Part shown: in pieces, positions 1-64,000 of the stretch
Layout of the letters: each line of letters starts with the position of its first letter
How positions within the stretch are numbered: position 1 is the first letter of the stretch
Source of the DNA: a plasmid
Sequence record: NZ_CP072215.1
Direction: 5' to 3' (one strand)
Length of the DNA stretch: 64,000 nucleotides
Notes under the pieces: generated by a model
The model's database searches: none
What the model saw: the letters and a program-made list of their open reading frames with translations, nothing else
What the model was told of the DNA's origin: nothing
Position numbers and translations under genes: made by a program

Positions 1-282
1 TATTCGTTCCATTGTATAGGCTGAAACAGGTATTTCCGGCATCAGATCATCCATCTGTTCCAGACAGTCCACTACTCGTAACAGGGCAAGAAAGTTGCCC
101 ATATTGATGTTATAGGCCTTCCCGTTCTCAAACTGGCGTAAGGTGATAAGGCTGACACCGGCTTTCTCGGCAGCCTCTTTTTGGGTGAGCCTATAGGTTA
201 GCCTGTATTCCTTAAATCGTCTGCCCAGTTCCACTATGATTTCCGGATTGGCCATGGCTTGGGTGATGTGATTCGTTGTCAT
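1..282 (-). CDS. XRE-family HTH DNA-binding protein (partial; C-terminus lies beyond window start)
   Basis: Minus-strand ATG at 282..280 gives MTTNHITQAMANPEIIVELGRRFKEYRLTYRLTQKEAAEKAGVSLITLRQFENGK..., an HTH_XRE-like helix, reading open to the window edge. Absent from the ORF track because it has no in-window stop. Confidence 0.5.
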   Translation of the reverse strand, partial: MTTNHITQAMANPEIIVELGRRFKEYRLTYRLTQKEAAEKAGVSLITLRQFENGKAYNINMGNFLALLRVVDCLEQMDDLMPEIPVSAYTMERI

Positions 283-381
283 TTTACAAAGGTAAATATA
301 TTAATTGTTAAATCAAAATATGATATATAACAATTAATATATTTACTGTTATATTGAATTGTGCGCGATGTAGTTTGTGTG

Positions 382-1971
382 CTAATCCCCCAATTCCATG
401 CTACGTTTATTGCCGCCTGTAATCGGGCTTTGCGCGGGTTTTATGTCCTGAAGGCTTTTTAGCATCCCTTCCATTTGGAAGATTTTGGCGGCAGCGATGA
501 AGGTGGTGGCGGATACATCCGGCTGGAGGCTTTTCAGTGTGTTCTCCGATGGCTGATATCCTCTCATCTTCAGTTTCAGAATGGTATTGAAGTCATCATT
601 TCGCATAGCCTTCATGAAAGCCTGCTCTTGTTCGTTGGCAATGTCCGGCATATGGATCGTATGCAGTTGCTTGCCGAACAAGAGCAGGTTTTCTCCGATA
701 AAATCGGCGTGTTCCGGCTTGACCCCGCAATCCTTGGCAGTCTCATGCCAATGCGATACGGTTTCCTGTATCTCTTCGATAATCTGTTTGTGTTTCCGGA
801 TACCCATGTTCTCACCTACCTTTTGCAGATCTTCCATCGTGAAATTGTCTTGTTTGCCGTTGAGTGACAGCTGGTGGCGGTTCGTCCATTTGCCGCCCGG
901 TGTGTATGAGTAGCAGAGGTCGTATGCTGGGGCCAGTTTCCACTTCCCTTGTCTATCCATCAGGAAAGATAAGTTCTTGCTATGGTCGTCATGGTTCCGG
1001 CTCATGACGTTGAACACCATTCTTCGGTATAGTTCCTCCTGCTCTGGATAAGGGAGGTTCATCTGCCGCATGATACGGAATATCTCTTCGTATGAATGGC
1101 GTTGGTCACGGTCATAGTGGGCAAGCCCGGCCAATGTCTGTACATGGATCTTCTCTCCGTCTTCCATACGGTCAAAACGTCGTGTCATAAAGTGATATGA
1201 CTCTTTTTCCTGAAGTAACCGGCATTCCATCATATCGATACCGCAGGCTTTTGCCATCCGGTGATAGGCATATTCGATATTTCCTATTCCTTGTGGATTG
1301 TCCGTTATCTGCGTGTGTTCGCTGTATTTGCCGCCATCAAATTTCAACAGCCAATACCCGAATCCTTCAGGAGCTTTTACCTGTCCGGAGCGTACCTCTC
1401 CGGTAATATCGTTGTAGGCGATGATGGCCTTGGGCTTGGCACCTCCGGCAGATGTTCCCACTTTCAGTATATCCAGAATGTTTCTTCCTTCCTGGCGCAG
1501 TTGGACCTGAAAAGCCATTCTGTCCGTGAATACGGATTTGGCAAGCTCAGTCAGTTCCTCGATATGGAGCACTGATGATTCGTTCATGCCGTTGATTGGC
1601 GAGGACGGCTCAAACTCCAGTGCGCCCATGCCACGTTTGCCTACATAGCAAAGCCTGTCTAAAGGGGTAATCTCTTCTCCGGACAATCCCTTGCTGGCAA
1701 ACCATTCATTGATGATCTGGTTTCCGAAAGTGTCCGGCAGTGAATCGGCAAACAGGCCGGGCAACCCCTTGAAACAGTCGGTACGGTTTTCAAGGAACCG
1801 GTAGGGGGTGTTCCTGTACTGGCTGATGGGCATGATGATGGGAGAAATGTCAAGACCGGAGCGGATGAACTTCCGTTCATAGTCGAACAAGGCGGCATTG
1901 CTTTCCTTTTCCCAATAGAGAGAGCCTACGCTTTCTCCCCATAGCTTTACATCTACTATCAAATCATTCAT
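382..1971 (-). CDS. hipA: HipA-family Ser/Thr kinase toxin (type II TA), long form with ~90-aa C-terminal extension
   Basis: 529-aa ORF. HipA N-domain (VDVKLWGESVGSLYW), catalytic loop SRNHDDHSKNLSF and FDRMEDGEKIH motif. 8-nt overlap with the upstream HTH gene. Confidence 0.85.
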   Translation of the reverse strand: MNDLIVDVKLWGESVGSLYWEKESNAALFDYERKFIRSGLDISPIIMPISQYRNTPYRFLENRTDCFKGLPGLFADSLPDTFGNQIINEWFASKGLSGEEITPLDRLCYVGKRGMGALEFEPSSPINGMNESSVLHIEELTELAKSVFTDRMAFQVQLRQEGRNILDILKVGTSAGGAKPKAIIAYNDITGEVRSGQVKAPEGFGYWLLKFDGGKYSEHTQITDNPQGIGNIEYAYHRMAKACGIDMMECRLLQEKESYHFMTRRFDRMEDGEKIHVQTLAGLAHYDRDQRHSYEEIFRIMRQMNLPYPEQEELYRRMVFNVMSRNHDDHSKNLSFLMDRQGKWKLAPAYDLCYSYTPGGKWTNRHQLSLNGKQDNFTMEDLQKVGENMGIRKHKQIIEEIQETVSHWHETAKDCGVKPEHADFIGENLLLFGKQLHTIHMPDIANEQEQAFMKAMRNDDFNTILKLKMRGYQPSENTLKSLQPDVSATTFIAAAKIFQMEGMLKSLQDIKPAQSPITGGNKRSMELGD

Positions 1972-2278
1972 GGTTATCTTGTTTTAAATGGCGTACACGG
2001 TAGCGTTTCTTTCCTTGCAGTTTTTTGAGCTCTATCGGGCTGACCCGGATTTCCGGTACCAGTTGCTCCAGGTTCTCCAGCAGGCCGAGCGAGCGGAGTA
2101 CGCTGATGAACAACAGCAGCGATACCGATTTGCCCTTCTCGATGTTCGCAACGGTCAAGGGGCTTACACCGGAAGCCGTTGCCAGTTCTTCCTGCGTGAT
2201 ATGCTGCCTGATACGTGTCTCTTTGATGCGCTGGCCGATTCTCATCAGCACAGCTGGATTGCTCATTTCATTCCACAT
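1964..2278 (-). CDS. hipB: HipB-like XRE-family HTH antitoxin/regulator
   Basis: ORF 1964..2365. The conserved HTH (ITQEELATASGVSPLTVANIEKGKS) begins at internal start MWNEMS (~2278). Translationally coupled to hipA. Confidence 0.7.
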   Translation of the reverse strand: MWNEMSNPAVLMRIGQRIKETRIRQHITQEELATASGVSPLTVANIEKGKSVSLLLFISVLRSLGLLENLEQLVPEIRVSPIELKKLQGKKRYRVRHLKQDNHE

Positions 2279-2443
2279 GGTTGTTCCTTTTTTGCAAATA
2301 TACAAATAATCCATGTAAATATATAGATTAACTTGAATATATGATGTTAATCTATATGAATACAATGATTATAGTTGCTTTATCGGCTGTTTTTTTCTTT
2401 GAACTAGGATGAAAACTGACTAAAATCACAATGTGTTGTGAAT

Positions 2444-2599
2444 ATGAAAGAGCTAGGAAAGATGATTAAAGAGTGCAGGAAGAGTTTGAAGGTCAATCAG
2501 CTGGAACTTCTCCGAACTGGCGGGCGTGGGCATCAATACGCTGGTGGCCATCGAGCGTGGAGAAGGCAATCCTAAATTGGCTACTGCTTTCCATTGGAG
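2444..2599 (+). pseudogene. small XRE-family HTH regulator, apparently frameshifted
   Basis: ATG at ~2444 encodes MKELGKMIKECRKSLKVNQLELL in one frame. The HTH continuation (LA.GVGINTLVAIERGEGNPKLATAFHWS-stop) is in a +1 frame after the GGCGGG run near 2520. Confidence 0.3.
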
Positions 2600-2729
2600 T
2601 TGATTAAAGTGCGGAAAAATGTATAAGATTGCTTCTATTATCTGTTTATTTTAGTATATTTGTGCTTTAAATAAGTGCGGATAAATGTATTATACGCTGT
2701 TTTTACATGTATAAAAATGCTGTTTGTAG

Positions 2730-4010
2730 ATGAAAAGATTTGTTTTGCAACAACTTATAGAATGGAAAAACCGTGAGGATAGAAAACCTCTGATTTTAAA
2801 TGGTGCCCGACAAGTTGGGAAAACATGGCTGCTCCATGAGTTTGCCAAACTTGAATACAAAAAAGAGGCTTATGTGGTATGCCGTAAGAATAACCTTGCA
2901 CGCCAGCTTTTTTCTCAGGATTTCAATGTTGACAGAATTTTACGGGGGCTGCGTGCGATGACTTCCGTTGACATTACTCCGGGTGATACGCTTATTATCC
3001 TTGATGAGATACAAGATATCCCGGAAGCACTGGAATCTTTGAAGTATTTTAAAGAGGAGGTTCCGGAGTATCATATAGCTGTGGCAGGTTCACTTTTGGG
3101 GATATCCCTTCATCAGGATGTGTCTTATCCCGTAGGGAAGGTAAATGTCATCAATATATTTCCTATGAACTTTGAAGAGTTTCTTGTCGCCAAGGGAGAA
3201 GAAGAAGCTTGTAAATTGCTTATGAGTGGGGATTTTGAAACGATAAGCCTCCTGCATGACAAATATACGGATCTCCTTCGGCAATATTATTATGTAGGTG
3301 GTATGCCGGAAGTTGTACTCAAATATGTAGAAACGGATTCCTTGCTGGAAGTCAGAAGAATACAGTCGGAGATTTTGCAAGGCTATGATCTTGACTTCTC
3401 AAAACATGCGCCCAAAGAACAGGTTCCGCGTGTCCGAATGGTATGGAACAGCATTCCTTCCCAATTATTTAAAGAAAACAAGAAATTCATTTACGGAGCT
3501 TTGCGAAAAGGTGCCAGAGCCAATGATTTTGAGATGGCCATTCAATGGCTTGTAAATGCCGGGTTGTTGTATAAAGTGCCTCGATGTACCAAACCGGAGC
3601 TTCCGCTTGATATTTATGAAGACCTGTCGGCTTTCAAACTCTATATGGTTGATTTGGGGCTTATGGGTGCTATGGTCAAGACAGATCCGGCCCAAGTCTT
3701 GATTAAAAACGACATATTTAAGGAATACAAGGGAGGAATGACTGAACAGTATGTATTGCAGCAGATGAAAAGTAAGGGCGTGTCACCGATTTATTACCAT
3801 AACACAGACAATTCGCGTCTTGAGTTGGATTTTGTTATTCAACGTAATGCCCAAATGGTGCCGATAGAAGTGAAGGCCGAAGGGAATGTCCGGGCCAATT
3901 CGTTGACAGCATTACTGGGAAAAAGACCGGAATTGCATGCGGAGAGATTTTCTATGTTGCCTTATAAAGTACAGGGTAATCTTACAAATTTTCCGCTATA
4001 TGCAATATAG
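2730..4010 (+). CDS. AAA-family ATPase with DUF4143-type C-terminal domain
   Basis: 426 aa. Walker A GARQVGKTW, Walker B LIILDEIQ. Typical Bacteroides ATPase architecture. Confidence 0.85.
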   Translation: MKRFVLQQLIEWKNREDRKPLILNGARQVGKTWLLHEFAKLEYKKEAYVVCRKNNLARQLFSQDFNVDRILRGLRAMTSVDITPGDTLIILDEIQDIPEALESLKYFKEEVPEYHIAVAGSLLGISLHQDVSYPVGKVNVINIFPMNFEEFLVAKGEEEACKLLMSGDFETISLLHDKYTDLLRQYYYVGGMPEVVLKYVETDSLLEVRRIQSEILQGYDLDFSKHAPKEQVPRVRMVWNSIPSQLFKENKKFIYGALRKGARANDFEMAIQWLVNAGLLYKVPRCTKPELPLDIYEDLSAFKLYMVDLGLMGAMVKTDPAQVLIKNDIFKEYKGGMTEQYVLQQMKSKGVSPIYYHNTDNSRLELDFVIQRNAQMVPIEVKAEGNVRANSLTALLGKRPELHAERFSMLPYKVQGNLTNFPLYAI

Positions 4011-4125
4011 GTGTATCCTTTTCCCATGCCGGTCATACCGTTAGAACTGATTGATAAGTATGATGCGTATGTTGGCCGGTATGTCTATCTTTGTGGCAAT
4101 GAAAACAGAGAGAGGATTGATTTAC
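4011..4125. repeat. ~110-bp direct repeat, copy 1 (copy 2 at 20557..20668, ~90% identical)
   Basis: CCGGTCATACCGTTAGAACTGATTGATAAGTATGATGCGTATGTTGGCCGGTATGTCTATCTTTGTGGCAATGAAAACAGAGAGAGGATTGATTT seen at both loci. Contains a TAtcTTTG (-7-like) motif. Confidence 0.7.
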
Positions 4126-4234
4126 GCCTTGTTTTCCGGGACGGAAAGGAGATTGGCACGGATGATCTGAATCTGTATTATAATTGATGTGACGGCTTGG
4201 ATGTCCCCCGGATGAATGTTCGGGGGATTCTTTT

Positions 4235-4320
4235 TCTTTTGGGCGTTCCTGTGGGACGGTCGGGCTTTACGTTTCAAGTCCTCGCCTAAAGGCTGTGGGC
4301 TTTACTCTGCAATCCCTAAC
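4235..4320. repeat. GC-rich conserved element, copy 1 (copy 2 at 22395..22500)
   Basis: GGGCGTTCC...GGGCT..TTCAAGTCCTCG...CTGCAATCCCTAACGC shared with 22395..22500. Overlaps the 3' end of the LuxR-type gene. Confidence 0.5.
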
Positions 4321-5422
4321 GCATGGCTGAAAACTCTTCTTGCCGGTGTTCTTCTTCTTCATACAGCCTCATGCGTTCTTGTAATGCTTCTTTTAAATTG
4401 TCGCTTTTTTTCAGTCCGAGTTTGGCACGTATGTTCGCTCGTTGGCTGGTTATGTTTCCGCTACTCCGATGTAATAATTCGCATATTTGGCTGACGGTCT
4501 TGTCTTGCAGTATTAAACGGCAGATGTTTAATTCGGACGGGGATAAATTGGGATATATTCTCCTGATTGTATCAAGTTTACTTTTTTCCTTTTTCTGGTA
4601 TGCGGCAAGGGCTGTAAAAAGATTTTCTTTGGATTGTTCCCCTATTATGTTTAACAGGGAGCTTGTCTTTTCTTCCGGGTTATTCTCGCTTAACAACTCG
4701 GCGAACGCGAATAGTTCTTCCTTTTTCATTTGGAGACGTTTCAAAAGCATTTCCTCTTCCTCTTTTAGCAAGTTGCTACTTTTTAGCAAGCTGCTGATAT
4801 TACTGTGTAAGGATCTTCCTAATAAGGGGATCATGGTGTATATGATGATGATCAAAGGCAGATAACTGTATAGGAACGGTTCGTCGGTGATAAGTGTGCA
4901 GATTGTATAGGAAGCTATGGTAAGGGAGGACAATAGGATGGAGATATTACTCATATAGGCACAGATGGAAAGCATGGTAAATAAGAGAGAGATAGTAATG
5001 TTACTCATTATCAATGCTCTTTGATAACTATATTCATATCCGCTACATATTGAGCAATAAATTATTTCGATAAAAATCTCGATATGTATGGCTATCAGTA
5101 TAATGGAAAAGGTCGTGGTCAGATTTACTCTCTTTTTAAAATAAGCGAGAGTGCACATAATGATAAACAGGAATAATACGCTGTTAATATAATAAAACTG
5201 TTCATTGGGAAATGGAACTGAATATATGTATATGGGTGCGCATAAGACCAGCATGAGCAGGGATAGATGAAAGACTCGTTTTTGTTGATACGTTATTATC
5301 ATTTCTCTTTCTTTTTTGTCGTAAGTTTGAGTTTTTATTGAACTTAGAAAAGAGGCGGCTTTTGTGCTGATTTTCATGTGTTTTATTGTTTTAAGTGTTA
5401 TTAAGTATAATGTTTCCTGCAA
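4316..5422 (-). CDS. polytopic membrane protein with C-terminal LuxR/GerE-type HTH (membrane-bound transcriptional regulator)
   Basis: 368 aa. ~8 hydrophobic helices, then LSPSELNICRLILQDKTVSQICELLHRSSGNITSQRANIRAKLGL (LuxR-family HTH). Confidence 0.7.
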   Translation of the reverse strand: MQETLYLITLKTIKHMKISTKAASFLSSIKTQTYDKKEREMIITYQQKRVFHLSLLMLVLCAPIYIYSVPFPNEQFYYINSVLFLFIIMCTLAYFKKRVNLTTTFSIILIAIHIEIFIEIIYCSICSGYEYSYQRALIMSNITISLLFTMLSICAYMSNISILLSSLTIASYTICTLITDEPFLYSYLPLIIIIYTMIPLLGRSLHSNISSLLKSSNLLKEEEEMLLKRLQMKKEELFAFAELLSENNPEEKTSSLLNIIGEQSKENLFTALAAYQKKEKSKLDTIRRIYPNLSPSELNICRLILQDKTVSQICELLHRSSGNITSQRANIRAKLGLKKSDNLKEALQERMRLYEEEEHRQEEFSAMR

Positions 5423-5441
5423 AAATAACTGTTTTTTTTTT

Positions 5442-5458
5442 TTTTTTTGTATGTTTAA
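5442..5458. repeat. T17 homopolymer tract in the divergent intergenic region
   Basis: Uninterrupted run of 17 T (A17 on minus) about 20 bp upstream of the LuxR-type regulator start and ~225 bp upstream of the fimbrial-operon start. Confidence 0.9.
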
Positions 5459-5681
5459 GTACTTTTCTTTATGATGTTAAGTGTTTTTAATTGTTGTGTA
5501 AGCGTGATTGGCTGCTGTGGTAAGTGTTGTAGCTGTTGTGTGGTTGTCTTTTTAAGTATTTATAAGTTTAAAATACTTGTTTTTTGCTTTGGAGGTTGGT
5601 TTATAAGTGCATATCTTTAGCGGTTGAAATTCAGGGGGTGTAAAAGCCTGGGTTTGGATTGTCATATTAACAAATGATTAA

Positions 5682-6914
5682 ATGACGAAAAGATGTTTTT
5701 TTTATATTAAATGTGTATTGTTCGTGCTCGTGTTGAGTATAAGCGGAGAAATATCCGCTCAGGAGAAGCGTGATTCGGTAAGGATCTATTTTCATCAAGG
5801 AAAGGTAAATATAGATACATGTTTACTTGACAATGGGAACGAGATGGAGCGGTTTGCTAAAATCTGTTCCGCATTGAACGACTCCGTCCGTCTTATCAGG
5901 AAAATTCAAATAATAGGAGGAGCTTCCCCGGAAGGAGGGGGGCTGTTGAATGGAAGGCTGTCTGAAAAACGAGCAGAGGTTTTGTGGCGGTATATATCAC
6001 CTTATATAAAGATTCCGGTATTGGAGAAGGATTTTCATTTTTCGGGAAGCGACTGGAACGGACTTATAACGATGGTGAGAGCGGATGTGAATGTTCCGGA
6101 GAGGGAGGATGTCCTTCGTTTGTTGGAGAAGATCGTCCGTTTGGAAAACCAGGACAGCCCTTATTTGGGGGGAGAACTGAAAAGACTGAAAGGGGGGAGG
6201 CCATACTCATATTTGTATAAATTCCATTTTCCGAAACTTCGTTCGTCGATGGTGAAAATATGCTATGATAGTGATCCGATAAATCCCGTCAGAGATACGG
6301 TATATATACATACACGTGATACGTTGTGCATCCGTGATACCGTTACCGTCATAGCTCCGGTAAAGAAACGGCCGTTTTGCATGGCGGTGAAAACAAACTT
6401 GCTTTATGACGCTGTTTTGATACCTGACATCGGGGTTGAGTTCTGTTTGGGGAAGAACTGGTCTGTGGCCGGGAATTGGATGTATGCCTGGTGGAAAAGT
6501 GATCGGAAGCATAATTATTGGCGTATCTATGGGGGAGATGTGGAGTTGCGCCGCTGGTTCGGTCGGAGAGCGGTGGAAAAACCGTTTTCCGGGCATCATG
6601 TCGGATTGTACGGGCAGATCGTCACCTATGATTTCGAATTGGGTGGGAAAGGTTACTTGGGGGATAAATGGAGTTACGGGGGAGGCGTGGCTTACGGCTA
6701 CTCGTTACCTGTGGGACATCGGTTCAATGTGGATTTCACGTTGGGAATCGGCTACCTTGGAGGATCGTACAAGGAGTACATCCCTTTGGACGGTCACTAT
6801 GTATGGCAGACCACTAAAAACCGCCGCTGGTTCGGCCCGACCAAGGCGGGTATCTCTTTGGTGTGGTTGATCGGGCGGGGGAATTATAGCCGGAAGAAAG
6901 GAGGCAGGCAGTGA
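5682..6914 (+). CDS. secreted protein with DUF3575-like C-terminal beta-barrel-like domain; first gene of a putative Mfa-like (type V pilus) operon
   Basis: Signal peptide VLVLSISGEISAQE. C-terminal half rich in G/Y/W beta-strand pattern (LLYDAVLIPDIGVEF...GISLVWLIG). Gene order matches Bacteroides fimbrillin loci. Confidence 0.5.
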   Translation: MTKRCFFYIKCVLFVLVLSISGEISAQEKRDSVRIYFHQGKVNIDTCLLDNGNEMERFAKICSALNDSVRLIRKIQIIGGASPEGGGLLNGRLSEKRAEVLWRYISPYIKIPVLEKDFHFSGSDWNGLITMVRADVNVPEREDVLRLLEKIVRLENQDSPYLGGELKRLKGGRPYSYLYKFHFPKLRSSMVKICYDSDPINPVRDTVYIHTRDTLCIRDTVTVIAPVKKRPFCMAVKTNLLYDAVLIPDIGVEFCLGKNWSVAGNWMYAWWKSDRKHNYWRIYGGDVELRRWFGRRAVEKPFSGHHVGLYGQIVTYDFELGGKGYLGDKWSYGGGVAYGYSLPVGHRFNVDFTLGIGYLGGSYKEYIPLDGHYVWQTTKNRRWFGPTKAGISLVWLIGRGNYSRKKGGRQ

Positions 6915-7831
6915 TACGGATACGCTTTAGTCTGGTGTTCATATTTTTATGGATAGGACTGACGGCTTGTGAGCATAAGGATTTATGTTACGATCATCCG
7001 CACTTTGCCACGGTGCGGGTAATATTCGACTGGACCAAGATTTCCAATCATGACAAGCCTGAAGGCATGAGGGTCGTATTTTATCCGACCGACGATGAAA
7101 GCAACACGTGGATATTTGATTTCCCCGGAGGAGAGGATGGGGAAGTGGAGCTTCCCGAGAATGATTACCGGGTAATTTGCTTCAACTACGATACCGACGG
7201 GATGGTTTGGAAAGAAAACGGCAGTTACACGCTTTTTACTGCCGATACGCGTGATGTGCAGTCGCCGGATAACCGGACAATGGCTGTCACCCCACCTTGG
7301 CTGTGTGGCGACCATATAGACGAAGTTATCCTCAAGGACATTCCGGGAGGAAGCGCGGAGATAGTACGGCTGACTCCCGTAAACATGGTATGTCACTACA
7401 CGTATGAGGTGAACGGTCTTCGGGGACTGGATAGGGTGGCGGATTTGCGGGCCGCTCTTTCCGGCATGTCCGGCTCGCTTAACATGTCCGCCGACAGTTT
7501 GCCCGCCGGTCTTTCGGAGAGCCTGCTCTTTGATGGAATGGTTTCACGGAATCAGATTATAGGCGGATTCTATACGTTTGGACATTCCGCACTTGAAGGA
7601 GAGCCCAATGTTTTCCGGTTGTATCTCAAGAACCGTTCAGGCAGCATGTCTGTATTGGAACAGGACGTGAGCGGCCAAGTGCATGATGTCCCGGTAGTGG
7701 GGCATGTCGGTGATGTGCATCTGGTGTTGAATTTTGATTATGAGGTTCCATCCGAGCCGGGAAGTGACGGTGCGGGATTTGATGTGGACGTTGATGATTG
7801 GGATGATGTGAATATGGATATAGTGTTGTAA
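6911..7831 (+). CDS. lipoprotein, putative Mfa2/FimB-like fimbrial accessory/anchor subunit
   Basis: Lipobox LTAC. 4-nt overlap with the upstream gene. Sits between the DUF3575-like gene and the fimbrillin gene. Confidence 0.4.
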   Translation: MIRIRFSLVFIFLWIGLTACEHKDLCYDHPHFATVRVIFDWTKISNHDKPEGMRVVFYPTDDESNTWIFDFPGGEDGEVELPENDYRVICFNYDTDGMVWKENGSYTLFTADTRDVQSPDNRTMAVTPPWLCGDHIDEVILKDIPGGSAEIVRLTPVNMVCHYTYEVNGLRGLDRVADLRAALSGMSGSLNMSADSLPAGLSESLLFDGMVSRNQIIGGFYTFGHSALEGEPNVFRLYLKNRSGSMSVLEQDVSGQVHDVPVVGHVGDVHLVLNFDYEVPSEPGSDGAGFDVDVDDWDDVNMDIVL

Positions 7832-7876
7832 TATGAGTTTATTAATTATATGTATCAATTTGATTTATTTTTATTT

Positions 7877-9013
7877 ATGAAAAAAAGTACAGTAATGCTT
7901 TGGGCAATCTTTGGAGCTCTACTCATGGGTTGCTCAGACGAGGAGATTGCGAATGTGGAAACCTCCTCACGGAATGCGATTGGTTTTAACGTGTTAAGTA
8001 ATGCGGCGGAAACGAGGGCTACCCCTACTACCAACACCAACTTGAAGAACACCGATTTCGACGTGTTCGCTTTTACGGCGGATGGTACTGCCTTCATGGG
8101 AAAGGTAGACACGGATTTTGGACATGACGGAGTGAATATCGTGTACAATAATGGTAAGTGGGATTATAAAAATGCGAGCGACCTTCGTTATTGGCCTACC
8201 GAGGCTTTGGACTTTTACGCATTCAATCCCGGAACGGTTGATGAAGCCATGCAGTGGAGTTATATGTGGGAAGCCACCAAGGATACTCAAAAGATAACTT
8301 ATTCCTGCTCCGATGAGTATGGATCTGGTATCAATGCTCATGAAAACTACGACGTGATGTATGCCATAGCCAAAGGCCAGACAAAAGACAAGAACAACGG
8401 AGTAGTGAAATTTAACTTCAAGCATATTCTGTCACAGGTCGTATTCAAAGCAAAGACCGAATACGATAACATGCAGGTGAATATAAAGGACATCAAGATT
8501 TTTAATGTAAAAATGGGCGGCGTCTACACATTGCCTGCGACAGCCGATGGAACGGGAAGTTGGGCTGTGGGTGATTGGCCTGAAAGCTCTACAGGAGGAG
8601 GTTTTATTACCGTAGTGCAAGGCAAATTCATCGAGGTCAATAGTAATACCACAGCTACCGATATTTCCGAAAAAACTCCTATGCTGAATATACCACAGAA
8701 GCTGACAGCATGGAAAGTTTCCGAAGAAGCCACCAATACCAAGATAAAAGCCGACGGTGCGCATCAATGTTACCTGTCGATCACCTGCAAAATCCAGCAG
8801 TCCGGAGGTTATCTGTTGGGTTCAGCAGATAGTTACGGAACAATTTATGTTCCGTTCGGAGATACATGGGTAGCGGGCAAGCGTCATATCTACACGTTGA
8901 TTTTCGGTGGTGGTTATACTGATCAGGGAGAGGCTGTGTTGAATCCGATCCAGTTTGATGCAGAGACAACAGGCTGGGTTGATGCAAATAGCAACGTAAA
9001 CGTTAAACCTTAA
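7877..9013 (+). CDS. fimbrillin-family lipoprotein (Mfa1/FimA-like)
   Basis: ORF from 7850; likely start MKKSTVMLWAIFGALLMGCSDEE (lipoprotein signal). Size and composition typical of Bacteroidales fimbrillins. Confidence 0.5.
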   Translation: MKKSTVMLWAIFGALLMGCSDEEIANVETSSRNAIGFNVLSNAAETRATPTTNTNLKNTDFDVFAFTADGTAFMGKVDTDFGHDGVNIVYNNGKWDYKNASDLRYWPTEALDFYAFNPGTVDEAMQWSYMWEATKDTQKITYSCSDEYGSGINAHENYDVMYAIAKGQTKDKNNGVVKFNFKHILSQVVFKAKTEYDNMQVNIKDIKIFNVKMGGVYTLPATADGTGSWAVGDWPESSTGGGFITVVQGKFIEVNSNTTATDISEKTPMLNIPQKLTAWKVSEEATNTKIKADGAHQCYLSITCKIQQSGGYLLGSADSYGTIYVPFGDTWVAGKRHIYTLIFGGGYTDQGEAVLNPIQFDAETTGWVDANSNVNVKP

Positions 9014-9039
9014 ACAAAAAGTTTATCAATATCGTACCC

Positions 9040-9098
9040 GTTGGCAGGTTAAACATACGCAAGATTAATCCCGCCAACGGGTTCTTTATAGGGAATCG
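9040..9098 (+). terminator. hairpin ACCCGTTGGC...GCCAACGGGT followed by TCTTTAT
   Basis: 10-bp inverted repeat downstream of the fimbrillin stop. Confidence 0.35.
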
Positions 9099-9201
9099 CA
9101 TTTTCAATATACTTTTTGATGTGTAGGGGTGCTTTTTGCGTACCTTTTTCCTGGAGAATTTCTTTTGTGGAGTGTTTGCCCTGTATATTCCCGATACGCT
9201 G

Positions 9202-9459
9202 TTATAGCAGGGAACTGTTTTTATCCAAGTAGTCAGATATAGCCTCTTGCAATACCGATTTTAGCGAATCGCCTTTGCGGATCGCGATCAGCTTTAAGTT
9301 CTGGTGATAGGTTTCGTCCATGACAAAATTACAATGCACGGTTTTCGCTTTCTTCGGCTTTTGAGCCTCTTTTTGCCCGGCCGTGGATTGGATCAGGCTG
9401 TCTAATCCCCCGGTCAGCCCGGCCGACATACTGTTTTTTAAATCGTTCTTCTTTGCCAT
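9202..9459 (-). CDS. small basic DNA-binding protein, putative ParA partner (DUF3408/RHH-like)
   Basis: 85 aa, K-rich N-terminus, C-terminal KTVHCNFVMDETYHQNLKLIAIRKG. Immediately downstream of parA with a 5-bp gap. Confidence 0.4.
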   Translation of the reverse strand: MAKKNDLKNSMSAGLTGGLDSLIQSTAGQKEAQKPKKAKTVHCNFVMDETYHQNLKLIAIRKGDSLKSVLQEAISDYLDKNSSLL

Positions 9460-9463
9460 ATGG

Positions 9464-10222
9464 TTACTTTATTTCTGTTAGCAGTTCGTTACATACCTTT
9501 TCGTAGTCCTCTGCCCCGGCAGATTTGGGGGCATAGTGAAAAATATCCTGCCCTTGTGTCGGGGCTTCGGCCAGCGTAATGGCGTTGCGTATATGGGTGC
9601 TGAACACTTTGCCCTGGAATGTTTCCTGTACCAGTTCCGAAACGCTCTTGTTCAGGTTCTTTCTTCCGTCGTACTGGGTTATCAGAACCCCGGCTATCGA
9701 AAGATCCGAGTTCAAACGTTGCTGCACCTTGTGGACGACCTGCATAAGTTTGGCCATTCCACGCATTGCCAGGAATTGAGCCTGAACCGGGATAATCAAC
9801 CGATCCGAGGCCGTCAGTGCGTTAAGCGTGAGCAGCGACAGCGAGGGGGGACAGTCGATCAGGATATAATCGAATTTCTCCTTTTGGCCCTTGATAAGGT
9901 GGGCTAAGATAAGCTCCCGTCCGGCCTCGTTGATTAACTCCGTTTCAACGGCCGAGAGATCCAGGCAGGAGGGAACGACGCTAAGGCCGTCCTTATGCTC
10001 GTAGATCGGCAGGTCGTATTCGCCTTTCATCGCACCGTAGATCGTTTGGGGAAGCTCCGCAGAGAAGCCCAGCGATTCGGTCAGGTTGGCCTGCCCGTCA
10101 AGGTCGATCAAAAGAACCTTGTACCCTTTTTGACGTAACGCACCGCCCAGGTTGATCGTGGTTGTGGTCTTTCCTACTCCCCCCTTGTGATTCAATACGG
10201 AGATTACTTTTGCTTTGCTCAT
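9464..10222 (-). CDS. parA: ParA/Soj-family P-loop ATPase (TraA-like partition ATPase of Bacteroides conjugative elements)
   Basis: Deviant Walker A KGGVGKTTT; 252 aa. Confidence 0.9.
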   Translation of the reverse strand: MSKAKVISVLNHKGGVGKTTTTINLGGALRQKGYKVLLIDLDGQANLTESLGFSAELPQTIYGAMKGEYDLPIYEHKDGLSVVPSCLDLSAVETELINEAGRELILAHLIKGQKEKFDYILIDCPPSLSLLTLNALTASDRLIIPVQAQFLAMRGMAKLMQVVHKVQQRLNSDLSIAGVLITQYDGRKNLNKSVSELVQETFQGKVFSTHIRNAITLAEAPTQGQDIFHYAPKSAGAEDYEKVCNELLTEIK

Positions 10223-10324
10223 AAATTCAGTTTTTTAAATGGTTGTCATGTCCGCAACATATAGTCAAAATACTAATATACTAAAAGACTAAAAGTAGTA
10301 TTTTCGTTTTTTGCGTGTTTTTTG

Positions 10325-10392
10325 TACCGATCGGGGAAGCGTACCGAAATAAATCCTGTTTCCGTCTTTCGGTACGTTTTGTTTCTGTACCG
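10325..10392. promoter_or_regulatory. GTACCG/CGGTAC repeat cluster incl. perfect 10-bp inverted repeat CGTACCGAAA-N17-TTTCGGTACG; candidate centromere/operator upstream of parA
   Basis: Four GTACCG half-sites within 70 bp in the parA upstream region. Confidence 0.35.
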
Positions 10393-10508
10393 GAATTAAT
10401 CAAAGATTAGAATAACCATAAATGTTTTTATACGTTAATCATACGTATGTATATATGTATATATTTGTTTTGAGTATCTTTGTGTGCTATGAATAAAAAA
10501 TAAAAGAC

Positions 10509-10838
10509 ATGAGCACTTATTCGTATAAAAATCCGAAGTTTATAAATTCCCCTAAAGGGGTGGTTGAAGTTGTAGAAGTGATTTATGACGGCAAAGATGA
10601 TCCGGCCTATTCACTGGCTATTATTAAATGGGAAAATACCTATAAATTAGGTATTCGTTGGAACATCGCTTATAGTGAATGGGACGATTACCGCAAACAG
10701 AACGGGCAAGATGAATGTATAGGTAATCCACAGTCGAGAGGTATTCCCACCTGGTTTGTTTTGCCCGATGATATGATGTTTAGTGAGAAGTTCAGCGGTG
10801 CGATGCAGAGGCTTGATGAATTAAGAAAAGGTAAATAA
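10509..10838 (+). CDS. hypothetical protein
   Basis: 109-aa ORF 4 bp upstream of the RhuM-family gene. No recognisable motif. Confidence 0.4.
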   Translation: MSTYSYKNPKFINSPKGVVEVVEVIYDGKDDPAYSLAIIKWENTYKLGIRWNIAYSEWDDYRKQNGQDECIGNPQSRGIPTWFVLPDDMMFSEKFSGAMQRLDELRKGK

Positions 10839-10841
10839 GTA

Positions 10842-11678
10842 ATGGAACAGGGAGAAATCATATTATACCAGCCGGATGAAGCGGTCAGGTTGGAAGTGAG
10901 GCTGGAAGATGAAACCGTTTGGCTGACACAGGCGCAAATTGTGGATCTTTTTCAATCCAGCAAAGCAAATATAAGCGAGCATATAAAAAACATATATGAT
11001 CAGAAAGAATTAGAGGAAAGTTCAACTGTTCGGGATTTCCGAACAGTTCGACAGGAAGGCAAACGGCAAGTGATGCGCAATCTGACTTATTACAATTTGG
11101 ATGCGATCATATCCATTGGGTTTCGTGTCAATAGTAAAAGAGGTATTTTATTTAGGCAATGGGCGAATAAGGTTTTAAAGGACTATCTTTTAAAAGGGTA
11201 TTCCATTAATAAACGTTTGTCAGAACTTGAAAGGACTGTCGCTCAACATACCGAGAAGATAGATTTTTTTGTGCGTACTGCCTTGCCCCCGGTCGAAGGC
11301 ATTTTTTATAACGGCCAGATTTTCGATGCGTACAAGTTCGCTACCGATCTGGTAAAGTCGGCCAGGCGTTCGATCGTGCTTATCGACAACTATGTGGACG
11401 AAACGGTCTTGCTCATGTTGAGTAAACGCAGCGTCGGTGTCTCGGCCACCATTTACACCCAGCGTATCACGCAGCAACTCCAACTTGATCTTGACAGGCA
11501 TAACAGCCAGTACCCACCTATCGACATCAGGACGTACCGGGACAGTCACGACCGTTTCCTGATCGTTGATGAAACGGACGTGTACCATATCGGAGCCTCG
11601 TTAAAGGATCTGGGGAAAAAGATGTTCGCTTTCTCAAAGCTGGATATTCCGGCGGCTGTGATTACTGACCTGTTATAA
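10842..11678 (+). CDS. RhuM-family virulence/DNA-binding protein
   Basis: N-terminal ILYQPDEAVRLEVRLEDETVWLTQAQI and C-terminal YHIGASLKDLGKKMFAFSKL blocks typical of RhuM/ORF6N-type proteins. Confidence 0.8.
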   Translation: MEQGEIILYQPDEAVRLEVRLEDETVWLTQAQIVDLFQSSKANISEHIKNIYDQKELEESSTVRDFRTVRQEGKRQVMRNLTYYNLDAIISIGFRVNSKRGILFRQWANKVLKDYLLKGYSINKRLSELERTVAQHTEKIDFFVRTALPPVEGIFYNGQIFDAYKFATDLVKSARRSIVLIDNYVDETVLLMLSKRSVGVSATIYTQRITQQLQLDLDRHNSQYPPIDIRTYRDSHDRFLIVDETDVYHIGASLKDLGKKMFAFSKLDIPAAVITDLL

Positions 11679-11919
11679 TATCCTTTGTCTTATGAATGGG
11701 CTGTCGCAAAAGAAAAACCCGTTCTTGATGAACGGGTATATCCTTGACTTGGTTACGTGTTTTGATAACAGAGGCTTTACCAAGCATTACAATGCAAAGA
11801 TAGTAATTATAGGTTAATTAGCGAATTTCTTTTTTGGATAGATCCGGAAATAATGCCTCCTTGAAAGAGGTGGATAAGGTGATTAAAACAATAGATAAGG
11901 AAGAACAAAAGCAAAAGGG

Positions 11920-12558
11920 ATGAATGTGGTTATTTATTCACGTGTAAGCTCGCAGTCGGCCAGGCAATCGACCGAACGGCAGGTTGTCGATCTGGAGAGG
12001 TTCGCAGCCGGACGGGGGTACGAGGTGACGGCGGTCTTTGAGGAAAAGATAAGCGGACGAAAGGCCAATATCGAACGCCCGGTTTTAAGCCGTTGCCTGG
12101 AATACTGCACAGATCCGCAGAACCGGGTGGATATGTTGTTGCTGACCGAGATCTCACGCCTGGGGCGTTCAACCCTGGAGATCCTAAAGTCACTCGATAC
12201 GCTGCACACGCATAAAATATGCGTGTATATTCAAAACCTGAACCTGGAAACGTTACGGCCGGACAAGACGGTAAACCCCTTGTCCTCTCTGATCACTACC
12301 CTGTTGGGGGAACTGGCCGCGATCGAACGCCAGGGGATCATCGACCGCCTTAATAGCGGACGGGAGTTGTACATCCAGAAAGGGGGCAGGCTGGGACGGA
12401 AGCCGGGAAGCCGGAAAACGGCCGAACAGAGGAAAGAGGAATACCGGGAGGCGATCGCCTTGTTAAAGAAAGGCTACTCGATCCGGAACGTGGCGAAGCT
12501 CACGGGAAAGGCCGTTTCGACGATACAACAAGTAAAAAAAGACTTCATTAGTAGCTGA
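11920..12558 (+). CDS. serine recombinase (resolvase/invertase family) with C-terminal HTH
   Basis: Catalytic YSRVSS (Ser10), ISRLGRS motif, C-terminal YSIRNVAKLTGKAVSTIQQV HTH. GC content clearly above flanks. Confidence 0.9.
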   Translation: MNVVIYSRVSSQSARQSTERQVVDLERFAAGRGYEVTAVFEEKISGRKANIERPVLSRCLEYCTDPQNRVDMLLLTEISRLGRSTLEILKSLDTLHTHKICVYIQNLNLETLRPDKTVNPLSSLITTLLGELAAIERQGIIDRLNSGRELYIQKGGRLGRKPGSRKTAEQRKEEYREAIALLKKGYSIRNVAKLTGKAVSTIQQVKKDFISS

Positions 12559-12570
12559 TTATCGGAACAA

Positions 12571-12656
12571 ATATTGTATTTTTGCAACAAATACGAGTAA
12601 ATGCACATAATTAAAAACGAGTATTTACACGTGTCTAAAAACGAGTATTTGCACGA
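12571..12656. promoter_or_regulatory. res-like site: palindrome GTATTTTTGCAACAAATAC plus three direct copies of ACGAGTAWWTRCAC
   Basis: Directly downstream of the resolvase stop. 6-bp-arm palindrome and 3 spaced direct repeats. Confidence 0.4.
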
Positions 12657-12796
12657 AAATAATCAGAATCTAAATAAAAACGGTTATGGCAACAATGGCG
12701 GAGAAAATGGCGGCTTCACTGGAGGAATTAAGAAAGCTCCAGGAGAAAGACCGCTGTGTCGTCCTGCAAGGGACGGCCGAGATAGGGAGGACGCAT

Positions 12797-13309
12797 TTAA
12801 CCCGGCTGTTGGATAACGGCTGGTTGCAGGAAGCCTAATCCGAAGCCGTCTTTTGCGGCGGCATTTGAAAGACGTTCAAATGCACCGAATACTCGTTGTT
12901 GCTCATCTTCGGTCATGCCCGTACCGGTATCTTCAACGATAAGTTTCAGCAAACCGTTATCATAATCCGCTGCCAATGATACACTACCGTTATCCGTGAA
13001 CTTGATGGCGTTTGACAACAAGTTGTTGCCGATTTGCAGGATACGTTCCTTGTCGGTCAAAACCACCGCATCGGTGTGGCTCTCCACTATCAAAGTCAGC
13101 CCCTTGTTCATGGCAATGGGCATGAACTCCGTTTCAAGAATATGCGTGATTGCGGAAATCCTGCAAGGGGAAAGGTTGGGTTGCTCCTTGCCGTTGTCCA
13201 GACGGAAGAAATCCAGCAGCGTGTTGAGCATCTCCCGCATACGCTCGGAAGATTGCCGGATATTATCCACATACATGGTGCTTTTATCCGCGCTACAACT
13301 TTTCTGCAT
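12797..13309 (-). pseudogene. sensor histidine kinase fragment (end of DHp + HATPase_c), truncated at both ends
   Basis: N-box LLSNAIKFT and G-box DTGTGM. No sensor, H-box or TM region. Bounded by the resolvase island and the radical SAM gene. Confidence 0.7.
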
Positions 13310-13324
13310 CAGTCCGGCATAGCC

Positions 13325-14200
13325 TCATTTTGTCAATCGTATTTTTTCGTGGTAGAAGTAGTTTACGATGACAGGTTTGCCTTTTTCCGAGCGTCCGTAT
13401 GGCAGATCGTTTATACGATACGGGAAGCCCTGCTCCTTGGCGTAATTTGAAATGTCCTGCTCCAATGCCTGCCAGTATTCAAGCCTTTTTTTATTGTAAA
13501 TTTCCTCGTAAAGCGGTATGAGGTCAGGATACTTCTCACGGATATACGTCATTATCCCGCCTTTGAACTGCCCGCGTAAATTCAGGTTTTCAAGCCAGAT
13601 TAAATCAGCATAATCTTTTACCTCCTCTATTATTGCCTTTACGTCTGTTATTCTGGGGAATATGGGCGAGACGAAGCATACGGTGCGGATACCTGCCTCG
13701 TATGTCTGACGCATCGCTTTCAGACGGCGTTCAATGCTTACGGCGTTGTCCATATCTGCGCAGAACTGCTCGTCGAGCGTATTGACAGACCATGACACAG
13801 TCACTTTGGGAAAACTCTTCAACAGGTCGAGATCGCGAAGGACAAGATCGGACTTTGTGCATATCATAATCTCGGCATCGCTTCCTCGCAGCTCTTCGAG
13901 CAGCCTTCGGGTACGGTGGAATTCTTCTTCATACGGATTGTAACCGTCCGTCACAGACCCTATTACAACACGTTCACCGTCGTATTTATGAGGATTCGTT
14001 ATCGGCTTCCAGTTTTTTACATCTAAAAACGTACCCCACGGCTCGGTGTGCCCGGTGAACCGTTTCATGAACGATGCGTAGCAATACCTGCAGGCGTGGG
14101 GACACCCTACATAAGGGTTGACCGAATATCCTCCCACCGGCAGAGAGGATTTGGTCATTACACTCTTTACATCTATTTCCTTTATTGTATCCATATTCAT
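13325..14200 (-). CDS. radical SAM protein, spore-photoproduct-lyase-like (SplB-like) family
   Basis: CxxxCxxC cluster GCPHACRYCY near the N-terminus; 291 aa. Confidence 0.8.
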   Translation of the reverse strand: MNMDTIKEIDVKSVMTKSSLPVGGYSVNPYVGCPHACRYCYASFMKRFTGHTEPWGTFLDVKNWKPITNPHKYDGERVVIGSVTDGYNPYEEEFHRTRRLLEELRGSDAEIMICTKSDLVLRDLDLLKSFPKVTVSWSVNTLDEQFCADMDNAVSIERRLKAMRQTYEAGIRTVCFVSPIFPRITDVKAIIEEVKDYADLIWLENLNLRGQFKGGIMTYIREKYPDLIPLYEEIYNKKRLEYWQALEQDISNYAKEQGFPYRINDLPYGRSEKGKPVIVNYFYHEKIRLTK

Positions 14201-14865
14201 TGTATTCGTCTGGTAAATTGTTCCGGCAATTCCTGAATCATTCTTTCGTCGCCCATAATCGGCAGCAAATCCTCTTTCATGAACACCGGTATGCCATGAG
14301 CCTTTGCCTGTTCTGCAATGCTAAGCACCCATTCGGGGCGCGAATATGACTTTCCTTTTCGGTTTCCGGTCTCTGTGCCTATGACAATCCAGTCAATTCC
14401 CTCGAAATCAATCTCGCCGATATCATCGAAGAGAGGTTCAAACGTGACATGGTAGTGTCGTGCTTTGATATTCTTTTTCAAATCATCAATCCTCCTTTTC
14501 TCGGAACTGCGCGTAACGGTCACGCCCATCCATACGTTCTCGTCGTCAGAGGAGAAACTGATTTTGTCAGGGCGCTTCGTCAGAAAGATATAGGCGTGCT
14601 GGGGATTGCTGCTGATCCGCTCGAAAATTTCTGCGTTCCATTCAGGCTTCCAATCGGAGAAATCGCTCATTCCTGTCATGAGCCACACATGAGGACGGGA
14701 CGTATCGATGATGCGCAGTTTTCGTTCCATGTATTCAGGCACGGAAAAGTCGTCGGTAATGTGGAAACGGCGGCAGTTGTTACGGGCATAGCAGTAAGGG
14801 CATCCTATAGTGCACCCTACCACTATGTTCATGTTTTTTATCAGGGATTTAATGCAGACACTCAT
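14197..14865 (-). CDS. DUF5131 / phage Gp37-Gp68 family protein
   Basis: Cys triad GCTIGCPYCY. 4-nt overlaps with both neighbours. Confidence 0.7.
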   Translation of the reverse strand: MSVCIKSLIKNMNIVVGCTIGCPYCYARNNCRRFHITDDFSVPEYMERKLRIIDTSRPHVWLMTGMSDFSDWKPEWNAEIFERISSNPQHAYIFLTKRPDKISFSSDDENVWMGVTVTRSSEKRRIDDLKKNIKARHYHVTFEPLFDDIGEIDFEGIDWIVIGTETGNRKGKSYSRPEWVLSIAEQAKAHGIPVFMKEDLLPIMGDERMIQELPEQFTRRIQ

Positions 14866-15638
14866 AACACAACTGTTTCTCCGTCCTCCGGGATAATCAG
14901 CCGGCTCATGTCGGCTTCGTGATGCGTTGCCTCATTGCGCAGAATTGCACGGGTGGTCTGGCAATGGTCGATGGCATCCATGTGTACGGCTATCAGCTTG
15001 ATATGCGAAGGCAATTCGTCAAGTATCTGCATCACTTCGTTCTCGTCGGGGATGATAGGACCGTCCGTTTTGGAAAATTCGGGAAAGATTGCACCTCCGG
15101 AGTTTACCACGATATAGTCAGGATTGAACCGTTCCACGGTGTCTCGGATACATGCTTCCCATCGGCAGTCACCCATTATATAAACGGTCGGGAAGCCCTC
15201 GGCTTTTAGCACATAACCTGATACAGGTCCCATCATCTGCCCGATCTGCCCGAAACCATGATGTCCGGTCGTGCGGTAAATGGATATGCCGTCTATTGTT
15301 TTTATTTCTTCGATGGGTATCACATTTGTAAATCCGTCGTTTCTGATGGCGTCCGCGTCCTGGGGCTGAACGTAGAAAGGAATTTCTTTGGGCAAATGTG
15401 TGGGGACACTCGGCTCGTAATGGTCGATGTGATTGTGGGTCAGGAGCACCATGTCCACGCCTCCGATAATATCCTGAATAGGAATGGTGAGGTGTACCCT
15501 CGGTGTTTTATTCACACCGAGGGCCGATATCAAAGTGCCTTTGTCGGCTAAAACGGGGTCAATTAGCATGGTGTGTCCCGCATACCTGATTTTCAAGGTG
15601 GCATTGCGCACCAATTGTACTGTAGATGTCTTTTTCAT
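14862..15638 (-). CDS. MBL-fold metallo-hydrolase
   Basis: HxHxDH motif THNHIDH; 258 aa. Confidence 0.85.
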   Translation of the reverse strand: MKKTSTVQLVRNATLKIRYAGHTMLIDPVLADKGTLISALGVNKTPRVHLTIPIQDIIGGVDMVLLTHNHIDHYEPSVPTHLPKEIPFYVQPQDADAIRNDGFTNVIPIEEIKTIDGISIYRTTGHHGFGQIGQMMGPVSGYVLKAEGFPTVYIMGDCRWEACIRDTVERFNPDYIVVNSGGAIFPEFSKTDGPIIPDENEVMQILDELPSHIKLIAVHMDAIDHCQTTRAILRNEATHHEADMSRLIIPEDGETVVL

Positions 15639-15744
15639 GACTATATGTCTTGTTATTGATTACGGGTGCAAAGTTCGGAAGAATCCGGCGAAACATCTAT
15701 GCCTGAAAAAACGGTAATTATGCCATTTTGATAAATGAAATTAT

Positions 15745-15752
15745 TATCTTTG
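15745..15752 (+). promoter_or_regulatory. Bacteroides-type -7 promoter motif TAtcTTTG upstream of the araC-family gene
   Basis: Matches TAnnTTTG ~17 bp upstream of the ATG at 15769. Spacing to the upstream TTTG is shorter than consensus. Confidence 0.3.
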
Positions 15753-15768
15753 CAAAAACGACAAGGAT

Positions 15769-16668
15769 ATGGACGAGATAATCAACCCTGATCGACTGGT
15801 CAGCGTACCGTTCAACAAGACACGCTGCGGCGTGGATTTTTACATCAATACTGCCATAAACAAGGACATCGGACTTGTGCTGACAGAAAACAAGCGGTTT
15901 AAGACAGACTTCTTCAGCTTCTACTTTTTCCGTAAGGCAAACGGATATTTGCTACTGAACTTCCGCAAGATTGAACTGCGCGACGGCATGGTTCTCCTGC
16001 TTTCACCCCATCAGCAACAAGAGTGGCATGTAGATGAGACGGCGTTGGATTACACGTTCCTTATATTCCGCGAAGATTTCATGCGTACTTTTATCGCCGA
16101 CAAGTTCTTCGTTTTTCGCCTTTTGTATTGTTACCAGACAGATACGCCGCCTTACATCAATGCCACACATGACGAAATGAAGGAATATATGCGGCTGCTC
16201 GGAAAGATTAAGTATGAGCTGATGAATCCAGTGTCCGATACGTACAATATCATTGTTTCCTTACTATATTATCTTTTGCTGATTATCAATCGTACATACG
16301 CTGCCGCCTATTGCTTGCCCGCTGAAATTGCTAAAAACAATTTCGCTTTTCGGTTCAAGGACTTGTTGGAACAGAATATCCGCACCCACCAGCGGGTGCA
16401 GGAATATGCAGACATGCTTCATGTCAGTCGCATCACACTCAATAACTCAGTAAAAGCCCAATTCGGAGTATCAGCTACCCATTTGATAAAACAACGTCTG
16501 CTTGAGGAACTGAAGAACGAATTGCTATTCTCCAACCGCACTGTCAGTGAAATGGCGGATGATTTCAATTTCTCTGATCCGAGCCATCTCATGCGCTTCT
16601 TCAAACAGCAAACAGGCAAAACATTTACTCAGTACATGACGGATTACAATAAAGGCATATACGAATAA
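15769..16668 (+). CDS. AraC-family transcriptional regulator
   Basis: C-terminal double HTH (LHVSRITLNNSVKAQFGVS ... SDPSHLMRFFKQQTGKTFTQY). Divergent from the radical-SAM operon. Confidence 0.85.
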   Translation: MDEIINPDRLVSVPFNKTRCGVDFYINTAINKDIGLVLTENKRFKTDFFSFYFFRKANGYLLLNFRKIELRDGMVLLLSPHQQQEWHVDETALDYTFLIFREDFMRTFIADKFFVFRLLYCYQTDTPPYINATHDEMKEYMRLLGKIKYELMNPVSDTYNIIVSLLYYLLLIINRTYAAAYCLPAEIAKNNFAFRFKDLLEQNIRTHQRVQEYADMLHVSRITLNNSVKAQFGVSATHLIKQRLLEELKNELLFSNRTVSEMADDFNFSDPSHLMRFFKQQTGKTFTQYMTDYNKGIYE

Positions 16669-16715
16669 CTTCTTAATATAGTCGATAGCGGCTATCGAAA
16701 TATGGTTGTTGATGT

Positions 16716-16904
16716 TCAGGCGTTTTTGTACTGCATGAACCATTTTACGATTTCTGGATCTTCGTGCGAGCCGAGTAAGAAAGGCTTGTCGGTATCCAGC
16801 GTCTTTATCCGTGCCATGTCGTCGGCCGACAGGGTGAAGTCTAATATGTCGAGATTCTGCTTCATGCGTTCCGGTTTCACAGACTTAGGAATAATTATGC
16901 ACAC
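16716..16904 (-). pseudogene. aldo/keto reductase, C-terminal fragment only
   Basis: IIPKSVKPERMKQNLDILDFTLSADDMARIKTLD matches the AKR C-terminal signature. Only 62 aa present. Confidence 0.7.
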
Positions 16905-16927
16905 TGATATTTATCGCGCCCGGACAG

Positions 16928-17587
16928 GTGTTCGGTGCGGAAGATGACGGCATGCAGTTCCAACCAGATGGCTACCTGCTTATGTTCCATCCCGACCTGC
17001 TGCGGAATACACCTCTCGGGCGGATAATGCGTGAATATTCGTTCTTTTCCTACGAGACAAACGAGGCATTGCACCTTAGTGTGGAAGAACGGCAAATCAT
17101 CATGGATTGCTTCCACAAGATTCAATATGAATTGAACCATCCGATACACCGTCACAGCAAGAACCTCATCACAGACAGCATCAAGACGTTCCTTGATTAC
17201 TGCACACGTTTCTATGACCGTCAGTTCATCACACGCGACAACCAAAACCGAGACATCCTCGCAAGATTTGAGCGGTTGCTTGACGAATACTTCCATGATG
17301 GGGCTGCTAAACGGATAGGCTTGCCCACTGTACAGTATTGTGCAGACAAGCTCTGCCTCTCGCCCAACTATTTCAGTGATTTATTGAAAAAAGAAACAGG
17401 TTCAACCGCCCTGCATTTCATTCATGACAAGTCTATTGAAATAGCCAAGACGGAACTTGCATCTACAGACGACACCGTTAATGAAATCGCCTATAATCTC
17501 GGTTTTCAGTACCCGCAACATTTTACCCGACTGTTCAAGAAAGAGGTAGGTTACACTCCGAATGAATATAGAGCGCAAGTGTCGTGA
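16928..17587 (+). pseudogene. AraC-family regulator lacking ~70 N-terminal residues
   Basis: Complete C-terminal HTH pair, but the ligand-binding domain starts abruptly. No clean N-terminus. Confidence 0.55.
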
Positions 17588-17608
17588 GAATTGGATTAGT
17601 ACAGAATA

Positions 17609-18556
17609 TTAGAACCCAACACCTCTCTTGCGCTTAACTTTCTTCCTTCTGCGAAGTATATCCACCATTTCCTGATTGGCTTCCGCATCAGCAGTGTTAT
17701 AAGATGAGCCACTGCTTTTTAGCAATCCCCAAGAGCCGTTGAACAACTCGCTTTGTGCCGTGCCGGACGGTGCGCTTGGTGTAGCCGTTTCATATATTCC
17801 GGCTGTTATTCCCATACGTTCCCTGCATCTGTTGTGCTGCAAAGCCGCGTCAATCTTGGAATAACTGAAACGCCTGTCCACTTTGGAGCCGTTGAAATGG
17901 TAGCCATTCATGGAGAATACAACACCCTGCACCTCGCTGGTCTGCCCCTTATGCTTGAAATGTACTTCCACTCCCTGCCGTTTCAGGTTGGCGATAAGCA
18001 CGTTCCAGTTGCCGCATCTGCCGACTTCCATTTTGATGATGTCGTAAAGCGCATATTTCGTCCTGTCTGGCTCTTTCAGGCGGTTGCGTTTGACATTGTC
18101 CTTTCCGCCAGCCATATGCAAGCCGTATTTCAAGGTCAATTCCTTGCAGATGCGGGTACTGCGCAGACGCTCGTGCCTGTCCGATATGGTATTGCCGTTG
18201 TTGTCTATGCGGTTGAAAGCAATATGCACGTGCGGATGCTCCTTGTCGAAATGCTGGGCGATGAAGAACTGCGTATTCTTGATTCCCATCCGTTCCATAT
18301 ATTCAAGCGCGATGCCTGCCATGATACGGTTCGTCAGCCGTAACTCATCCTCTTTGGAAAAACTCAACGCGATATGTCCGACAGGTTTTGTCACCTTATC
18401 GTTCATCCGTGACTGGGCATTGAAACTCATGGCGATAGTTTCCAGATTTTCCATAAACAAGCCTTCGCTTGCTACTATCTGCGTATCCTTCTTCTTGTCG
18501 ATGATGTAATCCACCGCACCCTTGAAGTCGCTTCCTTTTACGATTTTCGCCATCAT
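17609..18556 (-). CDS. mobB: relaxase/mobilization nuclease (MobA/VirD2 superfamily; Bacteroides MobB-like)
   Basis: Motif HPHVHIAFNRID (HxH) and N-terminal VGHIALSF block; 315 aa. Confidence 0.85.
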   Translation of the reverse strand: MMAKIVKGSDFKGAVDYIIDKKKDTQIVASEGLFMENLETIAMSFNAQSRMNDKVTKPVGHIALSFSKEDELRLTNRIMAGIALEYMERMGIKNTQFFIAQHFDKEHPHVHIAFNRIDNNGNTISDRHERLRSTRICKELTLKYGLHMAGGKDNVKRNRLKEPDRTKYALYDIIKMEVGRCGNWNVLIANLKRQGVEVHFKHKGQTSEVQGVVFSMNGYHFNGSKVDRRFSYSKIDAALQHNRCRERMGITAGIYETATPSAPSGTAQSELFNGSWGLLKSSGSSYNTADAEANQEMVDILRRRKKVKRKRGVGF

Positions 18557-18945
18557 ATCCCTATCTTGGTTATAAGTTCATGAATCCTTGCCACTGCCAC
18601 CTTGCAGTCCCACCGTTCATCGTGGAAGCCTCCGGCGTTTGCCTTACGCGCAAGCTGGTTGAGATTGTTAGCCATGCCGCAGAGTTGGCGGATGTATCCG
18701 GCATGTTCCTCCGACAGCCGTTCTTTCACATGACCGTTACGGAAACATTCCCTCATGTACTCGCTTGGTGATACGCCCGCCTCATGCGATCGTGTCAGCA
18801 GGCGGAAGTAGTCGGCTGCCGTCATTTTCACTGCGATACGGTATTTCAGTTTCTCGGTTGCTGTTAATTCTTTGTATTTTCTTACCTGCCTCAAATCCGC
18901 AACTAAGCCCTTCAACGTCCTTCTTGCGTGTACACGTCCTCTCAT
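18553..18945 (-). CDS. mobA: MobC-family relaxosome accessory protein (Bacteroides MobA-like)
   Basis: Conserved LCGMANNLNQLARKAN motif. 4-nt overlap with the relaxase gene. Confidence 0.8.
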   Translation of the reverse strand: MRGRVHARRTLKGLVADLRQVRKYKELTATEKLKYRIAVKMTAADYFRLLTRSHEAGVSPSEYMRECFRNGHVKERLSEEHAGYIRQLCGMANNLNQLARKANAGGFHDERWDCKVAVARIHELITKIGI

Positions 18946-18968
18946 TACTGAATTATCAGATAAATTGA

Positions 18969-18990
18969 GGCAGAAACACCCACTTCTGCC
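18969..18990. promoter_or_regulatory. inverted repeat GGCAGAA-N8-TTCTGCC upstream of the mob operon; candidate oriT hairpin
   Basis: Only clear inverted repeat in the ~115 bp between mobA and the IS1380 remnant. Confidence 0.25.
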
Positions 18991-19059
18991 TACAACATCC
19001 CCTTACCCCACAATGCGACTTGAGACAATACGCAGTATCATACCCATAAGTTGTAGGCG

Positions 19060-20301
19060 TTATCCAAAATCAGTCTGAAAAATATCTGCGTAAGCATTGT
19101 TACAGGTATAGATATTCAGCACATACCGCCTTGATGTCCTGATCCACTTGGCTGGTACAGAGATAAACCTGAAGACAAACGCTTTTATGCGACTTGTTGC
19201 ATTGAGTCCGAACCTCTTTACGTCAAGTCTTTGGATAATGGCCTTGTAGAAGTTACGGATAAGTGCTGTAAGAAGAAGGAACACAGTGTTCTCGGCCATG
19301 AAGGATTTGGGCAATCTGTCCCACCCGAAACCATTGTTCATATCATCAAAGATACGTTCCTTTCCTCCACGAAGGTTATAGAACTCGACAATTTCTCTTA
19401 CGGAAGATTCATAGTCGTTAGTCAGGATACAACGGTATGTGTATTCTCCTTCCCAAAGATCCTGCACACCATCCATCCGTTTCTGTCTTTGAATCACAAG
19501 TCGGTATGCTTTACCCTTCCACTTCTCAACAAGGATAGAGTTCAATTCAAACTCAATGCCATTGATTTCCTCAGTCTTCCAGCCTCTGAGAGCAAATATG
19601 TCATTGTAGAGCGAACTGCAGCGGTTAGTGCGGATATAGAAGGACTTGCAGTGTTTCTCTATTTCCTCCACGATTTCCTCGGAACATGATCCGCAATCAG
19701 CTCTGAAACGATTGATAGTGAGCCTGTTCTGTTCAAATCTCTCAAAGAACCTCTTCAGCGTGTCCTTCTGATGAAAACGAAGGTTTTCGTTAAGCCAGAT
19801 GAGCAGAGCTAAGTTTACTTAAGCTCTGCCATGGCGAGAAAACGTGCCATGAAATGGAACTTTTGTGTTACCATCGCTATTCTCAATGCCAACAATCAAG
19901 TCACCAATAACCGCCACGCCAGGGCGATAACCAGAGAACTTCTTGTATGTAGGCTTTGCATCATACTTCTCACCCTCTTTCAGTTGGTCAGATGCAAACA
20001 TACAATTGAGCAGTAAAGTATTGAGAGTGTCAGCCGTGTTGAAATCGTAGTTCTTACCCGTATCTGATGTGTATGAGATGTTTTCTTGCGTCAGTTCCTT
20101 TATCGCTCTGAGGATAGTATCAGAACTACAAGTATGAAGTGTCGGATGAAGCGAGAGATGGTTCATCAAATGAGTAGTGACATCCTCAATACATGAGCCA
20201 CCACAGAAGTAGATACTCATGAGAGAACGGATGATTTCGCTGTACTGATAACCTAACGATCTACACCTTAGACCGAGGGTTGAGTCGATTACAGATGACA
20301 A
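19060..20301 (-). pseudogene. IS1380-family transposase split into two ORFs (N-part 19819..20301, C-part 19060..19671); the N-part has a TTG start and lacks the usual N-terminal ~25 aa
   Basis: SSVIDSTLGLRCRSLGYQYSEIIRSLMSIYFCGGSCIEDV block and a C-terminal DDE region. 147-bp gap and frame break between the parts. Confidence 0.65.
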
Positions 20302-20556
20302 TGTGGAGTCAAATTGCTCATCAGGTAGGGCGGAAGGATTTCGAGGAATTTGGACGACGCATAGGGTTGGGCAATAAATTGATAAAGCGTGAGCTTGATG
20401 AGTTTGTCAAAGAGAAACCATTGGTGCAAGTATTGATAGACCGTTCCTTTTTATCGGAAGAACTGAAAAAGTAATATAGGATGTCTATGGGGTACAGGTG
20501 TAAGATGCTTTCTTTCTGATGAAGGGCGGATAAAGCATTCTTCAGGAAAGTACTTC

Positions 20557-20668
20557 TCCTTTTCCCATACCGGTCATACCGTTAAAACTGATTGATAATT
20601 ATGACGCGTATGTTGGCCGGTATGCCTATCTTTGTGGCAATGAAAACAGAGAAAGGATTGATTTTGTA
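20557..20668. repeat. ~110-bp direct repeat, copy 2 (see 4011..4125); 5' region of the Rep-like gene
   Basis: ~90% identical to 4011..4125. Contains the TAtcTTTG motif ~45 bp upstream of the ATG at 20678. Confidence 0.7.
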
Positions 20669-20677
20669 AGTATTATC

Positions 20678-21886
20678 ATGGCAAAAGAACTGATTCGTGT
20701 CCCTAGGGTGCTTGGGGAAAGCTATAATTCCGTGCTGATTGAACGGTTGTATGAGGCAGGTGGAAATGTCATGCTCGATCTGATCATATACCTGGGCAGC
20801 TATCACCTCAAAGACTTGTTCGGGACTTCCTGGTTCTCCGTAGAAGACTTCTGCCGTAAGATGGGGTATGACCGTACCAACTTGCAGCGCAAGCTGGATA
20901 GCCGGCAGCTCGCGGCCATGTTCGGAAAGAATATGCAGCCGGAATATGTATGTACCGACACGGCAGGACAGAGAATCAGCCATCCTATCGAGACGGTTTT
21001 TGAGGCGGCTCTCTATAAACTGGGATTGGAGAACCTCTGCTATCCGACCATTGGCGAGGATGGCCGTACATCCTATAATTTCGTGCAGATCTTGAAACGT
21101 TTCGACATAATGACCGATTTCAAGACGAAGAAGTCAACGAAAAGGCTGTACTCGGCAGTGGTAAGCCCGGAGATAAAGAATTTCATGTTCTCGCTCTATA
21201 ACCTCTTGGAACTTCAGGATTACCGTAGCCTGCCCAGCCGTTACCGCTATTTCTATCTGGAACTTTCCAAGATGGTTTACCTGATCAAGTATAAGACCAC
21301 CAAGAATGAGGCTCCTTTTTATGTGCTGACAGTCGATCAGCTGGCTAAAAAGCTCGGCATAGAGATTGCCGAACCCAAAGACCGGAAAAAGAAGGTCGCC
21401 TCGATACTGAAAAAGATGAATACTTACCTGAAATATACCAATTTCAATTTCTCTTTTGTGAAAGGCGATCATGAGAGATGGGCATATACCGTGTTGTTCT
21501 CGTTTCCTAGGCATACGCTGCACTATTTTGATGAAGGACAATATGCTGTCGTGGTGAAGAAATTCTATAAGAACCTGCTTGGGCTGTATGTCGAGATTGC
21601 CTACCCGGACACGGATATGGCTGTCAGGAGGAAGAAGATCAAAGAGGTGGAGGAAGATGCCGGACTGTATAAAGAGTTCCTTTTATGGGCAAACTCCCCG
21701 GAAAGCGTAGAAAAGAAGAAACAGATATATATCAGTGATTTCGTGGCTGTATTCGGCAGGTTTCCGGAAGGATGGGCACAGGAAGAGTTGGAGAGTGCCA
21801 ATGGAACGGAAGTTGCTCCTGCTCCTGAAGAGTTCATATCTCCGGAGACGGACGGGGCGGTGAACATGGACGATCCAGCTGTGTAG
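20678..21886 (+). CDS. conserved mobile-element protein, putative replication-initiator-like; paralog of 62876..63979
   Basis: 402 aa, ~45% identical to the 62876..63979 product. Stop codon lies inside the first iteron. Function inferred only from the downstream iteron + AT-rich architecture. Confidence 0.4.
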   Translation: MAKELIRVPRVLGESYNSVLIERLYEAGGNVMLDLIIYLGSYHLKDLFGTSWFSVEDFCRKMGYDRTNLQRKLDSRQLAAMFGKNMQPEYVCTDTAGQRISHPIETVFEAALYKLGLENLCYPTIGEDGRTSYNFVQILKRFDIMTDFKTKKSTKRLYSAVVSPEIKNFMFSLYNLLELQDYRSLPSRYRYFYLELSKMVYLIKYKTTKNEAPFYVLTVDQLAKKLGIEIAEPKDRKKKVASILKKMNTYLKYTNFNFSFVKGDHERWAYTVLFSFPRHTLHYFDEGQYAVVVKKFYKNLLGLYVEIAYPDTDMAVRRKKIKEVEEDAGLYKEFLLWANSPESVEKKKQIYISDFVAVFGRFPEGWAQEELESANGTEVAPAPEEFISPETDGAVNMDDPAV

Positions 21887-22209
21887 AACCGTCCACGTTT
21901 CACGGTTTTTTATAGAATTAGTTGTGTAGAAGTGTCCCTATTGGGGTGATTAGATGTGTGGAGTCATCCGCTTTGCCTGTTTTAGTTGTGTAGAAGTGTC
22001 CCGTTTGTTGCTTCTAGTTGTGTAGAACCGTCCACTCCTTTTGCTTTAGTTGTGTAAAAGCGTCCGGTTTCACTTGTCAGCTGTGTAAAACCGTCCACCC
22101 GTTAATGAAGGGAATAGGTAATCCCTGTTTTTTTTATATGTCGGTATATCAGTGAAATAAAAGAGAGAAATTTTTAAATAAAAGGTATCGGCTGTGTAAA
22201 ACCATCCAC
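21877..22209. repeat. iteron array: 7 direct copies (plus 1 degenerate) of AGYTGTGTARAANNGTCCM, ~32-bp periodicity, then AT-rich tract
   Basis: Copies at 21877, 21919, 21984, 22016, 22048, 22079, 22190; degenerate copy at 21950. AT-rich stretch 22100..22185 before the last copy. Confidence 0.8.
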
Positions 22210-22394
22210 CAAAATACATAATAAAGACCTAAACTCCTAACCCCTTTAAATATCCCCAAAGCGATAACATAGAAATGACTGGGAAAATAAATTTTCCCTT
22301 CACATGCCCTATACGTACTTTCGGAAAAAGATTTTTCGGAAGTATGTGTTGATTTTCACGCTTTTTTATATGATTGGAAGGCGGTTCTGTTCAT

Positions 22395-22500
22395 CTTCTG
22401 TATCCGAATTAGTTTTTCAGGGCGTTCCCTTCTGACCGGGCTATTCGTTGCAAGTCCTCGTTACCCTCCAGGCTTTTCCCTGCTATCCCTAACGCTCTAC
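22395..22500. repeat. GC-rich conserved element, copy 2 (see 4235..4320)
   Basis: GGGCGTTCCCTTCTGACCGGGCT...GCAAGTCCTCG...CTGCTATCCCTAACGC. Confidence 0.5.
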
Positions 22501-22767
22501 GCTCCGGCTATGCCGGAAGAGAGGTATGATGATTTTTTCCTGAACTGATAGGAACATTGCGAAGGTAGGCGTGGCCGGAACGCCCGATATTGAAAAGCCA
22601 AATCTCCATCCTCCCATTCCGGGAGGTAGTATTTACCAGTTCAATCCCGTTCTGATCCGTCTTTCCCGCTTTCTCTTCAATGCACTGTTCCCAATCAGTT
22701 GAGGAAAAATTTATGGTTGGGGCGACAAGCGATGTTTGCGAGTATTAATCTTTTAATTTTTGGCAGT

Positions 22768-23394
22768 ATGAAAACGAAGAGAACCGTATTTGAAGTGAAT
22801 GACGTTTATCGGGTGATGGAAAACAGCGAGTTGATTTATACCTTGACGAACAGTGAGAAACTGAAACGTGAAGAATATAAGTATGAACAGATGGAAATAG
22901 AAGGATTGTGCTTGTCTGATGTACTGGAAACACTAACACCCAGCCGTAAAAAAGTCGCTTATGCGGCGATTGAGCTATATAAACGGCTGAAAGAAGGGCA
23001 AGTTGAAAGTCCTGCGCTTTTATCCAGCAATAATGTTTATAAAATGATGCATCCTGTTTTGTGCGATATAGCTACTGAAGAGATGTGGGTGCTGTTGCTG
23101 AACAGTTCGTCCAAACTCATCCGTAAAGTCCGTATCTCATGCGGCGGGATAAATACCGCCCCTGTGGATATACGGGTTATCATGAAGCAGGCATTGTATT
23201 ATAACGCCGTATCTTTTATCATGGTACATAACCACCCATCAGGAGCACGCAAGCCCAGCAGTGCGGATGACCGCTTGACGGAAGCAGTTAAAAAAGCCGC
23301 TGAAACATTAGACATCCGTTTGGTTGACCATGTGATTGTGGCAGGCAATAACTATTATAGCTATGCGGACGAGGGAAGATTGCAAAATAGGTAA
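22768..23394 (+). CDS. radC: RadC-like JAB/MPN-domain protein
   Basis: HNHPSG motif and helix-hairpin-helix-like N region. ORF from 22699; likely start MKTKRT. Confidence 0.85.
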   Translation: MKTKRTVFEVNDVYRVMENSELIYTLTNSEKLKREEYKYEQMEIEGLCLSDVLETLTPSRKKVAYAAIELYKRLKEGQVESPALLSSNNVYKMMHPVLCDIATEEMWVLLLNSSSKLIRKVRISCGGINTAPVDIRVIMKQALYYNAVSFIMVHNHPSGARKPSSADDRLTEAVKKAAETLDIRLVDHVIVAGNNYYSYADEGRLQNR

Positions 23395-23437
23395 GGTGGA
23401 CGGGAGAAATCCCGTCTGCCCGGGATTTCGGCTTCGG

Positions 23438-23471
23438 GGTTCTTTTTTGGCAGTCACCCCAAAAAAGAACC
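23438..23471. terminator. 13-bp-arm perfect palindrome GGTTCTTTTTTGG-N7-CCAAAAAAGAACC (family with 32977..33009 and 44729..44761)
   Basis: Placed 44 bp after the radC-like stop. Same arms, different spacer, in the other two copies. Confidence 0.4.
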
Positions 23472-23561
23472 AAAAAAATGCTTCCCGGACTATCGGATGC
23501 GACATCGTAAAATACGCAAAGACGTGGCTTTTCAGAATAAATACATATCTTCGCGCCAAAG

Positions 23562-23981
23562 GTGATCGGAATGAATGTATTTTCTACTTTTGATACAGGC
23601 GTTATGGTGGCTCTCTTACTGGGCATTGAGTTTCTTAGAAGTGATATCCGAACGATTCTCTATTGTAAAAGGAATGATCCCAGGATTCTTAAGAGTTGCT
23701 TATATACGCTGCTTATATTATTGACCAGCCTTTATTCTATTGTGGCCGGAGCCATGCTTCATCCGGAACCCGTACCTGTTTATGAGTTGATACCCGGTTT
23801 TCAATATGGGGTTTATGGCTTTTCTTTTTCGTTTATATTGCTCGCTGTTGCATGTCTTTATCGTAAAACATTACCTTTTGTCCTTTTGGGCTACGCTATG
23901 ATATATGTGATCGGTGTATTGATACCACTACTTAGGTATGTAGTGTCTATGATGGATTATTTCACTCGCACAAGGGTATAG
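23562..23981 (+). CDS. hypothetical small membrane protein
   Basis: 139-aa ORF with 4 hydrophobic helices. No other support. Confidence 0.3.
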   Translation: MIGMNVFSTFDTGVMVALLLGIEFLRSDIRTILYCKRNDPRILKSCLYTLLILLTSLYSIVAGAMLHPEPVPVYELIPGFQYGVYGFSFSFILLAVACLYRKTLPFVLLGYAMIYVIGVLIPLLRYVVSMMDYFTRTRV

Positions 23982-24204
23982 CAGGTTAATTTCTTGATTG
24001 TATCGGATTGCCCTTTCTGTGGGCTGCCTCCCCCGGCTTCTTTCCTCCGATCCGAGTCCGGCTTTTTGCTCGGCAAAGGTTTCGGGATTCCGCAAATGGC
24101 AAGTTACGGCCATGCGCCTTTACTGTATGGAAAATAACGATGAAGAAGTGTCTTCCCGACATTTTCCATAAGTGAAACTTGGCTTATTGCTTGCAATCCA
24201 GACC

Positions 24205-24325
24205 TTGATATGCCGAAAAAAGGCTCAGAACTCAGATGGGGAATGACATCAAAAAAAAGGTCGGCTGACCAAAGACCTTCCCGATACAAAAAATGAAAAG
24301 GTCTTGAATCTAGCTGAAGAATAAA
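24205..24325. repeat. partial copy (3'-terminal ~120 bp) of repeat family A
   Basis: AAAAAAGGCTCAGAACTCAGATGGGGAATGA...GGTCTTGAATCTAGCTGAAGAATAA matches the 3' end of the 29973/33044/42146 elements. Ends 5 bp before the gene start. Confidence 0.6.
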
Positions 24326-24329
24326 TCAG

Positions 24330-24728
24330 ATGTTCAACTTAAATAATGCTAATATGGAAAATTTGATTACACAAATCAACAAAGAGAGATTGGTTAATAG
24401 CGACACAGCTCTTATGATGAAGGAATTATACTATTACGTGCCTTGTGAGTATTGGTATGACAAACAGGATAGGCTACGCACCGATATTGAGGGAAGGAAT
24501 ACCCCGATGTATATGTGCGAGTGCCCGACACTGGCAGCATGTATCCAATGGATGATACAGACTCGTGAATATACGTTTCAAACAGAACAAAACGTGGCGG
24601 TCTGGCATGTGGTTGTGAGGGCTGGAGATTATGTGTTGTATGACTCCGAAAGTAATGCGGACGCTTTTTGTTGTTTGGAAGAAGCATTGGAAAAAGCGGT
24701 ACAGGAGTGCATGGAGTTATTGTATTAA
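24330..24728 (+). CDS. hypothetical protein
   Basis: 132-aa ORF. Preceded by the family-A 3' fragment and followed by a strong terminator. Confidence 0.5.
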   Translation: MFNLNNANMENLITQINKERLVNSDTALMMKELYYYVPCEYWYDKQDRLRTDIEGRNTPMYMCECPTLAACIQWMIQTREYTFQTEQNVAVWHVVVRAGDYVLYDSESNADAFCCLEEALEKAVQECMELLY

Positions 24729-24732
24729 AATT

Positions 24733-24765
24733 AAAAAAAATCAGTCCCCGTGAAGGGGACTTTCC
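24733..24765. terminator. bidirectional rho-independent terminator (A8-AGTCCCC-GTGAA-GGGGACT-TT)
   Basis: 7-bp GC stem flanked by an A-run on one side and T's on the other. Serves the convergent 24330..24728 (+) and invertase (-) genes. Confidence 0.6.
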
Positions 24766-24840
24766 TATAATCTTGCTGAGAGGTGGAATTGCAGACGATC
24801 TTTGAGAATCATCTTTGAAGGATGGGCAGAGGTTTATTCG

Positions 24841-25437
24841 TTATTTGTTATTTTTGTTCTCGGATTTCAGCGCAATTCCATTCCTTCTTAATAGGCGATA
24901 TACTGTTCCGCTACTGCCTATGTTTAATATTTTCTGTATCTCCCTTACCGGCGTTCCGGATTCATAGAGTTGGATGCAGCTTTTCTGCTTGGCGATGTTG
25001 TTTTTGTTGATAAGTGTCTTTCTGCCGAATTTGACACCTTTTTCCTTGGCGATTCTTCTGCCTTCTTGGGTTCTCTCATAGATAAGGTCTCTTTCAAACT
25101 GAGCGAAAGCACCGAGAATGTTGTTCATCAGTTGGCCGATTGCGCCTTCCGTACTGATGTTGTCTTGCAGTGAGGTGAATTGGATGCCCCTATTCTTGAA
25201 ATCTTCCAATAGCGTAAGGATATTCTTCAGCGAACGGCCAAGCCGGTCCAGCTTATATACGACAAGTGTGTCGCCTTCCCGGAGAAAGCTCAGGCAGGCA
25301 TCCAGTTCCGGGCGGTTTTGTTGACGTCCGGTCATTTTCTCAGAGAAGATTTTCTCGCATCCGGCAGCCTTCAACGCTTCCAGTTGCATATCCAGATGTT
25401 GTTCCTTGGTGGAAACACGGGCATATCCTATTTTCAT
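24841..25437 (-). CDS. DNA invertase, Hin/Gin/Pin-type serine recombinase
   Basis: MKIGYARVSTKEQ (catalytic Ser), LDRLGRS motif, C-terminal Hin-like HTH (IGSSGTVYRLL); 198 aa. Confidence 0.9.
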   Translation of the reverse strand: MKIGYARVSTKEQHLDMQLEALKAAGCEKIFSEKMTGRQQNRPELDACLSFLREGDTLVVYKLDRLGRSLKNILTLLEDFKNRGIQFTSLQDNISTEGAIGQLMNNILGAFAQFERDLIYERTQEGRRIAKEKGVKFGRKTLINKNNIAKQKSCIQLYESGTPVREIQKILNIGSSGTVYRLLRRNGIALKSENKNNK

Positions 25438-25478
25438 CCTGTTTTCGTATTTAAATGTGTAATGAAGGTTTTAATTCT

Positions 25479-25808
25479 TCACTTTTTCAAATATGAAGAC
25501 ATTAATTCTTCATATTCCTCACGGCTGTATTGGTTGAACCCCTTTTGCTTCATTGCCAAAAGAAGCCTTTCCAGTTCTCCGATAGTCACTACCTGTTTGC
25601 CGATAACGGTAAATTGTTCCCATTCTCCCTTTTCGTTGAGCAGGTATTCCCGGTGTGCAAAACAGTAAAGAGAACCATCGATGTCATTCCGTTTCTGCCA
25701 TTGACGCAGGTGCTTCAAACTGGTGAAATCACGGGTGACAGTACGTGGAATGGGAACCAATACGTCAATTTCCATCTTGAATTTTATATTCTCTTCCGCT
25801 TCTCGCAT
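25479..25808 (-). CDS. hypothetical protein
   Basis: 109-aa ORF between the invertase and the RhuM pseudogene. Confidence 0.4.
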   Translation of the reverse strand: MREAEENIKFKMEIDVLVPIPRTVTRDFTSLKHLRQWQKRNDIDGSLYCFAHREYLLNEKGEWEQFTVIGKQVVTIGELERLLLAMKQKGFNQYSREEYEELMSSYLKK

Positions 25809-25824
25809 GGGTGATTAGCTTATT

Positions 25825-26677
25825 TCATAATACATCAATTATCGTATGGGCAGGAAGTTCCAGTTTGGAGAAAGCAAACATTTTCTTGCCCAAATCCTTT
25901 AGCGATGCCCCAATATGATATACTTCCGTATTATCAATGATTAAGAAGCGGTCATGACTACTTTTGTAGGTTCTAGCTTCAATGGGAGGATATTGGTCAT
26001 TGTGTTTGTTTAAATCAAGTTGGAGCTGTGCGTTTATTTTGTGTATAAATAGTAGCTGATACTCCACTGTTTCGTTTGCTCAACATGAGTAACACGGATT
26101 CATCTACATAGTTGTCGATAAGCACAAGTGAGCATTTGGCAGACTTTATTAAATCTGTAGCAAACTTATACGCATCGAATATCTGACCGTCAAAGAATAT
26201 ACCTTCCACCGGAGGCAATGAGGTGCGTACAAAGAAGTCTATCTTTGCATCATGTTCAGCAATGGTTTTCTCTATTTGGAAGAATCTATTGTTCATTCTA
26301 TATTCCATGTCATTGAGCCGTTGGTTTATAGAATAACCTTTCAATAAATATTCTTTTAAAATTTTATTTGCCCATTGCCTGAATTGCGTACCTCTTACGC
26401 TTTTAACTCTGTATCCAACTGAAATTATTACGTCTAGACTAAAGAACTTGACAGGCTTATCGGAATTAGCAATGTGCAAAAAATGCACATTGCTTTTCTC
26501 TTCCAATTCCTTTTCCTTAAAAACATTATTTATATGTTTGGTAATAACGGTTCTGTCACGTTGAAAAAGTTCTGCTATCTGCGCTTGTGTGAGCCAAACG
26601 GTTTCATCTTCTAAACGTACTTCCAACCTTACAGCTTCATCCGGTTGGTATAGTATGATTTCTCCTTGCTTCTCCAT
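25825..26677 (-). pseudogene. RhuM-family gene disrupted by a frameshift near 26015..26067
   Basis: ORFs 26015..26677 and 25825..26067 together align end-to-end with the intact 10842..11678 product (~75% aa identity). The frame changes after ATIYTQ. Confidence 0.75.
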
Positions 26678-27055
26678 TATATGTTTCGCTTTTATTATAT
26701 TGTTGCAAATGTACGAAAAAGAAACGTTATAAAGTCTGTTTTTTCCGTAAGTATTACCTTAAAAATTTGTTCCCTTTTTATTTTAATAAAACAGAAACAT
26801 TCTGCTGTTTTAAAAATCAGTTATCTGTTTGCTATTCATAGTTAGGGTATCAAATAACTAAAATTCAAATGGAAACGCAAATCTATATTTTATGCAGATT
26901 TGTTTGTTAGAAGCGGAGAAAAGGACACAAGACATGATAAGAATCATAGGTCGGGGAGCGCCGCACGGCAAGGGGGGCACTAGCCTCCCGACGAGTGCAG
27001 CCGTTGGCCGGGTTATCGGTGAAAATGGAAAAAAGTTGGCTTTTCTTTTGGTATT

Positions 27056-27107
27056 GTTATAACTTTGTCTATATTTGTGTTGTGATAATCAATTTTAAAG
27101 TTATAAC
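27056..27107. promoter_or_regulatory. 11-bp inverted repeat GTTATAACTTT ... AAAGTTATAAC immediately upstream of mazE; candidate TA operator
   Basis: Perfect inverted repeat with 30-bp spacer ending 4 bp before the mazE ATG. Confidence 0.35.
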
Positions 27108-27110
27108 ATT

Positions 27111-27359
27111 ATGGTAACAAACATTATTCAGATTGGAAACAGCAAGGGGATAATACTTCCTTCCGAGATATTGAAACAGTTGCGTTTGTCCTTGAAATCG
27201 GCTGTGAGCATTTCTTTGGACGGGAACAATATTGTGATAAAGGCACAACCACGGCAGGGATGGGCGGAAGCTGCCAAACGTGCCCATGAGAATGGGGATG
27301 ATGAGTTGCTTATCCCTGATGTGTTTGAGGATGAAAAGTTTGAGGATTGGACATGGTAG
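27111..27359 (+). CDS. mazE: MazE/PemI-type (AbrB/SpoVT-fold) antitoxin
   Basis: IQIGNSKGIILPSEILKQLRLS swapped-hairpin motif. 13-nt overlap with mazF. Confidence 0.7.
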   Translation: MVTNIIQIGNSKGIILPSEILKQLRLSLKSAVSISLDGNNIVIKAQPRQGWAEAAKRAHENGDDELLIPDVFEDEKFEDWTW

Positions 27360-27673
27360 AACAGTATGGAGTGTATTGGGTAGAGTTAGACCCTACCCGT
27401 GGGGGTGAAATGGCAAAGACACGGCCATGTGTTGTTGTAACTCCTTCAGATTTGAATATGTACCTTACAATAGTAGTCATTGCTCCGATAACCTCCACCA
27501 TAAGGAACTATCCTTACCGGGTTCTGTGTTCTGTAGCCGGGCGTGATGGGGAGATAGCCACGGATCAGATTCGCACGGTGGACAAAAGCCGGCTGAAAAG
27601 AAAGATTGGAGATTTGAATTTCAGTGAGATAAAAAGACTGAAGGAAGTGTTTCATCAAATGTTCTGTGAATAA
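27347..27673 (+). CDS. mazF: MazF/PemK endoribonuclease toxin
   Basis: GVYWVELDPTRGGEMAKTRPCVVV... PemK/MazF signature; 108 aa. Confidence 0.85.
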   Translation: MDMVEQYGVYWVELDPTRGGEMAKTRPCVVVTPSDLNMYLTIVVIAPITSTIRNYPYRVLCSVAGRDGEIATDQIRTVDKSRLKRKIGDLNFSEIKRLKEVFHQMFCE

Positions 27674-27722
27674 TGGAAAGTGTGCAAATAACAGGTTATG
27701 TAGCGTATTCAAAAAAGATATT

Positions 27723-28121
27723 ATGAAGCCAACTACTTATATTAATTGGGACGGTCTGAAAGACATTCCATTCTTCTACTGCGATACAAAGGAAGATGAA
27801 GAAAACAAGGATTTCGACATCTATTACCAGGGCAAGCTGGTGTTGCATGACTACAACCATTGCGGACACTACCTTTACACTGCTGCGCTGCTGTTCAGTA
27901 AAATCAGAAACATTACAGCCGACTGGGTGAACCTGCATAACCTTTGGATTCTGCGTGATTGCGTGCGCGAGAATTACAATCACGGCATAGGAGTGGACGA
28001 CCTTATTTTCGGAGAGAATTTCGATGGCAAGAACCTCGATACACTCACACCGCTTACCAAGAAACGCTTTGATTATTTGTGTAAGCGGATTAAGGAACTT
28101 GACCCATACGCAACAATTTAA
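27723..28121 (+). CDS. hypothetical protein
   Basis: ORF from 27666; start probably MKPTTY at 27723 to avoid overlap with mazF. No known motif. Confidence 0.4.
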   Translation: MKPTTYINWDGLKDIPFFYCDTKEDEENKDFDIYYQGKLVLHDYNHCGHYLYTAALLFSKIRNITADWVNLHNLWILRDCVRENYNHGIGVDDLIFGENFDGKNLDTLTPLTKKRFDYLCKRIKELDPYATI

Positions 28122-28220
28122 CACTTCATTGGGCGAAGGCAGGGCTTGCTGCGGATGCCAGACTTTAAATAATCCATTGGATTAATTATCTTTGCACGCT
28201 AATTTTCAAATTATAAAGAA

Positions 28221-28505
28221 ATGACTAAATCGGAAATCGTAAAGGAAATATCTGCCAGAACCGGCATCGACGGCAAAGCGGTGCTTGCTGTTTTGGAAGG
28301 ATTCATGAACGAGGTAAAGACTTCGTTGGGTAAGGAGGAAAATGTCTATCTTCGTGGATTCGGTAGTTTCATAGTGAAGAAGAGAGCGCAAAAGACAGCT
28401 CGGAATATCTCTAAGAATACTACTATGATTATTCCGGCTCATAACATACCGGCATTTAAACCGTCTGACGAATTTTTGAAAATGGTAAAACAACAGAACG
28501 CATAA
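28221..28505 (+). CDS. HU/IHF-family DNA-binding protein
   Basis: MTKSEIVKEISARTGI...GFGSF...ARNISKNTTMIIPAHNIPAFKPS matches the HU fold signature. Confidence 0.9.
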   Translation: MTKSEIVKEISARTGIDGKAVLAVLEGFMNEVKTSLGKEENVYLRGFGSFIVKKRAQKTARNISKNTTMIIPAHNIPAFKPSDEFLKMVKQQNA

Positions 28506-28517
28506 TAGGTAAACACA

Positions 28518-28790
28518 ATGAAAGATCAGTTACGATTATTGAGAGACTGTATCAATAATGATCGTCCGGCAGTTGTCTTTCAGGGAGACGATTTTTGCGC
28601 TCCTGAGATTTTGGAAGCAGCAAAAGAAATTTATCGTAAACATGGTTGTTCCGAAGAATTTCTTTTTGACTGGCAGCTGCTTATCAATGAGGTGAAGGCT
28701 TACCAGTTAGAAAGTCCGGCAACTGTCAAATTGCCGAAACTCTCCCCGACAGAAACGGAACTGGTGCGGGAAGAGATGACTAAACGCTAA
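28518..28790 (+). CDS. hypothetical protein
   Basis: 90-aa ORF 12 bp after the HU gene. Confidence 0.4.
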   Translation: MKDQLRLLRDCINNDRPAVVFQGDDFCAPEILEAAKEIYRKHGCSEEFLFDWQLLINEVKAYQLESPATVKLPKLSPTETELVREEMTKR

Positions 28791-28851
28791 AAAATATTCT
28801 CGTTTAATACGCACCTTTTATTCTTCAGGCAGCGTATTGAACGGGATGGGA

Positions 28852-29229
28852 TTAAAATGTTGGCGAACCTGCTTTTTTCGAAAGTTCCTGCCAATAGTTG
28901 AAGTCACTCGGTGAAAGATGCTCTTGCATCCAGTCACGCATACCAATATCGTTTCTTTCGTTCACATATCTCGTAAACGGAATCATTGTCTTACATGCTT
29001 CAAATCCAAGCATTCTCATATGGCGTGAAATGTTGGGAGGAAGACCTTCCAACCACTCTTTATAATACATTATCAATCTGTTTTCTTGGATTGGAACCGC
29101 TTGTTGGTGGTAAATATAGCTGGCGTTTCCGATTCTAATATCTCTGGCCTTATTTTCCCGTTCTTCTTCAGGTAGCCGACTTAAATATTCAGCTTGTGCT
29201 ATTCTGCATTTGGAGTTTGGATGTTCCAT
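28852..29229 (-). CDS. hypothetical protein
   Basis: 125-aa ORF; first of three tandem minus-strand ORFs. Confidence 0.4.
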   Translation of the reverse strand: MEHPNSKCRIAQAEYLSRLPEEERENKARDIRIGNASYIYHQQAVPIQENRLIMYYKEWLEGLPPNISRHMRMLGFEACKTMIPFTRYVNERNDIGMRDWMQEHLSPSDFNYWQELSKKAGSPTF

Positions 29230-29243
29230 GGTATTTTATATAA

Positions 29244-29570
29244 TTAAGACTCTTCAATGATACGGTTCATCAAATCACATATTTTTTGGCAGCTATGACG
29301 GTCTGCGCAAGCAGGATAGGGGCATTTCTCAAAGGATGCCTGATTATCCGTAACTATGAAACCTCCGGAACGACGTACATAACTTACCGGATGAAAATAA
29401 ATATCTTCCTTTTTCGGCCTATAAGTACATAGTCTTATAAGGCTGTTCAGCTCTTTGCAAATTTGCTCACATTTTTCTTTGGGATAATGTGGCAAATCAC
29501 TGAATGCTTCGTAGGGGACAAAGGCAAATGCTTTGTCATCCCACATGACAGGTGTGTAATTCTGTACCAT
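29244..29570 (-). CDS. hypothetical Cys-rich protein
   Basis: 108-aa ORF with 7 Cys. Confidence 0.4.
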   Translation of the reverse strand: MVQNYTPVMWDDKAFAFVPYEAFSDLPHYPKEKCEQICKELNSLIRLCTYRPKKEDIYFHPVSYVRRSGGFIVTDNQASFEKCPYPACADRHSCQKICDLMNRIIEES

Positions 29571-29615
29571 TTGTTATTTGGAATAAGGATGGCTGGCAGA
29601 TTCCGTATTTCTGTA

Positions 29616-29870
29616 TCAGTTAGGTAATCCGTCACTATTTAAGTGCGCCTGGGCAAACTCCCGGAGGTTCGTTTCGGCAATGCACTTTTCATAAATCTCA
29701 TCCAATACTTCTTGCATATTTTCTACTTTATTGAATTTTAAGGGGCTGCCGTTTGTTGCGGCTTGCCTTTCCAGTTGTTCGATGATACTGGGAAATATCC
29801 CACGCAATAAACCGACGGTAGCTACGGCTGTAGCTGGTTCTACCTCTATTGTAATCTTTTTCTTTTCCAT
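29616..29870 (-). CDS. hypothetical protein
   Basis: 84-aa ORF. Confidence 0.4.
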   Translation of the reverse strand: MEKKKITIEVEPATAVATVGLLRGIFPSIIEQLERQAATNGSPLKFNKVENMQEVLDEIYEKCIAETNLREFAQAHLNSDGLPN

Positions 29871-29972
29871 ATCGTTGTATTATGTTATCAAAAGTAATAA
29901 TTATTAGGATATTGGTAAGCATTTCTTCTGAAAAACTTTTTAAAGATATTGTTTTAAGATGACATACTGTGT

Positions 29973-30659
29973 TTTTGCGTTCACGCAGTATTCTTTCCCA
30001 CCCTCCCCTTCATCGGAATGACTGTTCTCATTTCCGGTTTACCCGTAGTCATCCGCTATGCGGCTGATTATGGGCAAACCAGAAAAGAGAAGTTCCAAAC
30101 GTGGGCGGGATTGCAATGGTCATCATCCGGAGCTTCGGCATTGCCGAAACAACCTCCTTCTTCCGTATTGCAGCCCCGTCCTTTTACCGTTTGTCCCGGC
30201 AGTCCGTTGCTAACCCGTTCCCCCCTGCCACTTGTGGCAGGGAGATAGGAATACGGTTTTGCAGGCAAAACCGTATGGCTTGTTTTACTTTCCGTACTGC
30301 CCTTTTCCTAGTTTTCTGCCTCCCTTAATGTGCGTTTTTCATAGCCCCATCTGAGACCCTTTGTTTTTGAACGGCAAATTTATTTCGGTGGATGGATACG
30401 AAAGAGTTCCGGTCTTCGCCCTTTGTCCCGAAAAAAATAACGCCGGACGGCTTCGCTGTCCCCAACATTTTTTGTCGTCCAAAACTTTTCTTAATCCCTC
30501 CTTCCTTATTGTTGTGTGCCGTAAAAAAAAGGCTCATAAACTCAGATGGGGCATGAAAGCTCAAAAAAAAAGTCGGCAGAAAGAAAAGGCCATCCCGGAA
30601 AGGGGTTTTAAAAAAAGGTCTTTAAATCTAGCTGAAGCATAAAATTAGAAGTTTAACAA
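29973..30659. repeat. repeat family A, copy 1: ~690-bp hairpin-rich non-coding element ending 20 bp before a gene start
   Basis: Near-identical to 33044..33711 and 42146..42833. Starts TTTGCGTTCACGCAGTATTCTTTCCCACCC, ends TCTAGCTGAAGCATAA(AATTAGAAGTTTAACAA). Confidence 0.85.
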
Positions 30660-30678
30660 TCCCAAAAAACAACGAGTT

Positions 30679-31158
30679 ATGTCACGAGTACACTATTTAG
30701 AAGGAGATTATGAACAGTTAGTTATTAATGAAACGATAGACGGTCTTTTTTCCAGTTATCGTATAGACCGCAATTCATTGCCAAAAGGATTTTTCCTTTA
30801 TGAGATTAGATGGGATGACAGCTTATCTTCATTGGCAGAGATTAGCCCCTCTGTGGTGGTGAATCATGCAGGTTCATTCATTACAAAGTCACCCCTTGAA
30901 TTTGATGCAAACAATAGCATACGGATAACCTATACCAATTTTATCGAGTTCTGCCAGTTTGGTGAGTGGGCTTATGAGAAACTGGCTGTATTGGATTGTA
31001 ATTCCGGTAATGTTGCGGTGATAAGCCCAGACAGGAGATTGCAGACCACTGAAGAGATTGAGATTTTTTTGAGTGGGCATTGTGGCTATCATCTGAGTGA
31101 GATTAATTGGATGGTGATGAAAGGCGATGTGCTGTTTTTGAACGAGAACGATTTTTAA
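30679..31158 (+). CDS. hypothetical protein
   Basis: 159-aa ORF; first gene after A copy 1. Confidence 0.5.
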   Translation: MSRVHYLEGDYEQLVINETIDGLFSSYRIDRNSLPKGFFLYEIRWDDSLSSLAEISPSVVVNHAGSFITKSPLEFDANNSIRITYTNFIEFCQFGEWAYEKLAVLDCNSGNVAVISPDRRLQTTEEIEIFLSGHCGYHLSEINWMVMKGDVLFLNENDF

Positions 31159-31214
31159 TGAGTATAACCGTAACTGCCTCTTGGAATGGGGCAATTACAT
31201 AAAATATTATAAGT

Positions 31215-31478
31215 ATGAAGTGGATAGATAAGATGGTAGAACGCATTACCCGAAAAGAAACTGCTTTAAATGACCACTTTTGTGTAAATCGGCATACGGT
31301 TGTATGTCAGAGTGGTATGACTGATTATGTTTCTGTAACGATTGATAATACCGATGGTTTTGATTTCGATTTTTGGACAAAACAACTTTGTTTTGAGAAG
31401 GACTGTAAATATCGCTCGGAGATAAAAGCGGCTTTTGATAAAATCTATGGCACAAGGAATATAGAATGTTGTGAATAA
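31215..31478 (+). CDS. hypothetical Cys-containing small protein
   Basis: 87-aa ORF. Confidence 0.4.
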   Translation: MKWIDKMVERITRKETALNDHFCVNRHTVVCQSGMTDYVSVTIDNTDGFDFDFWTKQLCFEKDCKYRSEIKAAFDKIYGTRNIECCE

Positions 31479-31493
31479 TGAAGTCAGAAAAGT

Positions 31494-32219
31494 ATGATAC
31501 CAAAGGAGATAATGAAACTTTATGAAAAGCTTGCTTTCAGTCGGGGATATGAAGAAGCCTTTCGGGATTTTTTGGATGTTTGTCTTTACTATTTGTCTGT
31601 CGGGATGTTGGCGGAGGATTATCGTAGAGTGGAAAAAAGATATAAGCCATATGAAATGGAACTTTTTGTTCAAATGTTTTATAGGGTGTCTGAATATTCG
31701 GAAGGATTTTGCGATGTCTTGGGAGATATGTTCATGGAGTGTGTCAGTCATGGGAATAACGGACAGTTCTTTACCCCGATACACGTTGCTGATTTGATGG
31801 CATGTATGGGGGGAAATAGGCTGAAACCTAAACAGTCGGTCTGTGATTCGTGCTGTGGTTCCGGCAGGATGCTACTTTCCGCTGTAAAAAAATGTGCGGA
31901 AGAGAATGATGGAGGAAGGCTTTTTTGTTATGGCTCGGATATAGATTTGATTTGTGTAAAGATGACCGTTGTCAATCTGATGATGAATAGCGTACCCGGT
32001 GAAGTCGCATGGATGAATACATTGACAATGCAGCATTGGAGAAGTTATCATATAGATTTACAGCTGATAGCCGGAGTATGGTTGCCTATTTTAAAGATAA
32101 CGGAAGCAGGTGACACTTCTTTTATTAGGAAACTTGAAAATGCAATGGAGGATAATTCTGAATTGAAGAGGTCGATTCAGAGCAACGCAAGGGCTACGCA
32201 GCTGACTTTTGATTTTTGA
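31494..32219 (+). CDS. SAM-dependent N6-adenine DNA methyltransferase-like protein, short, with degenerate motif IV
   Basis: Motif X GQFFTPIHVADLM and motif I VCDSCCGSGRML present. NSVP sits at the position of catalytic (D/N)PP(Y/F). No target-recognition domain; 241 aa. Confidence 0.55.
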   Translation: MIPKEIMKLYEKLAFSRGYEEAFRDFLDVCLYYLSVGMLAEDYRRVEKRYKPYEMELFVQMFYRVSEYSEGFCDVLGDMFMECVSHGNNGQFFTPIHVADLMACMGGNRLKPKQSVCDSCCGSGRMLLSAVKKCAEENDGGRLFCYGSDIDLICVKMTVVNLMMNSVPGEVAWMNTLTMQHWRSYHIDLQLIAGVWLPILKITEAGDTSFIRKLENAMEDNSELKRSIQSNARATQLTFDF

Positions 32220-32248
32220 CAAGATAAATATGTAAAAAGGATTTTGGT

Positions 32249-32572
32249 ATGAAAGCAATAAGAACAAAAGAGGTGAATGAGAACGTCAAAGCGGCGAACA
32301 GTTGTTTGCGTAAAGCGAAATGGCAGGCTAAGGAATTGGCTGTTTTTACAGGTGAAGTAGTGCGTCTGATGGATAAGGAAGGGCATTCTCTACAAGGGTT
32401 CTTTAATCGGGTGGAGTTTGTTCTGGTGGACGGCACTATTAAATTCCGTGTAGTTATAAATCCTATTCTTGAATGTGAGAACTGTATAATGGCTTCTTGC
32501 CATGAAGACTATCTTTATGAGGTGGTCTCGGTGGAAAAGTTTACCTATAAAAATTATAGGTATCATTTGTAA
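32249..32572 (+). CDS. hypothetical protein
   Basis: 107-aa ORF. Confidence 0.4.
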   Translation: MKAIRTKEVNENVKAANSCLRKAKWQAKELAVFTGEVVRLMDKEGHSLQGFFNRVEFVLVDGTIKFRVVINPILECENCIMASCHEDYLYEVVSVEKFTYKNYRYHL

Positions 32573-32925
32573 TGATATTGTATTTTAATGATTATAAACT
32601 GATTTATATTATAACAATGATGGGCAAAATTAATAATATTCCCGTTTTGAATGAAGATGTTATTCGTTTGGTTGTACTCAATGAGGAAATTATTGGGTAT
32701 ATCTATCCACGAAGGACTTCTTATGTGGTGGCATTGGAGATAAAGCCGGGACGTACTACCTCTTTGGCTACATCTGTCAATAAACAATGCATGGTTTTGT
32801 TGAGTGATAAGGTTCGTTTGGCCACGGAACAGGATTTCGATGATTTTCATATATGCTTTGATGGTTTCAGAAATAACACTATGTATTGTTATAATCAGGG
32901 AACGGAACCTATATACCTTCAATGA
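32572..32925 (+). CDS. hypothetical protein
   Basis: 117-aa ORF; start uncertain. Confidence 0.35.
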   Translation: MILYFNDYKLIYIITMMGKINNIPVLNEDVIRLVVLNEEIIGYIYPRRTSYVVALEIKPGRTTSLATSVNKQCMVLLSDKVRLATEQDFDDFHICFDGFRNNTMYCYNQGTEPIYLQ

Positions 32926-32976
32926 AGCACATTCTCCCTTCTTTTGGATTAGGGAAGGGAGGGTATTTTGCTGTCC

Positions 32977-33009
32977 GCTACTTTTTGGCAAGCACCCCAA
33001 AAAAGTAGC
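32977..33009. terminator. palindrome GCTACTTTTTGG-N7-CCAAAAAAGTAGC (same family as 23438 and 44729)
   Basis: 52 bp after the cassette's last stop and 35 bp before A copy 2. Confidence 0.4.
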
Positions 33010-33043
33010 AAAAAACGCTTGGAGTTACTGGTAATCCCATTAA

Positions 33044-33711
33044 TTTGCGTTCACGCAGTATTCTTTCCCACCCTCCCCTTCATCGGAATGACTGTTCTCA
33101 TTCCCGGTTTACCCGTAATCATCCGCTATGCGGCTGATTATGGGTAAACCGGAAAAGAGAAGTTCCAAACGTGGGCGGGATTGCAATGGTCATCATCCGG
33201 AGCTTCGGCATTGCCGAAACAACCTCCTTCTTCCGTATTGCAGTCCCTTCCTTTTACCGTTTGTCCCGGCAGTCCGTTGCTAACCCGTTCCCCCCTGTCA
33301 CTTGTGGCAGGGAGATAGGAGTATGGTTTTGCTTGCAAAACCGTATGGCTTGTTTTACTTTCCGTACTGCCCTTTTCCTTGTTTTCTGCCTCCCCTAATG
33401 TGCTTTTTTCATAGCTCCATCTGAGAGCCTTTGTTTTTGAACGGCAAATTTATTTCGGTGGATGGATACGAAAGAGTTCCGGTCTTCGCCCTTTGTACCG
33501 AAAAAAATAACGCCGGACGGCTTCGCTGTCCCCAACATTTTTTGTCGTCCAAAACTTTTCTTAATCCCTCCTTCCTTATTGATGCGTGCCGTAAAAAAAA
33601 GGCTCATAAACTCAGATGGGGCATGAAAGCTCAAAAAAAAAGTCGGCAGAAAGAAAAGGCCATCCCGGAAAGGGGTTTAAAAAAAGGTCTTTAAATCTAG
33701 CTGAAGCATAA
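33044..33711. repeat. repeat family A, copy 2
   Basis: Near-identical to copy 1. Ends 26 bp before the ATG at 33737. Confidence 0.85.
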
Positions 33712-33736
33712 GTTTAATTTTAATAGATAAAAGACT

Positions 33737-34303
33737 ATGGCACATCAGAGTAAATATCCTAGTTTAGACAGACAATGGCATAAGATGATGTTTTCTTTCT
33801 TTGAGTATCTTCCTATGCAATATCGGCAGGCAACGGAAAGAGAATGGCAAATTCGTAAGATGATATGGAGTTTTAAGGATGGAAAAGCTTATTTGAATAT
33901 AGCTTGGATGATAGCGAATAAGTTACATCAAGTTTTTGGTGATGATGTTAAGAATATTGTTTTTGCTTGTGTTCCGGCTTCTTCCGCTGATAAGAATGAA
34001 CTTCGTTATAAGGGGTTTGCTTCGGCTGTGTGTAAGTTTTCAGGTGCTATCAATGCGTATGAACATATACGTGTCAGTGGAGATCGTTTGGCTATTCACG
34101 AGAAATTTGACAGCAAGTCGCTTCAAAAAGTACAAGTGATAGAATTTGACAAGGACTTTTTTCGGGGTAAGAAAATCTTGGTATTTGACGATATTTTAAC
34201 AAAAGGGTTTTCGTATGCTCGTTTCGCATGTCAGTTGGAAAAAATAGGAGGTGAGGTTTTGGGAGGTTTCTTTTTAGGTAAAACAGTTGTCCGTATGTTA
34301 TAA
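33737..34303 (+). CDS. ComF/GntX-family phosphoribosyltransferase-domain protein (no zinc-finger)
   Basis: PRTase signature KKILVFDDILTKGFSYARFA, preceded by VPASSADKNELRYKGFAS as in the ComFC core. 188 aa; 17-nt overlap with the next gene. Confidence 0.65.
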   Translation: MAHQSKYPSLDRQWHKMMFSFFEYLPMQYRQATEREWQIRKMIWSFKDGKAYLNIAWMIANKLHQVFGDDVKNIVFACVPASSADKNELRYKGFASAVCKFSGAINAYEHIRVSGDRLAIHEKFDSKSLQKVQVIEFDKDFFRGKKILVFDDILTKGFSYARFACQLEKIGGEVLGGFFLGKTVVRML

Positions 34304-34919
34304 GATGAAAGAAAAAGAGAGTTATATAGAGAAGCAGAAGGATATCTTTGGAGATACTACTTGGTTCACTTATCGTTATGAGGTGAATGGAATGGTGTAT
34401 GAAACTTCGGCAGGTTCGTTGGATATATGTAGAAAGGCACGTGATAAATGGATGAAAATGATGTCCGTTGCTTTTACCGGTCATAGAACGATACGAACAA
34501 ATAAATATGCTTTGTCCGTATCGTTGAATGAAGAGGTACGTTTCTGCTATGAGAATGGAATCCGTTTTTTCTATATTGGTTGTGCGGTTGGATTTGACAT
34601 GATGGCTGCTCATACCGTACTTGAACAAAGGAAACAATATCCCGATATGGTTTTGGTGGCGGTTGTTCCTTATGTCGGGCAAGATGTGTATTTCAACAAA
34701 GAGGACAAACAGAGGTATGCTGATATTTTGCGCCAAGCCGACAAGGTGGTAGTTCTATCCGAATATTATTATGCCCAATGCTATGCCCACCGTAATGATT
34801 ACATGATTTCACACGCCTGTAGGCTGATTGCCTATTGGGATGGAAAATCTGCCGGAGGAACTTCTTATACGTTTAACAAGGCACAAAAAAAGAAATTGGT
34901 GATATACAATCTGTTTTGA
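34287..34919 (+). CDS. YpsA-like SLOG-superfamily protein (DUF1273)
   Basis: AFTGHRT N-motif, GCAVGFDMMAAHTVLEQRKQYPD, and C-terminal LIAYWDGKSAGGTSYT align block-for-block with B. subtilis YpsA. Confidence 0.7.
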   Translation: MSVCYKMKEKESYIEKQKDIFGDTTWFTYRYEVNGMVYETSAGSLDICRKARDKWMKMMSVAFTGHRTIRTNKYALSVSLNEEVRFCYENGIRFFYIGCAVGFDMMAAHTVLEQRKQYPDMVLVAVVPYVGQDVYFNKEDKQRYADILRQADKVVVLSEYYYAQCYAHRNDYMISHACRLIAYWDGKSAGGTSYTFNKAQKKKLVIYNLF

Positions 34920-35054
34920 TTCAGATTGTATATCGTTGTTTTCCAGCGGTATGATCAAACGTGGCGATGTCATACTGTCTGGTTGCTGTAAGTGCTAATA
35001 CTTCCGATGCAAAAGAGAAAGACACAATAAATATGAAAAGCAATGATAGATGAA

Positions 35055-36418
35055 TTTTACTTAATTGTTTTACCTTTGTAAAACATTAGTGTCCCATTAA
35101 AATTGGGACGAATTAAAAATTAAATAAACTTGGCCCATTTGGTCCGAATCGTTCTTTGTCATTTTGAAATTTAGTTTTATCAAAGAGGTCTCTCAGATGA
35201 GTCTTATCAGTCAATGAGATGCTCAGTATTTGTAACACTTCATATGTACTTCTGTTCAGTTGCATATCGTGTTGAATGATTGCCACCAAACAGTAAGCGC
35301 ATATAGCAGCATATATCTGTATTCGAACAGCATTCTCTGTAGTTCCCCAAAATCTTTTGATTTTAAGGTGCTGCTTGAGCCATTTGAAAAACAGCTCTAC
35401 CTGCCAGCGATTTTTATAAAGTTCAGCAACTTGAAGCGCAGATATATGCATCGCATTGGTTATGAATGTAAATTCTCGTTCTTGTTCTTCATCCCAATAT
35501 TTAACCAATCTAAGTGGCTCTGGATAATATTGTTTAGGATAGAATCCTGTCAGAAATACACTTGCGTCTGAAAGCACATTCTTAGGCAGCCTACGTTTCC
35601 ATTGGATGGATTTGTACCCGAGATTCTTTTTTGCTCTGACAACAAAGTAGGCTTCAATTTGATGAATTTTATACAGTATTTTGAAGTTGTTATAACCGCG
35701 GTCAAAGATGTAATAAGAGCTTGGTTCATAAGGAATTTCAATCATAACTTTAGAATCGTGTACGGATGCTTCCGTGATATGAAAGAATGCAGGAATCTGT
35801 GTTTCCACATCATATAATGTATGCACTTTGATACCACCTTTCTTTTTGCGGAATTTTGCCCACCAAAAGACTGAAAGGCACAGGTCAATAGTAGTCGAAT
35901 CGAAAGCATAAACGTTACCGCCAAGTTTGAAAATATGATTAGCACACTTTTGTCGTGCTTCGCTAACCAGGTAGTAAGCATATTCTTCAAAGATGTGATA
36001 GTCTCTATCTTGATTTGCTCTTGCCAGCGATGACTTTGATACATTTTTACCCATTCCTAAATGATAACATTTGGAATGATGAGCTTCAAGAGCAACTATC
36101 AAATCTCGCAGACTTTCACGATTAGAAAGTTGACCAAACATCAAAGCAAGTAGTTGATTCCAGCAGGTGAAGTGCTTCACATATTTATCACCATCATACT
36201 TGGTGACTATGCGGTTAAACTTACTTCGATTCAGAAATGAAGCCAATTGAGCGAAAACGTATTTGTCTTGGAACATATGCCATCGGATTAATCTGATGCA
36301 AAGCTACAAATTCAAGTCCGTTCGCTCGGAAAATCGCTGTAACTAACTAAATTTCAAATATTTCAAAGAACTCTTTTAGATTTTAATGGGACAACAATGT
36401 TTGTAAAAGGTAAAACAA
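35055..36418. mobile_element. IS4-family insertion sequence (~1.36 kb) with ~38-bp imperfect terminal inverted repeats
   Basis: Left end TTGTTTTACCTTTGTAAAACATT-AGTGTCCCATTAAAAT; right end is its reverse complement with 3 mismatches. Single transposase ORF inside. Confidence 0.7.
35113..36276 (-). CDS. IS4-family DDE transposase
   Basis: 387 aa. Conserved C-terminal YKNRWQVELFFKWLKQHLKIK block. Confidence 0.85.
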   Translation of the reverse strand: MFQDKYVFAQLASFLNRSKFNRIVTKYDGDKYVKHFTCWNQLLALMFGQLSNRESLRDLIVALEAHHSKCYHLGMGKNVSKSSLARANQDRDYHIFEEYAYYLVSEARQKCANHIFKLGGNVYAFDSTTIDLCLSVFWWAKFRKKKGGIKVHTLYDVETQIPAFFHITEASVHDSKVMIEIPYEPSSYYIFDRGYNNFKILYKIHQIEAYFVVRAKKNLGYKSIQWKRRLPKNVLSDASVFLTGFYPKQYYPEPLRLVKYWDEEQEREFTFITNAMHISALQVAELYKNRWQVELFFKWLKQHLKIKRFWGTTENAVRIQIYAAICAYCLVAIIQHDMQLNRSTYEVLQILSISLTDKTHLRDLFDKTKFQNDKERFGPNGPSLFNF

Positions 36419-36712
36419 TATGCGTTTTTCAGATACAGAGAACAATATGACCTTTTGCATAGGTGTGTGTTGGTTAGGAACTCCAAATATGGAGTCGTTG
36501 CAGAAAATAATGATGAACTTGAATATTATTGATAAGGATGGAAACAATGGAAGCTAATGAACTGATGCGATATGCCTATGAATTACTGCAAGGGCATTCG
36601 AATGAAGAATGTGCCCGAATATTAAGAGAAGTGGTGGCCGAGTGTCAGGTGTGTATAAAGAACTGTGAAGAAGGTGTTTTCGAAAATATGCTAAAGTAAT
36701 AACAACAAGAAT

Positions 36713-37162
36713 ATGGAAATTACTCATAAAAATCAAGGAGAACTTGACTCAACCATGCTCCCATTCGTGATGAGAGAGCTGGTAGAACTGGTCATGAAGA
36801 AAAAGGCATTGCCTTTAGGCGATGCACTGTATTATATATATTCTTCCAAGTTGTATAAATCTTTGCTGGATAAGAGTACCAAGTTATGGTATTCAAGTAC
36901 ATTGTCGCTTTATGAAACATTGGAGAAGGAAAAAACAGAAGAAAAACGACGGTATAACGGTGACACGAAGATCCTGCTTTTCAAGATGTTCTGCATTGAG
37001 AATTATAGGGAGGAAAAGAAACAAAGTGCGGAAGAAACCTTGTTGTTGTTTTCGGACTATGGGGTTTTTGATTTTTTGGATGAGACTTTTGAAATGCTTC
37101 ATACCCAAGACCCCGAATATATATTAGATACTATAACGACTTATATCAATAAAAGAAAATGA
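36713..37162 (+). CDS. DUF3791-like protein
   Basis: 149-aa ORF. 4-nt overlap with the downstream gene, the known DUF3791/DUF3990 pairing. Confidence 0.45.
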   Translation: MEITHKNQGELDSTMLPFVMRELVELVMKKKALPLGDALYYIYSSKLYKSLLDKSTKLWYSSTLSLYETLEKEKTEEKRRYNGDTKILLFKMFCIENYREEKKQSAEETLLLFSDYGVFDFLDETFEMLHTQDPEYILDTITTYINKRK

Positions 37163-37641
37163 GACTATTTCATGGATCTACAGTTACCGTGAAACGCCCT
37201 AATATACAGAAAGGACGGAAGGCTACGGACTTTGGGAAGGGATTTTATACGACAACCAACTTTGAACAAGCAAAAAAATGGGCTTTGTTGAAGAAGAACA
37301 GGGAACAGAGCGAAAAAGCAATCGTCTCTGTTTATGAAGTTCCCGATGATATTCTTGATAGGGAATATCCGGTTCTTCGGTTTATGGGTGCAACAAAAGA
37401 ATGGCTGGAGTTTGTTGTCAACAACCGCAGAGGAAGAGAAAACGGTGACTATGACCTAATAATGGGGCCTGTCGCAAATGACCAGTTATATGCGACAATT
37501 CGGCTTTATGAACAGAGAGTTGTTACGGCTGAAGCCGCTATTGAGATGCTGAAAGCGCATAAGTTGTTCAATCAGCTTTCATTTCATACGGTAACAGTCG
37601 CTTTGTTGTTGAAGTTTGTTGAATCAATTGAAGTGGGGTAA
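37159..37641 (+). CDS. DUF3990-like protein
   Basis: MRLFHGSTVTVKRPNIQKGRKATDFGKGFYTT N-terminus typical of DUF3990. Confidence 0.5.
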   Translation: MRLFHGSTVTVKRPNIQKGRKATDFGKGFYTTTNFEQAKKWALLKKNREQSEKAIVSVYEVPDDILDREYPVLRFMGATKEWLEFVVNNRRGRENGDYDLIMGPVANDQLYATIRLYEQRVVTAEAAIEMLKAHKLFNQLSFHTVTVALLLKFVESIEVG

Positions 37642-37694
37642 AGAATATGTGAAGTGAAAATAGGGGGAAGTTTATCCCCCAATGGTAAGGTTGT

Positions 37695-38905
37695 TTTTTG
37701 CGTCCACTTAGTTTTTTCCCACCCACCCTTTCAGCGGAGTGACTGCCCGGCAGTCTGTTGCTTACCCATATGTCCTAGCCTTTTAGGGCTGTAGATAGGT
37801 AGTTGGATATTTCGCTGCCAAATCGGCAGTCCGCTTCAATCGTTTGCTTGCTTTTCTCCGAGTGGAGCCTTTCTGCTTTTCCGGTGGTGTAATCTTCTTT
37901 TATTGGAAACAGGTGTAGTGGCTGTATGCCTGTGTGGTTATGTTCTCCCGCAGAATCCGCAAGTCAGTTCTTCCGTTGCAGCTTTTCATTTTATCGTGCA
38001 GTCACTTTTTTCGATACGTGGAATATGATATGCTTCATTCTTCGGCTTCATTTTTTTAAAAGGAATTGCAGATGTTTCTTCCGGTGTGTCGATAGGCGGC
38101 TGACCATCTTTTCGGGATGTGCCATGCTTGCTGTCTAACCGGTTGTTTTTTGCATCCTTTCCAAACCTGTTACTGATTTTCAAGTTTTGTCTTTTTCATA
38201 TCATTTTTTAGGGAAGTCAAATCATTTTCCGTTGCAAATATAGATTGTTGCTAACCCCTTTTACGGGGATAAGGGGACGATTCACAAACACCACGTTGTT
38301 ATTCGTCTGAAATCTTCCTTTTTTTGCCTTGCACAAAAAGCGTATTTAACCCGAATTATTCGTTGCCATCTTCACCAATAAAAAAGTTACAAATCTTCCT
38401 TTTTCCGGCCAGCATAAAAAGAGTATTTATATCTTTTTTCATGGTGTCCCCCAAAGCCAACAATCAGTTATTGCACTGTAAAATTGATTAATTAACTTCT
38501 AAAAAATCAGAGATATGAAAAAGATTGAAAATTCATTCGCAGTAACAGGCAGGATTTGTAGGGATGCAGAAATCCATTTATTCGAAATAGTAAAGGTTGC
38601 ACACTTCTCTATTGTGGTCAGTCGCATAGGCAAGATAAATGAAGAAAAAACATTTGTTTCCTCTGTTATGAAAGTTGAAGCCTAGAGTAAGATGGAAGAC
38701 CGCTATGCTTTTTGGATACTGCAAAAAGATGTACTGATTACCGTTGAAGGCTACTTTAAGCCGGAAGAATGGACGGATTCTAAAAGTGGGGAGAAACGTA
38801 ACCGCATTGTGATGGTAGCTACTAAGTTCTACCCGACTCCGGAAAAATAAGAACCCCCGGACTAAAAAGAAAAAGCAATCAAACGATTGAAGCGGCACAA
38901 GGTCG
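37695..38905. repeat. segmental duplication, copy 1: family-B structured element + ssb-leader region + decayed ssb (deletion variant)
   Basis: Near-identical to 40735..42105 apart from an internal ~120-bp deletion and the decayed ssb. Confidence 0.75.
38520..38852 (+). pseudogene. ssb-like gene copy with in-frame stop and multiple substitutions
   Basis: Aligns with 41699..42097 but carries a TAG (GAAGCCTAGAGT) and divergent codons. Not present as an ORF in the track. Confidence 0.6.
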
Positions 38906-39019
38906 CTTCAATCGTTTGCTAATGCGGCAGAAGATTATAAAAAAAGTGTTTCTTAATTTGGTGATTTTCAGATTTATCGGTATTTTTGTATCAAAAATGA
39001 TACCTAAATATGTTTTTCT

Positions 39020-39358
39020 ATGAAAAGATTATATGATACATATACAATATACGAATTTTCAGATGAATGTATTGTAAAGGAAATCTGCAAGAGAGTTAAG
39101 TCTATAAGACTTAGCTGCTGTTTTTCCCAGCAAGAATTTGCGGATAAGGCAGGAGTATCTATCGTTACTATTAAGAGAATAGAATCTTGTAAAGTAAGTG
39201 ATATTGCCCTAAGTACATTGCTTAAGATTTTGCGTATAAGTGGAACTCTTGAAGGCGTTGTCGGTTTGGTTCCGGAACTTCCAGACTCCCCTTTCCTAAT
39301 CAATGAAAAAACAGGTAAAAGAATACAAAGAATTAACGGTAAACGTAAGATGGTATGA
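39020..39358 (+). CDS. hipB: HipB-like XRE-family HTH protein
   Basis: FSQQEFADKAGVSIVTIKRIESCK HTH. 4-nt overlap with the hipA-like gene. Confidence 0.6.
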   Translation: MKRLYDTYTIYEFSDECIVKEICKRVKSIRLSCCFSQQEFADKAGVSIVTIKRIESCKVSDIALSTLLKILRISGTLEGVVGLVPELPDSPFLINEKTGKRIQRINGKRKMV

Positions 39359-40632
39359 AGAAAGAGCCGATTATAGTGAATGTATATCTGTGGGGGACTT
39401 GCATTGGCAAATTGAATTGGGACTTTGAAAAGCATTGTTCTGTATTCCAATTTACGGATGAATATAGGAAACAAGATTATGATATATGCCCTTCCACACA
39501 CCCTAAGAGAACCCCTTTGTTTGCGTCTTTCTATGGGAATAAAGATAAATTATATCAAGGGCTTCCGGAATTTCTTGCAGATGCGCTTCCTGACAAATGG
39601 GGGGCTTCCCTATTTGACCAATGGCTCACGGATAATAATATAAAGGTTACGGAATCATTGCCTCTATTGAAGCTCTCTTATATTGGCAAGAGGGCTATGG
39701 GAGCATTGGAATTTGAACCGGAATTTAATGATGATGCCATCCATGAGTCAGTAAATATGTCATCATTGGCAACTTTGGCTTCTAAAATATATAATGATCG
39801 AGATGCTGCTGTCATATCACCGGAGGATAGCCTCACGATGAAAAAGTTGATATATCTTGGAACTTCTGCCGGTGGCATGCGCCCGAAGGCAGTGATTGCC
39901 TATAATCTCGAAACGGAAGAGTTTCGTTCCGGCCAGGTGGATTTGCCTGAAAATTTTAAGCAGTATATCATCAAATTTAAAGAAGCAGATGACTCTCCTA
40001 CCACAGAGATAGAAATGGTATATAGCGAAATGGCAAAGGCGGCGGGAATCAACATGATGCCATGCTTCCTGAAAGAAATTGATGGAAGAAATCATTTCGT
40101 AACGGAAAGATTTGATCGTAAGAATGGAGAAAAGCTCTTTAGTCAGACCCTTGCGGCCATTATGCCGGGTGCAGATGATTATATGAAGCTGTGTTGGATA
40201 GCAGAGACTCTGAAACTTCCCCAGGAAGACAAAGATCAGATATTTATCAGAATGGTATTTAATTATGTCGCAGGTATATCCGATGATCATAATAAGAACA
40301 TATCGTTTATCATGGATAAGGCAGGGGTATGGCGTTTATCACCTGCATATGATGTAATGTTCACGGCAAATACATGGGAAAATTCTTCAGCACACATTCA
40401 TTCGATGGGCGTGATGGGCAAAAGGTCTGCCTTGACTACAAGTGATTTCGTCAACTTTGCCGAGGATTTTGTAGAGGAGCCCGAAAAGAAGATATTACAG
40501 GTGTTCGATGCTGTAAGCAAATTTCAATCGTTATGCGCCACGTATGGCATAGATAAGGCTATATTTGATAAAATCCAACATGTATTGGATGGATTGGTCA
40601 CTGATGATTTGGATTTGCTGCAATTAACTTAA
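39355..40632 (+). CDS. hipA: HipA-family kinase toxin (second copy, canonical length)
   Basis: 425 aa. Catalytic loop ISDDHNKNISFIMD and TERFDRKNGEKL motif. ~40% identical to 382..1971. Confidence 0.8.
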   Translation: MKKEPIIVNVYLWGTCIGKLNWDFEKHCSVFQFTDEYRKQDYDICPSTHPKRTPLFASFYGNKDKLYQGLPEFLADALPDKWGASLFDQWLTDNNIKVTESLPLLKLSYIGKRAMGALEFEPEFNDDAIHESVNMSSLATLASKIYNDRDAAVISPEDSLTMKKLIYLGTSAGGMRPKAVIAYNLETEEFRSGQVDLPENFKQYIIKFKEADDSPTTEIEMVYSEMAKAAGINMMPCFLKEIDGRNHFVTERFDRKNGEKLFSQTLAAIMPGADDYMKLCWIAETLKLPQEDKDQIFIRMVFNYVAGISDDHNKNISFIMDKAGVWRLSPAYDVMFTANTWENSSAHIHSMGVMGKRSALTTSDFVNFAEDFVEEPEKKILQVFDAVSKFQSLCATYGIDKAIFDKIQHVLDGLVTDDLDLLQLT

Positions 40633-40734
40633 AGAACAGTAGATGGTGATAGTTGCTCCAGTCTTTTCTGGAACGGCTTTCTTTTCTTTTGAGATCTTTA
40701 TACCCCTATTTGTTATTTTGGAGAAAGTCACATG

Positions 40735-42105
40735 TTTCCCACCCACCCTTTCAGCGGAGTGACTGTCCCCGTTTCAGGATTTCTCATAGTCACTCGCAGG
40801 CTCCGTGATTGTGTGAAATCCAGGAATGGGGAAGGCAAAGGAGAGAGGCATATCCGGTCTGCTTTCGGAGCTTCGGCCACATCGAGACAACCTCTTTCCG
40901 GCGGCTATGCCACTCTCCTTTTATTTGCCCGGCAGTCTGTTGCTTACCCATATGCCCCAGCCTTTTAGGGCTGTATATAGGTAGTCGGATATTTCGCCGC
41001 TAAATCGGCAGTCCGCTTCAATCGTTTGCTTGCTTTTCTCCGAGTGGATGCCTTTCTGTTTTTCCGGTTGTATAATCTTCTTTTTCCGGAAACAGTTGTA
41101 GTGGCTGTATGCCTGTATGGTTATGTTCTCCCCGCAGAATCCGCAAGTCTGTTCTTCCGTTGCAGCCTTTCATTTTATCGTGCAGTCACTTTTTTCGATA
41201 CGTGGAATATTGTATGCTTCATTCTTCGGCTTCATTTTTTTAAAAGGAATTGCAGAGGTTTCTTCCGGTGTGTCGATAGGCGGCTGACCATATTTTCGGA
41301 ATGTGCCATGCTTGCTGTCTGACCGGTTGTTTTTTGCATCCTTTCCAAACCTGTTGCTGATTTTCAAGTTTTGTCTTTTTCATATCATTTTTTAGGGAAG
41401 TCAAATCATTTTCCGTTGCAAATATAGATTGTTGCTAACCCCTTTTACGGGGATAAGGGGACGATTCACAAACACCACGTTGTTATTCGTCTGAAATCTT
41501 CCTTTTTTTGCCTTGCATAAAAAGCGTATTTAACCCGAATTATTTGCTGCCATCTTCACCAATAAAAAAGTTACAAATCTTCCTTTTTCCGGCCAGCATA
41601 AAAAGAGTATTTATATCTTTTTTCATGGTGTCCCCCAAAGCCAACAATCAGTTATTGCACTGTAAAATTGATTAATTAACTTCTAAAAAATCAGAGATAT
41701 GAAAAAGATTGAAAATTCATTCGCAGTAACAGGTTTTATCGGTAAGGATGCAGAAATCCGTAGTTTTGAAACAGCAAGCGTAGCACGCTTTTCTATCGCG
41801 GTCAGCCGTGCAGACAAGACAGGTGAAGAAACCTCTTATGTTTCCGCTTTCATGGGGATTGAAGCCTGGAGAAAGAATGAAGCACTGGATTCCTTCGATG
41901 TATTGAAAAAAGGTGAGCTGATAACCGTTGAAGGCTACTTTAAGCCGGAAGAATGGACGGATTCTAAAAGTGGGGAGAAGCGTAACCGCATTGTGATGGT
42001 AGCCACCAAGTTTTATCCGGCTCCGGAAAAAGAAGAAGAAAAACCGGATCAGCCTAAACAGAAGGCTGTCTCTAAAAAGAAAAAAGCAAGCAAATGATTG
42101 AAGCG
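40735..42105. repeat. segmental duplication, copy 2: family-B element (full length) + leader + intact ssb
   Basis: See 37695..38905. Its family-B element retains a segment homologous to family A (GGAGCTTCGGCCACATCGAGACAACCTC). Confidence 0.75.
41699..42097 (+). CDS. ssb: single-stranded DNA-binding protein (OB-fold, conjugative-element type)
   Basis: FAVTGFIGKDAEIRSF...ARFSIAVSR...WRK...GELITVEGYFKPEEWTDSKSGEKRNRIV pattern and acidic/K-rich tail. Confidence 0.7.
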   Translation: MKKIENSFAVTGFIGKDAEIRSFETASVARFSIAVSRADKTGEETSYVSAFMGIEAWRKNEALDSFDVLKKGELITVEGYFKPEEWTDSKSGEKRNRIVMVATKFYPAPEKEEEKPDQPKQKAVSKKKKASK

Positions 42106-42145
42106 GCCTAGTGCCGCTTTTTTTTGCTACATATCCGAGAGTGTT

Positions 42146-42833
42146 TTTGCGTTCACGCAGTATTCTTCCCCACCCTCCCCTTCATCGGAATGACTGTTCT
42201 CATTCCCGGTTTGCCCGTAGTCATCCGCTATGCGGCTGATTATGGGCAAACCAGAAAAGAGAAGTTCCAAACGTGGGCGGGATTGCAATGGTCATCATCC
42301 GGAGCTTCGGCATTGCCGAAACAACCTCCTTCTTCCGTATTGCAGTTCCTTCCTTTTACCGTTTGTCCCGGCAGTCCGTTGCTAACCCGTTCCCCCCCTG
42401 TCACTTGTGGCAGGGAGATAGGAATACGGTTTTGCAAGCAAAACCGTATGGTTTGTTTTACTTTCCGTACTGCCCTTTTCCTTGTTTTCTGCCTCCCCTA
42501 ATGTGCTTTTTTCATAGCTCCATCTGAGATCCTTTGTTTTTGAACGGCAAATTTATTTCGGTGGATGGATACGAAAGAGTTCCGGTCTTCGCCCCTTTGT
42601 CCCGAAAAAAATAACGCCGGACGGCTTCGCTGTCCCCAACATTTTTTGTCGTCCAAAACTTTTCTTAATCCCTCCTTCCTTATTGTTGTGTGCCGTAAAA
42701 AAAAGGCTCATAAACTCAGATGGGGCATGAAAGCTCAAAAAAAAAGTCGGCAGAAAGAAAAGGCCATCCCGGAAAGGGGTTTTAAAAAAAGGTCTTTAAA
42801 TCTAGCTGAAGCATAAAATTAGAAGTTTAACAA
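42146..42833. repeat. repeat family A, copy 3
   Basis: Near-identical to copies 1 and 2. Ends 19 bp before the ATG at 42852. Confidence 0.85.
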
Positions 42834-42851
42834 ACTAAGTAGCAGAAGTAT

Positions 42852-43043
42852 ATGCAAATCATTCAATTTGTTTTTTCGGTCATCATCGCTCTTTGTGCAG
42901 TGGCTATGTTTGTCGGAGCGGTAATAACGCCAAGTCCGATAAAGGTTGTGTCGGTTACGTTGTTGGCTCTTATTTGCCTATTCTCCTTGTTTCTCGTGAA
43001 ATTGGCTTATTGTGAAATGAAATCTAAAAATGATATACTATGA
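42852..43043 (+). CDS. small hydrophobic membrane protein
   Basis: 63 aa, two TM helices. 4-nt overlap with the PcfK-like gene. Confidence 0.35.
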   Translation: MQIIQFVFSVIIALCAVAMFVGAVITPSPIKVVSVTLLALICLFSLFLVKLAYCEMKSKNDIL

Positions 43044-43450
43044 AAGTGTCAGAACAATTTAAAAGTACCATCAAGGCATACCTTGATAATATGGCAGCGG
43101 TGGATAGTCTGTTTGCTCCAGTCTATCAAAAACCTACAAAGAATATAGATAATTGCATTACCTATATTTTAAACCAAGTGAAGAAAAGCGGTTGCTGTGG
43201 TTTTAGTGATGATGAAATTTTTGGTATGGCGTTGCACTATTATCAGGAAGATAATATTGAGGTGGGTAGCCCATTGAAATGTAATGTAGTCGTAAATCAT
43301 CATGTTGAATTGTCAGAGGAAGAAAAGAAAGCGGCTCGTGAGGCTGCTATCAAAAAATTGCAGGAGGAAGAATTGGCAAAGTTGAAGAAGCGTCAACAAG
43401 CTAAACGTGAGAACAACACCGAAGTACAAACCCAGTTAACTCTTTTTTGA
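43040..43450 (+). CDS. PcfK-like protein
   Basis: 136 aa with a charged C-terminal coiled region. Directly precedes the PcfJ-like gene with a 2-bp gap, as in Bacteroides CTns. Confidence 0.55.
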   Translation: MKVSEQFKSTIKAYLDNMAAVDSLFAPVYQKPTKNIDNCITYILNQVKKSGCCGFSDDEIFGMALHYYQEDNIEVGSPLKCNVVVNHHVELSEEEKKAAREAAIKKLQEEELAKLKKRQQAKRENNTEVQTQLTLF

Positions 43451-43451
43451 T

Positions 43452-44699
43452 ATGAAACCCAAGACAAAATTACAAATGGAAATCGTGAATGGGAGCAGGA
43501 AGTTAGCTCCCGTTTCAGAGGCTCAAAAGCGTTATGCCTATAAACATTGCTTTGTGCATTATTTCAAGCGTGATGCAAAGGGGAATTGCTTTTGTTTGGA
43601 TTGTGGGCATACATGGCGGGATAAGGAAGATAAGAAAAACTGTAAATGTCCTCATTGCGGTATGAACCTGAAATTGGAGAATAGCAGGAAAAGGACGGCT
43701 GTATATAAAGAATATTTTTGTGTGATTACTACATACAAGCAATATCAAGTTATCCGTTTTTTTATGGTGGACTGCCGGCTGAAAAAAGGGTCTCCGGCTA
43801 ATTACTTTATAATTGAGGCGGTACAGTGTTGGATGAATAAAGAGGGCAAGACAGAAACGCTGTCTTTGCTGCGGGGCATGTCTATATTTTATTACGATGC
43901 ATGGATATATGGAAGTTCTTTGGAATTGCGTAAGCGGAATGTGCATCATGACCGTATTTATGATATTTGCCCGGCAGTTATCTATCCGAGAATGAAAGTG
44001 ATACCCGAACTTACGAGGAATGGATTTAAGGGTGCCTTTTATGATATTTGTCCGAGTTCCTTCTTTATGACATTATTAACTGATAATCGGATGGAGATAT
44101 TATATAAGGCAGGGCAAATGAATTTGTTCTTGAGATTTTTAGAGAGAAAATACGGTATAGATAAGTATTGGACGTATGTAAAAATCTGTTTAAGACATGA
44201 CTATGTGATACATGATGCGGACTTGTGGCTGGACTATGTGGATATGCTGATAGAAAATAAATTGGATGCGAGAAATCCTCATTATTTGTGTCCGTTGAAT
44301 GTAGAAGAAGCGCATGATTGGGTGATGGGGAAATGTAAGAAAAAATATTCTGAAAAGGATGAAAAAGACTATATTGCTGCCAAATCACGTTTCTTTAATC
44401 TTTCGTTTGCGGATGGAAATATTATGGTTCGGGTATTGGAAAGCCTTTCGGACTTTTACAAAGAGGGAAAGTTGCTGCATCATTGTGTATTCAGCAACGC
44501 CTATTATAAGAGAGAAGATTCGTTGATAATGTCGGCAACGGTGGATGGAAGGCGCATGGAAACGGTGGAGTTTTCACTTAGCAGGATGGAGGTGTGCCAG
44601 TGTCGTGGAAAGTCTAACCAATTATCAGCCTATCATGACCGGATTCTGAATTTGGTACGGGATAATATACCGTTGATAAGGGAAAGGATGGTAGTGTAA
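43452..44699 (+). CDS. PcfJ-like protein
   Basis: 415 aa. N-terminal Cys4 ribbon CFCLDCGHTW...CKCPHCG, then a conserved large domain. Confidence 0.6.
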   Translation: MKPKTKLQMEIVNGSRKLAPVSEAQKRYAYKHCFVHYFKRDAKGNCFCLDCGHTWRDKEDKKNCKCPHCGMNLKLENSRKRTAVYKEYFCVITTYKQYQVIRFFMVDCRLKKGSPANYFIIEAVQCWMNKEGKTETLSLLRGMSIFYYDAWIYGSSLELRKRNVHHDRIYDICPAVIYPRMKVIPELTRNGFKGAFYDICPSSFFMTLLTDNRMEILYKAGQMNLFLRFLERKYGIDKYWTYVKICLRHDYVIHDADLWLDYVDMLIENKLDARNPHYLCPLNVEEAHDWVMGKCKKKYSEKDEKDYIAAKSRFFNLSFADGNIMVRVLESLSDFYKEGKLLHHCVFSNAYYKREDSLIMSATVDGRRMETVEFSLSRMEVCQCRGKSNQLSAYHDRILNLVRDNIPLIRERMVV

Positions 44700-44706
44700 T
44701 GAATAG

Positions 44707-44761
44707 CCCACACATCTAAATGTGTGGGAGTTCTTTTTTGGAAGACGCCCAAAAAAGAACC
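44707..44761. terminator. tandem hairpins: CCCACACA-TCTAAA-TGTGTGGG, then palindrome GTTCTTTTTTGG-N7-CCAAAAAAGAAC
   Basis: Begins 8 bp after the PcfJ-like stop. Second hairpin is the third copy of the 13-bp-arm palindrome family. Confidence 0.5.
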
Positions 44762-44798
44762 CCAAAAAACGTTGTCGCTACACATCGTTACGCTCGGA

Positions 44799-45284
44799 TT
44801 ATTTGCTTGTCGGCTTTAGTTTGCCGATACATTTTTCCATGTCGGGGGACAATAGGAAAGAAGCCGTCTTTTTCTGCTGCACCCCTGAGTGTGGCTGGAC
44901 GATGGCATACCTGCATTTTAATATCTTGCCGATAACTTCCGTACTGTCACGGTGCAGGTACATGGCTTTCATGGCATCCGTTGCTTTCAGGCTTTTTTCG
45001 GCTTCCATATAGGCGGAAAAGGACGGTTTGAATAAGGCACGGGGACTTTCCGCTTTCTGTATGACAGCGGATAATTGTGCGCTTTTGTTGTTCAGGTAGC
45101 ACAGGCTGTCCGATACGGTGACGTCTTCTGTTTCCAACACTTCCAGTAGTTCGAACTTTAAATCCGTCCAGGTGCCGTGAGAATCTGTCTGAACCCATTC
45201 CGCAATGGCCTTCTCATAGCCGGGTTTGCTGCATGAGGAAAAGGCAATGAGCAGCATACAAAAAAATAAATGCTTGATATTCAT
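44799..45284 (-). CDS. hypothetical lipoprotein
   Basis: Signal + lipobox LIAFSSCSK; 161 aa. Confidence 0.5.
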   Translation of the reverse strand: MNIKHLFFCMLLIAFSSCSKPGYEKAIAEWVQTDSHGTWTDLKFELLEVLETEDVTVSDSLCYLNNKSAQLSAVIQKAESPRALFKPSFSAYMEAEKSLKATDAMKAMYLHRDSTEVIGKILKCRYAIVQPHSGVQQKKTASFLLSPDMEKCIGKLKPTSK

Positions 45285-45337
45285 ATTGATCTGATTTTAT
45301 AGGTTGTCGTATTATGTGATGGAGCAAATCTATGAGG

Positions 45338-46363
45338 TTACTGGCCGTCCTCCGTGGAGGAACAGATGCCACACGAGATTTTCAGATCATCGTTCCAATC
45401 CTTGTTTTCCGAAAGTTCGACGTTCTTCAGTTTCCGTACCTTGTTGCGGAGTTCATCGTTACTCAGGCTCTCGACATCAGTCGTATCGCCATGAAAGTAA
45501 CGATGCAGCCATAGAGTGTACTTGTGCCCTTGTTTGTCGTTGTCAAAGATGCTCCGGAGCTCCTTTACCTGGTTCTTGTCAAGAATCAGGCGTAATAGCC
45601 TCATTTGTCCTTCCGTGAATGTCCCTTCCGTAGATACATATACAAGATTGAGGTCGTTTCCGGAATGGCGTAATTGATAGTGGGAGATACAGTCTATAAA
45701 TGACTCCCCAATGTAGAGAATGTCTATCGGGCGGCTTTTGTCATGGTTGCTGGTCGCCAGACAGTCGAACTTGCCACCGATAATCCCTTTGAATGTTTCA
45801 TTTCGTTGAGAAATGGCTTGCACACCGTTTTCATTGTACATCTTGATGCACACGTTGCGGTAAACACTCCCTTTGTTCTTTACCTCACGGATAAAGAAAG
45901 TGTCTTTGAAGAACCGGCTTTCAATGCTTTCTTTCAGGATACCTCTTTTCTGGAGATAATTGCCCTTGTAGGGTTGTAGCTGGCTCAAGTAGAATTGAAG
46001 TTCGTCCGCTCTCATGCTTGTGTTACCTACTTCATACCGGCTTTTTTCGGGTGTCGTGATGCGGTTGGTGTTGATGTAGTTCTGAAGGATCTCCCCCACC
46101 TCGCGCAAGGACGGCATTTTTCCGGTTGTTTCAAATAGATGTTCCTGCATCAGATCCATGATACTGCGGCCACGCACGCTGTCACTATGCACGTCCCAAT
46201 AGGTGTATTGGTTCTGCGAGTTCCGCTTGATGACGATGGTATGCGTTCCGTTGCTCATTTTGGGACAGGAGTTGGAAGAGCCTTCCACGATTTTCCATCC
46301 TAGTTCCAGCAGGAAATCGGGCAGAGAAATGGTTGTTTTTATCTGATTGAAATCGACTTTCAT
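45338..46363 (-). CDS. Toprim-domain protein with DUF3991-like N-terminus (primase-like protein of Bacteroides conjugative elements)
   Basis: ILYIGESFIDCISH (Toprim Glu) and DNDKQG (DxD) motifs; 341 aa. Confidence 0.6.
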   Translation of the reverse strand: MKVDFNQIKTTISLPDFLLELGWKIVEGSSNSCPKMSNGTHTIVIKRNSQNQYTYWDVHSDSVRGRSIMDLMQEHLFETTGKMPSLREVGEILQNYINTNRITTPEKSRYEVGNTSMRADELQFYLSQLQPYKGNYLQKRGILKESIESRFFKDTFFIREVKNKGSVYRNVCIKMYNENGVQAISQRNETFKGIIGGKFDCLATSNHDKSRPIDILYIGESFIDCISHYQLRHSGNDLNLVYVSTEGTFTEGQMRLLRLILDKNQVKELRSIFDNDKQGHKYTLWLHRYFHGDTTDVESLSNDELRNKVRKLKNVELSENKDWNDDLKISCGICSSTEDGQ

Positions 46364-46498
46364 AACGTTGACTGGATTAGTTGAATCTCATTTTATCTGA
46401 GCTTAGATTATAAATGAGAAAGATTATCTTTCATAAAGATAAGAAATATCATCTAAATATGGAAGAGAAAGTATATGTTTTTTGATTCGTCTGCATTT

Positions 46499-46918
46499 TT
46501 ATTTCAAGGTACTGTAAACCAAATCAACAGTAGTGTCTATACCGGGAACGGCCTCCAACTGTTTGCTCTGGTTGAATACGCTTTCCCCGTCTTTTTTTAT
46601 CTGCATGGTGATGATAGCACTCTCTTTTGAATAGAGAATGCCTTGCACGGTAATTTGGCTGACAGGCTTTTCCGTGCTGTATTCCGCTTTATCGGTGAAA
46701 CTCTCATCTACGGAAGCTGCGGAGGTACCGGTGCGTTCGTTCCTGAATCTCACGCCGTCAAGATTATATATATGCACACTGCCTTTGGGTGAGGAACCGG
46801 TTACGGCTACGGTGATGTGATACATGCCGGCTTTGTCTGTTTCCGATTGGATTTCCTCTTTGTTGCATGAAGCGGCCAATAAGCAGGCTGCCGCTAATAA
46901 TGAATGAATTTTTCTCAT
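46499..46918 (-). CDS. hypothetical lipoprotein
   Basis: LLAAACLLAASCNKEE lipobox; 139 aa. Confidence 0.5.
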   Translation of the reverse strand: MRKIHSLLAAACLLAASCNKEEIQSETDKAGMYHITVAVTGSSPKGSVHIYNLDGVRFRNERTGTSAASVDESFTDKAEYSTEKPVSQITVQGILYSKESAIITMQIKKDGESVFNQSKQLEAVPGIDTTVDLVYSTLK

Positions 46919-46940
46919 GGTAGGATTCTTTTGTTGAATG

Positions 46941-48887
46941 TTATCGGATGATTTTTTGTTCTGTCTTGTGTGTCCCGGTTGGCGGAACTGCTGACTTTTC
47001 TTTTAATTTGTCCTCTATCTTTTTGAGGATGGCGTTGACATCTTCAATGATTTTGATGTAGTTCTGCTGGATAATCTCTTCCAGGATTTCCAGTTCCATC
47101 TCTTCTTTGCCGTTGCCCAGTTTGACCGGTAAGGAGAAACGGGGTATCTCCTTCTCTTCAAAACGGCACATATCCATCTGCACGCTGAAGAATGGCGGCT
47201 TGCCTCCGGCAATCTTGCCAATGAAGTGTCCGGCTGCTTGTCCGGCAATGTCCCTTGCCTTTAAGACTTTTTCTTTTTGCAGGCTCTCCGTGACACTGTT
47301 ATTGCCACCGGCTTGGTGTGAATAAGATTCTTGCGCTTCTTTCTTCTCCCCAAGCAAGTTCTCGATGTCTTTGGCGGTCTTCTCATTTCCGGTCATACCG
47401 TAAGCCTGCGTTCCGCAGGAGGCTTTCAGGATGTTGGCACTTTTCTCTCCATAGTCCCTGACCGCTTGGTTGAAGTCCTGAACGGCGAGAATGGTAGCGA
47501 CATTGTGCTTCCGGGCGGTTCCGATGAAAGTGTCAATGCCTTGCAACAGGATGGTCGGAAATTCATCTACCATGAATATGCTGGTCGCTTTGCCGGGATT
47601 GTTCATCTGTGACATCAAGACGCTGCCGATGCAGGAAATAGCAGGGGAAACGGCTTCCTTGATGGTGGGCGCATTGCCTACGCATAACAGCGTTGGGTGT
47701 TCCTTGTTGGTTATATCCAAAGAGAACTCTTCTTCGGGAAGTGGCGACAACACCCAGAAGATGTATTTGTTGTTCAGGAGTACCAACGGAGTCTGTGCGG
47801 ATGATACGGCTCCGGCTGTCTGCTGTTGTGCACCCAGTTTCCAGGCGGTCAGCATGGAGGACATGTTCAATGCGATTTCAGGATCTTCCGACAGCCAGTG
47901 GAATACTAGGTTGCTGTCAGAAAGGGCAAGGGCTATCACATGGGGCAGCGTACAGATACCAAGCTTCCTTTCCTTGAAACATTTATAGGCGATTGAATAG
48001 ACGTAGTTGATGGCATTGTTGGCCCAAAAGTCGGTCTTTTCCTTCCAGCTTGCTTCCAGATTCTTCATCAGTGTCATGATGATATTGCGGATGAATAGCG
48101 ATTCGTTTCCCTTTGACATGTATTGCGGAGAAAGTACGTTCACCCTGACCGTGCGTGACATATCCACAAAGTTGATATAGGCGAAACGGGGTGTTTCCAT
48201 CCCCTTGTTCCGGAAATGTTCGATGCTTCCGTATGCGATACGTGAGAGGATGGGTGACTTGTCCTTGGTGGGATCACCCTCCCAATCGTACACGAATCCG
48301 GCATAGTTGCGCTCGGCGCACTGGTAGATGATTCCCTTGATCCAGCTCTCTGATTTACCGCTTCCCGGACCGCCGTCGATATAGACATTCTGCTGCGGCT
48401 TATGGATGACCAGCGGCCCGGAGGCGGTTTCAAAGCGGAAGTAGAAAGCCGATTCTTCCCGGCTTAACCCGAAAATGCTATCATCGGATTGGGCATGACG
48501 CCGGATGAAATAAGGCAGAGTCTTGATGACAAGCAGCGTGTACGCTACGAATAGAATGGGAAATACAAATAGGTTATACCACGCTGATAACCGGCTGAAT
48601 CCGACAACCAGCATGGATGCCGTAACCAGTGTCATACTGGTGTAAACCCATTTCTTGTTTTCGTCTTTCACTTTGCCAACCGGAAAGAGAAAAGCGAGGC
48701 CTCCGATCAGGATAACGTAGAGAAACCGGAATAGGATATCCTTCTCCATCAGCCTTTCCCACATGGCCGGATTACGTAGTGGAGCGTATAATCCCGTAAC
48801 GATAGCCCACTGAAACAGTACGGCTGTCCCGATGAGCGTGGATAGCAGGATCAGGATGAATGACAGGTCTTTCTTCTCTCTTTCCAT
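46941..48887 (-). CDS. type IV coupling protein (TraG/TraD/VirD4 family)
   Basis: N-terminal TM helices and Walker A IDGGPGSGKSES; 648 aa. Confidence 0.85.
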   Translation of the reverse strand: MEREKKDLSFILILLSTLIGTAVLFQWAIVTGLYAPLRNPAMWERLMEKDILFRFLYVILIGGLAFLFPVGKVKDENKKWVYTSMTLVTASMLVVGFSRLSAWYNLFVFPILFVAYTLLVIKTLPYFIRRHAQSDDSIFGLSREESAFYFRFETASGPLVIHKPQQNVYIDGGPGSGKSESWIKGIIYQCAERNYAGFVYDWEGDPTKDKSPILSRIAYGSIEHFRNKGMETPRFAYINFVDMSRTVRVNVLSPQYMSKGNESLFIRNIIMTLMKNLEASWKEKTDFWANNAINYVYSIAYKCFKERKLGICTLPHVIALALSDSNLVFHWLSEDPEIALNMSSMLTAWKLGAQQQTAGAVSSAQTPLVLLNNKYIFWVLSPLPEEEFSLDITNKEHPTLLCVGNAPTIKEAVSPAISCIGSVLMSQMNNPGKATSIFMVDEFPTILLQGIDTFIGTARKHNVATILAVQDFNQAVRDYGEKSANILKASCGTQAYGMTGNEKTAKDIENLLGEKKEAQESYSHQAGGNNSVTESLQKEKVLKARDIAGQAAGHFIGKIAGGKPPFFSVQMDMCRFEEKEIPRFSLPVKLGNGKEEMELEILEEIIQQNYIKIIEDVNAILKKIEDKLKEKSAVPPTGTHKTEQKIIR

Positions 48888-48898
48888 GGCCGTTGCTG

Positions 48899-49240
48899 TT
48901 ATTGGGGTTGTCCGGATGCCGTTCCGTCACCGCTCTCTTTTTTCTCTGCCTTTCCCAGTAACTCAATGCGTGAGACGGTCAGGCTGACGGATGGGATGTG
49001 GCTACCGTCATCCTTCTGGAATACATCGGCATACACATCGCCGCAGACATATACCTGTGTCCCTTTTTTCAGATACTCAAAGACTTTACTCTCGTAATTC
49101 ACGAAACAGCATACCCATAGGGTCTGTTCCTCGTTGTTCACGTTCTTGTACTTGGTGGATACATGGAAGTTGAATCCTTTTCCGTTCTTGTTCTGCCGGG
49201 CATCCGCACCGACATAACCGATAATTTGTCCTGTAAACAT
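48899..49240 (-). CDS. SSB-like OB-fold protein
   Basis: ORF from 49282; likely start MFTGQIIGYVGADA. Pattern LWVCCFVNYESKVFEYLKKGTQVYVCGDV typical of short SSBs. Confidence 0.6.
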   Translation of the reverse strand: MFTGQIIGYVGADARQNKNGKGFNFHVSTKYKNVNNEEQTLWVCCFVNYESKVFEYLKKGTQVYVCGDVYADVFQKDDGSHIPSVSLTVSRIELLGKAEKKESGDGTASGQPQ

Positions 49241-49259
49241 AATGATGGTTTTTAAAAGT

Positions 49260-50453
49260 TTATAATCCGAGCTGTGGCTCATTCATATTTTTCATGGCTG
49301 GCTCCGCTTCCATGGAAGGCAGCGAAATGCCGAAAGTGCTGTGTAGCGTTTCAAGGTTGTCGGCTGTAGGATGGTTTGCCGCAACACTTTCCAATAACCG
49401 TGATGAAGGGGTAAAACCTTCGTTTTTCATCTGCTCCAATACCGGACGGTTGTCTTGCAGGACGGCCTGCGTGAACCGTTCCTCCGGTGTGAGGTACTGT
49501 TCCATCCGTGCGGTATGTTCCTGAATCATATTGCTGGCTTTTCCTACATCGGCAAGGATGTTGTAGATGAATTTGGGATCTTCTTTCAAGGCTCCCAGCC
49601 AGTTTTTTAGATACATGGCATTTTCTTCCCGGATATGGGTGGATATTCCCAGGCTTTGCCCGACGGTAGCGGAGGTGAGTTCGGCAACCAGTTCCTCTTT
49701 GGCATATTGCTTGTCTCCGAAAATCACGCCTTTTTCCCGGTTCAGATGCTCAGGTTCTCCAGTCGAGTGCGCCATCTCATGCAGTAGTGTGGAGTAGAAA
49801 TTCTCTCCGTCCTTAAACTGCCCCTTCAGGGGTACGACGATATGGTTATCTTCTCCCCTTGCATGGTAAGCACTATTTCCTTCCTTGGAATAAATGGGGC
49901 AGATCCATTGCTGTTCCCGTACCATCGCATCAATCAGAGGCACGGTGAGCATCCCTTGCTCGTCCTTGATGGCCGGTATCTTGAATTGCTCCTTCAATGC
50001 TTCCCATTTCTCCGGTTTCGTTTCCTGAAGATTGGTCTGCTGTACGTTGAACACATTGTATGTCTTCAGAAACGGCGTGACCTTATATTCCTGCTGCTCG
50101 TTTTTATCCAGGTTCTTATATACGTCGAAAGGTATTTTCTTTCCGTTCTTGTCTCTTACTGAGAAATTCCAGTAAATGACTGGGAATGACTTTTCTCCTT
50201 TCAGTATGTTAAGGCCGTTGTCTTTGGCTTGCATGAAGGTCATATAGACCGGCAGGCTGTACTGCTCTTTTTCCGAAAGTAGAAACAACATGAAGGAATT
50301 TACTCCGTTGTAGGTTCTTCCCTCGATATTTTGCGGAAGTCCCCCACCCTTTATCCCGAACCAAGGCTTTTGCCAGTTGTCTTCCACCTGCTTTATCTTT
50401 TCGATCATCAGTTCGGCGAAACGCTGTAATGCTTTATCACTTGCTGTATCCAT
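49260..50453 (-). CDS. ardC: ArdC-like antirestriction protein (DUF1738 ssDNA-binding N-domain + zincin HExxH domain)
   Basis: WQKPWFGIKGGGLPQNIEGRTYNGVNSFML N-domain and LLHEMAHSTG metalloprotease motif. Confidence 0.8.
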   Translation of the reverse strand: MDTASDKALQRFAELMIEKIKQVEDNWQKPWFGIKGGGLPQNIEGRTYNGVNSFMLFLLSEKEQYSLPVYMTFMQAKDNGLNILKGEKSFPVIYWNFSVRDKNGKKIPFDVYKNLDKNEQQEYKVTPFLKTYNVFNVQQTNLQETKPEKWEALKEQFKIPAIKDEQGMLTVPLIDAMVREQQWICPIYSKEGNSAYHARGEDNHIVVPLKGQFKDGENFYSTLLHEMAHSTGEPEHLNREKGVIFGDKQYAKEELVAELTSATVGQSLGISTHIREENAMYLKNWLGALKEDPKFIYNILADVGKASNMIQEHTARMEQYLTPEERFTQAVLQDNRPVLEQMKNEGFTPSSRLLESVAANHPTADNLETLHSTFGISLPSMEAEPAMKNMNEPQLGL

Positions 50454-50456
50454 GAT

Positions 50457-50642
50457 TTATTGGTATAGATTTCTGTTCTCGTAATCAAGCAGCCATTCTC
50501 TGGCCGTTTGGTTGTTTGTCTCTTGCTGCTTGGCAGCCATCTCTTCTTGATAGGCTTGTGCAAGCTCTTCCTGTGCAAGTAGAAACTCTAAGTCACTGAT
50601 TTCTCCTGCAATGTTTTTCTGTACTAATTCATCGTAATCCAT
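50457..50642 (-). CDS. small acidic hypothetical protein
   Basis: 61-aa ORF. Confidence 0.3.
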   Translation of the reverse strand: MDYDELVQKNIAGEISDLEFLLAQEELAQAYQEEMAAKQQETNNQTAREWLLDYENRNLYQ

Positions 50643-50660
50643 AATTCCTGATTTTTTAGG

Positions 50661-52133
50661 TTATAAGTCATTGAAAGCCCGGTTGATGGTGCTGGCTATC
50701 GGACGGGCCATTTCCTTGCTGTTGTCGGGTTTGGGTGTGCTGGCCAGTTTGACATCTCCCAGTGTCTTTGTGCTGCCTTCCATCCCGAAAATCTTTTGTA
50801 CGGCTATCAGTGTGTTGGCTTGCACACCCGTTTCACGCATCCGGGTAAGGTCTTCTTGAGTGAGCCGGTACCCTTCTTTCTGTATCTCTTGGATGACATG
50901 AAAGTTGTCGGTCTGTGCGGCATCCAACAGACGTGCGGCCTGCCTTTCATGTTCGCCCTGTTCTTCCGGCTTGGTGCCGAACAGCTGGATGACTTCATGG
51001 GTTTGCCTTTCATCCAGACCGTGTTCCTTACCGATTCCTTTGATAAACTCTTCACTGGGTTTATATCCTTCCTCTTTGAGCTTCCCGATTTTTTCAAAGT
51101 CATGTTTGCCCACCGCTTCCTTAAACTCGGCTTCCATATTGCGCCCCTCTTCGTGTTTTTGCTCTTTTGCAGCTTCTATGTTGGCCGCATGGGCTTCCAG
51201 TTTGGGGGTCATGGCCTTGATCAGCTCTTGTGCCTTGCCGGGAGTGATACTCTGTATGTTCTGTATCATGACTCCTTTCCTGTCATCCGTCAGTTGGATG
51301 TCGGCAATGAAGTAGCCTTCCGGACTGTGCAGCAGCTTGTTCTCCAGTGCATGGCCGTTGGCGAGCAGGTATTTGTCGGCTTTGGTTAACTTGTAGCCGC
51401 CATATTCGCTGGTCTGCCCGATGATGTCGGGAATCTTGATTTCCTGGTTGGTGCGCAGGATGACGGAGTTCAGATCCCGGTCAACTTGCAGCAGGATGTC
51501 CTTCTTATTTACGGTGATGGGTACGATGTCACCGGCAAGCAGCTGTTCTTTCTCTTTCTTGCCCAACTTCTTTCCCAGCACCTTGTCCGGGATAACCAAC
51601 GCCTCTTTGCGGTAGAATACGGAGATTCCGTCATCGTTGAAACGGAGCTTCCCCGGTTTGCCGTGTATCTCCATCAAATCAGACATGACACCCTTTTCCA
51701 GCTTGGTGCCTTTCCCGTCGAGGATGTTCCCTTGCTTGTAGGCGTATTCATAGAGCGACTGTCCGGTGTAGCATACCTTCAGGCGATGGTCGATGACGGT
51801 AAAGCCGTCCTTGTCATGTCCCTTCAGGTTCTCCCACCGCTTGATGCTGATGCCATCCTTCTCCAGCTCGGCGACATATTTAGGATCATTGGCACGTTCC
51901 TTGTCAAAAAGGGCGGATACACGTTCTTTTGATTGGTCACGAAGGCTTTCATCGTACTTTGCTCCGGCTTTTTCCCTGATTTCGCTTACGCTCATGCTCA
52001 GCTCTTCCCCGTCTTTGCGGAACCGGAAATATCCGTCCCGGTATTCGGTCTGATAGCCCAGTGATTCGGCGATGCCGCCGAACTGTCCCACGTTGTCGAA
52101 CATATAGGTGTCTAATGCTTCTCTCAGTTTCAT
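50661..52133 (-). CDS. K/E-rich conserved conjugative-element protein (DUF3945-like?)
   Basis: 490 aa. No catalytic motif recognised. 4-nt overlap with the traN-like gene. Confidence 0.4.
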   Translation of the reverse strand: MKLREALDTYMFDNVGQFGGIAESLGYQTEYRDGYFRFRKDGEELSMSVSEIREKAGAKYDESLRDQSKERVSALFDKERANDPKYVAELEKDGISIKRWENLKGHDKDGFTVIDHRLKVCYTGQSLYEYAYKQGNILDGKGTKLEKGVMSDLMEIHGKPGKLRFNDDGISVFYRKEALVIPDKVLGKKLGKKEKEQLLAGDIVPITVNKKDILLQVDRDLNSVILRTNQEIKIPDIIGQTSEYGGYKLTKADKYLLANGHALENKLLHSPEGYFIADIQLTDDRKGVMIQNIQSITPGKAQELIKAMTPKLEAHAANIEAAKEQKHEEGRNMEAEFKEAVGKHDFEKIGKLKEEGYKPSEEFIKGIGKEHGLDERQTHEVIQLFGTKPEEQGEHERQAARLLDAAQTDNFHVIQEIQKEGYRLTQEDLTRMRETGVQANTLIAVQKIFGMEGSTKTLGDVKLASTPKPDNSKEMARPIASTINRAFNDL

Positions 52134-53242
52134 GGCTGTGGCTTGTATAAGGGTTCTGCGGAAAGGATGTATTCGTTCAACACGGCCAGCTTGATGTGCC
52201 GCCCGCCGTTTCGCTCGTAAATCTCGATCTCGAATACCTTATCATCGGGTATCGTGAATTTGTCGAAACCAAGTATCAGCCGGTTCCGGCTCTTGCCCTT
52301 GATTTTCGTATCAAAATCTTTCTGATAGATAGGTTCGATGGTCGTTTCTTGCTGGATGGCGTTCTTGCTCTTCTTTTGGTCACGCTGGAAACATTTGACA
52401 AACTCGATGTCGTAGTCGATGTATGATTTGTTTTTCAGGTCAAAGATGAAAAACATGAAGTCCTCATGCACATACAGATTGGCCATTGACAACTCAAACT
52501 TGTTCTCGATGACCCCCAGGCTGTAGATGTTGCGCTTCTTGGTGCGCAGCTCTTGGATGCATCTTTCCATTTCCTCGCTGTTCACATCCACATGGGCGGT
52601 ATATTTGCGCTGGTCATCAAAATTGTAGGTGAATACGGAGGTATTGCCCCGTTTGATGGTGATGTGGTAAGTGTTCATGGCCTTATCCACCACAAACAGG
52701 TTGGAATATGCCACGGCATCTTTGGCGGTTGATACTTTCAACTGGTTGTTGTAGGCGGCCAGAGTGAAGGACACCTCGTTGCCGGGCGTTCCGTAAGCGA
52801 TGTCCTCCGGAAAGAAGAACTCGGCCAGATGGAGGTCGCTGACTTCTGCCTGATAGTCATGGTGCTGCCATTTCCCGTTGTCCTCGTAAATGTTCGGGTA
52901 CGAATCCGTGCCGCCTTCGGGAAGGTAGCGGATGTGATAGGTGTAAACGCTTCCGTCGATGCAGACTACGGTCAGGTTGGTCTCTTCGGTGAATCCTTCC
53001 GCTTGCGCCGAGAGCCTGACGATATGGGGCGCCTCTTCTACCCGGCTGGCCATGACAAGCTCCTGTTCGCCGATGGCGATATCAGATACTTGCACAGGAA
53101 ATACCAGGTGTTTCACACAGTCGAAAGAGATAAAGATGTCTTTTTGGCTGATGGCTTGTTTCCGGGGAGTGCCGTTTTCCTGAGCGAAGAGCGGCAGACT
53201 GCACACAAAGCAGTAAAACAGTAGATAAATATATTTCTTCAT
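52130..53242 (-). CDS. traN: conjugative transposon protein TraN-like (VirB9-like)
   Basis: Signal peptide LPLFAQ. 370 aa. Position after traM in the Bacteroides tra order. Confidence 0.6.
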   Translation of the reverse strand: MKKYIYLLFYCFVCSLPLFAQENGTPRKQAISQKDIFISFDCVKHLVFPVQVSDIAIGEQELVMASRVEEAPHIVRLSAQAEGFTEETNLTVVCIDGSVYTYHIRYLPEGGTDSYPNIYEDNGKWQHHDYQAEVSDLHLAEFFFPEDIAYGTPGNEVSFTLAAYNNQLKVSTAKDAVAYSNLFVVDKAMNTYHITIKRGNTSVFTYNFDDQRKYTAHVDVNSEEMERCIQELRTKKRNIYSLGVIENKFELSMANLYVHEDFMFFIFDLKNKSYIDYDIEFVKCFQRDQKKSKNAIQQETTIEPIYQKDFDTKIKGKSRNRLILGFDKFTIPDDKVFEIEIYERNGGRHIKLAVLNEYILSAEPLYKPQP

Positions 53243-53254
53243 GTTGTCGATATG

Positions 53255-53440
53255 TTAAACGGTTCTTGAAAAAAAGGCGGTGAATACGGTAATGCCCCAT
53301 AGAAGAAGCAGGGTAATGCCGAAAGAAACGGTCAGCGGACGGATTTCTTTAAAGGCTCGTCCGTTCCGGCGTGATACGTAGATCCGATAGCCGAAAAAGA
53401 CCGCTGACAGCGCAAGCAGGTAATTGAGAATGTCTATCAT
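53255..53440 (-). CDS. small membrane protein
   Basis: 61 aa, two hydrophobic helices. 4-nt overlap with traM. Confidence 0.3.
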   Translation of the reverse strand: MIDILNYLLALSAVFFGYRIYVSRRNGRAFKEIRPLTVSFGITLLLLWGITVFTAFFSRTV

Positions 53441-54720
53441 AATTTGTCTATCAATGTTTGAAGGGGATGATTTTTCTTGTTCGTTTTCTCTTGTTCCATT
53501 TGCTCATAGAGCTTCTGTAACTCCGCTTGCACGGCTTGCCTACGCAACTTCGATTCCTGACTCTCTTCTTGGATATACATTTCGTAGTTGGACTTGAGAT
53601 GTACCTTCACTTGTGAGAGGCTCATGTTCAAGATTTGCTTGGCTACCTGGGTGGTGGCGTTGACTACGCTGGTCACTTCGCTGGCCATCGTGCCGATGGA
53701 AGAGAGCGGCATGTCAATGTTCTGTACAAGACCTTGTTCCATACGCTTGGCTGCACTGGCTTTCAGGTTATTGGGCAGGTTCAAACCTTCCATGGCATCA
53801 TTGTCGAAGACAACCACCGATACGGGATTGAGGTTGTCTCCTACCTTCAGGTTGCTGACTACCACATCGAGGCGGTTGGCTCCCAAAGTGGCGATACCGT
53901 AAAACAGCGTGTTGGCCGGTATCTTCATGCCGGATAGGGTTACGTCCTGAAGCAACCGCATCCGTACCGTACTGCCCGTGACTACGGTCTGGTCGCCGTG
54001 GATGCAAGCCCTGAAGAGGTTGCTGTTTCCCGGTGCGGAGGTCGGTTGGCGGCGTACCCGCTTGCCGTTTTCGGCATGGTAGATCGGGCCTTTTTGCATC
54101 AGGCTGTCGGCGGATGGATGGCCGGAAGGGTTGGCAGCGGCTTTCTCCGTTTTTCCCTCTTGGTCATAATTGACAATCCGTTCATACATGCGCTTGCGGT
54201 ATTTGTCGGATTCTTCCAGTTCCTTGCGGATGCGTGAGTTCTTCTTGGCTTCCCGGATAATCTCGTTGAGCGCCTGCTCGTCCTCCAGTCCGTCCAGTTG
54301 GCTTTCCAGCTGATGAGAGAAGCGTCCGTTCCGGCCACCTCCGTATTCTGCCATGACTTCGCTGTACGGATCGTTCTGCATACGGCGGATGCGCTCCAGT
54401 GTGGCACGGTCATACCGCTCCTGCTGGTTTTGCAGCTCGAAGTAAAAATCAGATCCTTTGACCTGAGACTCTTTCAGGATGCGTGCCTTCTCCTGCTCTT
54501 CCAGTTTGTCCTGCTTATAGGCTTCCATCTTGTCGTTCACCTTGTCGGCCATTTCCGACTGTGGTTCCAAAAAGGCTTGCGAGGCGGCCTGTCTGTCACT
54601 CCCTGACGGCACGTTCCCGTCCTCACGGATGAAGAATACATAAAGGAAGAGGATGCCCAGGATTACCGGGATGGCCATCAACAGCTTGTTCTTGTCTTTG
54701 ATAAGTTTATTCGGTTCCAT
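53437..54720 (-). CDS. traM: conjugative transposon protein TraM-like
   Basis: ORF from 54825; likely start MEPNKL. Single N-terminal TM (AIPVILGILFLYVFF), charged coiled region, C-terminal beta-rich domain. Confidence 0.65.
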   Translation of the reverse strand: MEPNKLIKDKNKLLMAIPVILGILFLYVFFIREDGNVPSGSDRQAASQAFLEPQSEMADKVNDKMEAYKQDKLEEQEKARILKESQVKGSDFYFELQNQQERYDRATLERIRRMQNDPYSEVMAEYGGGRNGRFSHQLESQLDGLEDEQALNEIIREAKKNSRIRKELEESDKYRKRMYERIVNYDQEGKTEKAAANPSGHPSADSLMQKGPIYHAENGKRVRRQPTSAPGNSNLFRACIHGDQTVVTGSTVRMRLLQDVTLSGMKIPANTLFYGIATLGANRLDVVVSNLKVGDNLNPVSVVVFDNDAMEGLNLPNNLKASAAKRMEQGLVQNIDMPLSSIGTMASEVTSVVNATTQVAKQILNMSLSQVKVHLKSNYEMYIQEESQESKLRRQAVQAELQKLYEQMEQEKTNKKNHPLQTLIDKL

Positions 54721-55405
54721 GGTCGGTTGGTTTAGAGGTTTCTGACTGGTTTTCATTCTTGCCCGGAGAAGCTGCCTGCGATGTGTTGGTGCCGTTGCTT
54801 TCCACGGGTTCGGAATAGCGGACAATCCAATCTTCTATCTTGGCTCCGTGCGCATTTTCCTCGCTGCGGGACAGCATATCATAGATGGTGAACTCCGCTT
54901 CGATATTACGTGAGATGCTTCCCCGTGCCCGGTACCCGGTCTGCGTGAAGATTATCTTTCCGGAAACGGGTATCGTTTGTGTGTTAATCTCTACATCCTT
55001 GATGCGTACCCCGTAACGGATATTCTTTTGTATGAGTGAGTTCAGCATATTCACATCGTTGTACTCGTTCAACAGCTCCTTCCCCTTGTTGCCTATGAGG
55101 TTGAGCGCAAGCGAAATGTTCTTCTCGTAGCTGCTCTCGTCAAAGGCATACCAGTGGGTTACGAAGGTCTTTACATGGTTCATGTATTCGTATTGCCGCA
55201 TATCGCTGGCAGACAGGCTGCTTGCCTCATAGACTTCTCCCTGCCTGTCGATGACGAGAGCCTGGCCGTATGCTTTTTCTATTTTGTTGATAAGGAAGAT
55301 GATACTGCTGGCAAAAGCGATAGTCAGAATGATGCAGTACCCGGCTGAAAGCCGGATAGTCAGCTTGACCGCATCATCTGCTCCTTTGAATTTCATCAGA
55401 TTCAT
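54707..55405 (-). CDS. traK: conjugative transposon protein TraK-like
   Basis: N-terminal TM CIILTIAFASSIIFLI; 232 aa. Confidence 0.6.
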   Translation of the reverse strand: MNLMKFKGADDAVKLTIRLSAGYCIILTIAFASSIIFLINKIEKAYGQALVIDRQGEVYEASSLSASDMRQYEYMNHVKTFVTHWYAFDESSYEKNISLALNLIGNKGKELLNEYNDVNMLNSLIQKNIRYGVRIKDVEINTQTIPVSGKIIFTQTGYRARGSISRNIEAEFTIYDMLSRSEENAHGAKIEDWIVRYSEPVESNGTNTSQAASPGKNENQSETSKPTDHGTE

Positions 55406-55409
55406 AGTT

Positions 55410-56465
55410 CTATTTTTTATTGTTGTCGTTTATGAAACTTGCCCCGATAGAGGCGGCACCGCCTACGTTGGTCAGCTTGCCGCCTGCCGCTGCGCCTCCC
55501 ATCAGGGCGATGGTGGCCGCCGTGGTGACGATTGACACGGTTTTCGAAATGATTTTCCCGGCATCGCTGTGTCCTACGATTTTGGAGGATAGCCAGAAAC
55601 AGCTGCAATAAGCACCAATCAGGGCGAGATCCATTCCTAAATATTGTATCTGCTGCGTAGCTGCGTCCACCATGTCGGCACTTTCCGTATAGATGGCCTT
55701 GAAGGTCTGCCATATGATTTGGTTCAGAATATTGATGACGGTGAATACCATACAGGCGGAGCAGAGCGTACCGAACCAGATACTCAACTGTTTCTGAAAG
55801 ACCGGCAACATGCTTACGGCAAAGACAAACGGGCCGAGAATGACCAGTAGCTTGACAATGACCACGCCGATACCCAAGATGACTACTTGTATGATTCCTA
55901 CCAATAGGGCGGAAATGCCATGAAGCACAAGGGTGGCGAGGTTGGCGGGGTTGAGCAGCTGCACAATCTTCTCCACGCTGGAGCGTACACCGGTCATTTC
56001 GTCCTCTTCCATCTTTTTATCCAGTTCGTGCTGCATGGCGCCGGTGCTGTCTTCTCCGGCTGCTACCTCCGACTGGAGGCTGTGTTTGTCGTATTCGGCA
56101 ATCATCTCTCCTTGTTCGATGGCTGATTGTGCCATGAACTGGGCAAATTCCTGCGCACGCTCGGAGGTCAGCGAGGTGGCTTCGTTGATTACTTCCATCG
56201 TGCCTACGATGGTTTGGGCGATGGGGGTGTATATGCTTAGGCAGAAGAACAGTACCAGGCAACGGGCGATTTCCATCATGTCGGGAAATTTGTCCTCATT
56301 CGGGCTTAACAGCTGGCTGGCTCCGTGATAGAGATAGTTGTATGCTAGGTTGCAGATAAAGCAGATGACACCAACACCGAAGGCGATGACTGTCATTTGC
56401 GAAACGAGTTCCATCGTCAGACCGTCCGTGATCTGAAGTCCCCAGAGAAAATTATCTTGATTCAT
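55410..56465 (-). CDS. traJ: conjugative transposon protein TraJ-like (VirB6-like polytopic membrane protein)
   Basis: 351 aa with >=6 TM helices. Confidence 0.7.
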   Translation of the reverse strand: MNQDNFLWGLQITDGLTMELVSQMTVIAFGVGVICFICNLAYNYLYHGASQLLSPNEDKFPDMMEIARCLVLFFCLSIYTPIAQTIVGTMEVINEATSLTSERAQEFAQFMAQSAIEQGEMIAEYDKHSLQSEVAAGEDSTGAMQHELDKKMEEDEMTGVRSSVEKIVQLLNPANLATLVLHGISALLVGIIQVVILGIGVVIVKLLVILGPFVFAVSMLPVFQKQLSIWFGTLCSACMVFTVINILNQIIWQTFKAIYTESADMVDAATQQIQYLGMDLALIGAYCSCFWLSSKIVGHSDAGKIISKTVSIVTTAATIALMGGAAAGGKLTNVGGAASIGASFINDNNKK

Positions 56466-56471
56466 AACGCT

Positions 56472-57068
56472 TTAATTGGTGTGTCGTGTGAAAGCGGCCA
56501 ACCGTCCCTGGTAATAGGTCTTCCGGTTATGCCCCTTCATGGATTTGTAAATGACCGTGGAACGCACGGATTCGTTAAACTCACGCATCTCTTCGGCGGC
56601 TTTTTCCACCGATTCCTTCACCTGCTCGATAAAGGACATGCGCCCTTCCGAGTTCATCGAGAAGTAACTGGTCACGGTGGCCACCTTGAACAGCAGGTCG
56701 GTACTCAGGCTCAGATTGACGGTCACACGCTGAAAGTTGAGAAATTTCAGGCAGTGGTAATTCGATCCTACGTTCAGGTAAAAGCTGTAGTCGCTGCTCA
56801 GGCAGGCTACGTCGTCCAGCAGGTCGGCAAGCTCTTTCAATGATTTGAGTTCCTTCAACTGGTCGATCTTTTGCAGGCCGAGCCGCAGTTCCTGGGCATC
56901 GATCATTTCATTGATTTGTGTAACCCATTTCTTGACATTGGCGATCCATTCCGTTGAGTTCAGCAGGGTGTGGCCGGGATCATGCACGACGAACTGGGCA
57001 TGAACACTGCCGGTTCCCATCAGCCCTATCGAGGCGGCAAGTCCGAGTATGAGAATGATTCTTTTCAT
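56472..57068 (-). CDS. traI: conjugative transposon protein TraI-like
   Basis: ORF from 57170; likely start MKRIILILGLAASIGLMGTGSVHAQ (signal peptide). Confidence 0.5.
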   Translation of the reverse strand: MKRIILILGLAASIGLMGTGSVHAQFVVHDPGHTLLNSTEWIANVKKWVTQINEMIDAQELRLGLQKIDQLKELKSLKELADLLDDVACLSSDYSFYLNVGSNYHCLKFLNFQRVTVNLSLSTDLLFKVATVTSYFSMNSEGRMSFIEQVKESVEKAAEEMREFNESVRSTVIYKSMKGHNRKTYYQGRLAAFTRHTN

Positions 57069-57073
57069 GACGG

Positions 57074-57295
57074 TTATTTGTTGGTGATGAATAATAGGGT
57101 GAATATGACACATACCAGCCAGGCTGTCAGATAGCTCTTGGCATTTTCCTTTTTCGTGGCGAGTGCCCATACCACGAAAATGAGCGCAACGCCCAAAAGT
57201 GCGGCGGCAATGCTTCCGGCAAGATTGTATGCGCTGCCGTTGAAGTCGGTTGACCAGCCTAGAAGGGCGGTCAGCCCTTGGGTGGCGTCATCCAT
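57074..57295 (-). CDS. small membrane protein (TraH-like position)
   Basis: 73 aa, two TM helices. 8-nt overlap with traG. Confidence 0.3.
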   Translation of the reverse strand: MDDATQGLTALLGWSTDFNGSAYNLAGSIAAALLGVALIFVVWALATKKENAKSYLTAWLVCVIFTLLFITNK

Positions 57296-59894
57296 ACTTT
57301 TTCCTCCTTTCCTCCAGATAGCGGTTGATGGCCGTATAGGTCGAGCCGCTTTCGTTGAACAACTGCTTCAGTCGTACTACTGTCGCCTGGCGCGAATCGA
57401 AGGCTACGGCGGCGAAGTCGGACACCTCGTTGCGGAAGATGAAGGCATCGTTCGACATCTTGATGAAAAACTCTCTCCAGCGTTCCGTGCGCTGCAACGA
57501 CTCGATCATATAGGCCTCTTCGTCCGTGATGGAAAGCACGGCTTTCACTTCCGGCAGGTTCTGCCGGTGTTCTGAATGGTCGAGGATAATCTTGGTCGCG
57601 CAGTTGATGATGATGGAGTCCTTGATACTGGACGGCATGTTTTTCAAAAACAGGATGTTCTGTGCGGCCAGCGTGATGCTTCCCTCCTTTTTACGGAAGG
57701 TTCGGTACAGGTAGGCGATGAAGTCTCCGAATTTCTCGTCTTGCAGGAAGTCGAGTGCTTCGTCGATGATTAGCTCTTTGGCAAACCCCTGGCGTTTCTT
57801 GATTTTATCCACGATCATTTGCAGGGTGATGATGGCAACGAGTGGAAAGTACTCTTTCTTAGAGGCATCTTCCATATCGAAGGCTATCAGCCGGTCATGC
57901 ACGATATCCACGTTCTCGGTAGCGTTCAGCAGGAATGACAGCTCTCCGTCCGTATAGGGTTCCAGTAAAAGCAACAGCTCCTCTATCTCGAATTTCTGTT
58001 TCTCAAACTCGGTCATCCGTTTGCTGAACACTTCCTTCAGATAAGCCCGGTAAGTTATCAGCGTCGGGAAGATACGCTCATGCTTCTCTCCTATTGAAGA
58101 ATTGTTCACATAGTCGTAAAATCCGATGACGGATTTCCTGAGAATGGCGTTTTCGGCAGGCAGCATGGGTTCACGTACCTTCCAAATGTAGCTGATAATG
58201 GCGACGATGGTCTTTATCTGGTCATCGGCAGACTCGGCATCCGTGGTGTCGATGTACAGGTATTTGCCGTTCTTGTCACGGTCACACAAGAAGGGGTTGA
58301 ACGCAAATTTCTTCTGCTCGGTAGAGTCGAAGTATTTGCCCCGGTTCAAGGCTATCATCGAGCGGTAAGAGCCGCCGATGTCAATGATCATCACATCCCG
58401 GCCCAGCTCATAGCTTTGCAGGATGTAATTGTTCAGCCAGAAAGATTTACCGGAACCGGACGGGCCGATAACGATGCGGTTCTTGTTGTTCAGCGCCGGA
58501 TAATCCCAGAGGTTTATCTTGGCGGGAGTACCGAAACGGTCATGGTAGATATGCCCTTTCTCGTCCGAAAGGTACATCCCCTCTTTTTGCAGATAGCAGA
58601 TGGCCTGCTTGGTCGTGTTGACGAAGCCCCGGTAATTGGCCCTGGCATTGCCGGGTATGTTGCAGAAGAACAGGTTGCACAGCTCGGCGTTCTCCACATA
58701 GCACGAACTTTGGTTCATAAAGCTGAAGCCTTGCTGTACCAGTGCGGTTTTCCGCATGAGCGAGGTGCGGTCTGTATCGTTCAGCACGACATTGAAGGCG
58801 GTATAGGCGGTCTGGTAGTCGAACTGGGTAATCTCATCGCAGAAGGCTGCCTGCTCGCGTTGCTTCTCTGCCGCCGGAGGGTAGAAGTTGGTGATGTAGT
58901 TCAGCGCGTCTTTCTCCGCACCGATGGCCGTTACGGTGGCATCTGGATCGGTTATCTCTATCACGATGTTTACGATGTGGTTGAACGGCAGGCCAAGTCC
59001 TACGGGGTACAGCATCGAGCATTTGCTCCGTATGCTGTCCGGTATCTCTATGTTTCCCCCGTATGCCTTCGACTTGCCGGTGTGCGGCACGGCCAGTTCC
59101 TGAAGATGCTCGCCTTCGTTGGTCAGCGAAAGGATGGAAACGTGCTGCTGCCCTATTTTCATGCTTCCGCTTTCACTGACAGCCATAGGGTTGACGCTCT
59201 TCTGCGTGGCATCGTTTTCCGGTGTCTCGTAAGAGAGGTTGACGTAGTCGTAGATGGCGTTGTTCAGTTCCGTATCATCCATCTTGCGTATCTCAAACTG
59301 CTGGATGGACGACAAACCGTTCTCAAAGTTCATCAGAAAGGCTTCCATTTCTGTCAGCCGTTGCTGATATTCCTTATAAGGTTGCTTGAACGGGTAGTGC
59401 AGCTTTCGCATCAGCGAGGTGCCCGATGCGCTTTTGCGTATCTTACCGTTTCGGCTGCCGTTCGTGAACGTCACATACAGGTTGGTGTAACTGTTCAGTA
59501 TCTCCTTGCCGTTGAAATGACGGTTGTTCTCCGCTATCAGGGCATTGGAAGAGTATTCTGCATGATGGTATCGCCCCGTATAGTAGAAATTCTGCTGATG
59601 GATGACCGTGCCTGCCGGAAGCAGCTTCAAAAGAGCCTCCAACCGCTCATGGATGTATTGCGCCTCGCTTTCCGACAAGGTGAACACTTCGGGCAGAAGC
59701 AGCCGGTAGCCGACGGTGATGTCACCGTTCCCGTTGATGACGGCGTTCTCCGTGATGGTCTGGATAGGCAAGACACTTTCCAGATCCACGGATTTGTCCT
59801 TCACCTCTATCTCTGTCTGCCGGATATACAGCAGAGCAATCAGCAGGCACAGCGCACAGATTAGCAGGGATATGAGTATGATGATTCCTATCAT
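57288..59894 (-). CDS. traG: conjugative transposon ATPase TraG (VirB4 homolog)
   Basis: 868 aa. Walker A IVIGPSGSGKSFWL, Walker B MIIDIGGS. N-terminal TM. Confidence 0.9.
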   Translation of the reverse strand: MIGIIILISLLICALCLLIALLYIRQTEIEVKDKSVDLESVLPIQTITENAVINGNGDITVGYRLLLPEVFTLSESEAQYIHERLEALLKLLPAGTVIHQQNFYYTGRYHHAEYSSNALIAENNRHFNGKEILNSYTNLYVTFTNGSRNGKIRKSASGTSLMRKLHYPFKQPYKEYQQRLTEMEAFLMNFENGLSSIQQFEIRKMDDTELNNAIYDYVNLSYETPENDATQKSVNPMAVSESGSMKIGQQHVSILSLTNEGEHLQELAVPHTGKSKAYGGNIEIPDSIRSKCSMLYPVGLGLPFNHIVNIVIEITDPDATVTAIGAEKDALNYITNFYPPAAEKQREQAAFCDEITQFDYQTAYTAFNVVLNDTDRTSLMRKTALVQQGFSFMNQSSCYVENAELCNLFFCNIPGNARANYRGFVNTTKQAICYLQKEGMYLSDEKGHIYHDRFGTPAKINLWDYPALNNKNRIVIGPSGSGKSFWLNNYILQSYELGRDVMIIDIGGSYRSMIALNRGKYFDSTEQKKFAFNPFLCDRDKNGKYLYIDTTDAESADDQIKTIVAIISYIWKVREPMLPAENAILRKSVIGFYDYVNNSSIGEKHERIFPTLITYRAYLKEVFSKRMTEFEKQKFEIEELLLLLEPYTDGELSFLLNATENVDIVHDRLIAFDMEDASKKEYFPLVAIITLQMIVDKIKKRQGFAKELIIDEALDFLQDEKFGDFIAYLYRTFRKKEGSITLAAQNILFLKNMPSSIKDSIIINCATKIILDHSEHRQNLPEVKAVLSITDEEAYMIESLQRTERWREFFIKMSNDAFIFRNEVSDFAAVAFDSRQATVVRLKQLFNESGSTYTAINRYLEERRKKYG

Positions 59895-60202
59895 GGTTGC
59901 TGTTTTAGGATGAATTTGAAAATCTGCCGTTTGTCCGTTATCTGCCGGGGGGTGGCGTTCTTGATCCGGAGGCCGGTCAGGTAGTCCGGGTTACCGGCCT
60001 TGTGTTCCTTTTTCAAGGTTTGGAACAGCAGACCGGATAGAAACAGAATGGCGGAAATGATTCCGATGATGAGTATCGGGTGCAGCTGCTTGAATATGCT
60101 CACGATGATGATGATGGCCGTCAGCAGCATGAAGATGGCGAACTGTCCCGATGACAGACCGAAGAACTTGATCGGCTTGTTGATTTTACGCATGGTTCTC
60201 AT
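59891..60202 (-). CDS. traF: conjugative transposon protein TraF-like (small membrane protein)
   Basis: 103 aa, two TM helices. 4-nt overlap with traG. Confidence 0.5.
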   Translation of the reverse strand: MRTMRKINKPIKFFGLSSGQFAIFMLLTAIIIIVSIFKQLHPILIIGIISAILFLSGLLFQTLKKEHKAGNPDYLTGLRIKNATPRQITDKRQIFKFILKQQP

Positions 60203-60214
60203 GGCTCTTCGTTT

Positions 60215-60559
60215 TTAGATAATCAGGAAGGCTACCATGATGACTACCACGGCGATGATCCAGCCGAGCAGGTATTCCTTGGCATGGGGATTGTTCGTGG
60301 CAAGCGAATAGATGACAAAGACCAGAGCGATGCCGAGTACCGCCGCCAAAATGTATTTGGCTACGTCCAGAATGGTGTCCGCACCCTCTTTGGCTTTGTC
60401 TGTCACTTCGGATAGGCTGTTAATCTTCAGGCCGCTTTGTGCCTCCGCCACTTGTGCCGTTCCCAACAGCGTGAAGAATATGAGAAAGGTGAAGATAACC
60501 TTTCCATAGCGGTTAATGACTTGGTTCGCTTTTTCTCTTACATTTTCGATTGCTTTCAT
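60215..60559 (-). CDS. traE: conjugative transposon protein TraE-like (pilin-like, signal peptide + C-terminal TM)
   Basis: Signal peptide ending AQVAEAQ and C-terminal hydrophobic helices; 114 aa. Confidence 0.55.
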   Translation of the reverse strand: MKAIENVREKANQVINRYGKVIFTFLIFFTLLGTAQVAEAQSGLKINSLSEVTDKAKEGADTILDVAKYILAAVLGIALVFVIYSLATNNPHAKEYLLGWIIAVVVIMVAFLII

Positions 60560-60577
60560 TTTGTTCCTATTTTTTAA

Positions 60578-60946
60578 TTAAACATGAATCGTTTTCAGTC
60601 TCTCCCATTGCACATCCTTATACTTGATGGATATGGGCTCTTCTTTCGGCTGTTCCGGCAGTGGTTTGCCTGAGTAGTAGTAGGCTCTTCCATGCAGGTA
60701 CATATCGGCTATCTCGGCAGCCAATTCCTCTTCTTCCAGCTCAGGCTGAAATACCACGCAGATGACCGGACAGGCTCTCTCCTGCCCTTCCTTGCGCACC
60801 GCCTCCCTTATCGGCTTCTCTTTCTCCTTTCCGGAAGAAAGTGCTTTCTTCTTTTTCCGAAAGTAAAAGTGAAGCGTGACACAGGCGAGTATGGCAACCA
60901 GTATCAAATCCACTACGTTCATAAGAGTTGCCAGATAATGAGCCAA
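60578..60946 (-). CDS. hypothetical membrane-anchored protein
   Basis: 122 aa, N-terminal TM, acidic C-terminal region. Confidence 0.35.
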   Translation of the reverse strand: MAHYLATLMNVVDLILVAILACVTLHFYFRKKKKALSSGKEKEKPIREAVRKEGQERACPVICVVFQPELEEEELAAEIADMYLHGRAYYYSGKPLPEQPKEEPISIKYKDVQWERLKTIHV

Positions 60947-61131
60947 GTGACCAATGCCGTGATATAGGTGATGATGGCCTCTTTGGTGCGCTCGTGGTTG
61001 CTTATCAGCTTTTTAAGTACCGCTAGTCCGGCACATAGAAAGCCTACCCCTATCAGCATGGCGCCTATTTCACGGTATAAGGAGATCAGGCCGGATACAT
61101 TTGTATCGGCTAACAATATGATAATAAGCAT
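60919..61131 (-). CDS. small hydrophobic protein
   Basis: 70 aa; overlaps the previous ORF by 28 nt. Confidence 0.25.
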   Translation of the reverse strand: MLIIILLADTNVSGLISLYREIGAMLIGVGFLCAGLAVLKKLISNHERTKEAIITYITALVTWLIIWQLL

Positions 61132-61149
61132 GGTGATATGATTTGTCGG

Positions 61150-61728
61150 TTAGTAGAGCAGTATCTTTATTCCTACGTTCCAGACAGTGTTCCACTTGTC
61201 AATGGATAGGGGATTCCAATGTTGTTGTATGCGGGCAAGCAATGCCGTTCGGGGCAGGATGAATACTTCCAGTTCCGTTTCCAGTTTCGGGCCGATGATG
61301 AAGTTGTATTCCTTATCGGGGTGGCGGACGTATTCTGTACCGATGAATCCTCCCAGGCCGATGCCCCAGTAAACGGATTTCAGGTTGCAGGCCAGGGTTC
61401 TGTAATAACCGCCGTCCACAAAAAAGTCCTTACCCTTGTCATGTATCGTTTCGGGAATCGTTTCTTCCGGGTTCAAGGTAGAGACTTGCGGTAGGTTGGC
61501 TGTATATTCGTAAGGTTTCTCAAAATAGCTAAACCCGGCTTTCCAATAGCTTGTCCGGTTGATGTATCTGGAAAAGGACAGGTTGTAATAGTTGCCTGCA
61601 TTGCCGAACAGGTTAGTGCCGTAGTTCAATTCAAGTGCCGGGATGTTCTCATAATGGCGTTGCGCAAAAGCGCTTACGGTGCATAACAGCAGGCTAAGGC
61701 TGATAGCAGTCAGTCTGATGTGTTCCAT
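61150..61728 (-). CDS. secreted beta-barrel-like protein
   Basis: Signal peptide TVSAFAQ, alternating aromatic/G pattern, C-terminal KILLY; 192 aa. Confidence 0.4.
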   Translation of the reverse strand: MEHIRLTAISLSLLLCTVSAFAQRHYENIPALELNYGTNLFGNAGNYYNLSFSRYINRTSYWKAGFSYFEKPYEYTANLPQVSTLNPEETIPETIHDKGKDFFVDGGYYRTLACNLKSVYWGIGLGGFIGTEYVRHPDKEYNFIIGPKLETELEVFILPRTALLARIQQHWNPLSIDKWNTVWNVGIKILLY

Positions 61729-61997
61729 GGGAATTACTCTTTAGGTTATTAATGTTATATATTTTTCTATTTGTCTCATACGGTGTTTCCAATTTACGCG
61801 GATTCCTGTCGGCAGAACCGAATCAAGGTGCTTATCGCGTTGTTTTCGCTCCAAACATATAGATTATATACGGGAGGACAAATTTTATGAAGGGCTTTTA
61901 AAGGGCCTTTCGTGTTTATTTAATGTGCATTAAAAAATACATGTGCCGTAAACCGGCAGGTGTGGAATAATTCTACAGAAAAAAGCCGGATAGGATT

Positions 61998-62016
61998 AGT
62001 TGTGTAAAACTGTCCT
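61998..62016. repeat. isolated iteron-like copy AGTTGTGTAAAACTGTCC
   Basis: Matches the 21877..22209 iteron consensus. Lies within AAGCCGG...CCGGCTT inverted flanks just downstream of the Crp gene stop. Confidence 0.5.
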
Positions 62017-62037
62017 GCCCGGCTTATAGGGTTTGGT

Positions 62038-62631
62038 TTATATGCGCTTTCGGATGTTGCTCAATGCTTGTGGCGTGATGCCGATATAACTTGCTATGTC
62101 TTTTAAGGGTATTGAACGTAACAGCCATTTTTCATTGGCCAAAAGCGCTTTGTAACGCGCTTCGGCATCCAGTGTGTAAAACTCCTCTTCCCTTATTATT
62201 TTGCGGTTGATGGATCTTACCAAATGTATTCTGGCCAGCTTGTTGAAATTGATGGATAACTCATATAGCTGATGAAGATCTTTTTTGGGCAATCTCCAGA
62301 TCTTGCATGGCTCCAATGCCTTGATATTGTAGTGGGCATGGTGTTCTTCATGTGAAAGGAAAAAATTGATGAACTCTTTGGCTTGGATAAACCGTGCTGA
62401 AATCTCTCTATTCTCTTTGTCCGGAAACCATAACCGGACGATGCCGGATTCCAGATAATAGAGGTAGCATACTTCCTCGCCCCTGGTGACGAGGTGTTCT
62501 CCCTTTTTGATATGGATAAGCTCGAAATGAGCATCAAGATACGCCTTTTCTTCGTCTGTCATCCGCACGTGAAGATGGGCGCCCATTACCATGAGCGTCT
62601 CATCTATCAGGGTGGCAATTGTTTGAACCAT
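62038..62631 (-). CDS. Crp/Fnr-family transcriptional regulator
   Basis: ORF from 62727; likely start MVQTIATL. cNMP-binding-like beta-roll region and C-terminal HTH DIASYIGITPQALSNIRKRI. Confidence 0.8.
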   Translation of the reverse strand: MVQTIATLIDETLMVMGAHLHVRMTDEEKAYLDAHFELIHIKKGEHLVTRGEEVCYLYYLESGIVRLWFPDKENREISARFIQAKEFINFFLSHEEHHAHYNIKALEPCKIWRLPKKDLHQLYELSINFNKLARIHLVRSINRKIIREEEFYTLDAEARYKALLANEKWLLRSIPLKDIASYIGITPQALSNIRKRI

Positions 62632-62875
62632 TGAATTTGTTTTATGTTTATATAAGGGTACGGAAACGTACCCTCTAACATGGACGTGGCGTTCCAACAA
62701 CAAAGGCACGCCCCGTACCAGTTTCATACTGGTACAGGCATGCGCCTGTTGTTGTTAATTCCTTAACGATAGATGCCACTCTTTTGTTAGACAGACGGAC
62801 GTATGTAAAAAGCGGGCTGCCAATTTTCTGACAATCCGCTGCAAAGATACTATTTTATGGTTTTTGTTCCAACTT

Positions 62876-63979
62876 TTAGGGATTTAAGTTGACGGCAAGG
62901 TCTTCTGGACGAATGCCTACTACCTTTATATAGATATCCCGGTAGATGTTCTCCTTAATCTCCTTGTCCTCTTCAGAATAAAGCCATGCGGTAAATTCAT
63001 GATAATATTCGCCGGTTCCCAATTTAAAGAAATCCTTATATTGATAATGTCTGCTCACGGGAATGCCTTTCTTGTTTAACAAGAAGCATGATTTAAGCGC
63101 ATCGTGATATTGCGAGGTCAGTATCGCCTTTATCTTTTCGTCGAAATATTCCAATGTTTCCTGGTCAAAGAAAAACTGTACGGTGTAGGGCCACTTCTCC
63201 CCTTTTCCTTTGATGTACTGGTATTGGAATTTGGTTCTCTCCAGCTTTTTGTTGATACCGTTTAAGATGCTGGTCACCTTCTTCTTCCGGTCATGGTTGT
63301 CCTTTACCGTTACATCAAATTCCTTGGCAAGTTGGTCAACCGTAACGGTGAAATAAGGTGCTTGTCCTTGGTCAATCTTATACTTGATCAGGTAAATCAT
63401 TTTCGCCAGGTTCAGATAAAACTTGCGGTAGCCTTTGCGGTTGGGCAGGTTACGGTAGTCTTTCAGTTCCAGCAGATTGTATTCGGTAAGCAAAGTATTC
63501 ATCAGATCTTTGCTCAGATGCACGTTGTAATTCCGCTTGGTGCGCTTTTTCGTGCCGAAGTTATCCTTTATCTCAAAGCGGTCCAGTATTTGAATGAACT
63601 TATATTGCGTCTTGCCGTTCATGGCGTATGCTACACTGAGGTTGGATGTCCCTAAACGGTATAACGCCGCTTCAAAGGTGTTCTCTATCGGATGCTCTAT
63701 CTTTTGGCCGTTCTGTTCGGTGATATATACCGGACGTTGGTTGCTGAACAGGAAATCAAGCTGCTTCTCGGTCAGTTTTCGTTGCAACTTGGTTCGTTCA
63801 TACCCCATGACCTCACAAAAATCGTTGATGGAGAACCAGCAGTCGCCGAACAGATCTTTCATTTGTGAAGATGCCACGTAAATGATAATGTCAGACATGA
63901 CAGTGCCGCCTGCATCAAATAGAACTTCCAATACTTTCGTGTTGGAAGACTCGCTGAGAGTCCTGGGGACTCTGCTCAA
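62876..63979 (-). CDS. paralog of the 20678..21886 replication-initiator-like protein
   Basis: 367 aa. Conserved blocks SWFS..DFC..MGY.RT.LQRKL, YNLLEL.DYR.LP and VDQLAK shared with 20678..21886. Confidence 0.4.
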   Translation of the reverse strand: MSRVPRTLSESSNTKVLEVLFDAGGTVMSDIIIYVASSQMKDLFGDCWFSINDFCEVMGYERTKLQRKLTEKQLDFLFSNQRPVYITEQNGQKIEHPIENTFEAALYRLGTSNLSVAYAMNGKTQYKFIQILDRFEIKDNFGTKKRTKRNYNVHLSKDLMNTLLTEYNLLELKDYRNLPNRKGYRKFYLNLAKMIYLIKYKIDQGQAPYFTVTVDQLAKEFDVTVKDNHDRKKKVTSILNGINKKLERTKFQYQYIKGKGEKWPYTVQFFFDQETLEYFDEKIKAILTSQYHDALKSCFLLNKKGIPVSRHYQYKDFFKLGTGEYYHEFTAWLYSEEDKEIKENIYRDIYIKVVGIRPEDLAVNLNP

Positions 63980-64000
63980 CTCTTTTTGTGTATTACTTTC

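Follow-up and report, generated by a model that had tools for sequence, protein, structure and literature searches.

The 64-kb window, by which we mean the whole stretch of plasmid DNA analysed here (64,000 nucleotides), carries a minus-strand regulator gene and, divergent from it, a plus-strand fimbrial operon. In the control region between them lies an uninterrupted tract of 17 T residues, read as A17 on the regulator strand; no other homopolymer in the window exceeds 9 nt (Table 1). From base composition, about 6e-5 runs of at least 17 nt would be expected in these 64 kb. The initial annotation had recognised the uninterrupted 17-nt tract but assigned it to 5442..5458, 10 nt to the right of where it is found, at 5432..5448, and because of this shift, together with the use of a mechanical ORF start, the distances derived from it were also off. 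The tract had been placed about 20 bp upstream of the regulator start, but 9 nt separate it from the mechanical TTG at 5422 and 54 nt from the ATG at 5377, the latter being the pertinent distance because RefSeq and the gene callers start the 353-aa protein at this ATG and not at the TTG. Its placement upstream of the first fimbrial gene stands, whereas the figure of about 225 bp gives way to 233 nt, counted to the DUF3575 ATG at 5682.

Pfam agrees with the gene identities originally proposed, namely a membrane LuxR-type regulator on the minus strand diverging from genes for DUF3575, DUF5119 and an Mfa_like_1 fimbrillin, and by their domain content the latter three constitute a type V (Mfa-like) pilus operon of Bacteroidales. 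The mechanical reading frame of the fimbrillin starts at 7850, the RefSeq start being the equivalent of 7877, and the exact 410-aa DUF3575 protein is recorded in 9858 blocks of the assembly collection. The regulator, named 'LuxR C-terminal-related transcriptional regulator' in RefSeq (WP_005868810.1), has a Pfam match to GerE at its C-terminus (E=1e-4, just below the cut-off), and its AlphaFold (AF2) model, with a pLDDT of 82.9, comprises six helices in the membrane, a long linker helix and, at the C-terminus, an HTH of the NarL/LuxR type, for which a Foldseek comparison with solved structures returned RcsB, LiaR, GerE and NarL. The six-helix membrane part had no Pfam match and no match among solved structures; a sensor-domain identity was set aside, Pfam and Foldseek matching the HTH alone.

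Natural alleles of the regulator have been broken more than once. A frameshift after SSLLK is represented by two clusters with 346 member sequences and another in the KEEEE codons by 38 sequences, a form with a short N-terminus accounts for 380 sequences, and the gene is interrupted by IS613 on pla1, a plasmid of B. zhangwenhongii, and by an IS-like insertion at ~5193-5198 in B. faecalis KCTC 15687. Such repeated breakage suggests that the activity of the regulator is under shifting selection. Elsewhere in the window an IS remnant (a DDE_Tnp_1 transposase fragment, 18889-20319), adjoining a relaxase/NikA-MobC pair, is related to the element found in the B. faecalis regulator gene, and a 108-nt repeat is shared by 4016-4123, after the AAA ATPase gene, and 20557-20664.

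The window belongs to pMMCAT, a conjugative biofilm plasmid of human gut Bacteroidales. A megablast search with a 4.8-kb locus query found 100% identity to the Phocaeicola vulgatus DFI.4.81 plasmid NZ_CP143953.1 and 99.9% identity to Parabacteroides distasonis plasmids, and the neighbours in the window (HipA pairs, ParA, RhuM, and a radical SAM pair with an MBL hydrolase) are those of the pMMCAT description. This large conjugative 'plasmid-Mediated Microbiome Community Attachment' element is pervasive, and its description names the mfa locus and the adjacent LuxR-like regulator, homopolymers and slippage being absent from the text (10.1101/2024.04.29.590671). The plasmid is 99.99% conserved, with 3-9 SNPs per 98 kb between plasmids isolated decades apart, and the fimbrillin stalk gene is a hotspot of its variation (10.1101/2024.04.29.590671). 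Deletion of mfa abolishes aggregation; the level of Mfa, which correlates with aggregation, is strongly strain-dependent on near-identical plasmids, and a weak strain is rescued for aggregation by a constitutive mfa promoter (10.1101/2024.04.29.590671). The Mfa differences were ascribed by the authors to the host background, and no cis-acting explanation was put forward (10.1101/2024.04.29.590671).

Table 1. Genes and sequence elements of the regulator-fimbriae locus (positions in the window unless a plasmid is named)
Feature	Position	Strand	Basis or remark
Regulator gene, 353 aa	4316..5377	-	RefSeq and gene callers start at ATG 5377
TTAAGTR motif pair, 10 bp apart, in the predicted regulator 5' leader	5389..5410	+	Direct-repeat family, recurs at 5550-5571
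Predicted -7 box TATTTTTG (TAnnTTTG) of the regulator	5420..5427	-	Motif scan, at least 5/6 match
T17 tract (A17 on the regulator strand)	5432..5448	+	Read from the window
Perfect palindrome AAGTACTT	5457..5464	.	8 nt from the tract, on the side opposite the -7 box
GT-rich stretch with TAAGTG motifs	5468..5550	+	Composition scan, alignments
Inverted repeat AAGTATTT-N9-AAATACTT	5554..5578	.	10 nt before the predicted -33 of the fimbrial promoter
Predicted fimbrial promoter: TTTG 5588-5591, N20, TATCTTTA 5612-5619	5588..5619	+	Best full match
DUF3575, first gene of the fimbrial operon	5682..6914	+	Pfam E=2e-44
DUF5119 gene	6911..7831	+	Pfam E=9e-62
Fimbrillin (Mfa_like_1) stalk gene	7877..9013	+	Pfam E=4e-29; RefSeq start equivalent 7877
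(CA)n repeat of p5482 (NC_004703.1)	3242-3271 of locus L121		Finished-plasmid comparison

Elements of the control region

Both of the other elements noted at the outset near the tract, a GT-rich stretch and an 8-bp inverted repeat, are confirmed. The former, with 80% G+T, is the most G+T-rich 80-nt window in the 64 kb, and the latter, with arms at 5554-5561 and 5571-5578, is the single inverted repeat (8-nt arms, 9 nt apart) within 5300-5750 and a candidate binding site of the regulator, as the palindrome on the far side of the tract is its candidate operator. The pentamer AAGTA/TACTT occurs five times in the pMMCAT intergenic region against 0.86 expected (P=0.0015); among homologous intergenic regions it is found nine times against 1.9 expected in one, the enrichment being not significant in a third, and the 6-mers AAGTAT and TAAGTA rank first in abundance among those common to three homologous intergenic regions. 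Motifs resembling TACTTAA are likewise present in the leaders of homologous regulators. Proteins with a NarL/LuxR-type HTH bind such repeats as dimers, and we infer that the regulator binds the AAGTA-type motifs, the palindrome and the inverted repeat. Within the GT-rich stretch, 11 of the 107 aligned copies (~10%) have a 43-bp deletion (5484..5526) between TAAGTGTT direct repeats, with a loss of two TAAGTG motifs and of about four turns of the helix.

Promoters of Bacteroides combine a TTTG at about -33 with a TAnnTTTG at about -7, the two being 19-21 nt apart. The best full match to this pattern on the fimbrial side is a predicted promoter, the -7 box of which aligns with TATCTTTG in p5482 and with TATTTTTG in a pMMCAT variant. 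It lies some 140-170 bp from the tract, and the elements to the right of the tract keep their spacing to it whatever the tract length. On this predicted -7 box SNPs and indels cluster (5606-5634), the main type being CATATCTTTAGCGG, and ~30% of copies carry either GTATTTTTGCGG, which matches TAnnTTTG perfectly, or the same with one T fewer, so that promoter strength may vary among the mfa variants alongside the stalk protein. A second polymorphic run, T8 at 5696-5703, begins 14 nt into the DUF3575 ORF; 55 copies have T7 here, 53 have T8 and two have T9. With T8 the ATG at 5682 is in frame, with T7 the ATG at 5694, and T9 fits neither; the two alternative starts thus buffer the one-base T7/T8 polymorphism, the state of which mostly tracks lineage.

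Several other identities for the tract or its surroundings were considered and rejected. It is not the T-tail of an intrinsic terminator, there being no GC-rich hairpin before the T-run and no terminator-like site at the tract. Known structured RNAs were discarded for the intergenic region after an Rfam search of 5300-5750 gave no family match at E up to 1. Nor does the region have the makings of an invertible promoter, since the tract is without flanking inverted repeats and without an adjacent recombinase: the nearest one is a resolvase (11920-12558) beyond the fimbrial operon, and the upstream neighbours are the regulator, an AAA ATPase and HipA. Finally, a plus-strand promoter in which the end of the tract would serve as the -33 TTTG was discarded, the best -7 candidates matching at 5/6 positions and having no proper partner.

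Tract length among copies of the locus

Copies of the tract were pooled from metagenome contigs, isolate assemblies and finished plasmids, giving 128 uninterrupted, independent copies, in which 17 different lengths between 5 and 25 nt are represented and 89% of copies are non-modal. The initial annotation had called the tract prone to slippage and had named invariance across strains as the observation that would count against a switch; what is found is a spread over this whole range across strains, plasmids and metagenomes. The flanks of the tract are near-invariant across the same copies, and nearby homopolymers of 5-7 nt in the same loci, taken as a control, are non-modal in 0-4% of copies. 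Already in the first ten loci fetched the tract measured 13, 13, 18, 10, 13, 17, 8, 18, 15 and 9 nt, the intergenic region being otherwise that of the window. A scan of metagenome contigs, in which the query consisted of the two flanks joined by a variable gap, yielded 107 contigs with tracts of 5-25 nt, one of them interrupted (T11A). The finished plasmids have 19, 12, 13, 12, 16, 15, 14 and 6 nt, and the species-representative genomes T15, T12, T6 and T18/T17, together with an interrupted T7CT8 in Alistipes putredinis.

Recurrent change is indicated by 14 copies in which the 800-bp flanks are identical to those of the window and the tract is T7, 8, 10, 12, 12, 13, 13, 15, 16, 17, 18, 19, 21 and 25: on one and the same background lengths must have changed repeatedly, by gains as well as by losses. 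Since the rest of the plasmid accumulates 3-9 SNPs per 98 kb, the tract evolves orders of magnitude faster than its surroundings. To judge from these comparisons it is a real slippage hotspot, a slipped-strand hypermutable homopolymer.

It might be argued that the length differences are homopolymer errors of sequencing or assembly. Many of the metagenome contigs have low coverage, homopolymers of at least 15 nt are error-prone on all platforms, such that assembled ones may be off by a base or two, and a 96.9-kb contig of Bacteroides faecalis KCTC 15687 (NZ_BHWB01000015.1) contains the region twice, with tracts of T18 and T17. Yet errors of a base or two cannot account for a 20-nt range, the same spread is present in finished plasmids and isolate assemblies, and the neighbouring runs of 5-7 nt are 96-100% concordant in the same contigs, so an artefactual origin is highly improbable. 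The two B. faecalis copies, each a junction of IS, regulator 5' end, tract and mfa, represent either a true duplication or an assembly overlap. Assembly breaks at the tract were considered as a sign of heterogeneity within samples and dismissed: one short Logan contig spans A16 and ends near 5583.

Interrupted tracts are confined to the two copies T11A and T7CT8, and the interruption in the latter should stabilise the tract of Alistipes putredinis. That copy, in strain DSM 17216, lies on a 1.2-Mb scaffold and places the control region outside Bacteroidaceae and Tannerellaceae.

The distribution of lengths has no single-length peak and no 10-11 bp periodicity and fits a uniform one over 5-19 nt (chi-square p=0.30), from which it is indistinguishable, so that neither a preferred nor a helically periodic length is retained as an explanation. 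Tracts of at least T14 make up ~44% of copies and T6 is found in 13. Long tracts have been kept in the main lineage and in ~95% identical variants, and a tract is likewise retained in the 30-kb relatives (T15, T14 and T6 for variants and relatives together).

The predicted regulator promoter and the possible action of the tract

On the minus strand of the intergenic region there is a single match of at least 5/6 to TAnnTTTG, the predicted -7 box TATTTTTG, and it lies 4 nt (CAGT) downstream of the A-tract. The box (5427..5420) is 50 nt upstream of the regulator ATG, which leaves a leader of ~40 nt; in homologous regulators a TAnnTTTG box is located at -35 to -98 from the ATG. On the regulator strand the order of elements is therefore the AAGTACTT palindrome, 8 nt, A(n), CAGT, the -7 box, the leader of ~40 nt and the ATG. 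The tract is thus predicted to lie within the core promoter of the regulator gene, occupying its -12 to -35 region. The expected -33 TTTG is absent upstream on the regulator strand of pMMCAT at any tract length, and A(n) fills the spacer position which homologous regulator promoters show as TTTG-N20-TAnnTTTG. With no -33 TTTG, spacing may matter little unless an activator binds upstream. As to the target, left open at the outset as the regulator and/or the fimbriae, the proximity of the predicted -7 box speaks for the regulator, the predicted fimbrial promoter being some 140-170 bp away; any effect of the tract on the fimbriae would most likely be exerted via the regulator.

On other contigs, regulators 56-58% identical to that of pMMCAT keep the divergent layout with DUF3575-DUF5119-fimbrillin. 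Two of these homologues (loci L122 and L128) have canonical promoters, TTTG-N20-TATCTTTG and TTTG-N20-TATATTTG, in the spacers of which the only runs are A5-A6. In six homologous modules (regulators 41-58% identical) the regulator promoter is free of long repeats, and no run anywhere in their intergenic regions exceeds A9 and T8. The tract is consequently not a conserved feature of the regulator family and is not needed for the module to work; the homologous spacers point to an expansion within the promoter spacer in the pMMCAT lineage.

A parallel is offered by the p5482-type plasmids of 32-35 kb, which share the replicon and the fimbrial operon and are without the regulator. A (CA)n repeat occupies the 5' end of the DUF3575 gene in these plasmids; in ten finished ones, which come from six species, n is 15, 23, 12, 14, 12, 12, 9, 7, 8 and 12. 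From an ATG upstream, the repeat is translated as (HT)n, in a frame that continues into the DUF3575 gene in only 2/10 of these plasmids. The presence of two unrelated hypervariable repeats on the same plasmid-borne operon makes a purely accidental origin less likely. Beside (CA)n, runs of A8/A7 and A6/A7 vary as well.

Our main reading, to which we assign even odds (a probability of about 0.5), is that the tract is a slipped-strand contingency element in the regulator promoter that would act on the Mfa fimbriae indirectly, via the regulator. Replication slippage would add A/T units to A(n) or remove them, and each change would shift both the distance and the helical phase, by ~34 degrees per base, between the -7 box and all DNA upstream of it. 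The candidate operator AAGTACTT would thereby be displaced, from about -35 at n=5 to about -55 at n=25. Transcription of the regulator would be reset by tract length, and the level of Mfa fimbriae and the aggregation of cells would follow the regulator, heritably and reversibly. The transcription start, the role of the operator, the control of the operon by the regulator and the effect of length on expression are here what we infer from the arrangement of the region.

The flat distribution over 5-19 nt keeps neutral hypermutability a serious rival, for it fits neutral drift at least as well as it fits a rheostat under fluctuating selection. On this account, which we regard as rather unlikely though still the nearest competitor, the tract is hypermutable by virtue of its length alone, this length is of no real consequence for the regulator or the fimbriae, and the diversity of lengths reflects drift from a long ancestral tract during recent spread; some pile-up at short stable lengths (the T6 copies), the lack of a -33 element whose spacing could suffer and the functioning of homologous modules without any tract would all be in keeping with it. 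Against neutrality, the run is situated 4 nt from a consensus -7 box, within -12 to -35 of the predicted promoter, and both the main lineage and the ~95% identical variants still carry tracts of at least T14, with lengths above the 17 of the window also represented. Furthermore, a second unrelated repeat on the same operon in sister plasmids would be an unlikely outcome of two neutral accidents, and Mfa output shows unexplained differences among strains.

Direct action of the tract on the fimbrial operon, through the spacing or phasing of flanking regulator motifs or through A-tract bending, appears improbable, and clearly more so than neutral drift. The region is a shared divergent control region, and TTAAGTR motifs are present on both sides of the tract (5389-5410 versus 5457-5610) and recur in modules, both of which speak for such an effect; the predicted fimbrial core promoter is nevertheless distant, the elements to the right of the tract have a fixed spacing to it, and the 43-bp deletion between tract and fimbrial promoter is tolerated in ~10% of copies.

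Known systems and wider meaning

Switches made of a homopolymer in a promoter spacer are a known kind. The closest precedent comes from Bordetella pertussis, where the C-stretch of the fim2, fim3 and fimX promoters, situated between the activator region and the -10 box, differs in length between strains and influences transcription (PMC1891110). The likeness to pMMCAT consists in a long homopolymer in the promoter of a fimbrial system; in pMMCAT, by contrast, the tract is poly(A/T) and not poly(C), stands before a regulator gene and not a fimbrial subunit gene, belongs to a predicted promoter of the -33/-7 type, is plasmid-borne and has a much wider range (5-25 nt). The activator of the Bordetella fim genes, BvgA, has a NarL/LuxR-type HTH, the same type as that of the pMMCAT regulator. 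In the Bordetella type the tract separates the activator site from the core promoter, and in pMMCAT the candidate site AAGTACTT is located 8 nt beyond the tract.

In Haemophilus influenzae a (TA)n repeat between hifA and hifB reportedly (van Ham et al.) sets the spacer length and so the fimbrial phase. As in pMMCAT, the repeat is a simple one and belongs to a divergent control region of fimbrial genes, but it lies in the overlapping -10/-35 spacers of both promoters, whereas the pMMCAT tract is in the predicted promoter of the regulator only. In the vlp genes of Mycoplasma hyorhinis a poly(A) tract of ~17 nt upstream of the -10 decides by its length between ON and OFF. There, however, the phylum and the promoter type are different, the tract controls the surface lipoprotein genes themselves, and a sharp ON length exists, none being evident for the pMMCAT tract. 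The invertible promoters of Bacteroides, including that of the pMMCAT eps locus, share with the tract the organisms, the plasmid and the class of target (surface structures, fimbriae), but what they vary is orientation and not length, and the tract has neither the flanking inverted repeats nor the adjacent recombinase of such systems. Bifidobacterium breve is reported to switch pilus clusters by replication slippage (PMC9187656). The likeness lies in a gut commensal, homopolymer slippage and pilus expression, and the difference in the phylum and in the chromosomal location (PMC9187656).

A 2025 review of phase variation links Bacteroides with invertases only (PMC11868660). No case of repeat-mediated phase variation in Bacteroides came to light in our literature search, slippage in B. 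fragilis being mentioned once, as a speculation on a run of 4 C's, and the remark in the initial annotation that a switch of this kind would be unusual for Bacteroides is in accord with a literature that, as far as it was searched, describes inversion-based switching only. New, then, is that such a tract occurs in the gut Bacteroidales, within a predicted promoter of the -33/-7 type, on a conjugative plasmid that is pervasive, and before a regulator gene instead of a structural one. The hypermutability of the tract is solid and has gone unreported. That pMMCAT carries a true SSR contingency locus, the first in an order known for inversion-based switching, which would tune Mfa and multispecies aggregation, is a more tentative proposition, to which we give somewhat less than even odds.

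Should this proposition be true, tuning would take place cell by cell and host by host and would explain the differing Mfa levels on near-identical plasmids, and the sister p5482-type plasmids would reach the same end by way of (CA)n on the operon itself. The tract is a concrete cis-acting candidate for the strain differences in Mfa and aggregation. If it is functional, biofilm formation by pMMCAT would be heritable yet rapidly reversible, and tract length would need to be typed in any comparison of pMMCAT phenotypes; if it is neutral, the tract would still provide a very fast marker for plasmid transfer between species within one person.

The module extends beyond pMMCAT to two smaller plasmids, that of B. 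xylanisolvens CL11T00C03 (30.8 kb), where the tract is T15, and B. finegoldii pJCM13345 (30.9 kb), where it is T6. Both are p5482-like and conjugative, the module adjoining traO and a DUF4425 gene, and both belong to replicon cluster 1702, as does pMMCAT. Either the regulator-mfa module has moved between plasmid backbones or pMMCAT has grown from a small p5482-like plasmid. Within the window three direct copies of a ~690-bp segment (29974-30659, 33044-33729 and 42146-42833), 85-100% identical and each with an A8 and an A9 run, are accompanied by a two-copy repeat of ~500 bp (37744-38246 and 40926-41430); the copies of these repeats are spaced 3.07-9.1 kb apart and may fall in the polysaccharide (eps) part of the plasmid.

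Follow-up and report, generated by a model that had tools for sequence, protein, structure and literature searches.

The array of genes analyzed here is composed of co-oriented modules, each headed by a repeated element whose conserved part is a long hairpin with a promoter box on its antisense strand. We consider it probable that this array is an establishment or anti-defence island and that each of its operons is headed by a single-stranded-DNA (ssDNA) promoter, a functional analogue of Frpo/ssi. The window, i.e., the whole stretch of 64,000 nucleotides that was analyzed, is the reverse complement of the 76-kb gut Bacteroidales conjugative plasmid NZ_CP059857.1, and strands are given in the sense of the window. 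The modular architecture of the original prediction is real: the window contains six element-headed modules, all in the same orientation, four with an A-type head (one of them diverged) and two with a B-type head (Table 1).

Table 1. Elements, modules and neighboring features in the window
Feature	Coordinates	Strand	Description
Serine recombinase	11920-12558	+	PF00239 and HTH_7
A0, diverged A-type core hairpin	24043-24329	-	Box AACCTTTG, 1 mismatch; heads a 132-aa ORF (24330-24728)
Serine recombinase	24841-25437	-	Resolvase PF00239 and HTH_7
A1, 5' part	29970-30339		Several hairpins, including one with 32-bp arms (30025-30091) and a terminator-like one on the + strand (30251-30276); not conserved in other plasmid lineages
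A1, core	30340-30678	-	Long imperfect hairpin; -7 box TAAATTTG at 30382-30375, in internal loop
Module 1	30679-32964	+	LPD28 protein, 87-aa ORF, orphan N6 DNA methylase (31494-32219), 107-aa and 117-aa ORFs
A2 element	33040-33736	-	Core 33410-33736; box 33452-33445
Module 2	33737-37680	+	PRTase-like 188-aa protein, SLOG/YpsA protein, small ORF, DUF3791, DUF3990; interrupted by IS4
IS4 copy	~35084-36399	-	Transposase 35113-36276 (strand given for the transposase); 9-bp target duplication
B1 element	37695-38514	-	A-like 5' end; core 38173-38514; box TATATTTG at 38242-38235
Module 3	38515-40632	+	ssb pseudogene 38515-38850 (in-frame stop), hipB 39020-39358, hipA 39355-40632
B2 element	40735-41698	-	Core 41356-41698; box 41426-41419
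Module 4	41699-42128	+	ssb 41699-42097 and intrinsic-terminator-like hairpin 42100-42120
A3 element	42142-42851	-	Core 42513-42851; box 42555-42548
Module 5	42852-44728	+	63-aa membrane-like ORF 42852-43043, PcfK-like 43040-43450, PcfJ-like 43452-44699
Terminator-like hairpins at module ends	32931-32964, 37663-37680, 38880-38918, 42100-42120, 44707-44728
tra-side context	45338-63979	-	Toprim protein, T4 coupling protein, SSB, ArdC, Bacteroidota-type T4SS genes; converge on the island

Family A comprises three copies of ~680-710 bp with ~97% identity, and family B comprises two copies that are ~96% identical across 773 bp and reach the ATG of ssb; both B copies begin with an A-like 5' end. Within the window, the A and B copies are all directly repeated, and the cores keep a single orientation across all the related plasmids examined. 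An ATG lies directly at the end of every element, as had been predicted, and this holds for A3, which abuts an unannotated 63-aa ORF overlapping pcfK. The supposed partial A fragment at 24205 proved to be a full A-type core that has diverged (A0; nhmmer match 24043-24359, E = 5e-37), with compensatory changes in the alignment. Between plasmid lineages that are ~75% identical, conservation of the A and B elements is limited to their 3' ~330 nt; the 5' 370-450 nt of each element are lineage-specific. The ~690-bp repeat that was first read as a leader does exist, but its conserved part is the hairpin with an antisense-strand promoter box, which that description had missed.

On the '-' strand of the core, we observed an invariant Bacteroidota -7 box (TAnnTTTG) in an internal loop of the gene-distal arm. 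The TA and TTTG nucleotides are retained in 13-14 of the 14 A cores and in all five B cores, with AA, CC, TA or AC at the two free positions. The loop is asymmetric: its side opposite the box presents 10 different strings among the 14 A-core sequences and, consequently, the duplex form carries no sense-strand box. Neither the A and B elements nor the stretches from A1 and A2 to their first ATG contain an exact '+'-strand box, and no clear -33 TTTG was found at the canonical spacing (19-21 nt) from the antisense box. The same geometry, with the box in the 3' arm of the '-' hairpin and then TTTGC(N2-6)AAAA(A), is shared by four classes of elements: A, B, C (Prevotella-like contigs) and D (a CTnDOT-like ICE), the last two differing in sequence from the first two. 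An internal loop contains or adjoins the box, and in classes A and B the box lies inside a pre-opened one.

Alternatively, the box could be an ordinary duplex promoter that fires leftwards, the 5' part of each element being transcribed into a non-coding or antisense RNA that might, for example, control the upstream module or serve as a replication primer, and the hairpin could have a separate role, for instance as an ssi-type primase or primosome loading site for the toprim protein, which is encoded beside the island. The box is indeed the canonical Bacteroidota -7 box, and the pattern formed by the A-core box and its downstream sequence is also found immediately 5' of the start codon of rpsL in Ferruginibacter, a real promoter context that counts in favor of the ssDNA-promoter reading as well. 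In duplex DNA, such a box should be active in the leftward direction, which the ssDNA-promoter reading does not account for. However, the '-' strand region past the box is not conserved between lineages and contains no conserved ORF, and the A1 and A2 operons would then be left with no recognizable promoter. A leftward promoter also leaves unexplained why the box is always found in the same hairpin arm, in or beside an internal loop with a freely varying opposite side, and why the first ATG is invariably where the hairpin stops. We regard this scenario as unlikely.

The hairpins stand out from the rest of the sequence. In a DNA-fold scan of the whole window (300-nt sliding), A and B elements accounted for six of the eight stretches with a GC-corrected z-score of -2.8 or below, including the lowest one, and the fold of A1 yielded z-scores of -6.7 to -10.3 relative to shuffled sequences. 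Across 14 distinct A cores, 96.9% of the cells are paired and eight pairs present double changes; the observed values were reached in none of 500 shuffles, and slid controls were 46-58% paired. Compensatory changes were found in 19 of the 117 pairs of the B alignment. The covariation is modest because independent lineages are few (~3-4 per class). The B cores fold much better on the '-' strand (Alifold: -71.6 on '-' vs -45.3 on '+' with RNA parameters, -28.0 vs -16.6 with DNA parameters), with a difference in MFE of 7-10 kcal/mol between strands. For the A-type cores, no strand asymmetry was detected when each strand was folded independently.

This equal folding of the A-type cores on the '+' strand is also what could be expected if the elements were structured 5' leaders, i.e., cis-regulatory RNAs of '+'-sense mRNAs transcribed from an upstream duplex promoter and controlling translation or stability. 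The position of the conserved hairpin immediately before the ATG and the RNA fold of A1 (z-score of -8.5) are consistent with this possibility, but the much weaker '+'-strand folding of the B cores is not. In addition, no '+'-strand -7 box lies within or upstream of A1 and A2, and the A elements contain a terminator-like hairpin before the core. A leader would not predict an invariant antisense TAnnTTTG with free central nucleotides in four unrelated sequence classes. Finally, searching Rfam 15 with the whole window returned no match at the gathering score, and at E <= 1 just chance hits to miRNA hairpins. Overall, we view structured leaders as quite improbable.

The ssDNA-promoter reading can be formulated as follows. 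During conjugation, the '-' strand of the window, which serves as template for every module gene, would be the one transferred into the recipient. There, the ~330-nt cores of the A and B elements would each fold back on themselves, so that the gene-distal arm displays the sigma-ABfr -7 box (TAnnTTTG) as the non-template strand and the gene-proximal arm serves as the template. RNA polymerase is predicted to initiate within the hairpin, ~155 nt (A) or ~40 nt (B) upstream of the ATG, which would place the '+'-sense RNA starts at ~30523-30527 for A1 and at ~38474 for B1. Transcription would proceed into the genes ahead of complementary-strand synthesis, and the transcripts might additionally prime this synthesis, as has been proposed for Frpo. 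Once in the duplex state, the operons would become silent or weakly expressed because no box occurs at the corresponding place on the sense strand. The '+'-strand terminator-like hairpin found within A, 5' of the core, would act as the element's own insulator against read-through from the preceding module.

The identity of the transferred strand is suggested by the MOBP-type relaxase operon (NikA-like and MobA/VirD2-like), whose transcription is directed away from the putative oriT. Combined with the relaxase-last rule (PMC11541004), this orientation points to the '-' strand as the transferred strand and, thus, as the strand from which the seven element-headed modules of the whole plasmid would all be transcribed. 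The window also encodes a second relaxase (17609-18556), from which transfer of the opposite strand would be predicted. The main MobC/relaxase pair and the putative oriT are located ~2 kb past the right end of the window (18438-20577 of the record), and the island lies 21-36 kb from the putative oriT, with T4SS genes in between. One further A-headed module is found at what would be the last-transferred end of the plasmid. Since the island stands behind the T4SS genes and this additional module at the last-transferred end, these modules do not form a classical leading region. Not all co-oriented genes are preceded by such an element; RadC at 22.7 kb is among those that lack one.

Based on Pfam and annotation, the island encodes an orphan methylase, SSB twice, HipBA and an AcrIIA9-family PcfK; for the PcfK-like protein of module 5, the AcrIIA9 family annotation is carried by a fused homologue. 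ArdC adjoins the island, inside the tra block. The modules do end in terminator-like hairpins, but these do not constitute the single palindrome family that had been proposed: they share no common sequence, except for the two that follow the duplicated ssb. The presence of an IS4 copy inside one module was borne out, and its absence from an otherwise 99%-identical plasmid of B. thetaiotaomicron indicates a recent insertion.

We observed that modules differ among related plasmids and that the breakpoints fall at the borders of the elements, which is what the proposed comparison across strains and metagenomes was expected to reveal. Two metagenomic contigs, L055 and L056, share their sequence (99.9% identity) through the last base of an A core, beyond which they carry PcfK/PcfJ versus DUF2958 and other genes; their identity resumes (99.5%) ~590 bp before the next B core begins, a position that we took as the start of the next element. 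A P. dorei plasmid lacks positions 35066-40804 of the window, which correspond to the IS4, DUF3791/3990 and the B1 unit with the ssb pseudogene and hipBA. The B. fragilis lineage presents an altered module order and a duplicated B-ssb unit on both sides of a DUF2958 module. A single core was found to head at least six different first genes, and no inversions were seen among the relatives. These patterns are most simply explained by a cassette behavior in which modules are swapped, lost and duplicated at element borders through homologous recombination, as originally suggested. The shared elements of 0.7-0.9 kb would constitute portable homology for such exchanges, deletions and duplications, and breakpoints at the ends of long homology fit the expectation for homologous recombination. 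Nothing was found to implicate the recombinases or the IS in module shuffling.

Several near-identical copies on one replicon and mosaic 5' parts could also be produced by non-autonomous, MITE-like repeats that multiply on the plasmid and occur at gene starts only by coincidence. This is very unlikely: we saw no terminal inverted repeats or target duplications, the copies all point the same way and each stops precisely at a start codon, and homologues occur solely in Bacteroidales conjugative-element contexts. The integron- or shufflon-like arrangement that had also been suggested, in which A and B would be the recombination sites and the neighboring serine recombinases the enzymes, is extremely improbable despite breakpoints at element borders and the two serine recombinases confirmed within 20 kb, since the repeats are 0.7-0.9 kb long, all direct and placed 5' of operons of two to five genes, no relative shows an inversion, short sites resembling attC or sfx were not seen, neither the scanned ORFs nor the CDSs annotated in the record include a tyrosine integrase, the breakpoints match the ends of long homology, and the serine-type enzymes adjoin RhuM or Fic genes and a transposon-like block, away from the variable end of the array.

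To our knowledge, ssDNA hairpin promoters have so far been described solely in E. coli-type plasmids. If the ssDNA-promoter reading extends to the related elements, Bacteroidota plasmids and CTnDOT-like ICEs would possess their own class of ssDNA promoters, consisting of large hairpins of the transferred strand that display the TAnnTTTG box, often in a pre-melted loop, and that fire anti-defence or establishment operons on entry and double as homology for cassette swapping in the gut. We see the chances of this broader proposal as evenly balanced.

By its shared features, the plasmid is apparently a relative of pMMCAT, a pervasive 98-kb Bacteroidales conjugative plasmid. Both carry a radical-SAM pair with an MBL-fold block, Mfa-like fimbrial genes, several toxin-antitoxin pairs and a putative anti-CRISPR, and both are spread over multiple species. 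In contrast to pMMCAT, our plasmid is 76 kb long and no eps locus was seen; the pMMCAT paper describes neither repeats nor single-strand promoters. As with integron cassettes, a structured repeat stands between the exchangeable gene units of the array, and its content varies on otherwise identical backbones. Unlike in integrons, however, the repeat is located 5' of the genes, is ~10 times the length of attC and carries a promoter box, the units contain one to five genes, each with its own terminator-like hairpin, and there is no IntI, attI or Pc. The single orientation of the copies likewise distinguishes the array from a shufflon.

The island resembles the leading-region anti-defence islands (Samuel et al. 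2024, PMC11541004) in its co-oriented orphan methylase, SSB, toxin-antitoxin, anti-CRISPR-like and many small genes of unknown function, and the putative transferred strand would be the template of all these genes. It differs in belonging to another phylum ("Bacteroid*" is absent from the text of that paper), in adding PcfK/PcfJ, LPD28, DUF2958, PRTase with SLOG and DUF3791/3990, and in lying outside the first ~30 ORFs after oriT.

A distant-mode blastn search of A and B against the 72,556 plasmids of PLSDB returned Bacteroidales records only and no sequence similarity to Frpo/ssi; this collection presumably holds many IncF/IncI plasmids. The A and B elements are longer than Frpo/ssi (0.7-0.9 kb, with a 330-nt core) and present the Bacteroidota TAnnTTTG -7 box instead of the sigma-70 -35/-10 hexamers, with no clear -33 element; in classes A and B this box lies in a pre-opened internal loop, and the island is situated behind the T4SS genes, away from oriT. 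In spite of these differences, both A/B and the Frpo/ssi elements of F, ColIb-P9 and pESBL (IncF/IncI1) are large imperfect stem-loops in the template strand of the downstream operon, and in both the folded-back arm supplies host promoter elements, which for A and B is predicted from the sequence. Both are expected to be inactive as duplex DNA, and both are repeated before several operons with ssb, methylase and anti-restriction genes (PMC11541004, PMC12672017), with six hairpin-promoter operons described in pESBL (PMC12672017).

The window represents the reverse complement of plasmid pla1 from Bacteroides zhangwenhongii HF-5287 (NZ_CP059857.1, 76,094 bp, circular), and record coordinates equal 86461 minus the window coordinates (prefix w). 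It is a member of a conjugative plasmid family (70-125 kb) found in Bacteroides, Phocaeicola and Parabacteroides, and element A is common to 18 PLSDB records. The plasmid has in common with pMMCAT a radical-SAM pair with an MBL block, Mfa-like fimbrial genes, several toxin-antitoxin pairs and a putative anti-CRISPR; the published pMMCAT paper makes no mention of the repeats. The stretch that carries a second MobC/relaxase pair, together with two AraC regulators, an MBL-fold hydrolase and a "radical SAM mobile pair", adjoins a serine recombinase and looks like an inserted mobilizable unit. The same block has also been described for pMMCAT. The region with this block lies between two direct copies of a 108-nt sequence, which are 94% identical and 16.5 kb apart.

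The proposed architecture of repeat-headed modules was confirmed for the A and B copies: every element ends at the ATG of a first gene. Terminator-like hairpins are present at the module ends, where a palindrome family had been noted. Family A comprises three copies of ~0.7 kb with ~97% identity; A3 adjoins an unannotated 63-aa ORF overlapping pcfK, and a further A-headed module (DUF2958) lies beyond the window. Family B is a ~0.8-kb leader that forms, with ssb, a duplicated 1.15-kb unit. The ssb copy after B1 is interrupted by an in-frame stop here but intact, with 116 aa, in the B. thetaiotaomicron plasmid CP103120. The "partial A fragment" of the original prediction at 24205 is A-type sequence as claimed, but it is a complete, diverged core rather than a fragment. 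Among the eight stretches of the 64 kb that scored as most structured in a 300-nt sliding DNA-fold scan, six were A/B elements; fold z-scores for A1 were -6.7 to -10.3. Another strongly structured stretch (GC-corrected z = -3.2) lies at the head of the transfer region, between a cNMP-binding Crp/Fnr-type regulator and a Bro-N gene.

Coordinates of features in the window and in related records
Feature	Location	Strand or remark
Complete diverged A core	w24043-24359	
Near-perfect 32-bp-arm hairpin, 5' part of every A element	w30025-30091, 33095-33161, 42197-42263	
Variant of this hairpin, 5' part of B2	w40757-40830	
Terminator-like hairpin with T-rich tail inside each A, just upstream of the core	w30251-30276, 33321-33346, 42424-42449	+
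ssb copy after B1	w38515-38850	
Inverted ssb-end copies, first pair	w41010-41090 and 42022-42109	73% over 89 nt
Inverted ssb-end copies, second pair	w37831-37855 and 38871-38895	96% over 25 nt
Deletion breakpoints, P. dorei plasmid	w35065, w40805	
Putative inserted mobilizable unit	w12800-20000	
Second MobC/relaxase pair	w17609-18945	
108-nt direct repeat	w4016-4123, w20557-20664	
Structured stretch, head of transfer region	w62501-62950	
Orphan N6 methylase, two ssb copies, HipBA, DUF3791/DUF3990, PRTase-like protein + SLOG, LPD28, PcfK/PcfJ		gene content of modules
Toprim protein, coupling protein, SSB, ArdC, Bacteroidota-type T4SS	right of island	-
Main MobC(NikA-like)/relaxase(MobA/VirD2-like) operon, AT-rich putative oriT	~2 kb past window's right end (relaxase at record 18438-19838)	
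Further A-headed module (DUF2958)	record 14.7-16.4 kb	
mobC-parA intergenic region	L001 20174-20576	
Class C elements	L052 7395-7845, 9522-9972	Prevotella-like contigs
Class D element	L060 8134-8506	Fermentimonas ICE
Fused PcfK-PcfJ ORF	L048 22007-23665	P. dorei CP126057
Ferruginibacter rpsL locus with A-core pattern	L038 7396-7425	plus about 25 other loci

The 5' part of every A element contains a hairpin with 32-bp arms. The B2 version has diverged in sequence yet remains self-complementary, which suggests that selection may act on the structure. Between this hairpin and the gene, the terminator-like hairpin inside each A would block read-through from the preceding module and thereby insulate the core. 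The 5' part of each B element also holds an inverted copy of the ssb 3' end with its terminator, which creates an inverted repeat spaced ~1 kb around the B core and ssb.

We compared the elements between plasmid lineages of ~75% identity (B. fragilis CP103159, P. vulgatus CP103198, B. uniformis pBUN1, B. mediterraneensis and others). With blastn and nhmmer, recovery was confined to the final ~330 nt of each family, and the 5' 370-450 nt are lineage-specific. The conserved core of both families is a long imperfect hairpin. Across 14 distinct A cores, standard pairs were observed in 96.9% of pair cells and both sides changed at 8 pairs; these values were reached by none of 500 column shuffles, and slid partners yielded 46-58% pairing. 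Compensatory changes affect 19 of the 117 pairs of the B alignment. The covariation is good, although not overwhelming because independent lineages are few. A shared alignment of Prevotella-type and Bacteroides B hairpins was dropped since MAFFT misaligned the shorter hairpin, and the Prevotella-type B hairpins were therefore analyzed separately. Rfam returned nothing relevant at the gathering score or at E <= 1.

Each core harbors an exact TAnnTTTG box on the '-' strand, antisense to the downstream genes. This sequence is reportedly the -7 promoter consensus of Bacteroidota (Bayley, Rocha and Smith 2000). TA and TTTG are kept in 13-14 of 14 A cores and in all five B cores across lineages, and the nn positions vary (AA, CC, TA, AC), a pattern that would be expected of a sigma-contact motif. 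A clear -33 element is missing. The predicted '-' strand fold places the box in the 3' arm of the hairpin for both families, inside an 11-12-nt internal loop in A and at a 5-7-nt loop in B; the last base or bases of the box are paired and the duplex beyond runs on to the ATG. The loop side opposite the box is free to vary (10 different strings in 14 A cores), so the sense strand of the duplex carries no box at the mirror position. Indeed, no '+'-strand box was found in any A/B element, nor from A1 or A2 to their ATG.

The same geometry was found in two further classes that are otherwise dissimilar. Class C heads two operons on Prevotella-like contigs, and class D heads the PcfK block of a Fermentimonas CTnDOT-like ICE; this block, like the other blocks headed by class C or D, converges on a tra operon. 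A short signature after the box, TTTGC(N2-6)AAAA(A), is common to A, B, C and D. This distribution hints that a hairpin with an antisense TAnnTTTG could be general in Bacteroidota conjugative elements. The hairpin-plus-box signature was not seen in other long intergenic regions (pBUN1 at 22301 and 23801, record L049 at 11446, RadC in the window, and records L058 and L059), and some co-oriented genes have no such element. A 25-nt pattern of the A core (TAnnTTTGCCGTnnAAAAAnAAAGG) recurs immediately before the start codon of rpsL (ribosomal protein S12) in about two dozen Ferruginibacter genomes, a position which shows what such a sequence presumably does in this phylum. These matches, about half of those in the genome-wide pattern scan, were rejected as core homologues and represent rpsL promoters.

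Counting G.T against A.C wobbles favored the '-' strand for both classes (A: 81 against 9), and this result was discounted as strand evidence because the structure had been predicted from that strand. When strands were folded independently, the B cores favored the '-' strand with RNA parameters (alifold -71.6 against -45.3 for '+'), with DNA parameters (-28.0 against -16.6) and by wobble cells (31 against 3); single-sequence MFE was 7-10 kcal/mol better on the '-' strand. Independent folding of the A cores revealed no strand preference (per-sequence MFE differences scatter from -4 to +6), so they are assigned to the '-' strand on the basis of the box, the loop asymmetry and the parallel with B.

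On balance, it seems moderately likely that the A and B cores are single-stranded-DNA promoters. The single-stranded '-' strand would fold back on itself, with the box in the non-template position and the gene-proximal arm as template. Transcription would begin ~5-7 nt beyond the box, opposite a T-run, and RNA polymerase would leave the base of the hairpin into the genes, producing a '+'-sense mRNA with a leader of ~155 nt (A) or ~40 nt (B). The predicted '+'-sense starts are at about w30523-30527, 33593-33597 and 42697-42701 (A) and w38474 and 41658 (B). Alternatively, it is possible that the box is an ordinary leftward promoter of duplex DNA. However, nothing downstream of the box is conserved, neither sequence nor ORF, and why the box keeps its place in the hairpin would be left unexplained. 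The '-' strand ORFs annotated by PGAP inside the elements (50-66 aa) were rejected as targets of the box: other lineages do not conserve them, and their strand differs from copy to copy. That the elements act as '+'-sense leader RNA is disfavored for B by its strand asymmetry, and this reading provides no promoter; nor would an antisense promoter box in each of four classes be expected from it.

The relaxase operon usually enters last, an arrangement relied on by Samuel et al. (PMC11541004). If this holds here, the '-' strand would be the transferred strand, and the template of all seven element-headed modules would therefore be the transferred strand. The second relaxase in the window would predict the opposite strand. 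No known nic consensus was recognized in the mobC-parA intergenic region, where inverted repeats are present, and a literature search returned nothing usable on Bacteroides oriT polarity. The T4SS genes separate the island from the putative oriT, at a distance of 21-36 kb, and one module is at the far end. The gene content of the modules fits an island of single-strand promoters. PcfK and PcfJ are 100% and 99% identical to their counterparts in P. dorei CP126057, where they form one fused 552-aa ORF annotated as "Cas9 inhibitor AcrIIA9 family protein". An NCBIfam scan of ten module proteins yielded just two weak sub-threshold matches, both for the methylase.

The comparison of module presence, absence and order across relatives was positive for the predicted exchange with breakpoints in the repeats. 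Over the stretch that ends with the last base of an A core, two metagenomic contigs (L055 and L056) share 99.9% identity; beyond it, one carries PcfK/PcfJ and the other DUF2958 and other genes. Identity resumes (99.5%) ~590 bp upstream of the next B core, a point that we took as the start of the next element. In the B. fragilis lineage, the order before the toprim gene is PcfKJ, ssb, DUF2958, ssb and PRT-SLOG, with the DUF2958 module between two B-ssb units; its P. vulgatus relative has a single B-ssb unit and lacks the DUF2958 module. A-type cores precede six or more different first genes. A P. dorei plasmid lacks 5.7 kb (IS4, DUF3791/3990 and B1-ssb'-hipBA), and we rejected this deletion as a clean repeat-junction event since its breakpoints do not lie at such a junction. 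All repeats are direct, no inversion was observed, and the junctions coincide with the limits of long homology. The simplest explanation would thus be homologous recombination, with the shared promoter elements as substrate, rather than action of the serine recombinases or IS. Both nearby recombinases are of the serine type, as originally predicted, and nothing was found to link them or the IS elements to module exchange. The IS4 copy inside a module is, as proposed, an insertion, recent and with a 9-bp duplication.

If true, this model would explain how the methylase, SSB, anti-CRISPR-like and unknown genes of pMMCAT-like plasmids, one of the most widespread plasmid families in the human gut, and of related ICEs are switched on before the duplex is formed. 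It would also explain the mosaicism of the island without a dedicated recombinase. Predictions at base level follow from the hypothesis for the box and its loop, for transcription start sites and for the strand. The hairpin could serve as a handle for new anti-defense genes, namely whatever comes after it, and offers a possible design rule for engineering Bacteroides with entry-specific expression.

The principle of single-strand promoters is already known from enterobacterial plasmids. Bacteroidota RNA polymerase uses a different promoter grammar. In the literature surveyed, single-strand promoters and zygotic induction have been characterized for enterobacterial IncF/IncI plasmids only, and full-text searches found no description of such promoters in Bacteroidota. 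In pESBL, six leading-region operons, each behind a large stem-loop of one of three sequence classes, are induced in transconjugants and thought to be inactive as duplex DNA (PMC12672017). The logic proposed for the A/B cores is the same as that of Frpo/ssi of F and IncI1 plasmids. In contrast to these enterobacterial promoters, the A/B elements are unrelated in sequence and present the promoter grammar of another phylum, with a box predicted to lie in a pre-opened loop and elements that would double as recombination homology for cassette exchange.

Follow-up and report, generated by a model that had tools for sequence, protein, structure and literature searches.

Candidate single-strand promoters upstream of co-oriented gene cassettes in a pMMCAT-family Bacteroidales plasmid

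Judged by its sequence, the window (the whole 64,000-nucleotide stretch of plasmid record NZ_CP072215.1 analysed here) is a pMMCAT-family Bacteroidales conjugative plasmid, common in the gut and already described by Garcia-Bayona et al. (bioRxiv 10.1101/2024.04.29.590671). Shared with pMMCAT are a backbone with an Mfa fimbrial locus and its LuxR regulator, a radical-SAM pair and an MBL-fold protein, as well as toxin-antitoxin pairs, a "putative anti-CRISPR" and a type IV conjugation system; the window fits the 72–76-kb variants, and no EPS locus was seen in it. The terms oriT, leading region and leaders occur nowhere in the text of that paper. By sequence comparison, an 18-kb island region is 100% identical in NZ_CP059857.1 and NZ_CP102939.1.

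The first-pass annotation had treated this island as one unit lying almost entirely on the plus strand. Its gene list was largely borne out by Pfam and/or the PGAP annotation of the identical plasmids, including mazEF, HU, the MTase-like gene, DUF3791/DUF3990, hipBA and PcfK/PcfJ, and so was the minus-strand transfer region converging on the island (44799–50453), which comprises a lipoprotein gene, toprim (45338–46363), a second lipoprotein gene, T4CP (46941–48887), a third ssb (48899–49282) and ArdC (49260–50453). Most island genes are indeed on the plus strand, but an operon of three ORFs of no known family (28852–29229, 29244–29570 and 29616–29870; 125, 108 and 84 aa) and a complete IS4-family element (35064–36419, transposase 35113–36276, 40-nt inverted repeats at 35064–35103 and 36380–36419) are on the minus strand. 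The IS4 element had been overlooked, as had about 4.3 kb of non-coding, repeated leader DNA, and the island is better described as a mosaic of sense-promoted operons and leader cassettes.

The sense-promoted operons carry ordinary Bacteroides −7 boxes. MazE (27111–27359) and mazF (27353–27673) are joined by a 132-aa ORF of no known family (operon 27111–28121, plus strand) behind sense boxes at 27060 and 27070; HU (28221–28505) is followed by a 90-aa ORF of no known family (28221–28790, plus strand, box at 28187); the minus-strand trio has its own box at 29896; and hipB (39020–39358) and hipA (39355–40632) form a plus-strand operon (39020–40632) with a box at 38981. These operons most likely serve plasmid maintenance. 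Across the plasmid, TAnnTTTG lies 24–75 nt upstream of the first gene in at least 12 ordinary operons.

Six further gene groups, all co-oriented on the plus strand, are each preceded by a non-coding leader of 0.3–1 kb that ends at the start codon and whose 3′ ~300 nt form a long imperfect hairpin. The outermost, an acidic 132-aa ORF (24330–24728; UniRef name "Phage ABA sandwich domain"), had been listed with the island although it falls outside the island's range; it follows a degenerate A-type leader reduced to the 3′ hairpin module (24038–24329; nhmmer, 120 bits, and alignment). Leader A1 (29974–30678) consists of a 5′ module (29974–30320), with a palindrome of 33-bp arms at 30025–30091 and a 22-mer at 30195–30216, and a 3′ hairpin module (30320–30678). 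It precedes a cassette (30679–32925) encoding an LPD28 protein (30679–31158; Pfam, 5.6e-17), an 87-aa ORF, a partial N6_Mtase of truncated HsdM-like appearance (31494–32219; Pfam and/or PGAP), a 107-aa ORF and a 102/117-aa ORF. Leader A2 (33044–33736), 97% identical to A1, precedes a PRTase and YpsA-family SLOG pair (33737–34919; Pfam, homologues; PMC6459960). The SLOG call (34305–34919; Pfam and/or PGAP) is confirmed, whereas the PRTase (33737–34303) is a weak Pfam match by itself (E = 0.014), backed by PF00156 in its homologues and by the PGAP name. The IS4 insertion parts this pair from DUF3791 (36713–37162) and DUF3990 (37159–37641; plus strand, Pfam and/or PGAP), which sit behind it in the same cassette; a search for a sense −7 box upstream of the DUF pair found none.

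The remaining three cassettes hold the two ssb loci and PcfK/PcfJ. Leader B1 (37715–38514) lies upstream of ssb1 (38515–38850), which had been counted with ssb2 as one of two ssb loci but is a pseudogene in the window, with a premature stop at codon 57, while the allele in NZ_CP102939.1, with which it was compared, is intact. Leader B2 (40735–41698), which combines an A-like 5′ module (40735–40962) with a B-type hairpin module (~41290–41698), precedes the intact ssb2 (41699–42097; Pfam and/or PGAP). Leader A3 (42146–42851) precedes a 63-aa membrane ORF, PcfK (43040–43450) and PcfJ (43452–44699; Pfam and/or PGAP; cassette 42852–44699). PcfK belongs to the AcrIIA9 domain family (PMC6739104), and for YpsA-type SLOG domains a role against cADPR-type immune signals has been predicted (PMC9503650).

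At least ten small ORFs had been singled out as domain-less candidate anti-defence genes. Apart from the LPD28 protein they indeed lack Pfam and NCBIfam matches, and in PHROG the only hit is that of 32572–32925 to phrog_11458, a family of unknown function; each is found unchanged in 743 or more public contigs. The list is heterogeneous, with five of ten in leader cassettes, two in the mazEF and HU operons and three in the minus-strand operon. Anti-defence roles remain candidate assignments for these ORFs.

The leaders are repeats in one orientation. The three A leaders of ~700 nt are 97% identical and the two ssb (B) leaders 91–96% identical, all on the plus strand, and a 22-mer common to leaders occurs five times (0.01 expected). 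Leader A1 folds far more stably than its shuffled versions (z = −7.8 and −7.4 as RNA, −6.4 as DNA); a search of Rfam matched no family. In the B-type module, 26 of 110 consensus pairs show compensatory changes, compared with 12.4 ± 2.3 in shuffles (none of 500 reaching 26) and 2–6 in slid controls, and 18 of the 26 fall within local internal hairpins; of the 65 pairs in the A-type module, seven are compensatory. Hairpins with compensatory changes are also conserved between the 5′ modules of A and B leaders, the least conserved leader part between lineages. This covariation points to selection on the leader hairpin structure. A G:T versus A:C strand test did not single out one strand, since folding is as feasible on the plus strand as on the minus strand or in a sense RNA, and the consensus folding energy of the plus strand equals or betters that of the minus strand.

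None of the five strong leader cassettes has a sense −7 box within 300 nt upstream. Instead, each has one inverted TAnnTTTG box 273–297 nt upstream of its ATG: TAAATTTG in A1 (30375–30382, minus strand, 297 nt from the ATG at 30679), TATATTTG in B1 (38235–38242), and those at 33445–33452 in A2, 41419–41426 in B2 and 42548–42555 in A3. The degenerate leader upstream of ORF 24330 carries a variant on the minus strand, AACCTTTG, which also occurs in L216. The majority of diverged lineages retain the box, with variation at its nn positions (otherwise AA or CC in A-type; AT, AA, AC or CC in B-type leaders). Without exception it falls in an internal loop on the 3′ arm, and a conserved stem follows at once (TGCCGT/ACGGCA for A-type, TTGCA/TGCAA for B-type leaders). 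Counting against a promoter, a clear −33 TTTG is absent (TTTC in A-type, none in B-type). Four PRTase loci and one ssb leader without detectable homology to the A-type leader repeat this layout, the ssb leader, in L227, matching the B-type profile weakly. Over 700 nt these five distant loci lack a sense box, the exception being L221, with one at 690 nt; in each, an antisense box lies within the 3′ arm of a long hairpin, 186–254 nt upstream.

Transfer polarity bears on which strand would present these hairpins. A short way past the window, the main MobC/relaxase operon is encoded on the plus strand and diverges from ParA/DUF3408, and the main oriT is predicted just outside the window, ~21 kb from the island and past the tra operon. 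As a rule of thumb, the relaxase gene enters the recipient last; applied to the plus-strand main relaxase, this rule makes the minus strand the transferred strand, and if it holds, the plus-strand island genes are oriented as expected for expression templated by that strand. The minus strand also carries every inverted box, so that two independent lines agree. The only relaxase inside the window (17609–18556, minus strand), part of a second small mob module with a MobC/NikA-like protein beside IS remnants (17609–18945), would by that rule make the plus strand the transferred one, the opposite of what the island genes would need.

We suggest, at a probability of roughly 0.45, that the leaders are best read as Frpo-like single-strand promoters. 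Each hairpin would fold on the transferred single strand, the plasmid minus strand. There the inverted σABfr −7 box, sitting in a small bubble on the 3′ arm, would serve as non-template strand for a promoter. RNA polymerase of the host would initiate at the box, leave through the base of the hairpin and follow the transferred strand into the cassette, giving calculated 5′UTRs of ~40 nt for ssb and 65–160 nt for the other cassettes; initiation there might also prime synthesis of the complementary strand. In the double-stranded plasmid the box faces away from the genes, and we propose that the cassettes therefore fall silent.

The promoter-to-ATG distances fit an invertible promoter in its OFF state equally well, because hairpin folding and segment inversion are the same mirror operation. 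In the main rival reading, the leaders would be classical Bacteroides invertons (controlled by Mpi or a tyrosine recombinase) caught OFF, with the hairpin arms serving as inverted repeats for a site-specific enzyme, of which the 198-aa serine recombinase at 24841–25437 is a candidate; flipping the 176–240-nt segment would turn the box towards the cassette, ~45 nt (ssb) to ~160 nt from the ATG, both plausible promoter distances, and make expression phase-variable. Segment length (170–240 nt) and the promoter-inside-repeats layout before an operon agree with known invertons (PMC8748976), pMMCAT carries such switches at its EPS locus (10.1101/2024.04.29.590671), and small serine recombinase genes of resolvase/invertase size lie near the arrays in the window, L211, L212 and L216. 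We nevertheless consider this unlikely. None of 63 A-type and 57 B-type copies on independent contigs and plasmids is inverted relative to its flanks, a count from assemblies that reports the majority orientation and would miss a strongly OFF-biased switch, and all of at least 12 lineages share the same "OFF" state. All cassettes are co-oriented with the mob operon, a bias that inversion does not need. The arms, ~30 to more than 60 nt, are imperfect and bulged rather than short and clean, pairing runs on inside the putative segment up to the box, and the compensatory pairs in internal hairpins would be superfluous. L219, L221, L224 and L227 have no recombinase gene within ~6 kb. The genes behind the leaders are of DNA-handling or anti-defence type, unlike the surface structures under inverton control.

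That the leaders act as RNA seems about a one-in-five prospect, whether as long structured 5′UTRs of sense transcripts from a non-canonical or distant promoter (riboregulators, antitermination) or through a ~400–700-nt antisense non-coding transcript that the inverted box drives across the 5′ module to regulate the cassette. The strong sense-strand fold, the plus-strand consensus energy and the covarying 5′-module hairpins fit an RNA role, and the box matches the double-strand promoter consensus perfectly and would drive leftward transcription once the plasmid is established. Against this stand the missing sense boxes and the Rfam result; moreover, the antisense RNA body would correspond to the least conserved modules, and a transcript initiated past the box would lack the partner arm, which leaves the long conserved hairpin surrounding the box unaccounted for. 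Least probable is that the island is a cargo dump without link to transfer, its leaders being scars of recombination or hot spots at which cassettes are reshuffled, and its strand bias mere co-orientation of neighbours. Such shuffling fits the varying cassette order and content among related plasmids, the recurrence of leaders from cassette to cassette, the 97% identity of direct copies, suggestive of ongoing recombination or gene conversion, and the IS element in the array. It leaves unexplained the common box-in-bubble grammar of sequence-unrelated leaders, the covariation, and the lack of sense promoters specifically in leader cassettes, and it could hold alongside the other explanations, to which it is no real alternative.

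Single-strand promoters of the Frpo/ssi type were reportedly described in the F leading region by Masai and Arai in 1997. In the leading region of F-like and other proteobacterial conjugative plasmids, Frpo elements recur ahead of ssb as well as anti-defence genes, all templated by the transferred strand (PMC11541004, Samuel et al. 2024). The leaders resemble them as repeated, structured, non-coding ~300-nt elements before such genes, in gene orientation, in promoter elements embedded in a long imperfect hairpin mismatched at the melting box, and in the mixture of SSB, anti-CRISPR, MTase-like and toxin-antitoxin genes. They differ in using the Bacteroides −7 TAnnTTTG instead of σ70 −35/−10 elements and in reaching 0.7–1 kb with an extra structured 5′ module; no sequence relationship was found, short of a direct leader-to-Frpo comparison, and single-strand activity of the leaders is putative, read from sequence. 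In CTnDOT-type Bacteroidota ICEs, PcfK-PcfJ and small ORFs likewise converge on the distal end of the traA–Q operon, but in the Prevotella example (L213) the genes are tightly packed and long leaders are not evident in the annotation.

The proposed establishment and anti-defence character of the island is supported by its content (AcrIIA9-family PcfK, SSBs, toxin-antitoxin pairs, MTase-like and PRTase-SLOG genes), but not by adjacency to oriT. It is no classical leading region: ~21 kb and 23 ORFs, mostly oppositely oriented tra genes, separate the predicted main oriT from PcfJ, and the array spans ~21–39 kb from that oriT. NZ_CP059857.1 has a seventh leader copy in unchanged orientation, and one further cassette of that plasmid sits at the very trailing end; the arrays of related plasmids are likewise co-oriented and converge on toprim-T4CP-ssb-ArdC. 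With the array distant and one cassette trailing, early entry is not common to the cassettes; only strand orientation is. We tentatively view the island, at somewhat under even odds, as the accessory "establishment" part of a pMMCAT-family plasmid, a mosaic of two kinds of unit. The leader layout suggests that expression of its six cassettes may be confined to the single-stranded phase immediately following transfer, and the leaders would then be a Bacteroidales counterpart of Frpo/ssi, sited after a ~20-kb tra operon and not at oriT.

About a quarter of the accessory island, which spans roughly 27111–44761, consists of repeated non-coding DNA that the first-pass annotation overlooked. Three repeats of ~700 nt, leaders A1 (29974–30678), A2 (33044–33736) and A3 (42146–42851), share 97% identity, while two of 800–960 nt, leaders B1 (37715–38514) and B2 (40735–41698), are 96% identical over ~785 nt and are part of a wider duplicated unit that includes ssb (91% identity over ~1.1 kb). 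All five are on the plus strand and run right up to the initiation codon of the gene behind them; a 22-mer common to the leaders occurs five times, with 0.01 occurrences expected. A sixth, degenerate copy (the 24038 copy) lies upstream of ORF 24330, and a seventh, oriented alike, is found outside the window on NZ_CP059857.1, ahead of a DUF2958 cassette. We rejected a coding function of the leaders, because the short ORFs that PGAP places inside them are broken or shifted between copies. Rfam yielded no match for them at gathering or E-value thresholds, and the literature searched made no mention of leader cassettes with inverted promoter boxes of the kind described below. All three A leaders also contain, in their 5′ modules, a near-perfect palindrome with ~33-bp arms (30025–30091, 33095–33161 and 42197–42263); compensatory changes distinguish it from the A-like module of leader B2 (40735–40962).

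The same architecture was found on B. fragilis CP103159.1, P. vulgatus NZ_CP103198.1 and metagenomic contigs, even though the plasmids have diverged. In these relatives, co-oriented cassettes (PcfK/J, ssb, DUF2958, PRTase-SLOG), each with a gap of 0.4–1 kb in front of it, form an array that converges on toprim-T4CP-ssb-ArdC, with cassettes varying in order and content. Conservation between lineages is limited to the 3′ part of the leaders, about 330–420 nt, with ~75% identity in the A-type and ~71% in the ssb-linked B-type 3′ hairpin module. Scanning a genome collection with a 17-base pattern gave mostly chance matches, locus L028 alone being real, and a metagenome scan with the exact 22-mer recovered only copies at least 90% identical, hence little covariation.

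The primary promoter of Bacteroides consists of a -33 TTTG and a -7 TAnnTTTG element (as quoted in PMC8748976). In the window, the -7 box predicts operon starts well: it lies 24–75 nt upstream of the first gene in at least 12 operons, including those of mazE, HU, hipB, the minus-strand trio, the IS4 transposase, a Rep-like gene and RhuM. None of the five strong leader cassettes has a box on the strand of its gene (sense box) within 300 nt. Our box scan found exactly one box on the opposite strand for each (inverted box; minus strand, at 30382, 33452, 38242, 41426 and 42555), 273–297 nt upstream of the ATG. No minus-strand gene is located within 500 nt downstream of these five boxes; the closest such gene is 512 nt away from the A1 box and has a separate box, at 29896. 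Most lineages retain the inverted box, with variation at its two free positions, giving TAAATTTG or TACCTTTG in A-type modules (AACCTTTG in comparison locus L216 and in the 24038 copy) and TATATTTG, TAAATTTG, TAACTTTG or TACCTTTG in B-type modules. At four further PRTase loci, the leaders show no detectable resemblance in sequence to the A-type, and the ssb leader of locus L227 matches the B-type profile weakly; each of these carries an antisense box 186–254 nt upstream of the ATG, and no sense box is present within 700 nt, bar one at 690 nt (L221). In contrast, mazEF, HU, hipBA and the minus-strand trio have ordinary promoters and resemble maintenance genes or unrelated cargo. A sense -7 box (TATGTTTG) at 42905, within a 63-aa ORF and 135 nt ahead of PcfK, could allow some expression of PcfK/PcfJ from duplex DNA independent of leader A3.

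Leader A1 folded far more stably than shuffled controls, whichever strand was taken (z between -6.4 and -7.8). In every lineage, the inverted box belongs, in minus-strand reading, to the 3′ arm of an extended hairpin. The 5′ half of the box is held in an internal loop (~11 × 12 nt in the A-type, ~5 × 4 nt in the B-type), a conserved stem follows immediately after the box (TGCCGT/ACGGCA and TTGCA/TGCAA, respectively), and further pairing is seen upstream. The B-type consensus comprises 110 pairs, 26 of them with compensatory changes, compared to 12.4 ± 2.3 in a column-shuffle control, in which 0 of 500 shuffles reached the observed value, and 2–6 in a slid-partner control. The helix directly upstream of the box has wholly different sequences in three lineages with its pairing kept (alignment A4). 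The 65 pairs of the A-type consensus are mostly invariant, with seven compensatory. Counts of G:T versus A:C in the helices, compared as a guide to the strand that folds, are symmetric in the A-type and lean weakly toward the minus strand in the B-type. Each ssb leader additionally contains two tandem copies of a ~40-nt motif (41490–41615 and 38310–38430), reading AATCTTCC TTTTT... on the plus strand and AATACGCTTTTT ... GAAAAAGGAAGATT on the minus strand, which is near-invariant between lineages, forms two local hairpins with covariation and could be a protein-binding or priming site.

By analogy, we favor a model in which the leader cassettes are driven by single-strand promoters akin to Frpo and ssi, the single-strand DNA promoters of F-like leading regions (Samuel et al. 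2024, PMC11541004). We assign a probability of roughly 40% to the reading that the leaders represent an undescribed family of ~300-nt single-stranded DNA promoters in gut Bacteroidales plasmids, and probably in related ICEs, that would direct transient zygotic expression of the modular cassettes. In this family, a sigma-ABfr -7 box would reside in a hairpin bubble on the transferred strand (T-strand), in an array behind the tra operon, and the cassettes so expressed would encode SSB, an AcrIIA9-type anti-CRISPR, PRTase-SLOG, a catalytically truncated HsdM-like protein, an LPD28 protein and small uncharacterized proteins. Each 3′ module would fold on the entering minus strand, the inverted box, pre-melted in the bubble, would act as the non-template strand, and RNA polymerase would leave the hairpin base, transcribing into the cassette. 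In duplex DNA the box would face away from the genes, so that the cassettes would fall silent. In the folded equivalent, the box would be positioned ~41–49 nt upstream of the ssb ATG, inside the 24–75 nt range normal for this plasmid, and 65–160 nt upstream in other cassettes. Zygotic induction of ssb and anti-defense genes from Frpo elements follows the same logic (PMC11541004). Frpo and ssi are long imperfect T-strand hairpins with a mismatched melting box oriented toward the gene, and the leaders appear to match them in structure and position. A stricter likeness, namely one long Frpo-style hairpin carrying both the -33 and the -7 element, was rejected, as the B-type consensus is multi-branched and a good -33 element is absent.

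The plasmid carries two mob modules. The main module, encoding MobC and a 466-aa relaxase on the plus strand, lies with the predicted oriT just past the right end of the window, at window-equivalent ~65.9–68.0 kb, and is divergent from ParA/DUF3408 and the tra operon. The relaxase gene is usually the last to enter the recipient; given its location on the plus strand, the transferred strand would therefore be the minus strand of the window, and all plus-strand genes would therefore be templated by the T-strand. A divergent layout of this kind has been described for CTnDOT (PMC3809561), and a survey of leading regions oriented its elements by the position of oriT relative to the relaxase (PMC11541004). 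All seven inverted boxes are on the minus strand; polarity derived from the relaxase rule and the strand of the inverted boxes, two independent indications, agree. The same rule would give the opposite T-strand for the second relaxase gene (17609–18556, minus strand), which lies beside IS remnants. It is part of a small module (17609–18945) of a 315-aa relaxase and a MobC/NikA-like protein, adjoining DDE transposase fragments (19060–20220), and this module may be a captured mobilizable unit with its own oriT and opposite polarity. The intergenic region between ParA and mobC contained no assignable nick motif or strand; its features are a block of AT-rich repeats and an inverted repeat, GTTACAA/TTGTAAC, whose spacer contains GTGCG.

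The first-pass annotation had described the island as leading-region-like. A leading region as defined by Samuel et al. (2024) directly adjoins oriT on the side opposite the relaxase and is the first DNA to enter the recipient. The position of the island does not fit this definition, as ~21 kb with 23 ORFs, mostly tra genes, intervene before PcfJ. ParA, DUF3408, a Rep-like gene, Crp, tra genes, ArdC, ssb3, T4CP and toprim lie between the predicted oriT and the island, all of them in the non-templated orientation. By orientation, the term would fit if the main relaxase gene enters last, but not under the polarity predicted from the second relaxase. On NZ_CP059857.1 (15188–16428; 5189–6429 of locus L228), a leader and its DUF2958 cassette with several small ORFs are found downstream of the main relaxase gene, at what would be the presumed trailing end of transfer; what leader cassettes share is therefore strand orientation, not early position.

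We consider the leader cassettes to be either single-strand promoters or invertons. The second of these, our most serious rival, would make the leaders Bacteroides invertible promoters caught in the OFF state. It matches the leaders in its components, a consensus promoter in a segment of ~170–240 bp (within the 150–250 bp expected of such promoters) with inverted repeats on either side, and genes for small serine recombinases are found close to the arrays of the window and of comparison loci L211, L212 and L216. Folding and inversion are the identical mirror operation, so promoter distances fit both models alike. We nevertheless regard inversion as rather unlikely: on independent contigs or plasmids, 0 of 63 A-type and 0 of 57 B-type copies were inverted relative to their flanks, a count that would accommodate a strongly OFF-biased switch because assemblies show the majority state alone. 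Moreover, the same "OFF" state is seen in all lineages, base pairing and covariation do not stop at the long, imperfect arms but extend into the segment, and four distant loci (L219, L221, L224 and L227) have no recombinase gene within ~6 kb. An explanation at the RNA level, with the leader acting as a structured sense 5′UTR or giving rise to an antisense RNA, we judge unlikely, as each of the two accounts for just part of the pattern.

The single-strand promoter model also bears on which genes of the island may act early. ORF 43040–43450 encodes a PcfK domain (PF14058 at 2.4e-51). AcrIIA9 is said to carry a PcfK domain (PMC6739104), and a protein identical to the window's PcfK is annotated as AcrIIA9 family in CP126057.1; by its domain, the window's PcfK is a member of the AcrIIA9 family. 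YpsA-PRTase gene pairs form a recognized clade (PMC6459960), and viral YpsA-type SLOG domains are predicted to destroy cADPR-type immune signals (PMC9503650). For the window's pair, the PRTase call was weak for the protein alone (Pfam E = 0.014) and gained backing from homologs with PF00156.

The MTase-like ORF 31494–32219, previously described as degenerate, has 569 homologs at E ≤ 1e-5 in a conserved HsdM-like family of ~240 aa, with GQFFTP and D..CGSGR (AdoMet motifs X and I) invariant in 29 homologs. Catalytic motif IV, (N/D)PP(F/Y/W), is absent throughout this family, as is the C-terminal part of the enzyme. The ORF aligned to residues 174–291 of EcoR124 HsdM, stopping just short of the position at which HsdM carries NPPY. 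Its structural model was confident (pLDDT 86.6), and Foldseek returned partial MTase matches (TM ≤ 0.48). Conservation thus described points to a family member rather than a decaying gene; that it serves as a SAM-binding or Type I R-M decoy protein is speculation on our part. Only one of the two ssb loci reported earlier, ssb2, is intact in the window; ssb1 (38515–38850), which diverges faster than its paralog ssb2, has a premature stop at codon 57, where the otherwise near-identical NZ_CP102939.1 allele encodes Trp.

The small ORFs had been proposed as novel anti-defense candidates devoid of recognizable domains. This was wrong for ORF 30679, in which Pfam detects an LPD28 domain, and ORF 24330 falls outside the range then given for the island. 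The remaining ones indeed lack a match in Pfam, NCBIfam or PHROGs, except that 32572 corresponds to a PHROG of unknown function; nothing informative came from NCBIfam, PHROGs or relaxed Pfam scans, and a pooled homolog search with a concatenated query of ten small ORFs returned no match. Each occurs as an exact sequence on at least 743 public contigs, and their 90% clusters have 444–1833 members, mostly full-length among the members read, as expected of real, prevalent sequences. DNA mimicry was dismissed, as none is acidic enough (the most negative net charge, -13, is that of the LPD28 protein), and a single-sequence AlphaFold model of the LPD28 protein (pLDDT 48) was set aside. The division between leaders and ordinary promoters narrows the candidate list; the best candidates for early expression are 24330, 30679, 31215, 31494, 32249 and 32572, together with PRTase-SLOG.

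As for the remaining gene content, Pfam and PGAP bear out mazEF, HU, a partial N6-MTase domain, YpsA-SLOG, DUF3791/DUF3990, HipBA, SSB and PcfK/PcfJ, as well as the convergent minus-strand toprim, T4CP, SSB and ArdC. The nearly uniform plus-strand orientation holds apart from three of the listed ORFs (28852–29870) and an unlisted IS4 element, all on the minus strand. The latter (35064–36419) is complete, with 40-nt terminal inverted repeats, lies between PRTase-SLOG and DUF3791/DUF3990, and probably splits one former cassette. With SSB, anti-defense, MTase and toxin-antitoxin genes enriched, the island is of the establishment/anti-defense type, as had been suggested, on a known plasmid. Three related hairpins at cassette ends (23436–23478, 32974–33016 and 44727–44769), reading GGTTCTTTTTTGG...CCAAAAAAGAACC followed by an A-run, look like bidirectional terminators. 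Elsewhere in the window, Rep-like paralogs lie on opposite strands (20678–21886 and 62876–64000), and a 108-nt repeat carrying a -7 box (94% identical; 4016–4123 and 20557–20664) is found upstream of the first of them and downstream of an AAA-ATPase gene. RhuM-family genes at 10822–11653 and 25850–26697 form an inverted pair (~850 nt, 67% identity), each adjoining a small serine recombinase gene (11920–12558, plus strand; 24841–25437, minus strand).

The 18 kb of 27000–45000 are 100% identical to the complete Bacteroides plasmids NZ_CP059857.1 (76 kb) and NZ_CP102939.1 (72.5 kb), with near-identical counterparts on Parabacteroides and Phocaeicola plasmids. The wider window contains an Mfa-type fimbrial locus with a LuxR regulator, several HipBA pairs and a Bacteroidetes-type T4SS. 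A radical SAM mobile pair A/B with an MBL-fold hydrolase, flanked by AraC regulators (13325–15638), is a feature already on record for pMMCAT, a conjugative plasmid of gut Bacteroidales; no EPS locus was seen within the window. Backbone identity and the hallmark loci (Mfa with LuxR, the radical-SAM pair with MBL, T4SS) place the plasmid in the pMMCAT family as judged by sequence, and the element itself is thus not new. The pMMCAT preprint (Garcia-Bayona et al., bioRxiv 10.1101/2024.04.29.590671) names "a putative anti-CRISPR system" and five toxin-antitoxin pairs, and makes no mention of an oriT, a leading region or non-coding elements. By itself, the gene content of the island is ordinary for a conjugative element and partly described before.

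Few mobile elements of the human gut are shared as widely as plasmids of the pMMCAT type. Single-strand promoters and leading-region anti-defense islands have been defined for promoters of the sigma-70 type, from which the Bacteroidales type differs. If the leaders were instead silent invertons, SSB and anti-CRISPR genes would be under phase-variable control, which would be unusual. If they are single-strand promoters, zygotic induction would extend to a further phylum, one whose promoters follow another grammar. A long hairpin, a bubble-borne inverted TAnnTTTG and the lack of a sense box would then constitute a sequence rule for early establishment and anti-defense genes in Bacteroidota, and the same rule would yield the transfer polarity of Bacteroidota elements without mapping of nic. 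The leader-marked cassettes would provide a ready catalog of early establishment and anti-defense genes in the dominant phylum of the human gut.

Follow-up and report, generated by a model that had tools for sequence, protein, structure and literature searches.

Promoters acting on single-stranded DNA are known from plasmids of E. coli. In F, ColIb-P9 and pESBL (IncF and IncI1), several near-identical hairpin promoters, the Frpo/ssi elements, stand before the leading operons, including ssb, as verified by 5′ RACE; Frpo1 and Frpo2 are 92% identical. Repeated regions before establishment operons have also been described in other plasmids. The EGeRS2/Reg576 regions of p576 are controlled by a repressor and provide transient expression after transfer. 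For the operons behind the EGeRS1 elements of pLS20, the strand that is transferred serves as the non-template strand. No promoter was found in the fold, and a single-strand promoter was rejected by the authors, so that a similar anatomy can go with another mechanism.

Among known systems, the Frpo/ssi elements come nearest to the repeats described here, which are likewise non-coding and multicopy, and precede establishment operons that include ssb and a methylase gene. Long stem-loops would form on the presumed transferred strand and rebuild promoter boxes of the host, this strand would be the template of the genes, and the promoter is predicted to be inactive for the gene in double-stranded DNA. 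On the other hand, the Frpo/ssi boxes are the -35/-10 boxes of sigma-70, whereas those found here are Bacteroidales -7 boxes, TAnnTTTG. Because the hosts differ in promoter consensus, no sequence similarity to Frpo/ssi is expected, and the likeness is drawn from anatomy. The elements are also about twice as long as Frpo, because of an extra 5′ module, they are at least 21 kb away from the likely oriT, and in one family the stem spans the entire ssb gene. In our preferred reading, to which we assign a probability of roughly 60%, they are single-strand promoters analogous to Frpo/ssi and adapted to the Bacteroidales sigma factor. With EGeRS2/Reg576 of p576 they share the arrangement of repeated regions before establishment operons, and the palindrome CTGCGTTCACGCAG of their 5′ module could be an operator, but the p576 regions have strong gene-facing promoters with operators, while no gene-facing box was found here. 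The virion RNA polymerase of phage N4 also starts at DNA hairpins, and SSB helps it to do so. These hairpins are tiny (5-7 bp) and are used by a phage polymerase on supercoiled DNA, whereas the boxes considered here would serve a host sigma factor on transferred single strands. Our literature search found no report of single-strand promoters in Bacteroides or Bacteroidota, and no description of a gene-spanning, co-evolving ssb hairpin.

The window, as we call the whole 64-kb stretch of DNA that was analysed, is essentially identical to the 76-kb circular Bacteroides zhangwenhongii plasmid NZ_CP059857. Few mobile elements of the human gut are as widely shared as plasmids of this kind. The pMMCAT preprint does not mention the repeats. 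Genes for a Bacteroidetes-type T4SS, a coupling protein, ArdC and SSB are located on the minus strand. The plus strand carries a series of cassettes: LPD28 with an N6 methylase, PRTase-SLOG, an HTH-HipA pair, ssb, and a small protein followed by PcfK and PcfJ. The context is that of establishment, the elements standing directly before operons of a conjugative plasmid with T4SS, coupling protein and relaxase.

An earlier note on this DNA had reported three near-identical copies of about 690 bp, here called family A, and all three were confirmed. A1 (29974-30659), A2 and A3 (Table 1) align in gapless blocks of 85-100% identity, and BLAST among them gives 96-98% over 683-689 nt. What had been taken for a 3′ fragment of a fourth copy is actually a complete, diverged 3′ module (24004-24338, 64% identity to A1). 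The copies end just before start codons, as was stated, the codons at 30679, 33737, 42852 and 24330 lying 19-26 nt past their 3′ ends. When family A was compared with plasmids of about 75% identity, the 3′ ~330 nt emerged as the conserved core. The 5′ ~320 nt constitute a separate module, absent from many relatives and shared with family B (68% identity), which holds the palindrome, a C-rich box (CCCACCCnCCC) and several hairpins that are retained in A and B via compensatory changes. The strict pattern used for the C-rich box and the palindrome missed the window's own variant, and is informative only on the many relatives devoid of the 5′ module. This core, as well as the reversed -7 box, the inverted ssb complement of family B and the distance from oriT described below, are additions to the earlier note.

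Table 1. Positions of the repeated elements and their parts in the window
Feature	Position	Strand	Details
A1 5′ module	29973..30310	-	palindrome CTGCGTTCACGCAG at 29974-29988; C-rich box CCCACCCTCCC at 29997-30007; several hairpins; GC 51.5%
A1 left arm	30340..30375	-	3′ arm once the minus strand is folded; would serve as non-template strand downstream of the -7 box
A1 reversed Bacteroides -7 box	30375..30382	-	TAAATTTG as read on the minus strand
A1 inner helices and hairpin apex	30383..30517	-	compensatory changes concentrated here
A1 right arm	30518..30555	-	5′ arm of the minus-strand hairpin; proposed template; putative start in the A-run ~30523-30530
A1 predicted 5′ UTR	30556..30678	+	conserved closing stem 30573-30577 with 30631-30635; invariant block CTAGCTGAAGnATAA
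A2 full copy, before PRTase-SLOG cassette	33044..33729	-	box 33445-33452; arm cores 33417-33445 and 33588-33619
A3 full copy, before small-protein/PcfK/PcfJ cassette	42146..42833	-	box 42548-42555; arm cores 42520-42548 and 42692-42723
Diverged 3′ module, before 132-aa gene	24004..24329	-	one-mismatch reversed box AACCTTTG at 24074-24081
B2 5′ module	40735..40984	-	homologous to A 5′ module (68%); C-rich box 40738-40748
B2 left arm	40985..41434	-	non-coding reverse complement of ssb region; reversed box TATATTTG at 41419-41426
B2 spacer/apex, 207 nt	41435..41641	-	small covarying hairpin; two tandem AATCTTCCTTTTT...AAAAAGnGTATT units
B2 right arm	41642..42138	+	ssb 5′ UTR, ssb gene (41699-42097) and terminator; pairs with left arm
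B1	37690..38895	-	5′ module partly deleted; left arm; reversed box 38235-38242; ssb pseudogene 38515-38895
Candidate third hairpin type, before RadC/JAB	22440..22767	-	one-mismatch reversed box TACCTTCG at 22560-22567

Among PLSDB plasmids, 18 from Bacteroides, Phocaeicola and Parabacteroides carry elements of the family A type, in up to seven places per record, and a pattern search for the 3′ module revealed 24 loci in genomes and more than 104 in gut metagenomes. In regard to the question, raised in the earlier note, of whether copies precede genes, 118 of the 129 scored copies have a complete ORF that starts within 80 nt of their 3′ end. Directly behind the module, the first gene encodes RadC/JAB, LPD28, PRTase, a small protein followed by PcfK/PcfJ, DUF2958, or a 132-aa protein without assigned function. 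A search of the whole window against Rfam gave no match at gathering thresholds and only chance miRNA-type matches at E ≤ 1, in line with the earlier remark that no described RNA family fits. The embedded ORFs had been considered conserved merely through the DNA, and this holds: those within family A elements have no Pfam match, and the indels separating diverged copies are not multiples of three, breaking the reading frames. A MITE had been named among the findings that would overturn the proposed roles. We found no terminal inverted repeats, target-site duplications or gene-unlinked copies indicative of a MITE or another non-autonomous transposon; the copies are all co-oriented and linked to genes, and the ends of family A, with the palindrome and C-rich box on one side and the leader on the other, are not inverted repeats.

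Bacteroides promoters have a -7 box with the consensus TAnnTTTG, and a weaker -33 TTTG. Each A and B element contains only one perfect TAnnTTTG, which is written on the minus strand, points away from the gene and lies 280-304 nt upstream of it. Among the 129 scored copies, 103 have the perfect reversed box at a fixed position, and the remaining 26 belong mostly to two subfamilies with AACCTTTG in unchanged orientation. Its conservation follows the promoter motif: TA and TTTG are invariant or nearly so in the family A alignment, whereas the two n positions vary, being AA or CC, and in family B these two positions read AT, AA, AC, CC or TC in different lineages. The box predicts promoters well in this window: its ordinary operon starts (n = 8) have nine perfect gene-facing boxes, 19-51 nt before the start codon, and no perfect gene-facing box occurs within 700-960 nt before the A and B cassettes.

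When the minus strand is folded, the box tops the 3′ arm, where an inner helix meets the long outer stem, and about 35 paired nucleotides come after it. When boxes accompanied by a complementary arm were searched for generically, only five of the 57 boxes in the window were retrieved, all of them in A or B elements and all on the minus strand, while in 0.98 Mb of related loci, with 1113 boxes, 79 such arrangements were anti-oriented and one was co-oriented. With regard to host boxes being rebuilt toward the gene, the -7 box occurs in the expected place and is conserved, and no clear -33 TTTG was found in the elements, family A having instead a conserved TTTC 17 nt upstream; the ordinary promoters of the plasmid likewise have no consistent -33.

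The hairpins listed in the earlier note are all present, and the whole family A element folds far better than shuffled sequences (z = -10.6 for the plus strand as DNA, -8.5 for the minus strand as DNA and -8.2 for the plus strand as RNA). When DNA folding was followed in 300-nt sliding segments, the A copies were the most stable segments of the window on both strands (-58 to -66 kcal/mol, compared with a mean of -32 kcal/mol). The same minus-strand hairpin is predicted in all 10 representative lineages, with predicted energies of -35 to -49 kcal/mol, so that a long and stable single-stranded stem-loop is indicated by predicted folds and backed by covariation. A covariation check had been proposed earlier. 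Across 38 non-redundant 3′ modules, 94.4% of cells are paired in the hairpin, compared with 41-59% in slid controls, and compensatory changes affect 15 pairs and 95 cells, compared with 8-11 pairs and 21-31 cells in the controls; none of the 500 shuffles equalled the observed values. These pair counts used a structure transferred from a 10-sequence alignment, a few truncated rows having spoiled the direct consensus fold. Because the covariation exceeds both slid and shuffled controls, single-strand folding of the 3′ module is, as judged by sequence comparison, under selection. Counts of G.T against A.C wobbles favour the plus strand by a small margin in the 3′ module and the minus strand, again slightly, in the 5′ module, but they depend on the strand used for structure prediction. 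Each strand shows conserved wobbles of its own, and the right arm was fixed in the 3′ search pattern, which biases the outer stem.

Family B, which was said to keep the structure with a different sequence, does so through compensatory changes. The left arm of B2 (~450 nt) shows 64-65% identity, with many indels, to the reverse complement of the ssb region from the 5′ UTR through the terminator, and the arms of family B measure 420-500 nt, with 61-65% identity. A protein-level search of family B for an inverted ssb copy returned none, the likeness existing at the DNA level only. The minus strand of B2 is predicted to fold into one giant hairpin of -233 kcal/mol. The reversed box is situated in the apex-proximal part of the left arm, with a small covarying hairpin just upstream of it, and its partner position lies about 42-50 nt before the ssb ATG at all spacer lengths (53-212 nt), a distance that matches that of the box in ordinary promoters. 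A point against the preferred reading is that ssb also possesses a gene-facing box close to the consensus, TAAAATTG, which lies 28-36 nt upstream of the start.

The same arrangement of ssb and arm was found in at least eight lineages, one of them of Prevotella type and retrieved independently via SSB homologues. Complementarity scores between an arm and its own ssb were 72-120 (44 in one lineage), while cross-lineage scores were mostly 13-58, rising to 80 for close lineages, and shuffles did not exceed 25. The left arms of different lineages are mutually unrelated, despite ssb genes that are 72% identical. Had all arms descended from one duplication, own and cross scores should be equal; on the evidence of these comparisons, the arms must therefore either co-evolve with ssb or be repeatedly remade. 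A broader proposal, for which we would give slightly less than even odds, is that gut Bacteroidales possess phylum-specific single-strand promoters built on the -7 TAnnTTTG box, and that one form of them is a ~450-nt pseudo-partner of ssb kept about 63% complementary by concerted evolution.

In regard to the mechanism, the preferred reading assumes that during conjugation the recipient receives the minus strand of the window in single-stranded form. In each A element, the ~210-nt core would then fold into a long imperfect hairpin, and in the family B variant the ~450-nt arm would pair with the entire ssb gene. The minus-strand -7 box, which tops the 3′ arm and in double-stranded DNA points away from the gene, would in the hairpin become the non-template strand opposite the arm running into the cassette. 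Since the box is on the 3′ arm, and the 5′ arm is paired with it and continuous with the cassette, a polymerase would make plus-sense mRNA from the minus strand. Host RNA polymerase could accordingly initiate on the 5′ arm and transcribe the transferred strand into LPD28 and the methylase, PRTase-SLOG, ssb and PcfK/PcfJ, with predicted starts at ~30523-30530 (A1), 33593-33600 (A2), 42697-42704 (A3) and 41655-41665 (ssb). Synthesis of the complementary strand would abolish the hairpin and leave a promoter turned from the gene, and expression would therefore be early and transient. The 5′ module has no role in this model; it may be involved in insulation, transcription termination or priming of DNA synthesis.

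This model depends on the polarity of transfer. The main relaxase gene and mobC are located outside the window, in divergent orientation to the tra operon, and the region separating mobC from the tra operon holds a long inverted repeat at a distance of 20 nt from the start of mobC, a layout which we take to be that of an RP4-type oriT. The relaxase gene is usually the last to enter the recipient (PMC11541004). Based on this rule and on the oriT layout, with the inverted repeat adjoining mobC, we infer that the minus strand of the window is probably the transferred one, and hence the template of all cassettes, the oriT being putative. A second relaxase is encoded inside the window (17609-18556), and if that one is used, the polarity would be opposite; a literature search on transfer polarity at Bacteroides oriT sites found nothing usable. 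The cassettes are at least 21 kb from the putative oriT, beyond the tra operon, and therefore do not form a classical leading region such as the earlier note had considered.

That note had also left three candidate roles unranked: a structured 5′ leader, a single-strand promoter and a recombination hotspot. The evidence favours the second. The first finds no gene-facing promoter to make the leader, and the third stands only in the weak sense that one module precedes many different cassettes. Nevertheless, the leader is the alternative that survives best, although we consider it unlikely. In a version resembling EGeRS1, a structured plus-sense RNA leader or transcriptional insulator would be produced from an upstream or unconventional promoter, its structure blocking read-through and gating the cassette via some factor. 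The strong fold of the plus strand as RNA (z = -8.2) agrees with this, as do the slightly better consensus energy of the 3′ module on the plus strand and some G.U pairs conserved there. Similarity to the EGeRS1 elements of the pLS20 family in Bacillus is close. These are 420-750 bp long and rich in inverted repeats, with GC above that of the plasmid, they are present in 4-6 copies per plasmid (the element here is likewise multicopy), and they consist of an optional 5′ branch and a conserved 3′ branch of ~325 nt. They stand directly before establishment operons (ardC, methylases), lack a gene-facing sigma-A promoter and block read-through. As a multicopy, inverted-repeat-rich region of 400-750 bp without a gene-facing promoter, the element here would fall into the same class by analogy with the published description only. 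It differs from EGeRS1 in the canonical reversed box within the hairpin and in the transferred strand, which would here be the template. A leader or insulator, moreover, does not account for the reversed -7 box and its motif-shaped conservation, no conserved gene-facing promoter exists in or before the elements, minimal elements occur without the 5′ half, and in family B an RNA over both arms would bury the entire ssb coding region in a duplex.

The reversed box could also be a conventional antisense promoter, active in double-stranded DNA and driving a leftward non-coding RNA that regulates or silences the neighbouring cassette. A perfect -7 box is probably active in double-stranded DNA, like the ordinary promoters of this plasmid, but we find this explanation less probable still than the leader. 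It does not explain the conserved pairing between the arms and its covariation, because an antisense RNA of this kind holds one arm only, and it leaves the co-evolution of ssb and its arm unexplained. Furthermore, the antisense RNA of family B would resemble the ssb mRNA instead of complementing it, its small ORF is not conserved, and no terminator was found downstream on the minus strand.

A gene-averted promoter between inverted repeats is, on the other hand, the signature of Bacteroides invertons, and the elements could represent such a switch in its OFF state, flipped by a serine recombinase of the plasmid as at Bacteroides capsule loci. The promoter-flanking inverted repeats are present, two recombinases of the serine, resolvase/invertase type are encoded on the plasmid (11920-12558 and 24841-25437, not adjoining each element), and a flip would place TAAATTTGCCGTAAAAAAAAGG before the gene, with TTTGCCGTAAAAAA as the flipped-state junction. 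We regard this as very improbable, since flipped copies were not found among the 129 scored A-type copies from isolates and metagenomes, and the 79 hairpin-associated boxes, of A and B type, all have one orientation. An element flipped in silico had no full-length match of at least 99% identity in PLSDB; it aligned throughout at about 81% owing to its near-palindromic interior, so that this search speaks only against exact flipped copies and the motif census is the actual test. An inverton also has no need of a covarying hairpin as its interior, and the arms are long and imperfect, those of family B measuring 420-500 nt with only 61-65% identity.

Equally improbable are recombination scaffolds or decaying duplication relics, repeats that would mark cassette boundaries or inverted pseudogene copies without a role in expression: one module does precede at least six unrelated first genes, cassette order varies among the plasmids and the family B arm resembles a decayed inverted ssb copy, but the module, at ~70% identity, keeps compensatory changes and a fixed distance to start codons, the arms follow their own ssb genes in at least eight lineages, for which shared ancestry alone is insufficient, and the features of a transposon mentioned above are lacking.

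If the elements are indeed single-strand promoters, zygotic induction would extend past Proteobacteria to a phylum whose sigma factor recognises another consensus. Transcription of ssb, the first gene needed on the incoming DNA, would proceed from a quasi-duplex, and a perfect palindrome would be avoided in double-stranded DNA. The elements would also mark candidate establishment and anti-defence genes, namely RadC/JAB, LPD28 with its methylase, PRTase-SLOG, PcfK/PcfJ and DUF2958. A reversed -7 box atop a hairpin arm would provide a search rule for further promoters and, in these elements, a read-out of the transferred strand from sequence alone. Comparison with them may shed light on the EGeRS1 elements of Bacillus plasmids as well. 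A candidate third hairpin type precedes RadC/JAB; it is unrelated to A and B, carries a one-mismatch reversed box and is confined to plasmids that are at least 94% identical.

A candidate third type of hairpin, preceding RadC/JAB, is unrelated in sequence to the other two hairpin types. Immediately before its 3′ arm, TACCTTCG at 22560-22567 corresponds, with one mismatch, to the reversed box, that is, the Bacteroides -7 box (TAnnTTTG) placed on the minus strand and pointing away from the downstream gene, a proposed part of a single-strand promoter. The hairpin is retained in a 94% identical plasmid, where the apex shows compensatory changes.

Features of the hairpins, element boundaries and second relaxase region (window positions)
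Feature	Position	Remarks
Third hairpin	22440-22770	5′ of RadC/JAB; z=-4.05 for the minus-strand fold
Near-consensus gene-facing box TAAAATTG	41663-41670 and 38479-38486	28-36 nt 5′ of ssb start
Two tandem units AATCTTCCTTTTT...AAAAAGnGTATT	41494-41532 and 41575-41613	apex spacer of ssb hairpin
ssb pseudogene	38515-38895	in-frame stops
Palindrome and C-rich box	29974-30007, 33044-33077, 42146-42179	
C-rich box without palindrome	37718 and 40738	
Second, short relaxase (315 aa) and MobC/NikA gene	17609-19671	beside IS remnant

In regard to ssb, the gene-facing box is kept across lineages and may represent a weak vegetative promoter of this gene. The tandem units in the spacer of its hairpin are retained in every lineage examined. 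A separate B element precedes the ssb pseudogene, which shares 64% protein identity with the intact ssb at 41699.

Families A (hairpin-rich non-coding elements of ~690 bp) and B (with a 5′ module related to A and an arm complementary to ssb) have in common a sharp 5′ edge motif, composed of the palindrome CTGCGTTCACGCAG followed by a C-rich box, CCCACCC(T/A)CCC, which reads as G-rich on the minus strand. Such a motif might serve as an operator, as a binding site for a primase or another protein, or in recombination as a target site. In a B. fragilis plasmid (L003, 22694-23323 in its own coordinates), the C-rich box is found within three 210-nt tandem units located in the 5′ part of one element.

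The region holding the second relaxase is probably an inserted mobilisable element, and its oriT, if used, would lead to the transfer of the cassettes, the plus-strand genes behind the elements, on the opposite strand. Between the cassettes, an IS4-family insertion (35064-36419; transposase 35113-36276) carries terminal inverted repeats of 40 nt. Two RhuM-family genes in opposite orientations (10848-11461 and 26040-26668), each adjoined by a serine recombinase gene, constitute an inverted repeat of 72-75% identity, ~15 kb apart. Furthermore, a 108-nt direct repeat is present in two 94% identical copies (4016-4123 and 20557-20664), the second of which ends just 5′ of a gene encoding 402 aa and overlaps its promoter region.
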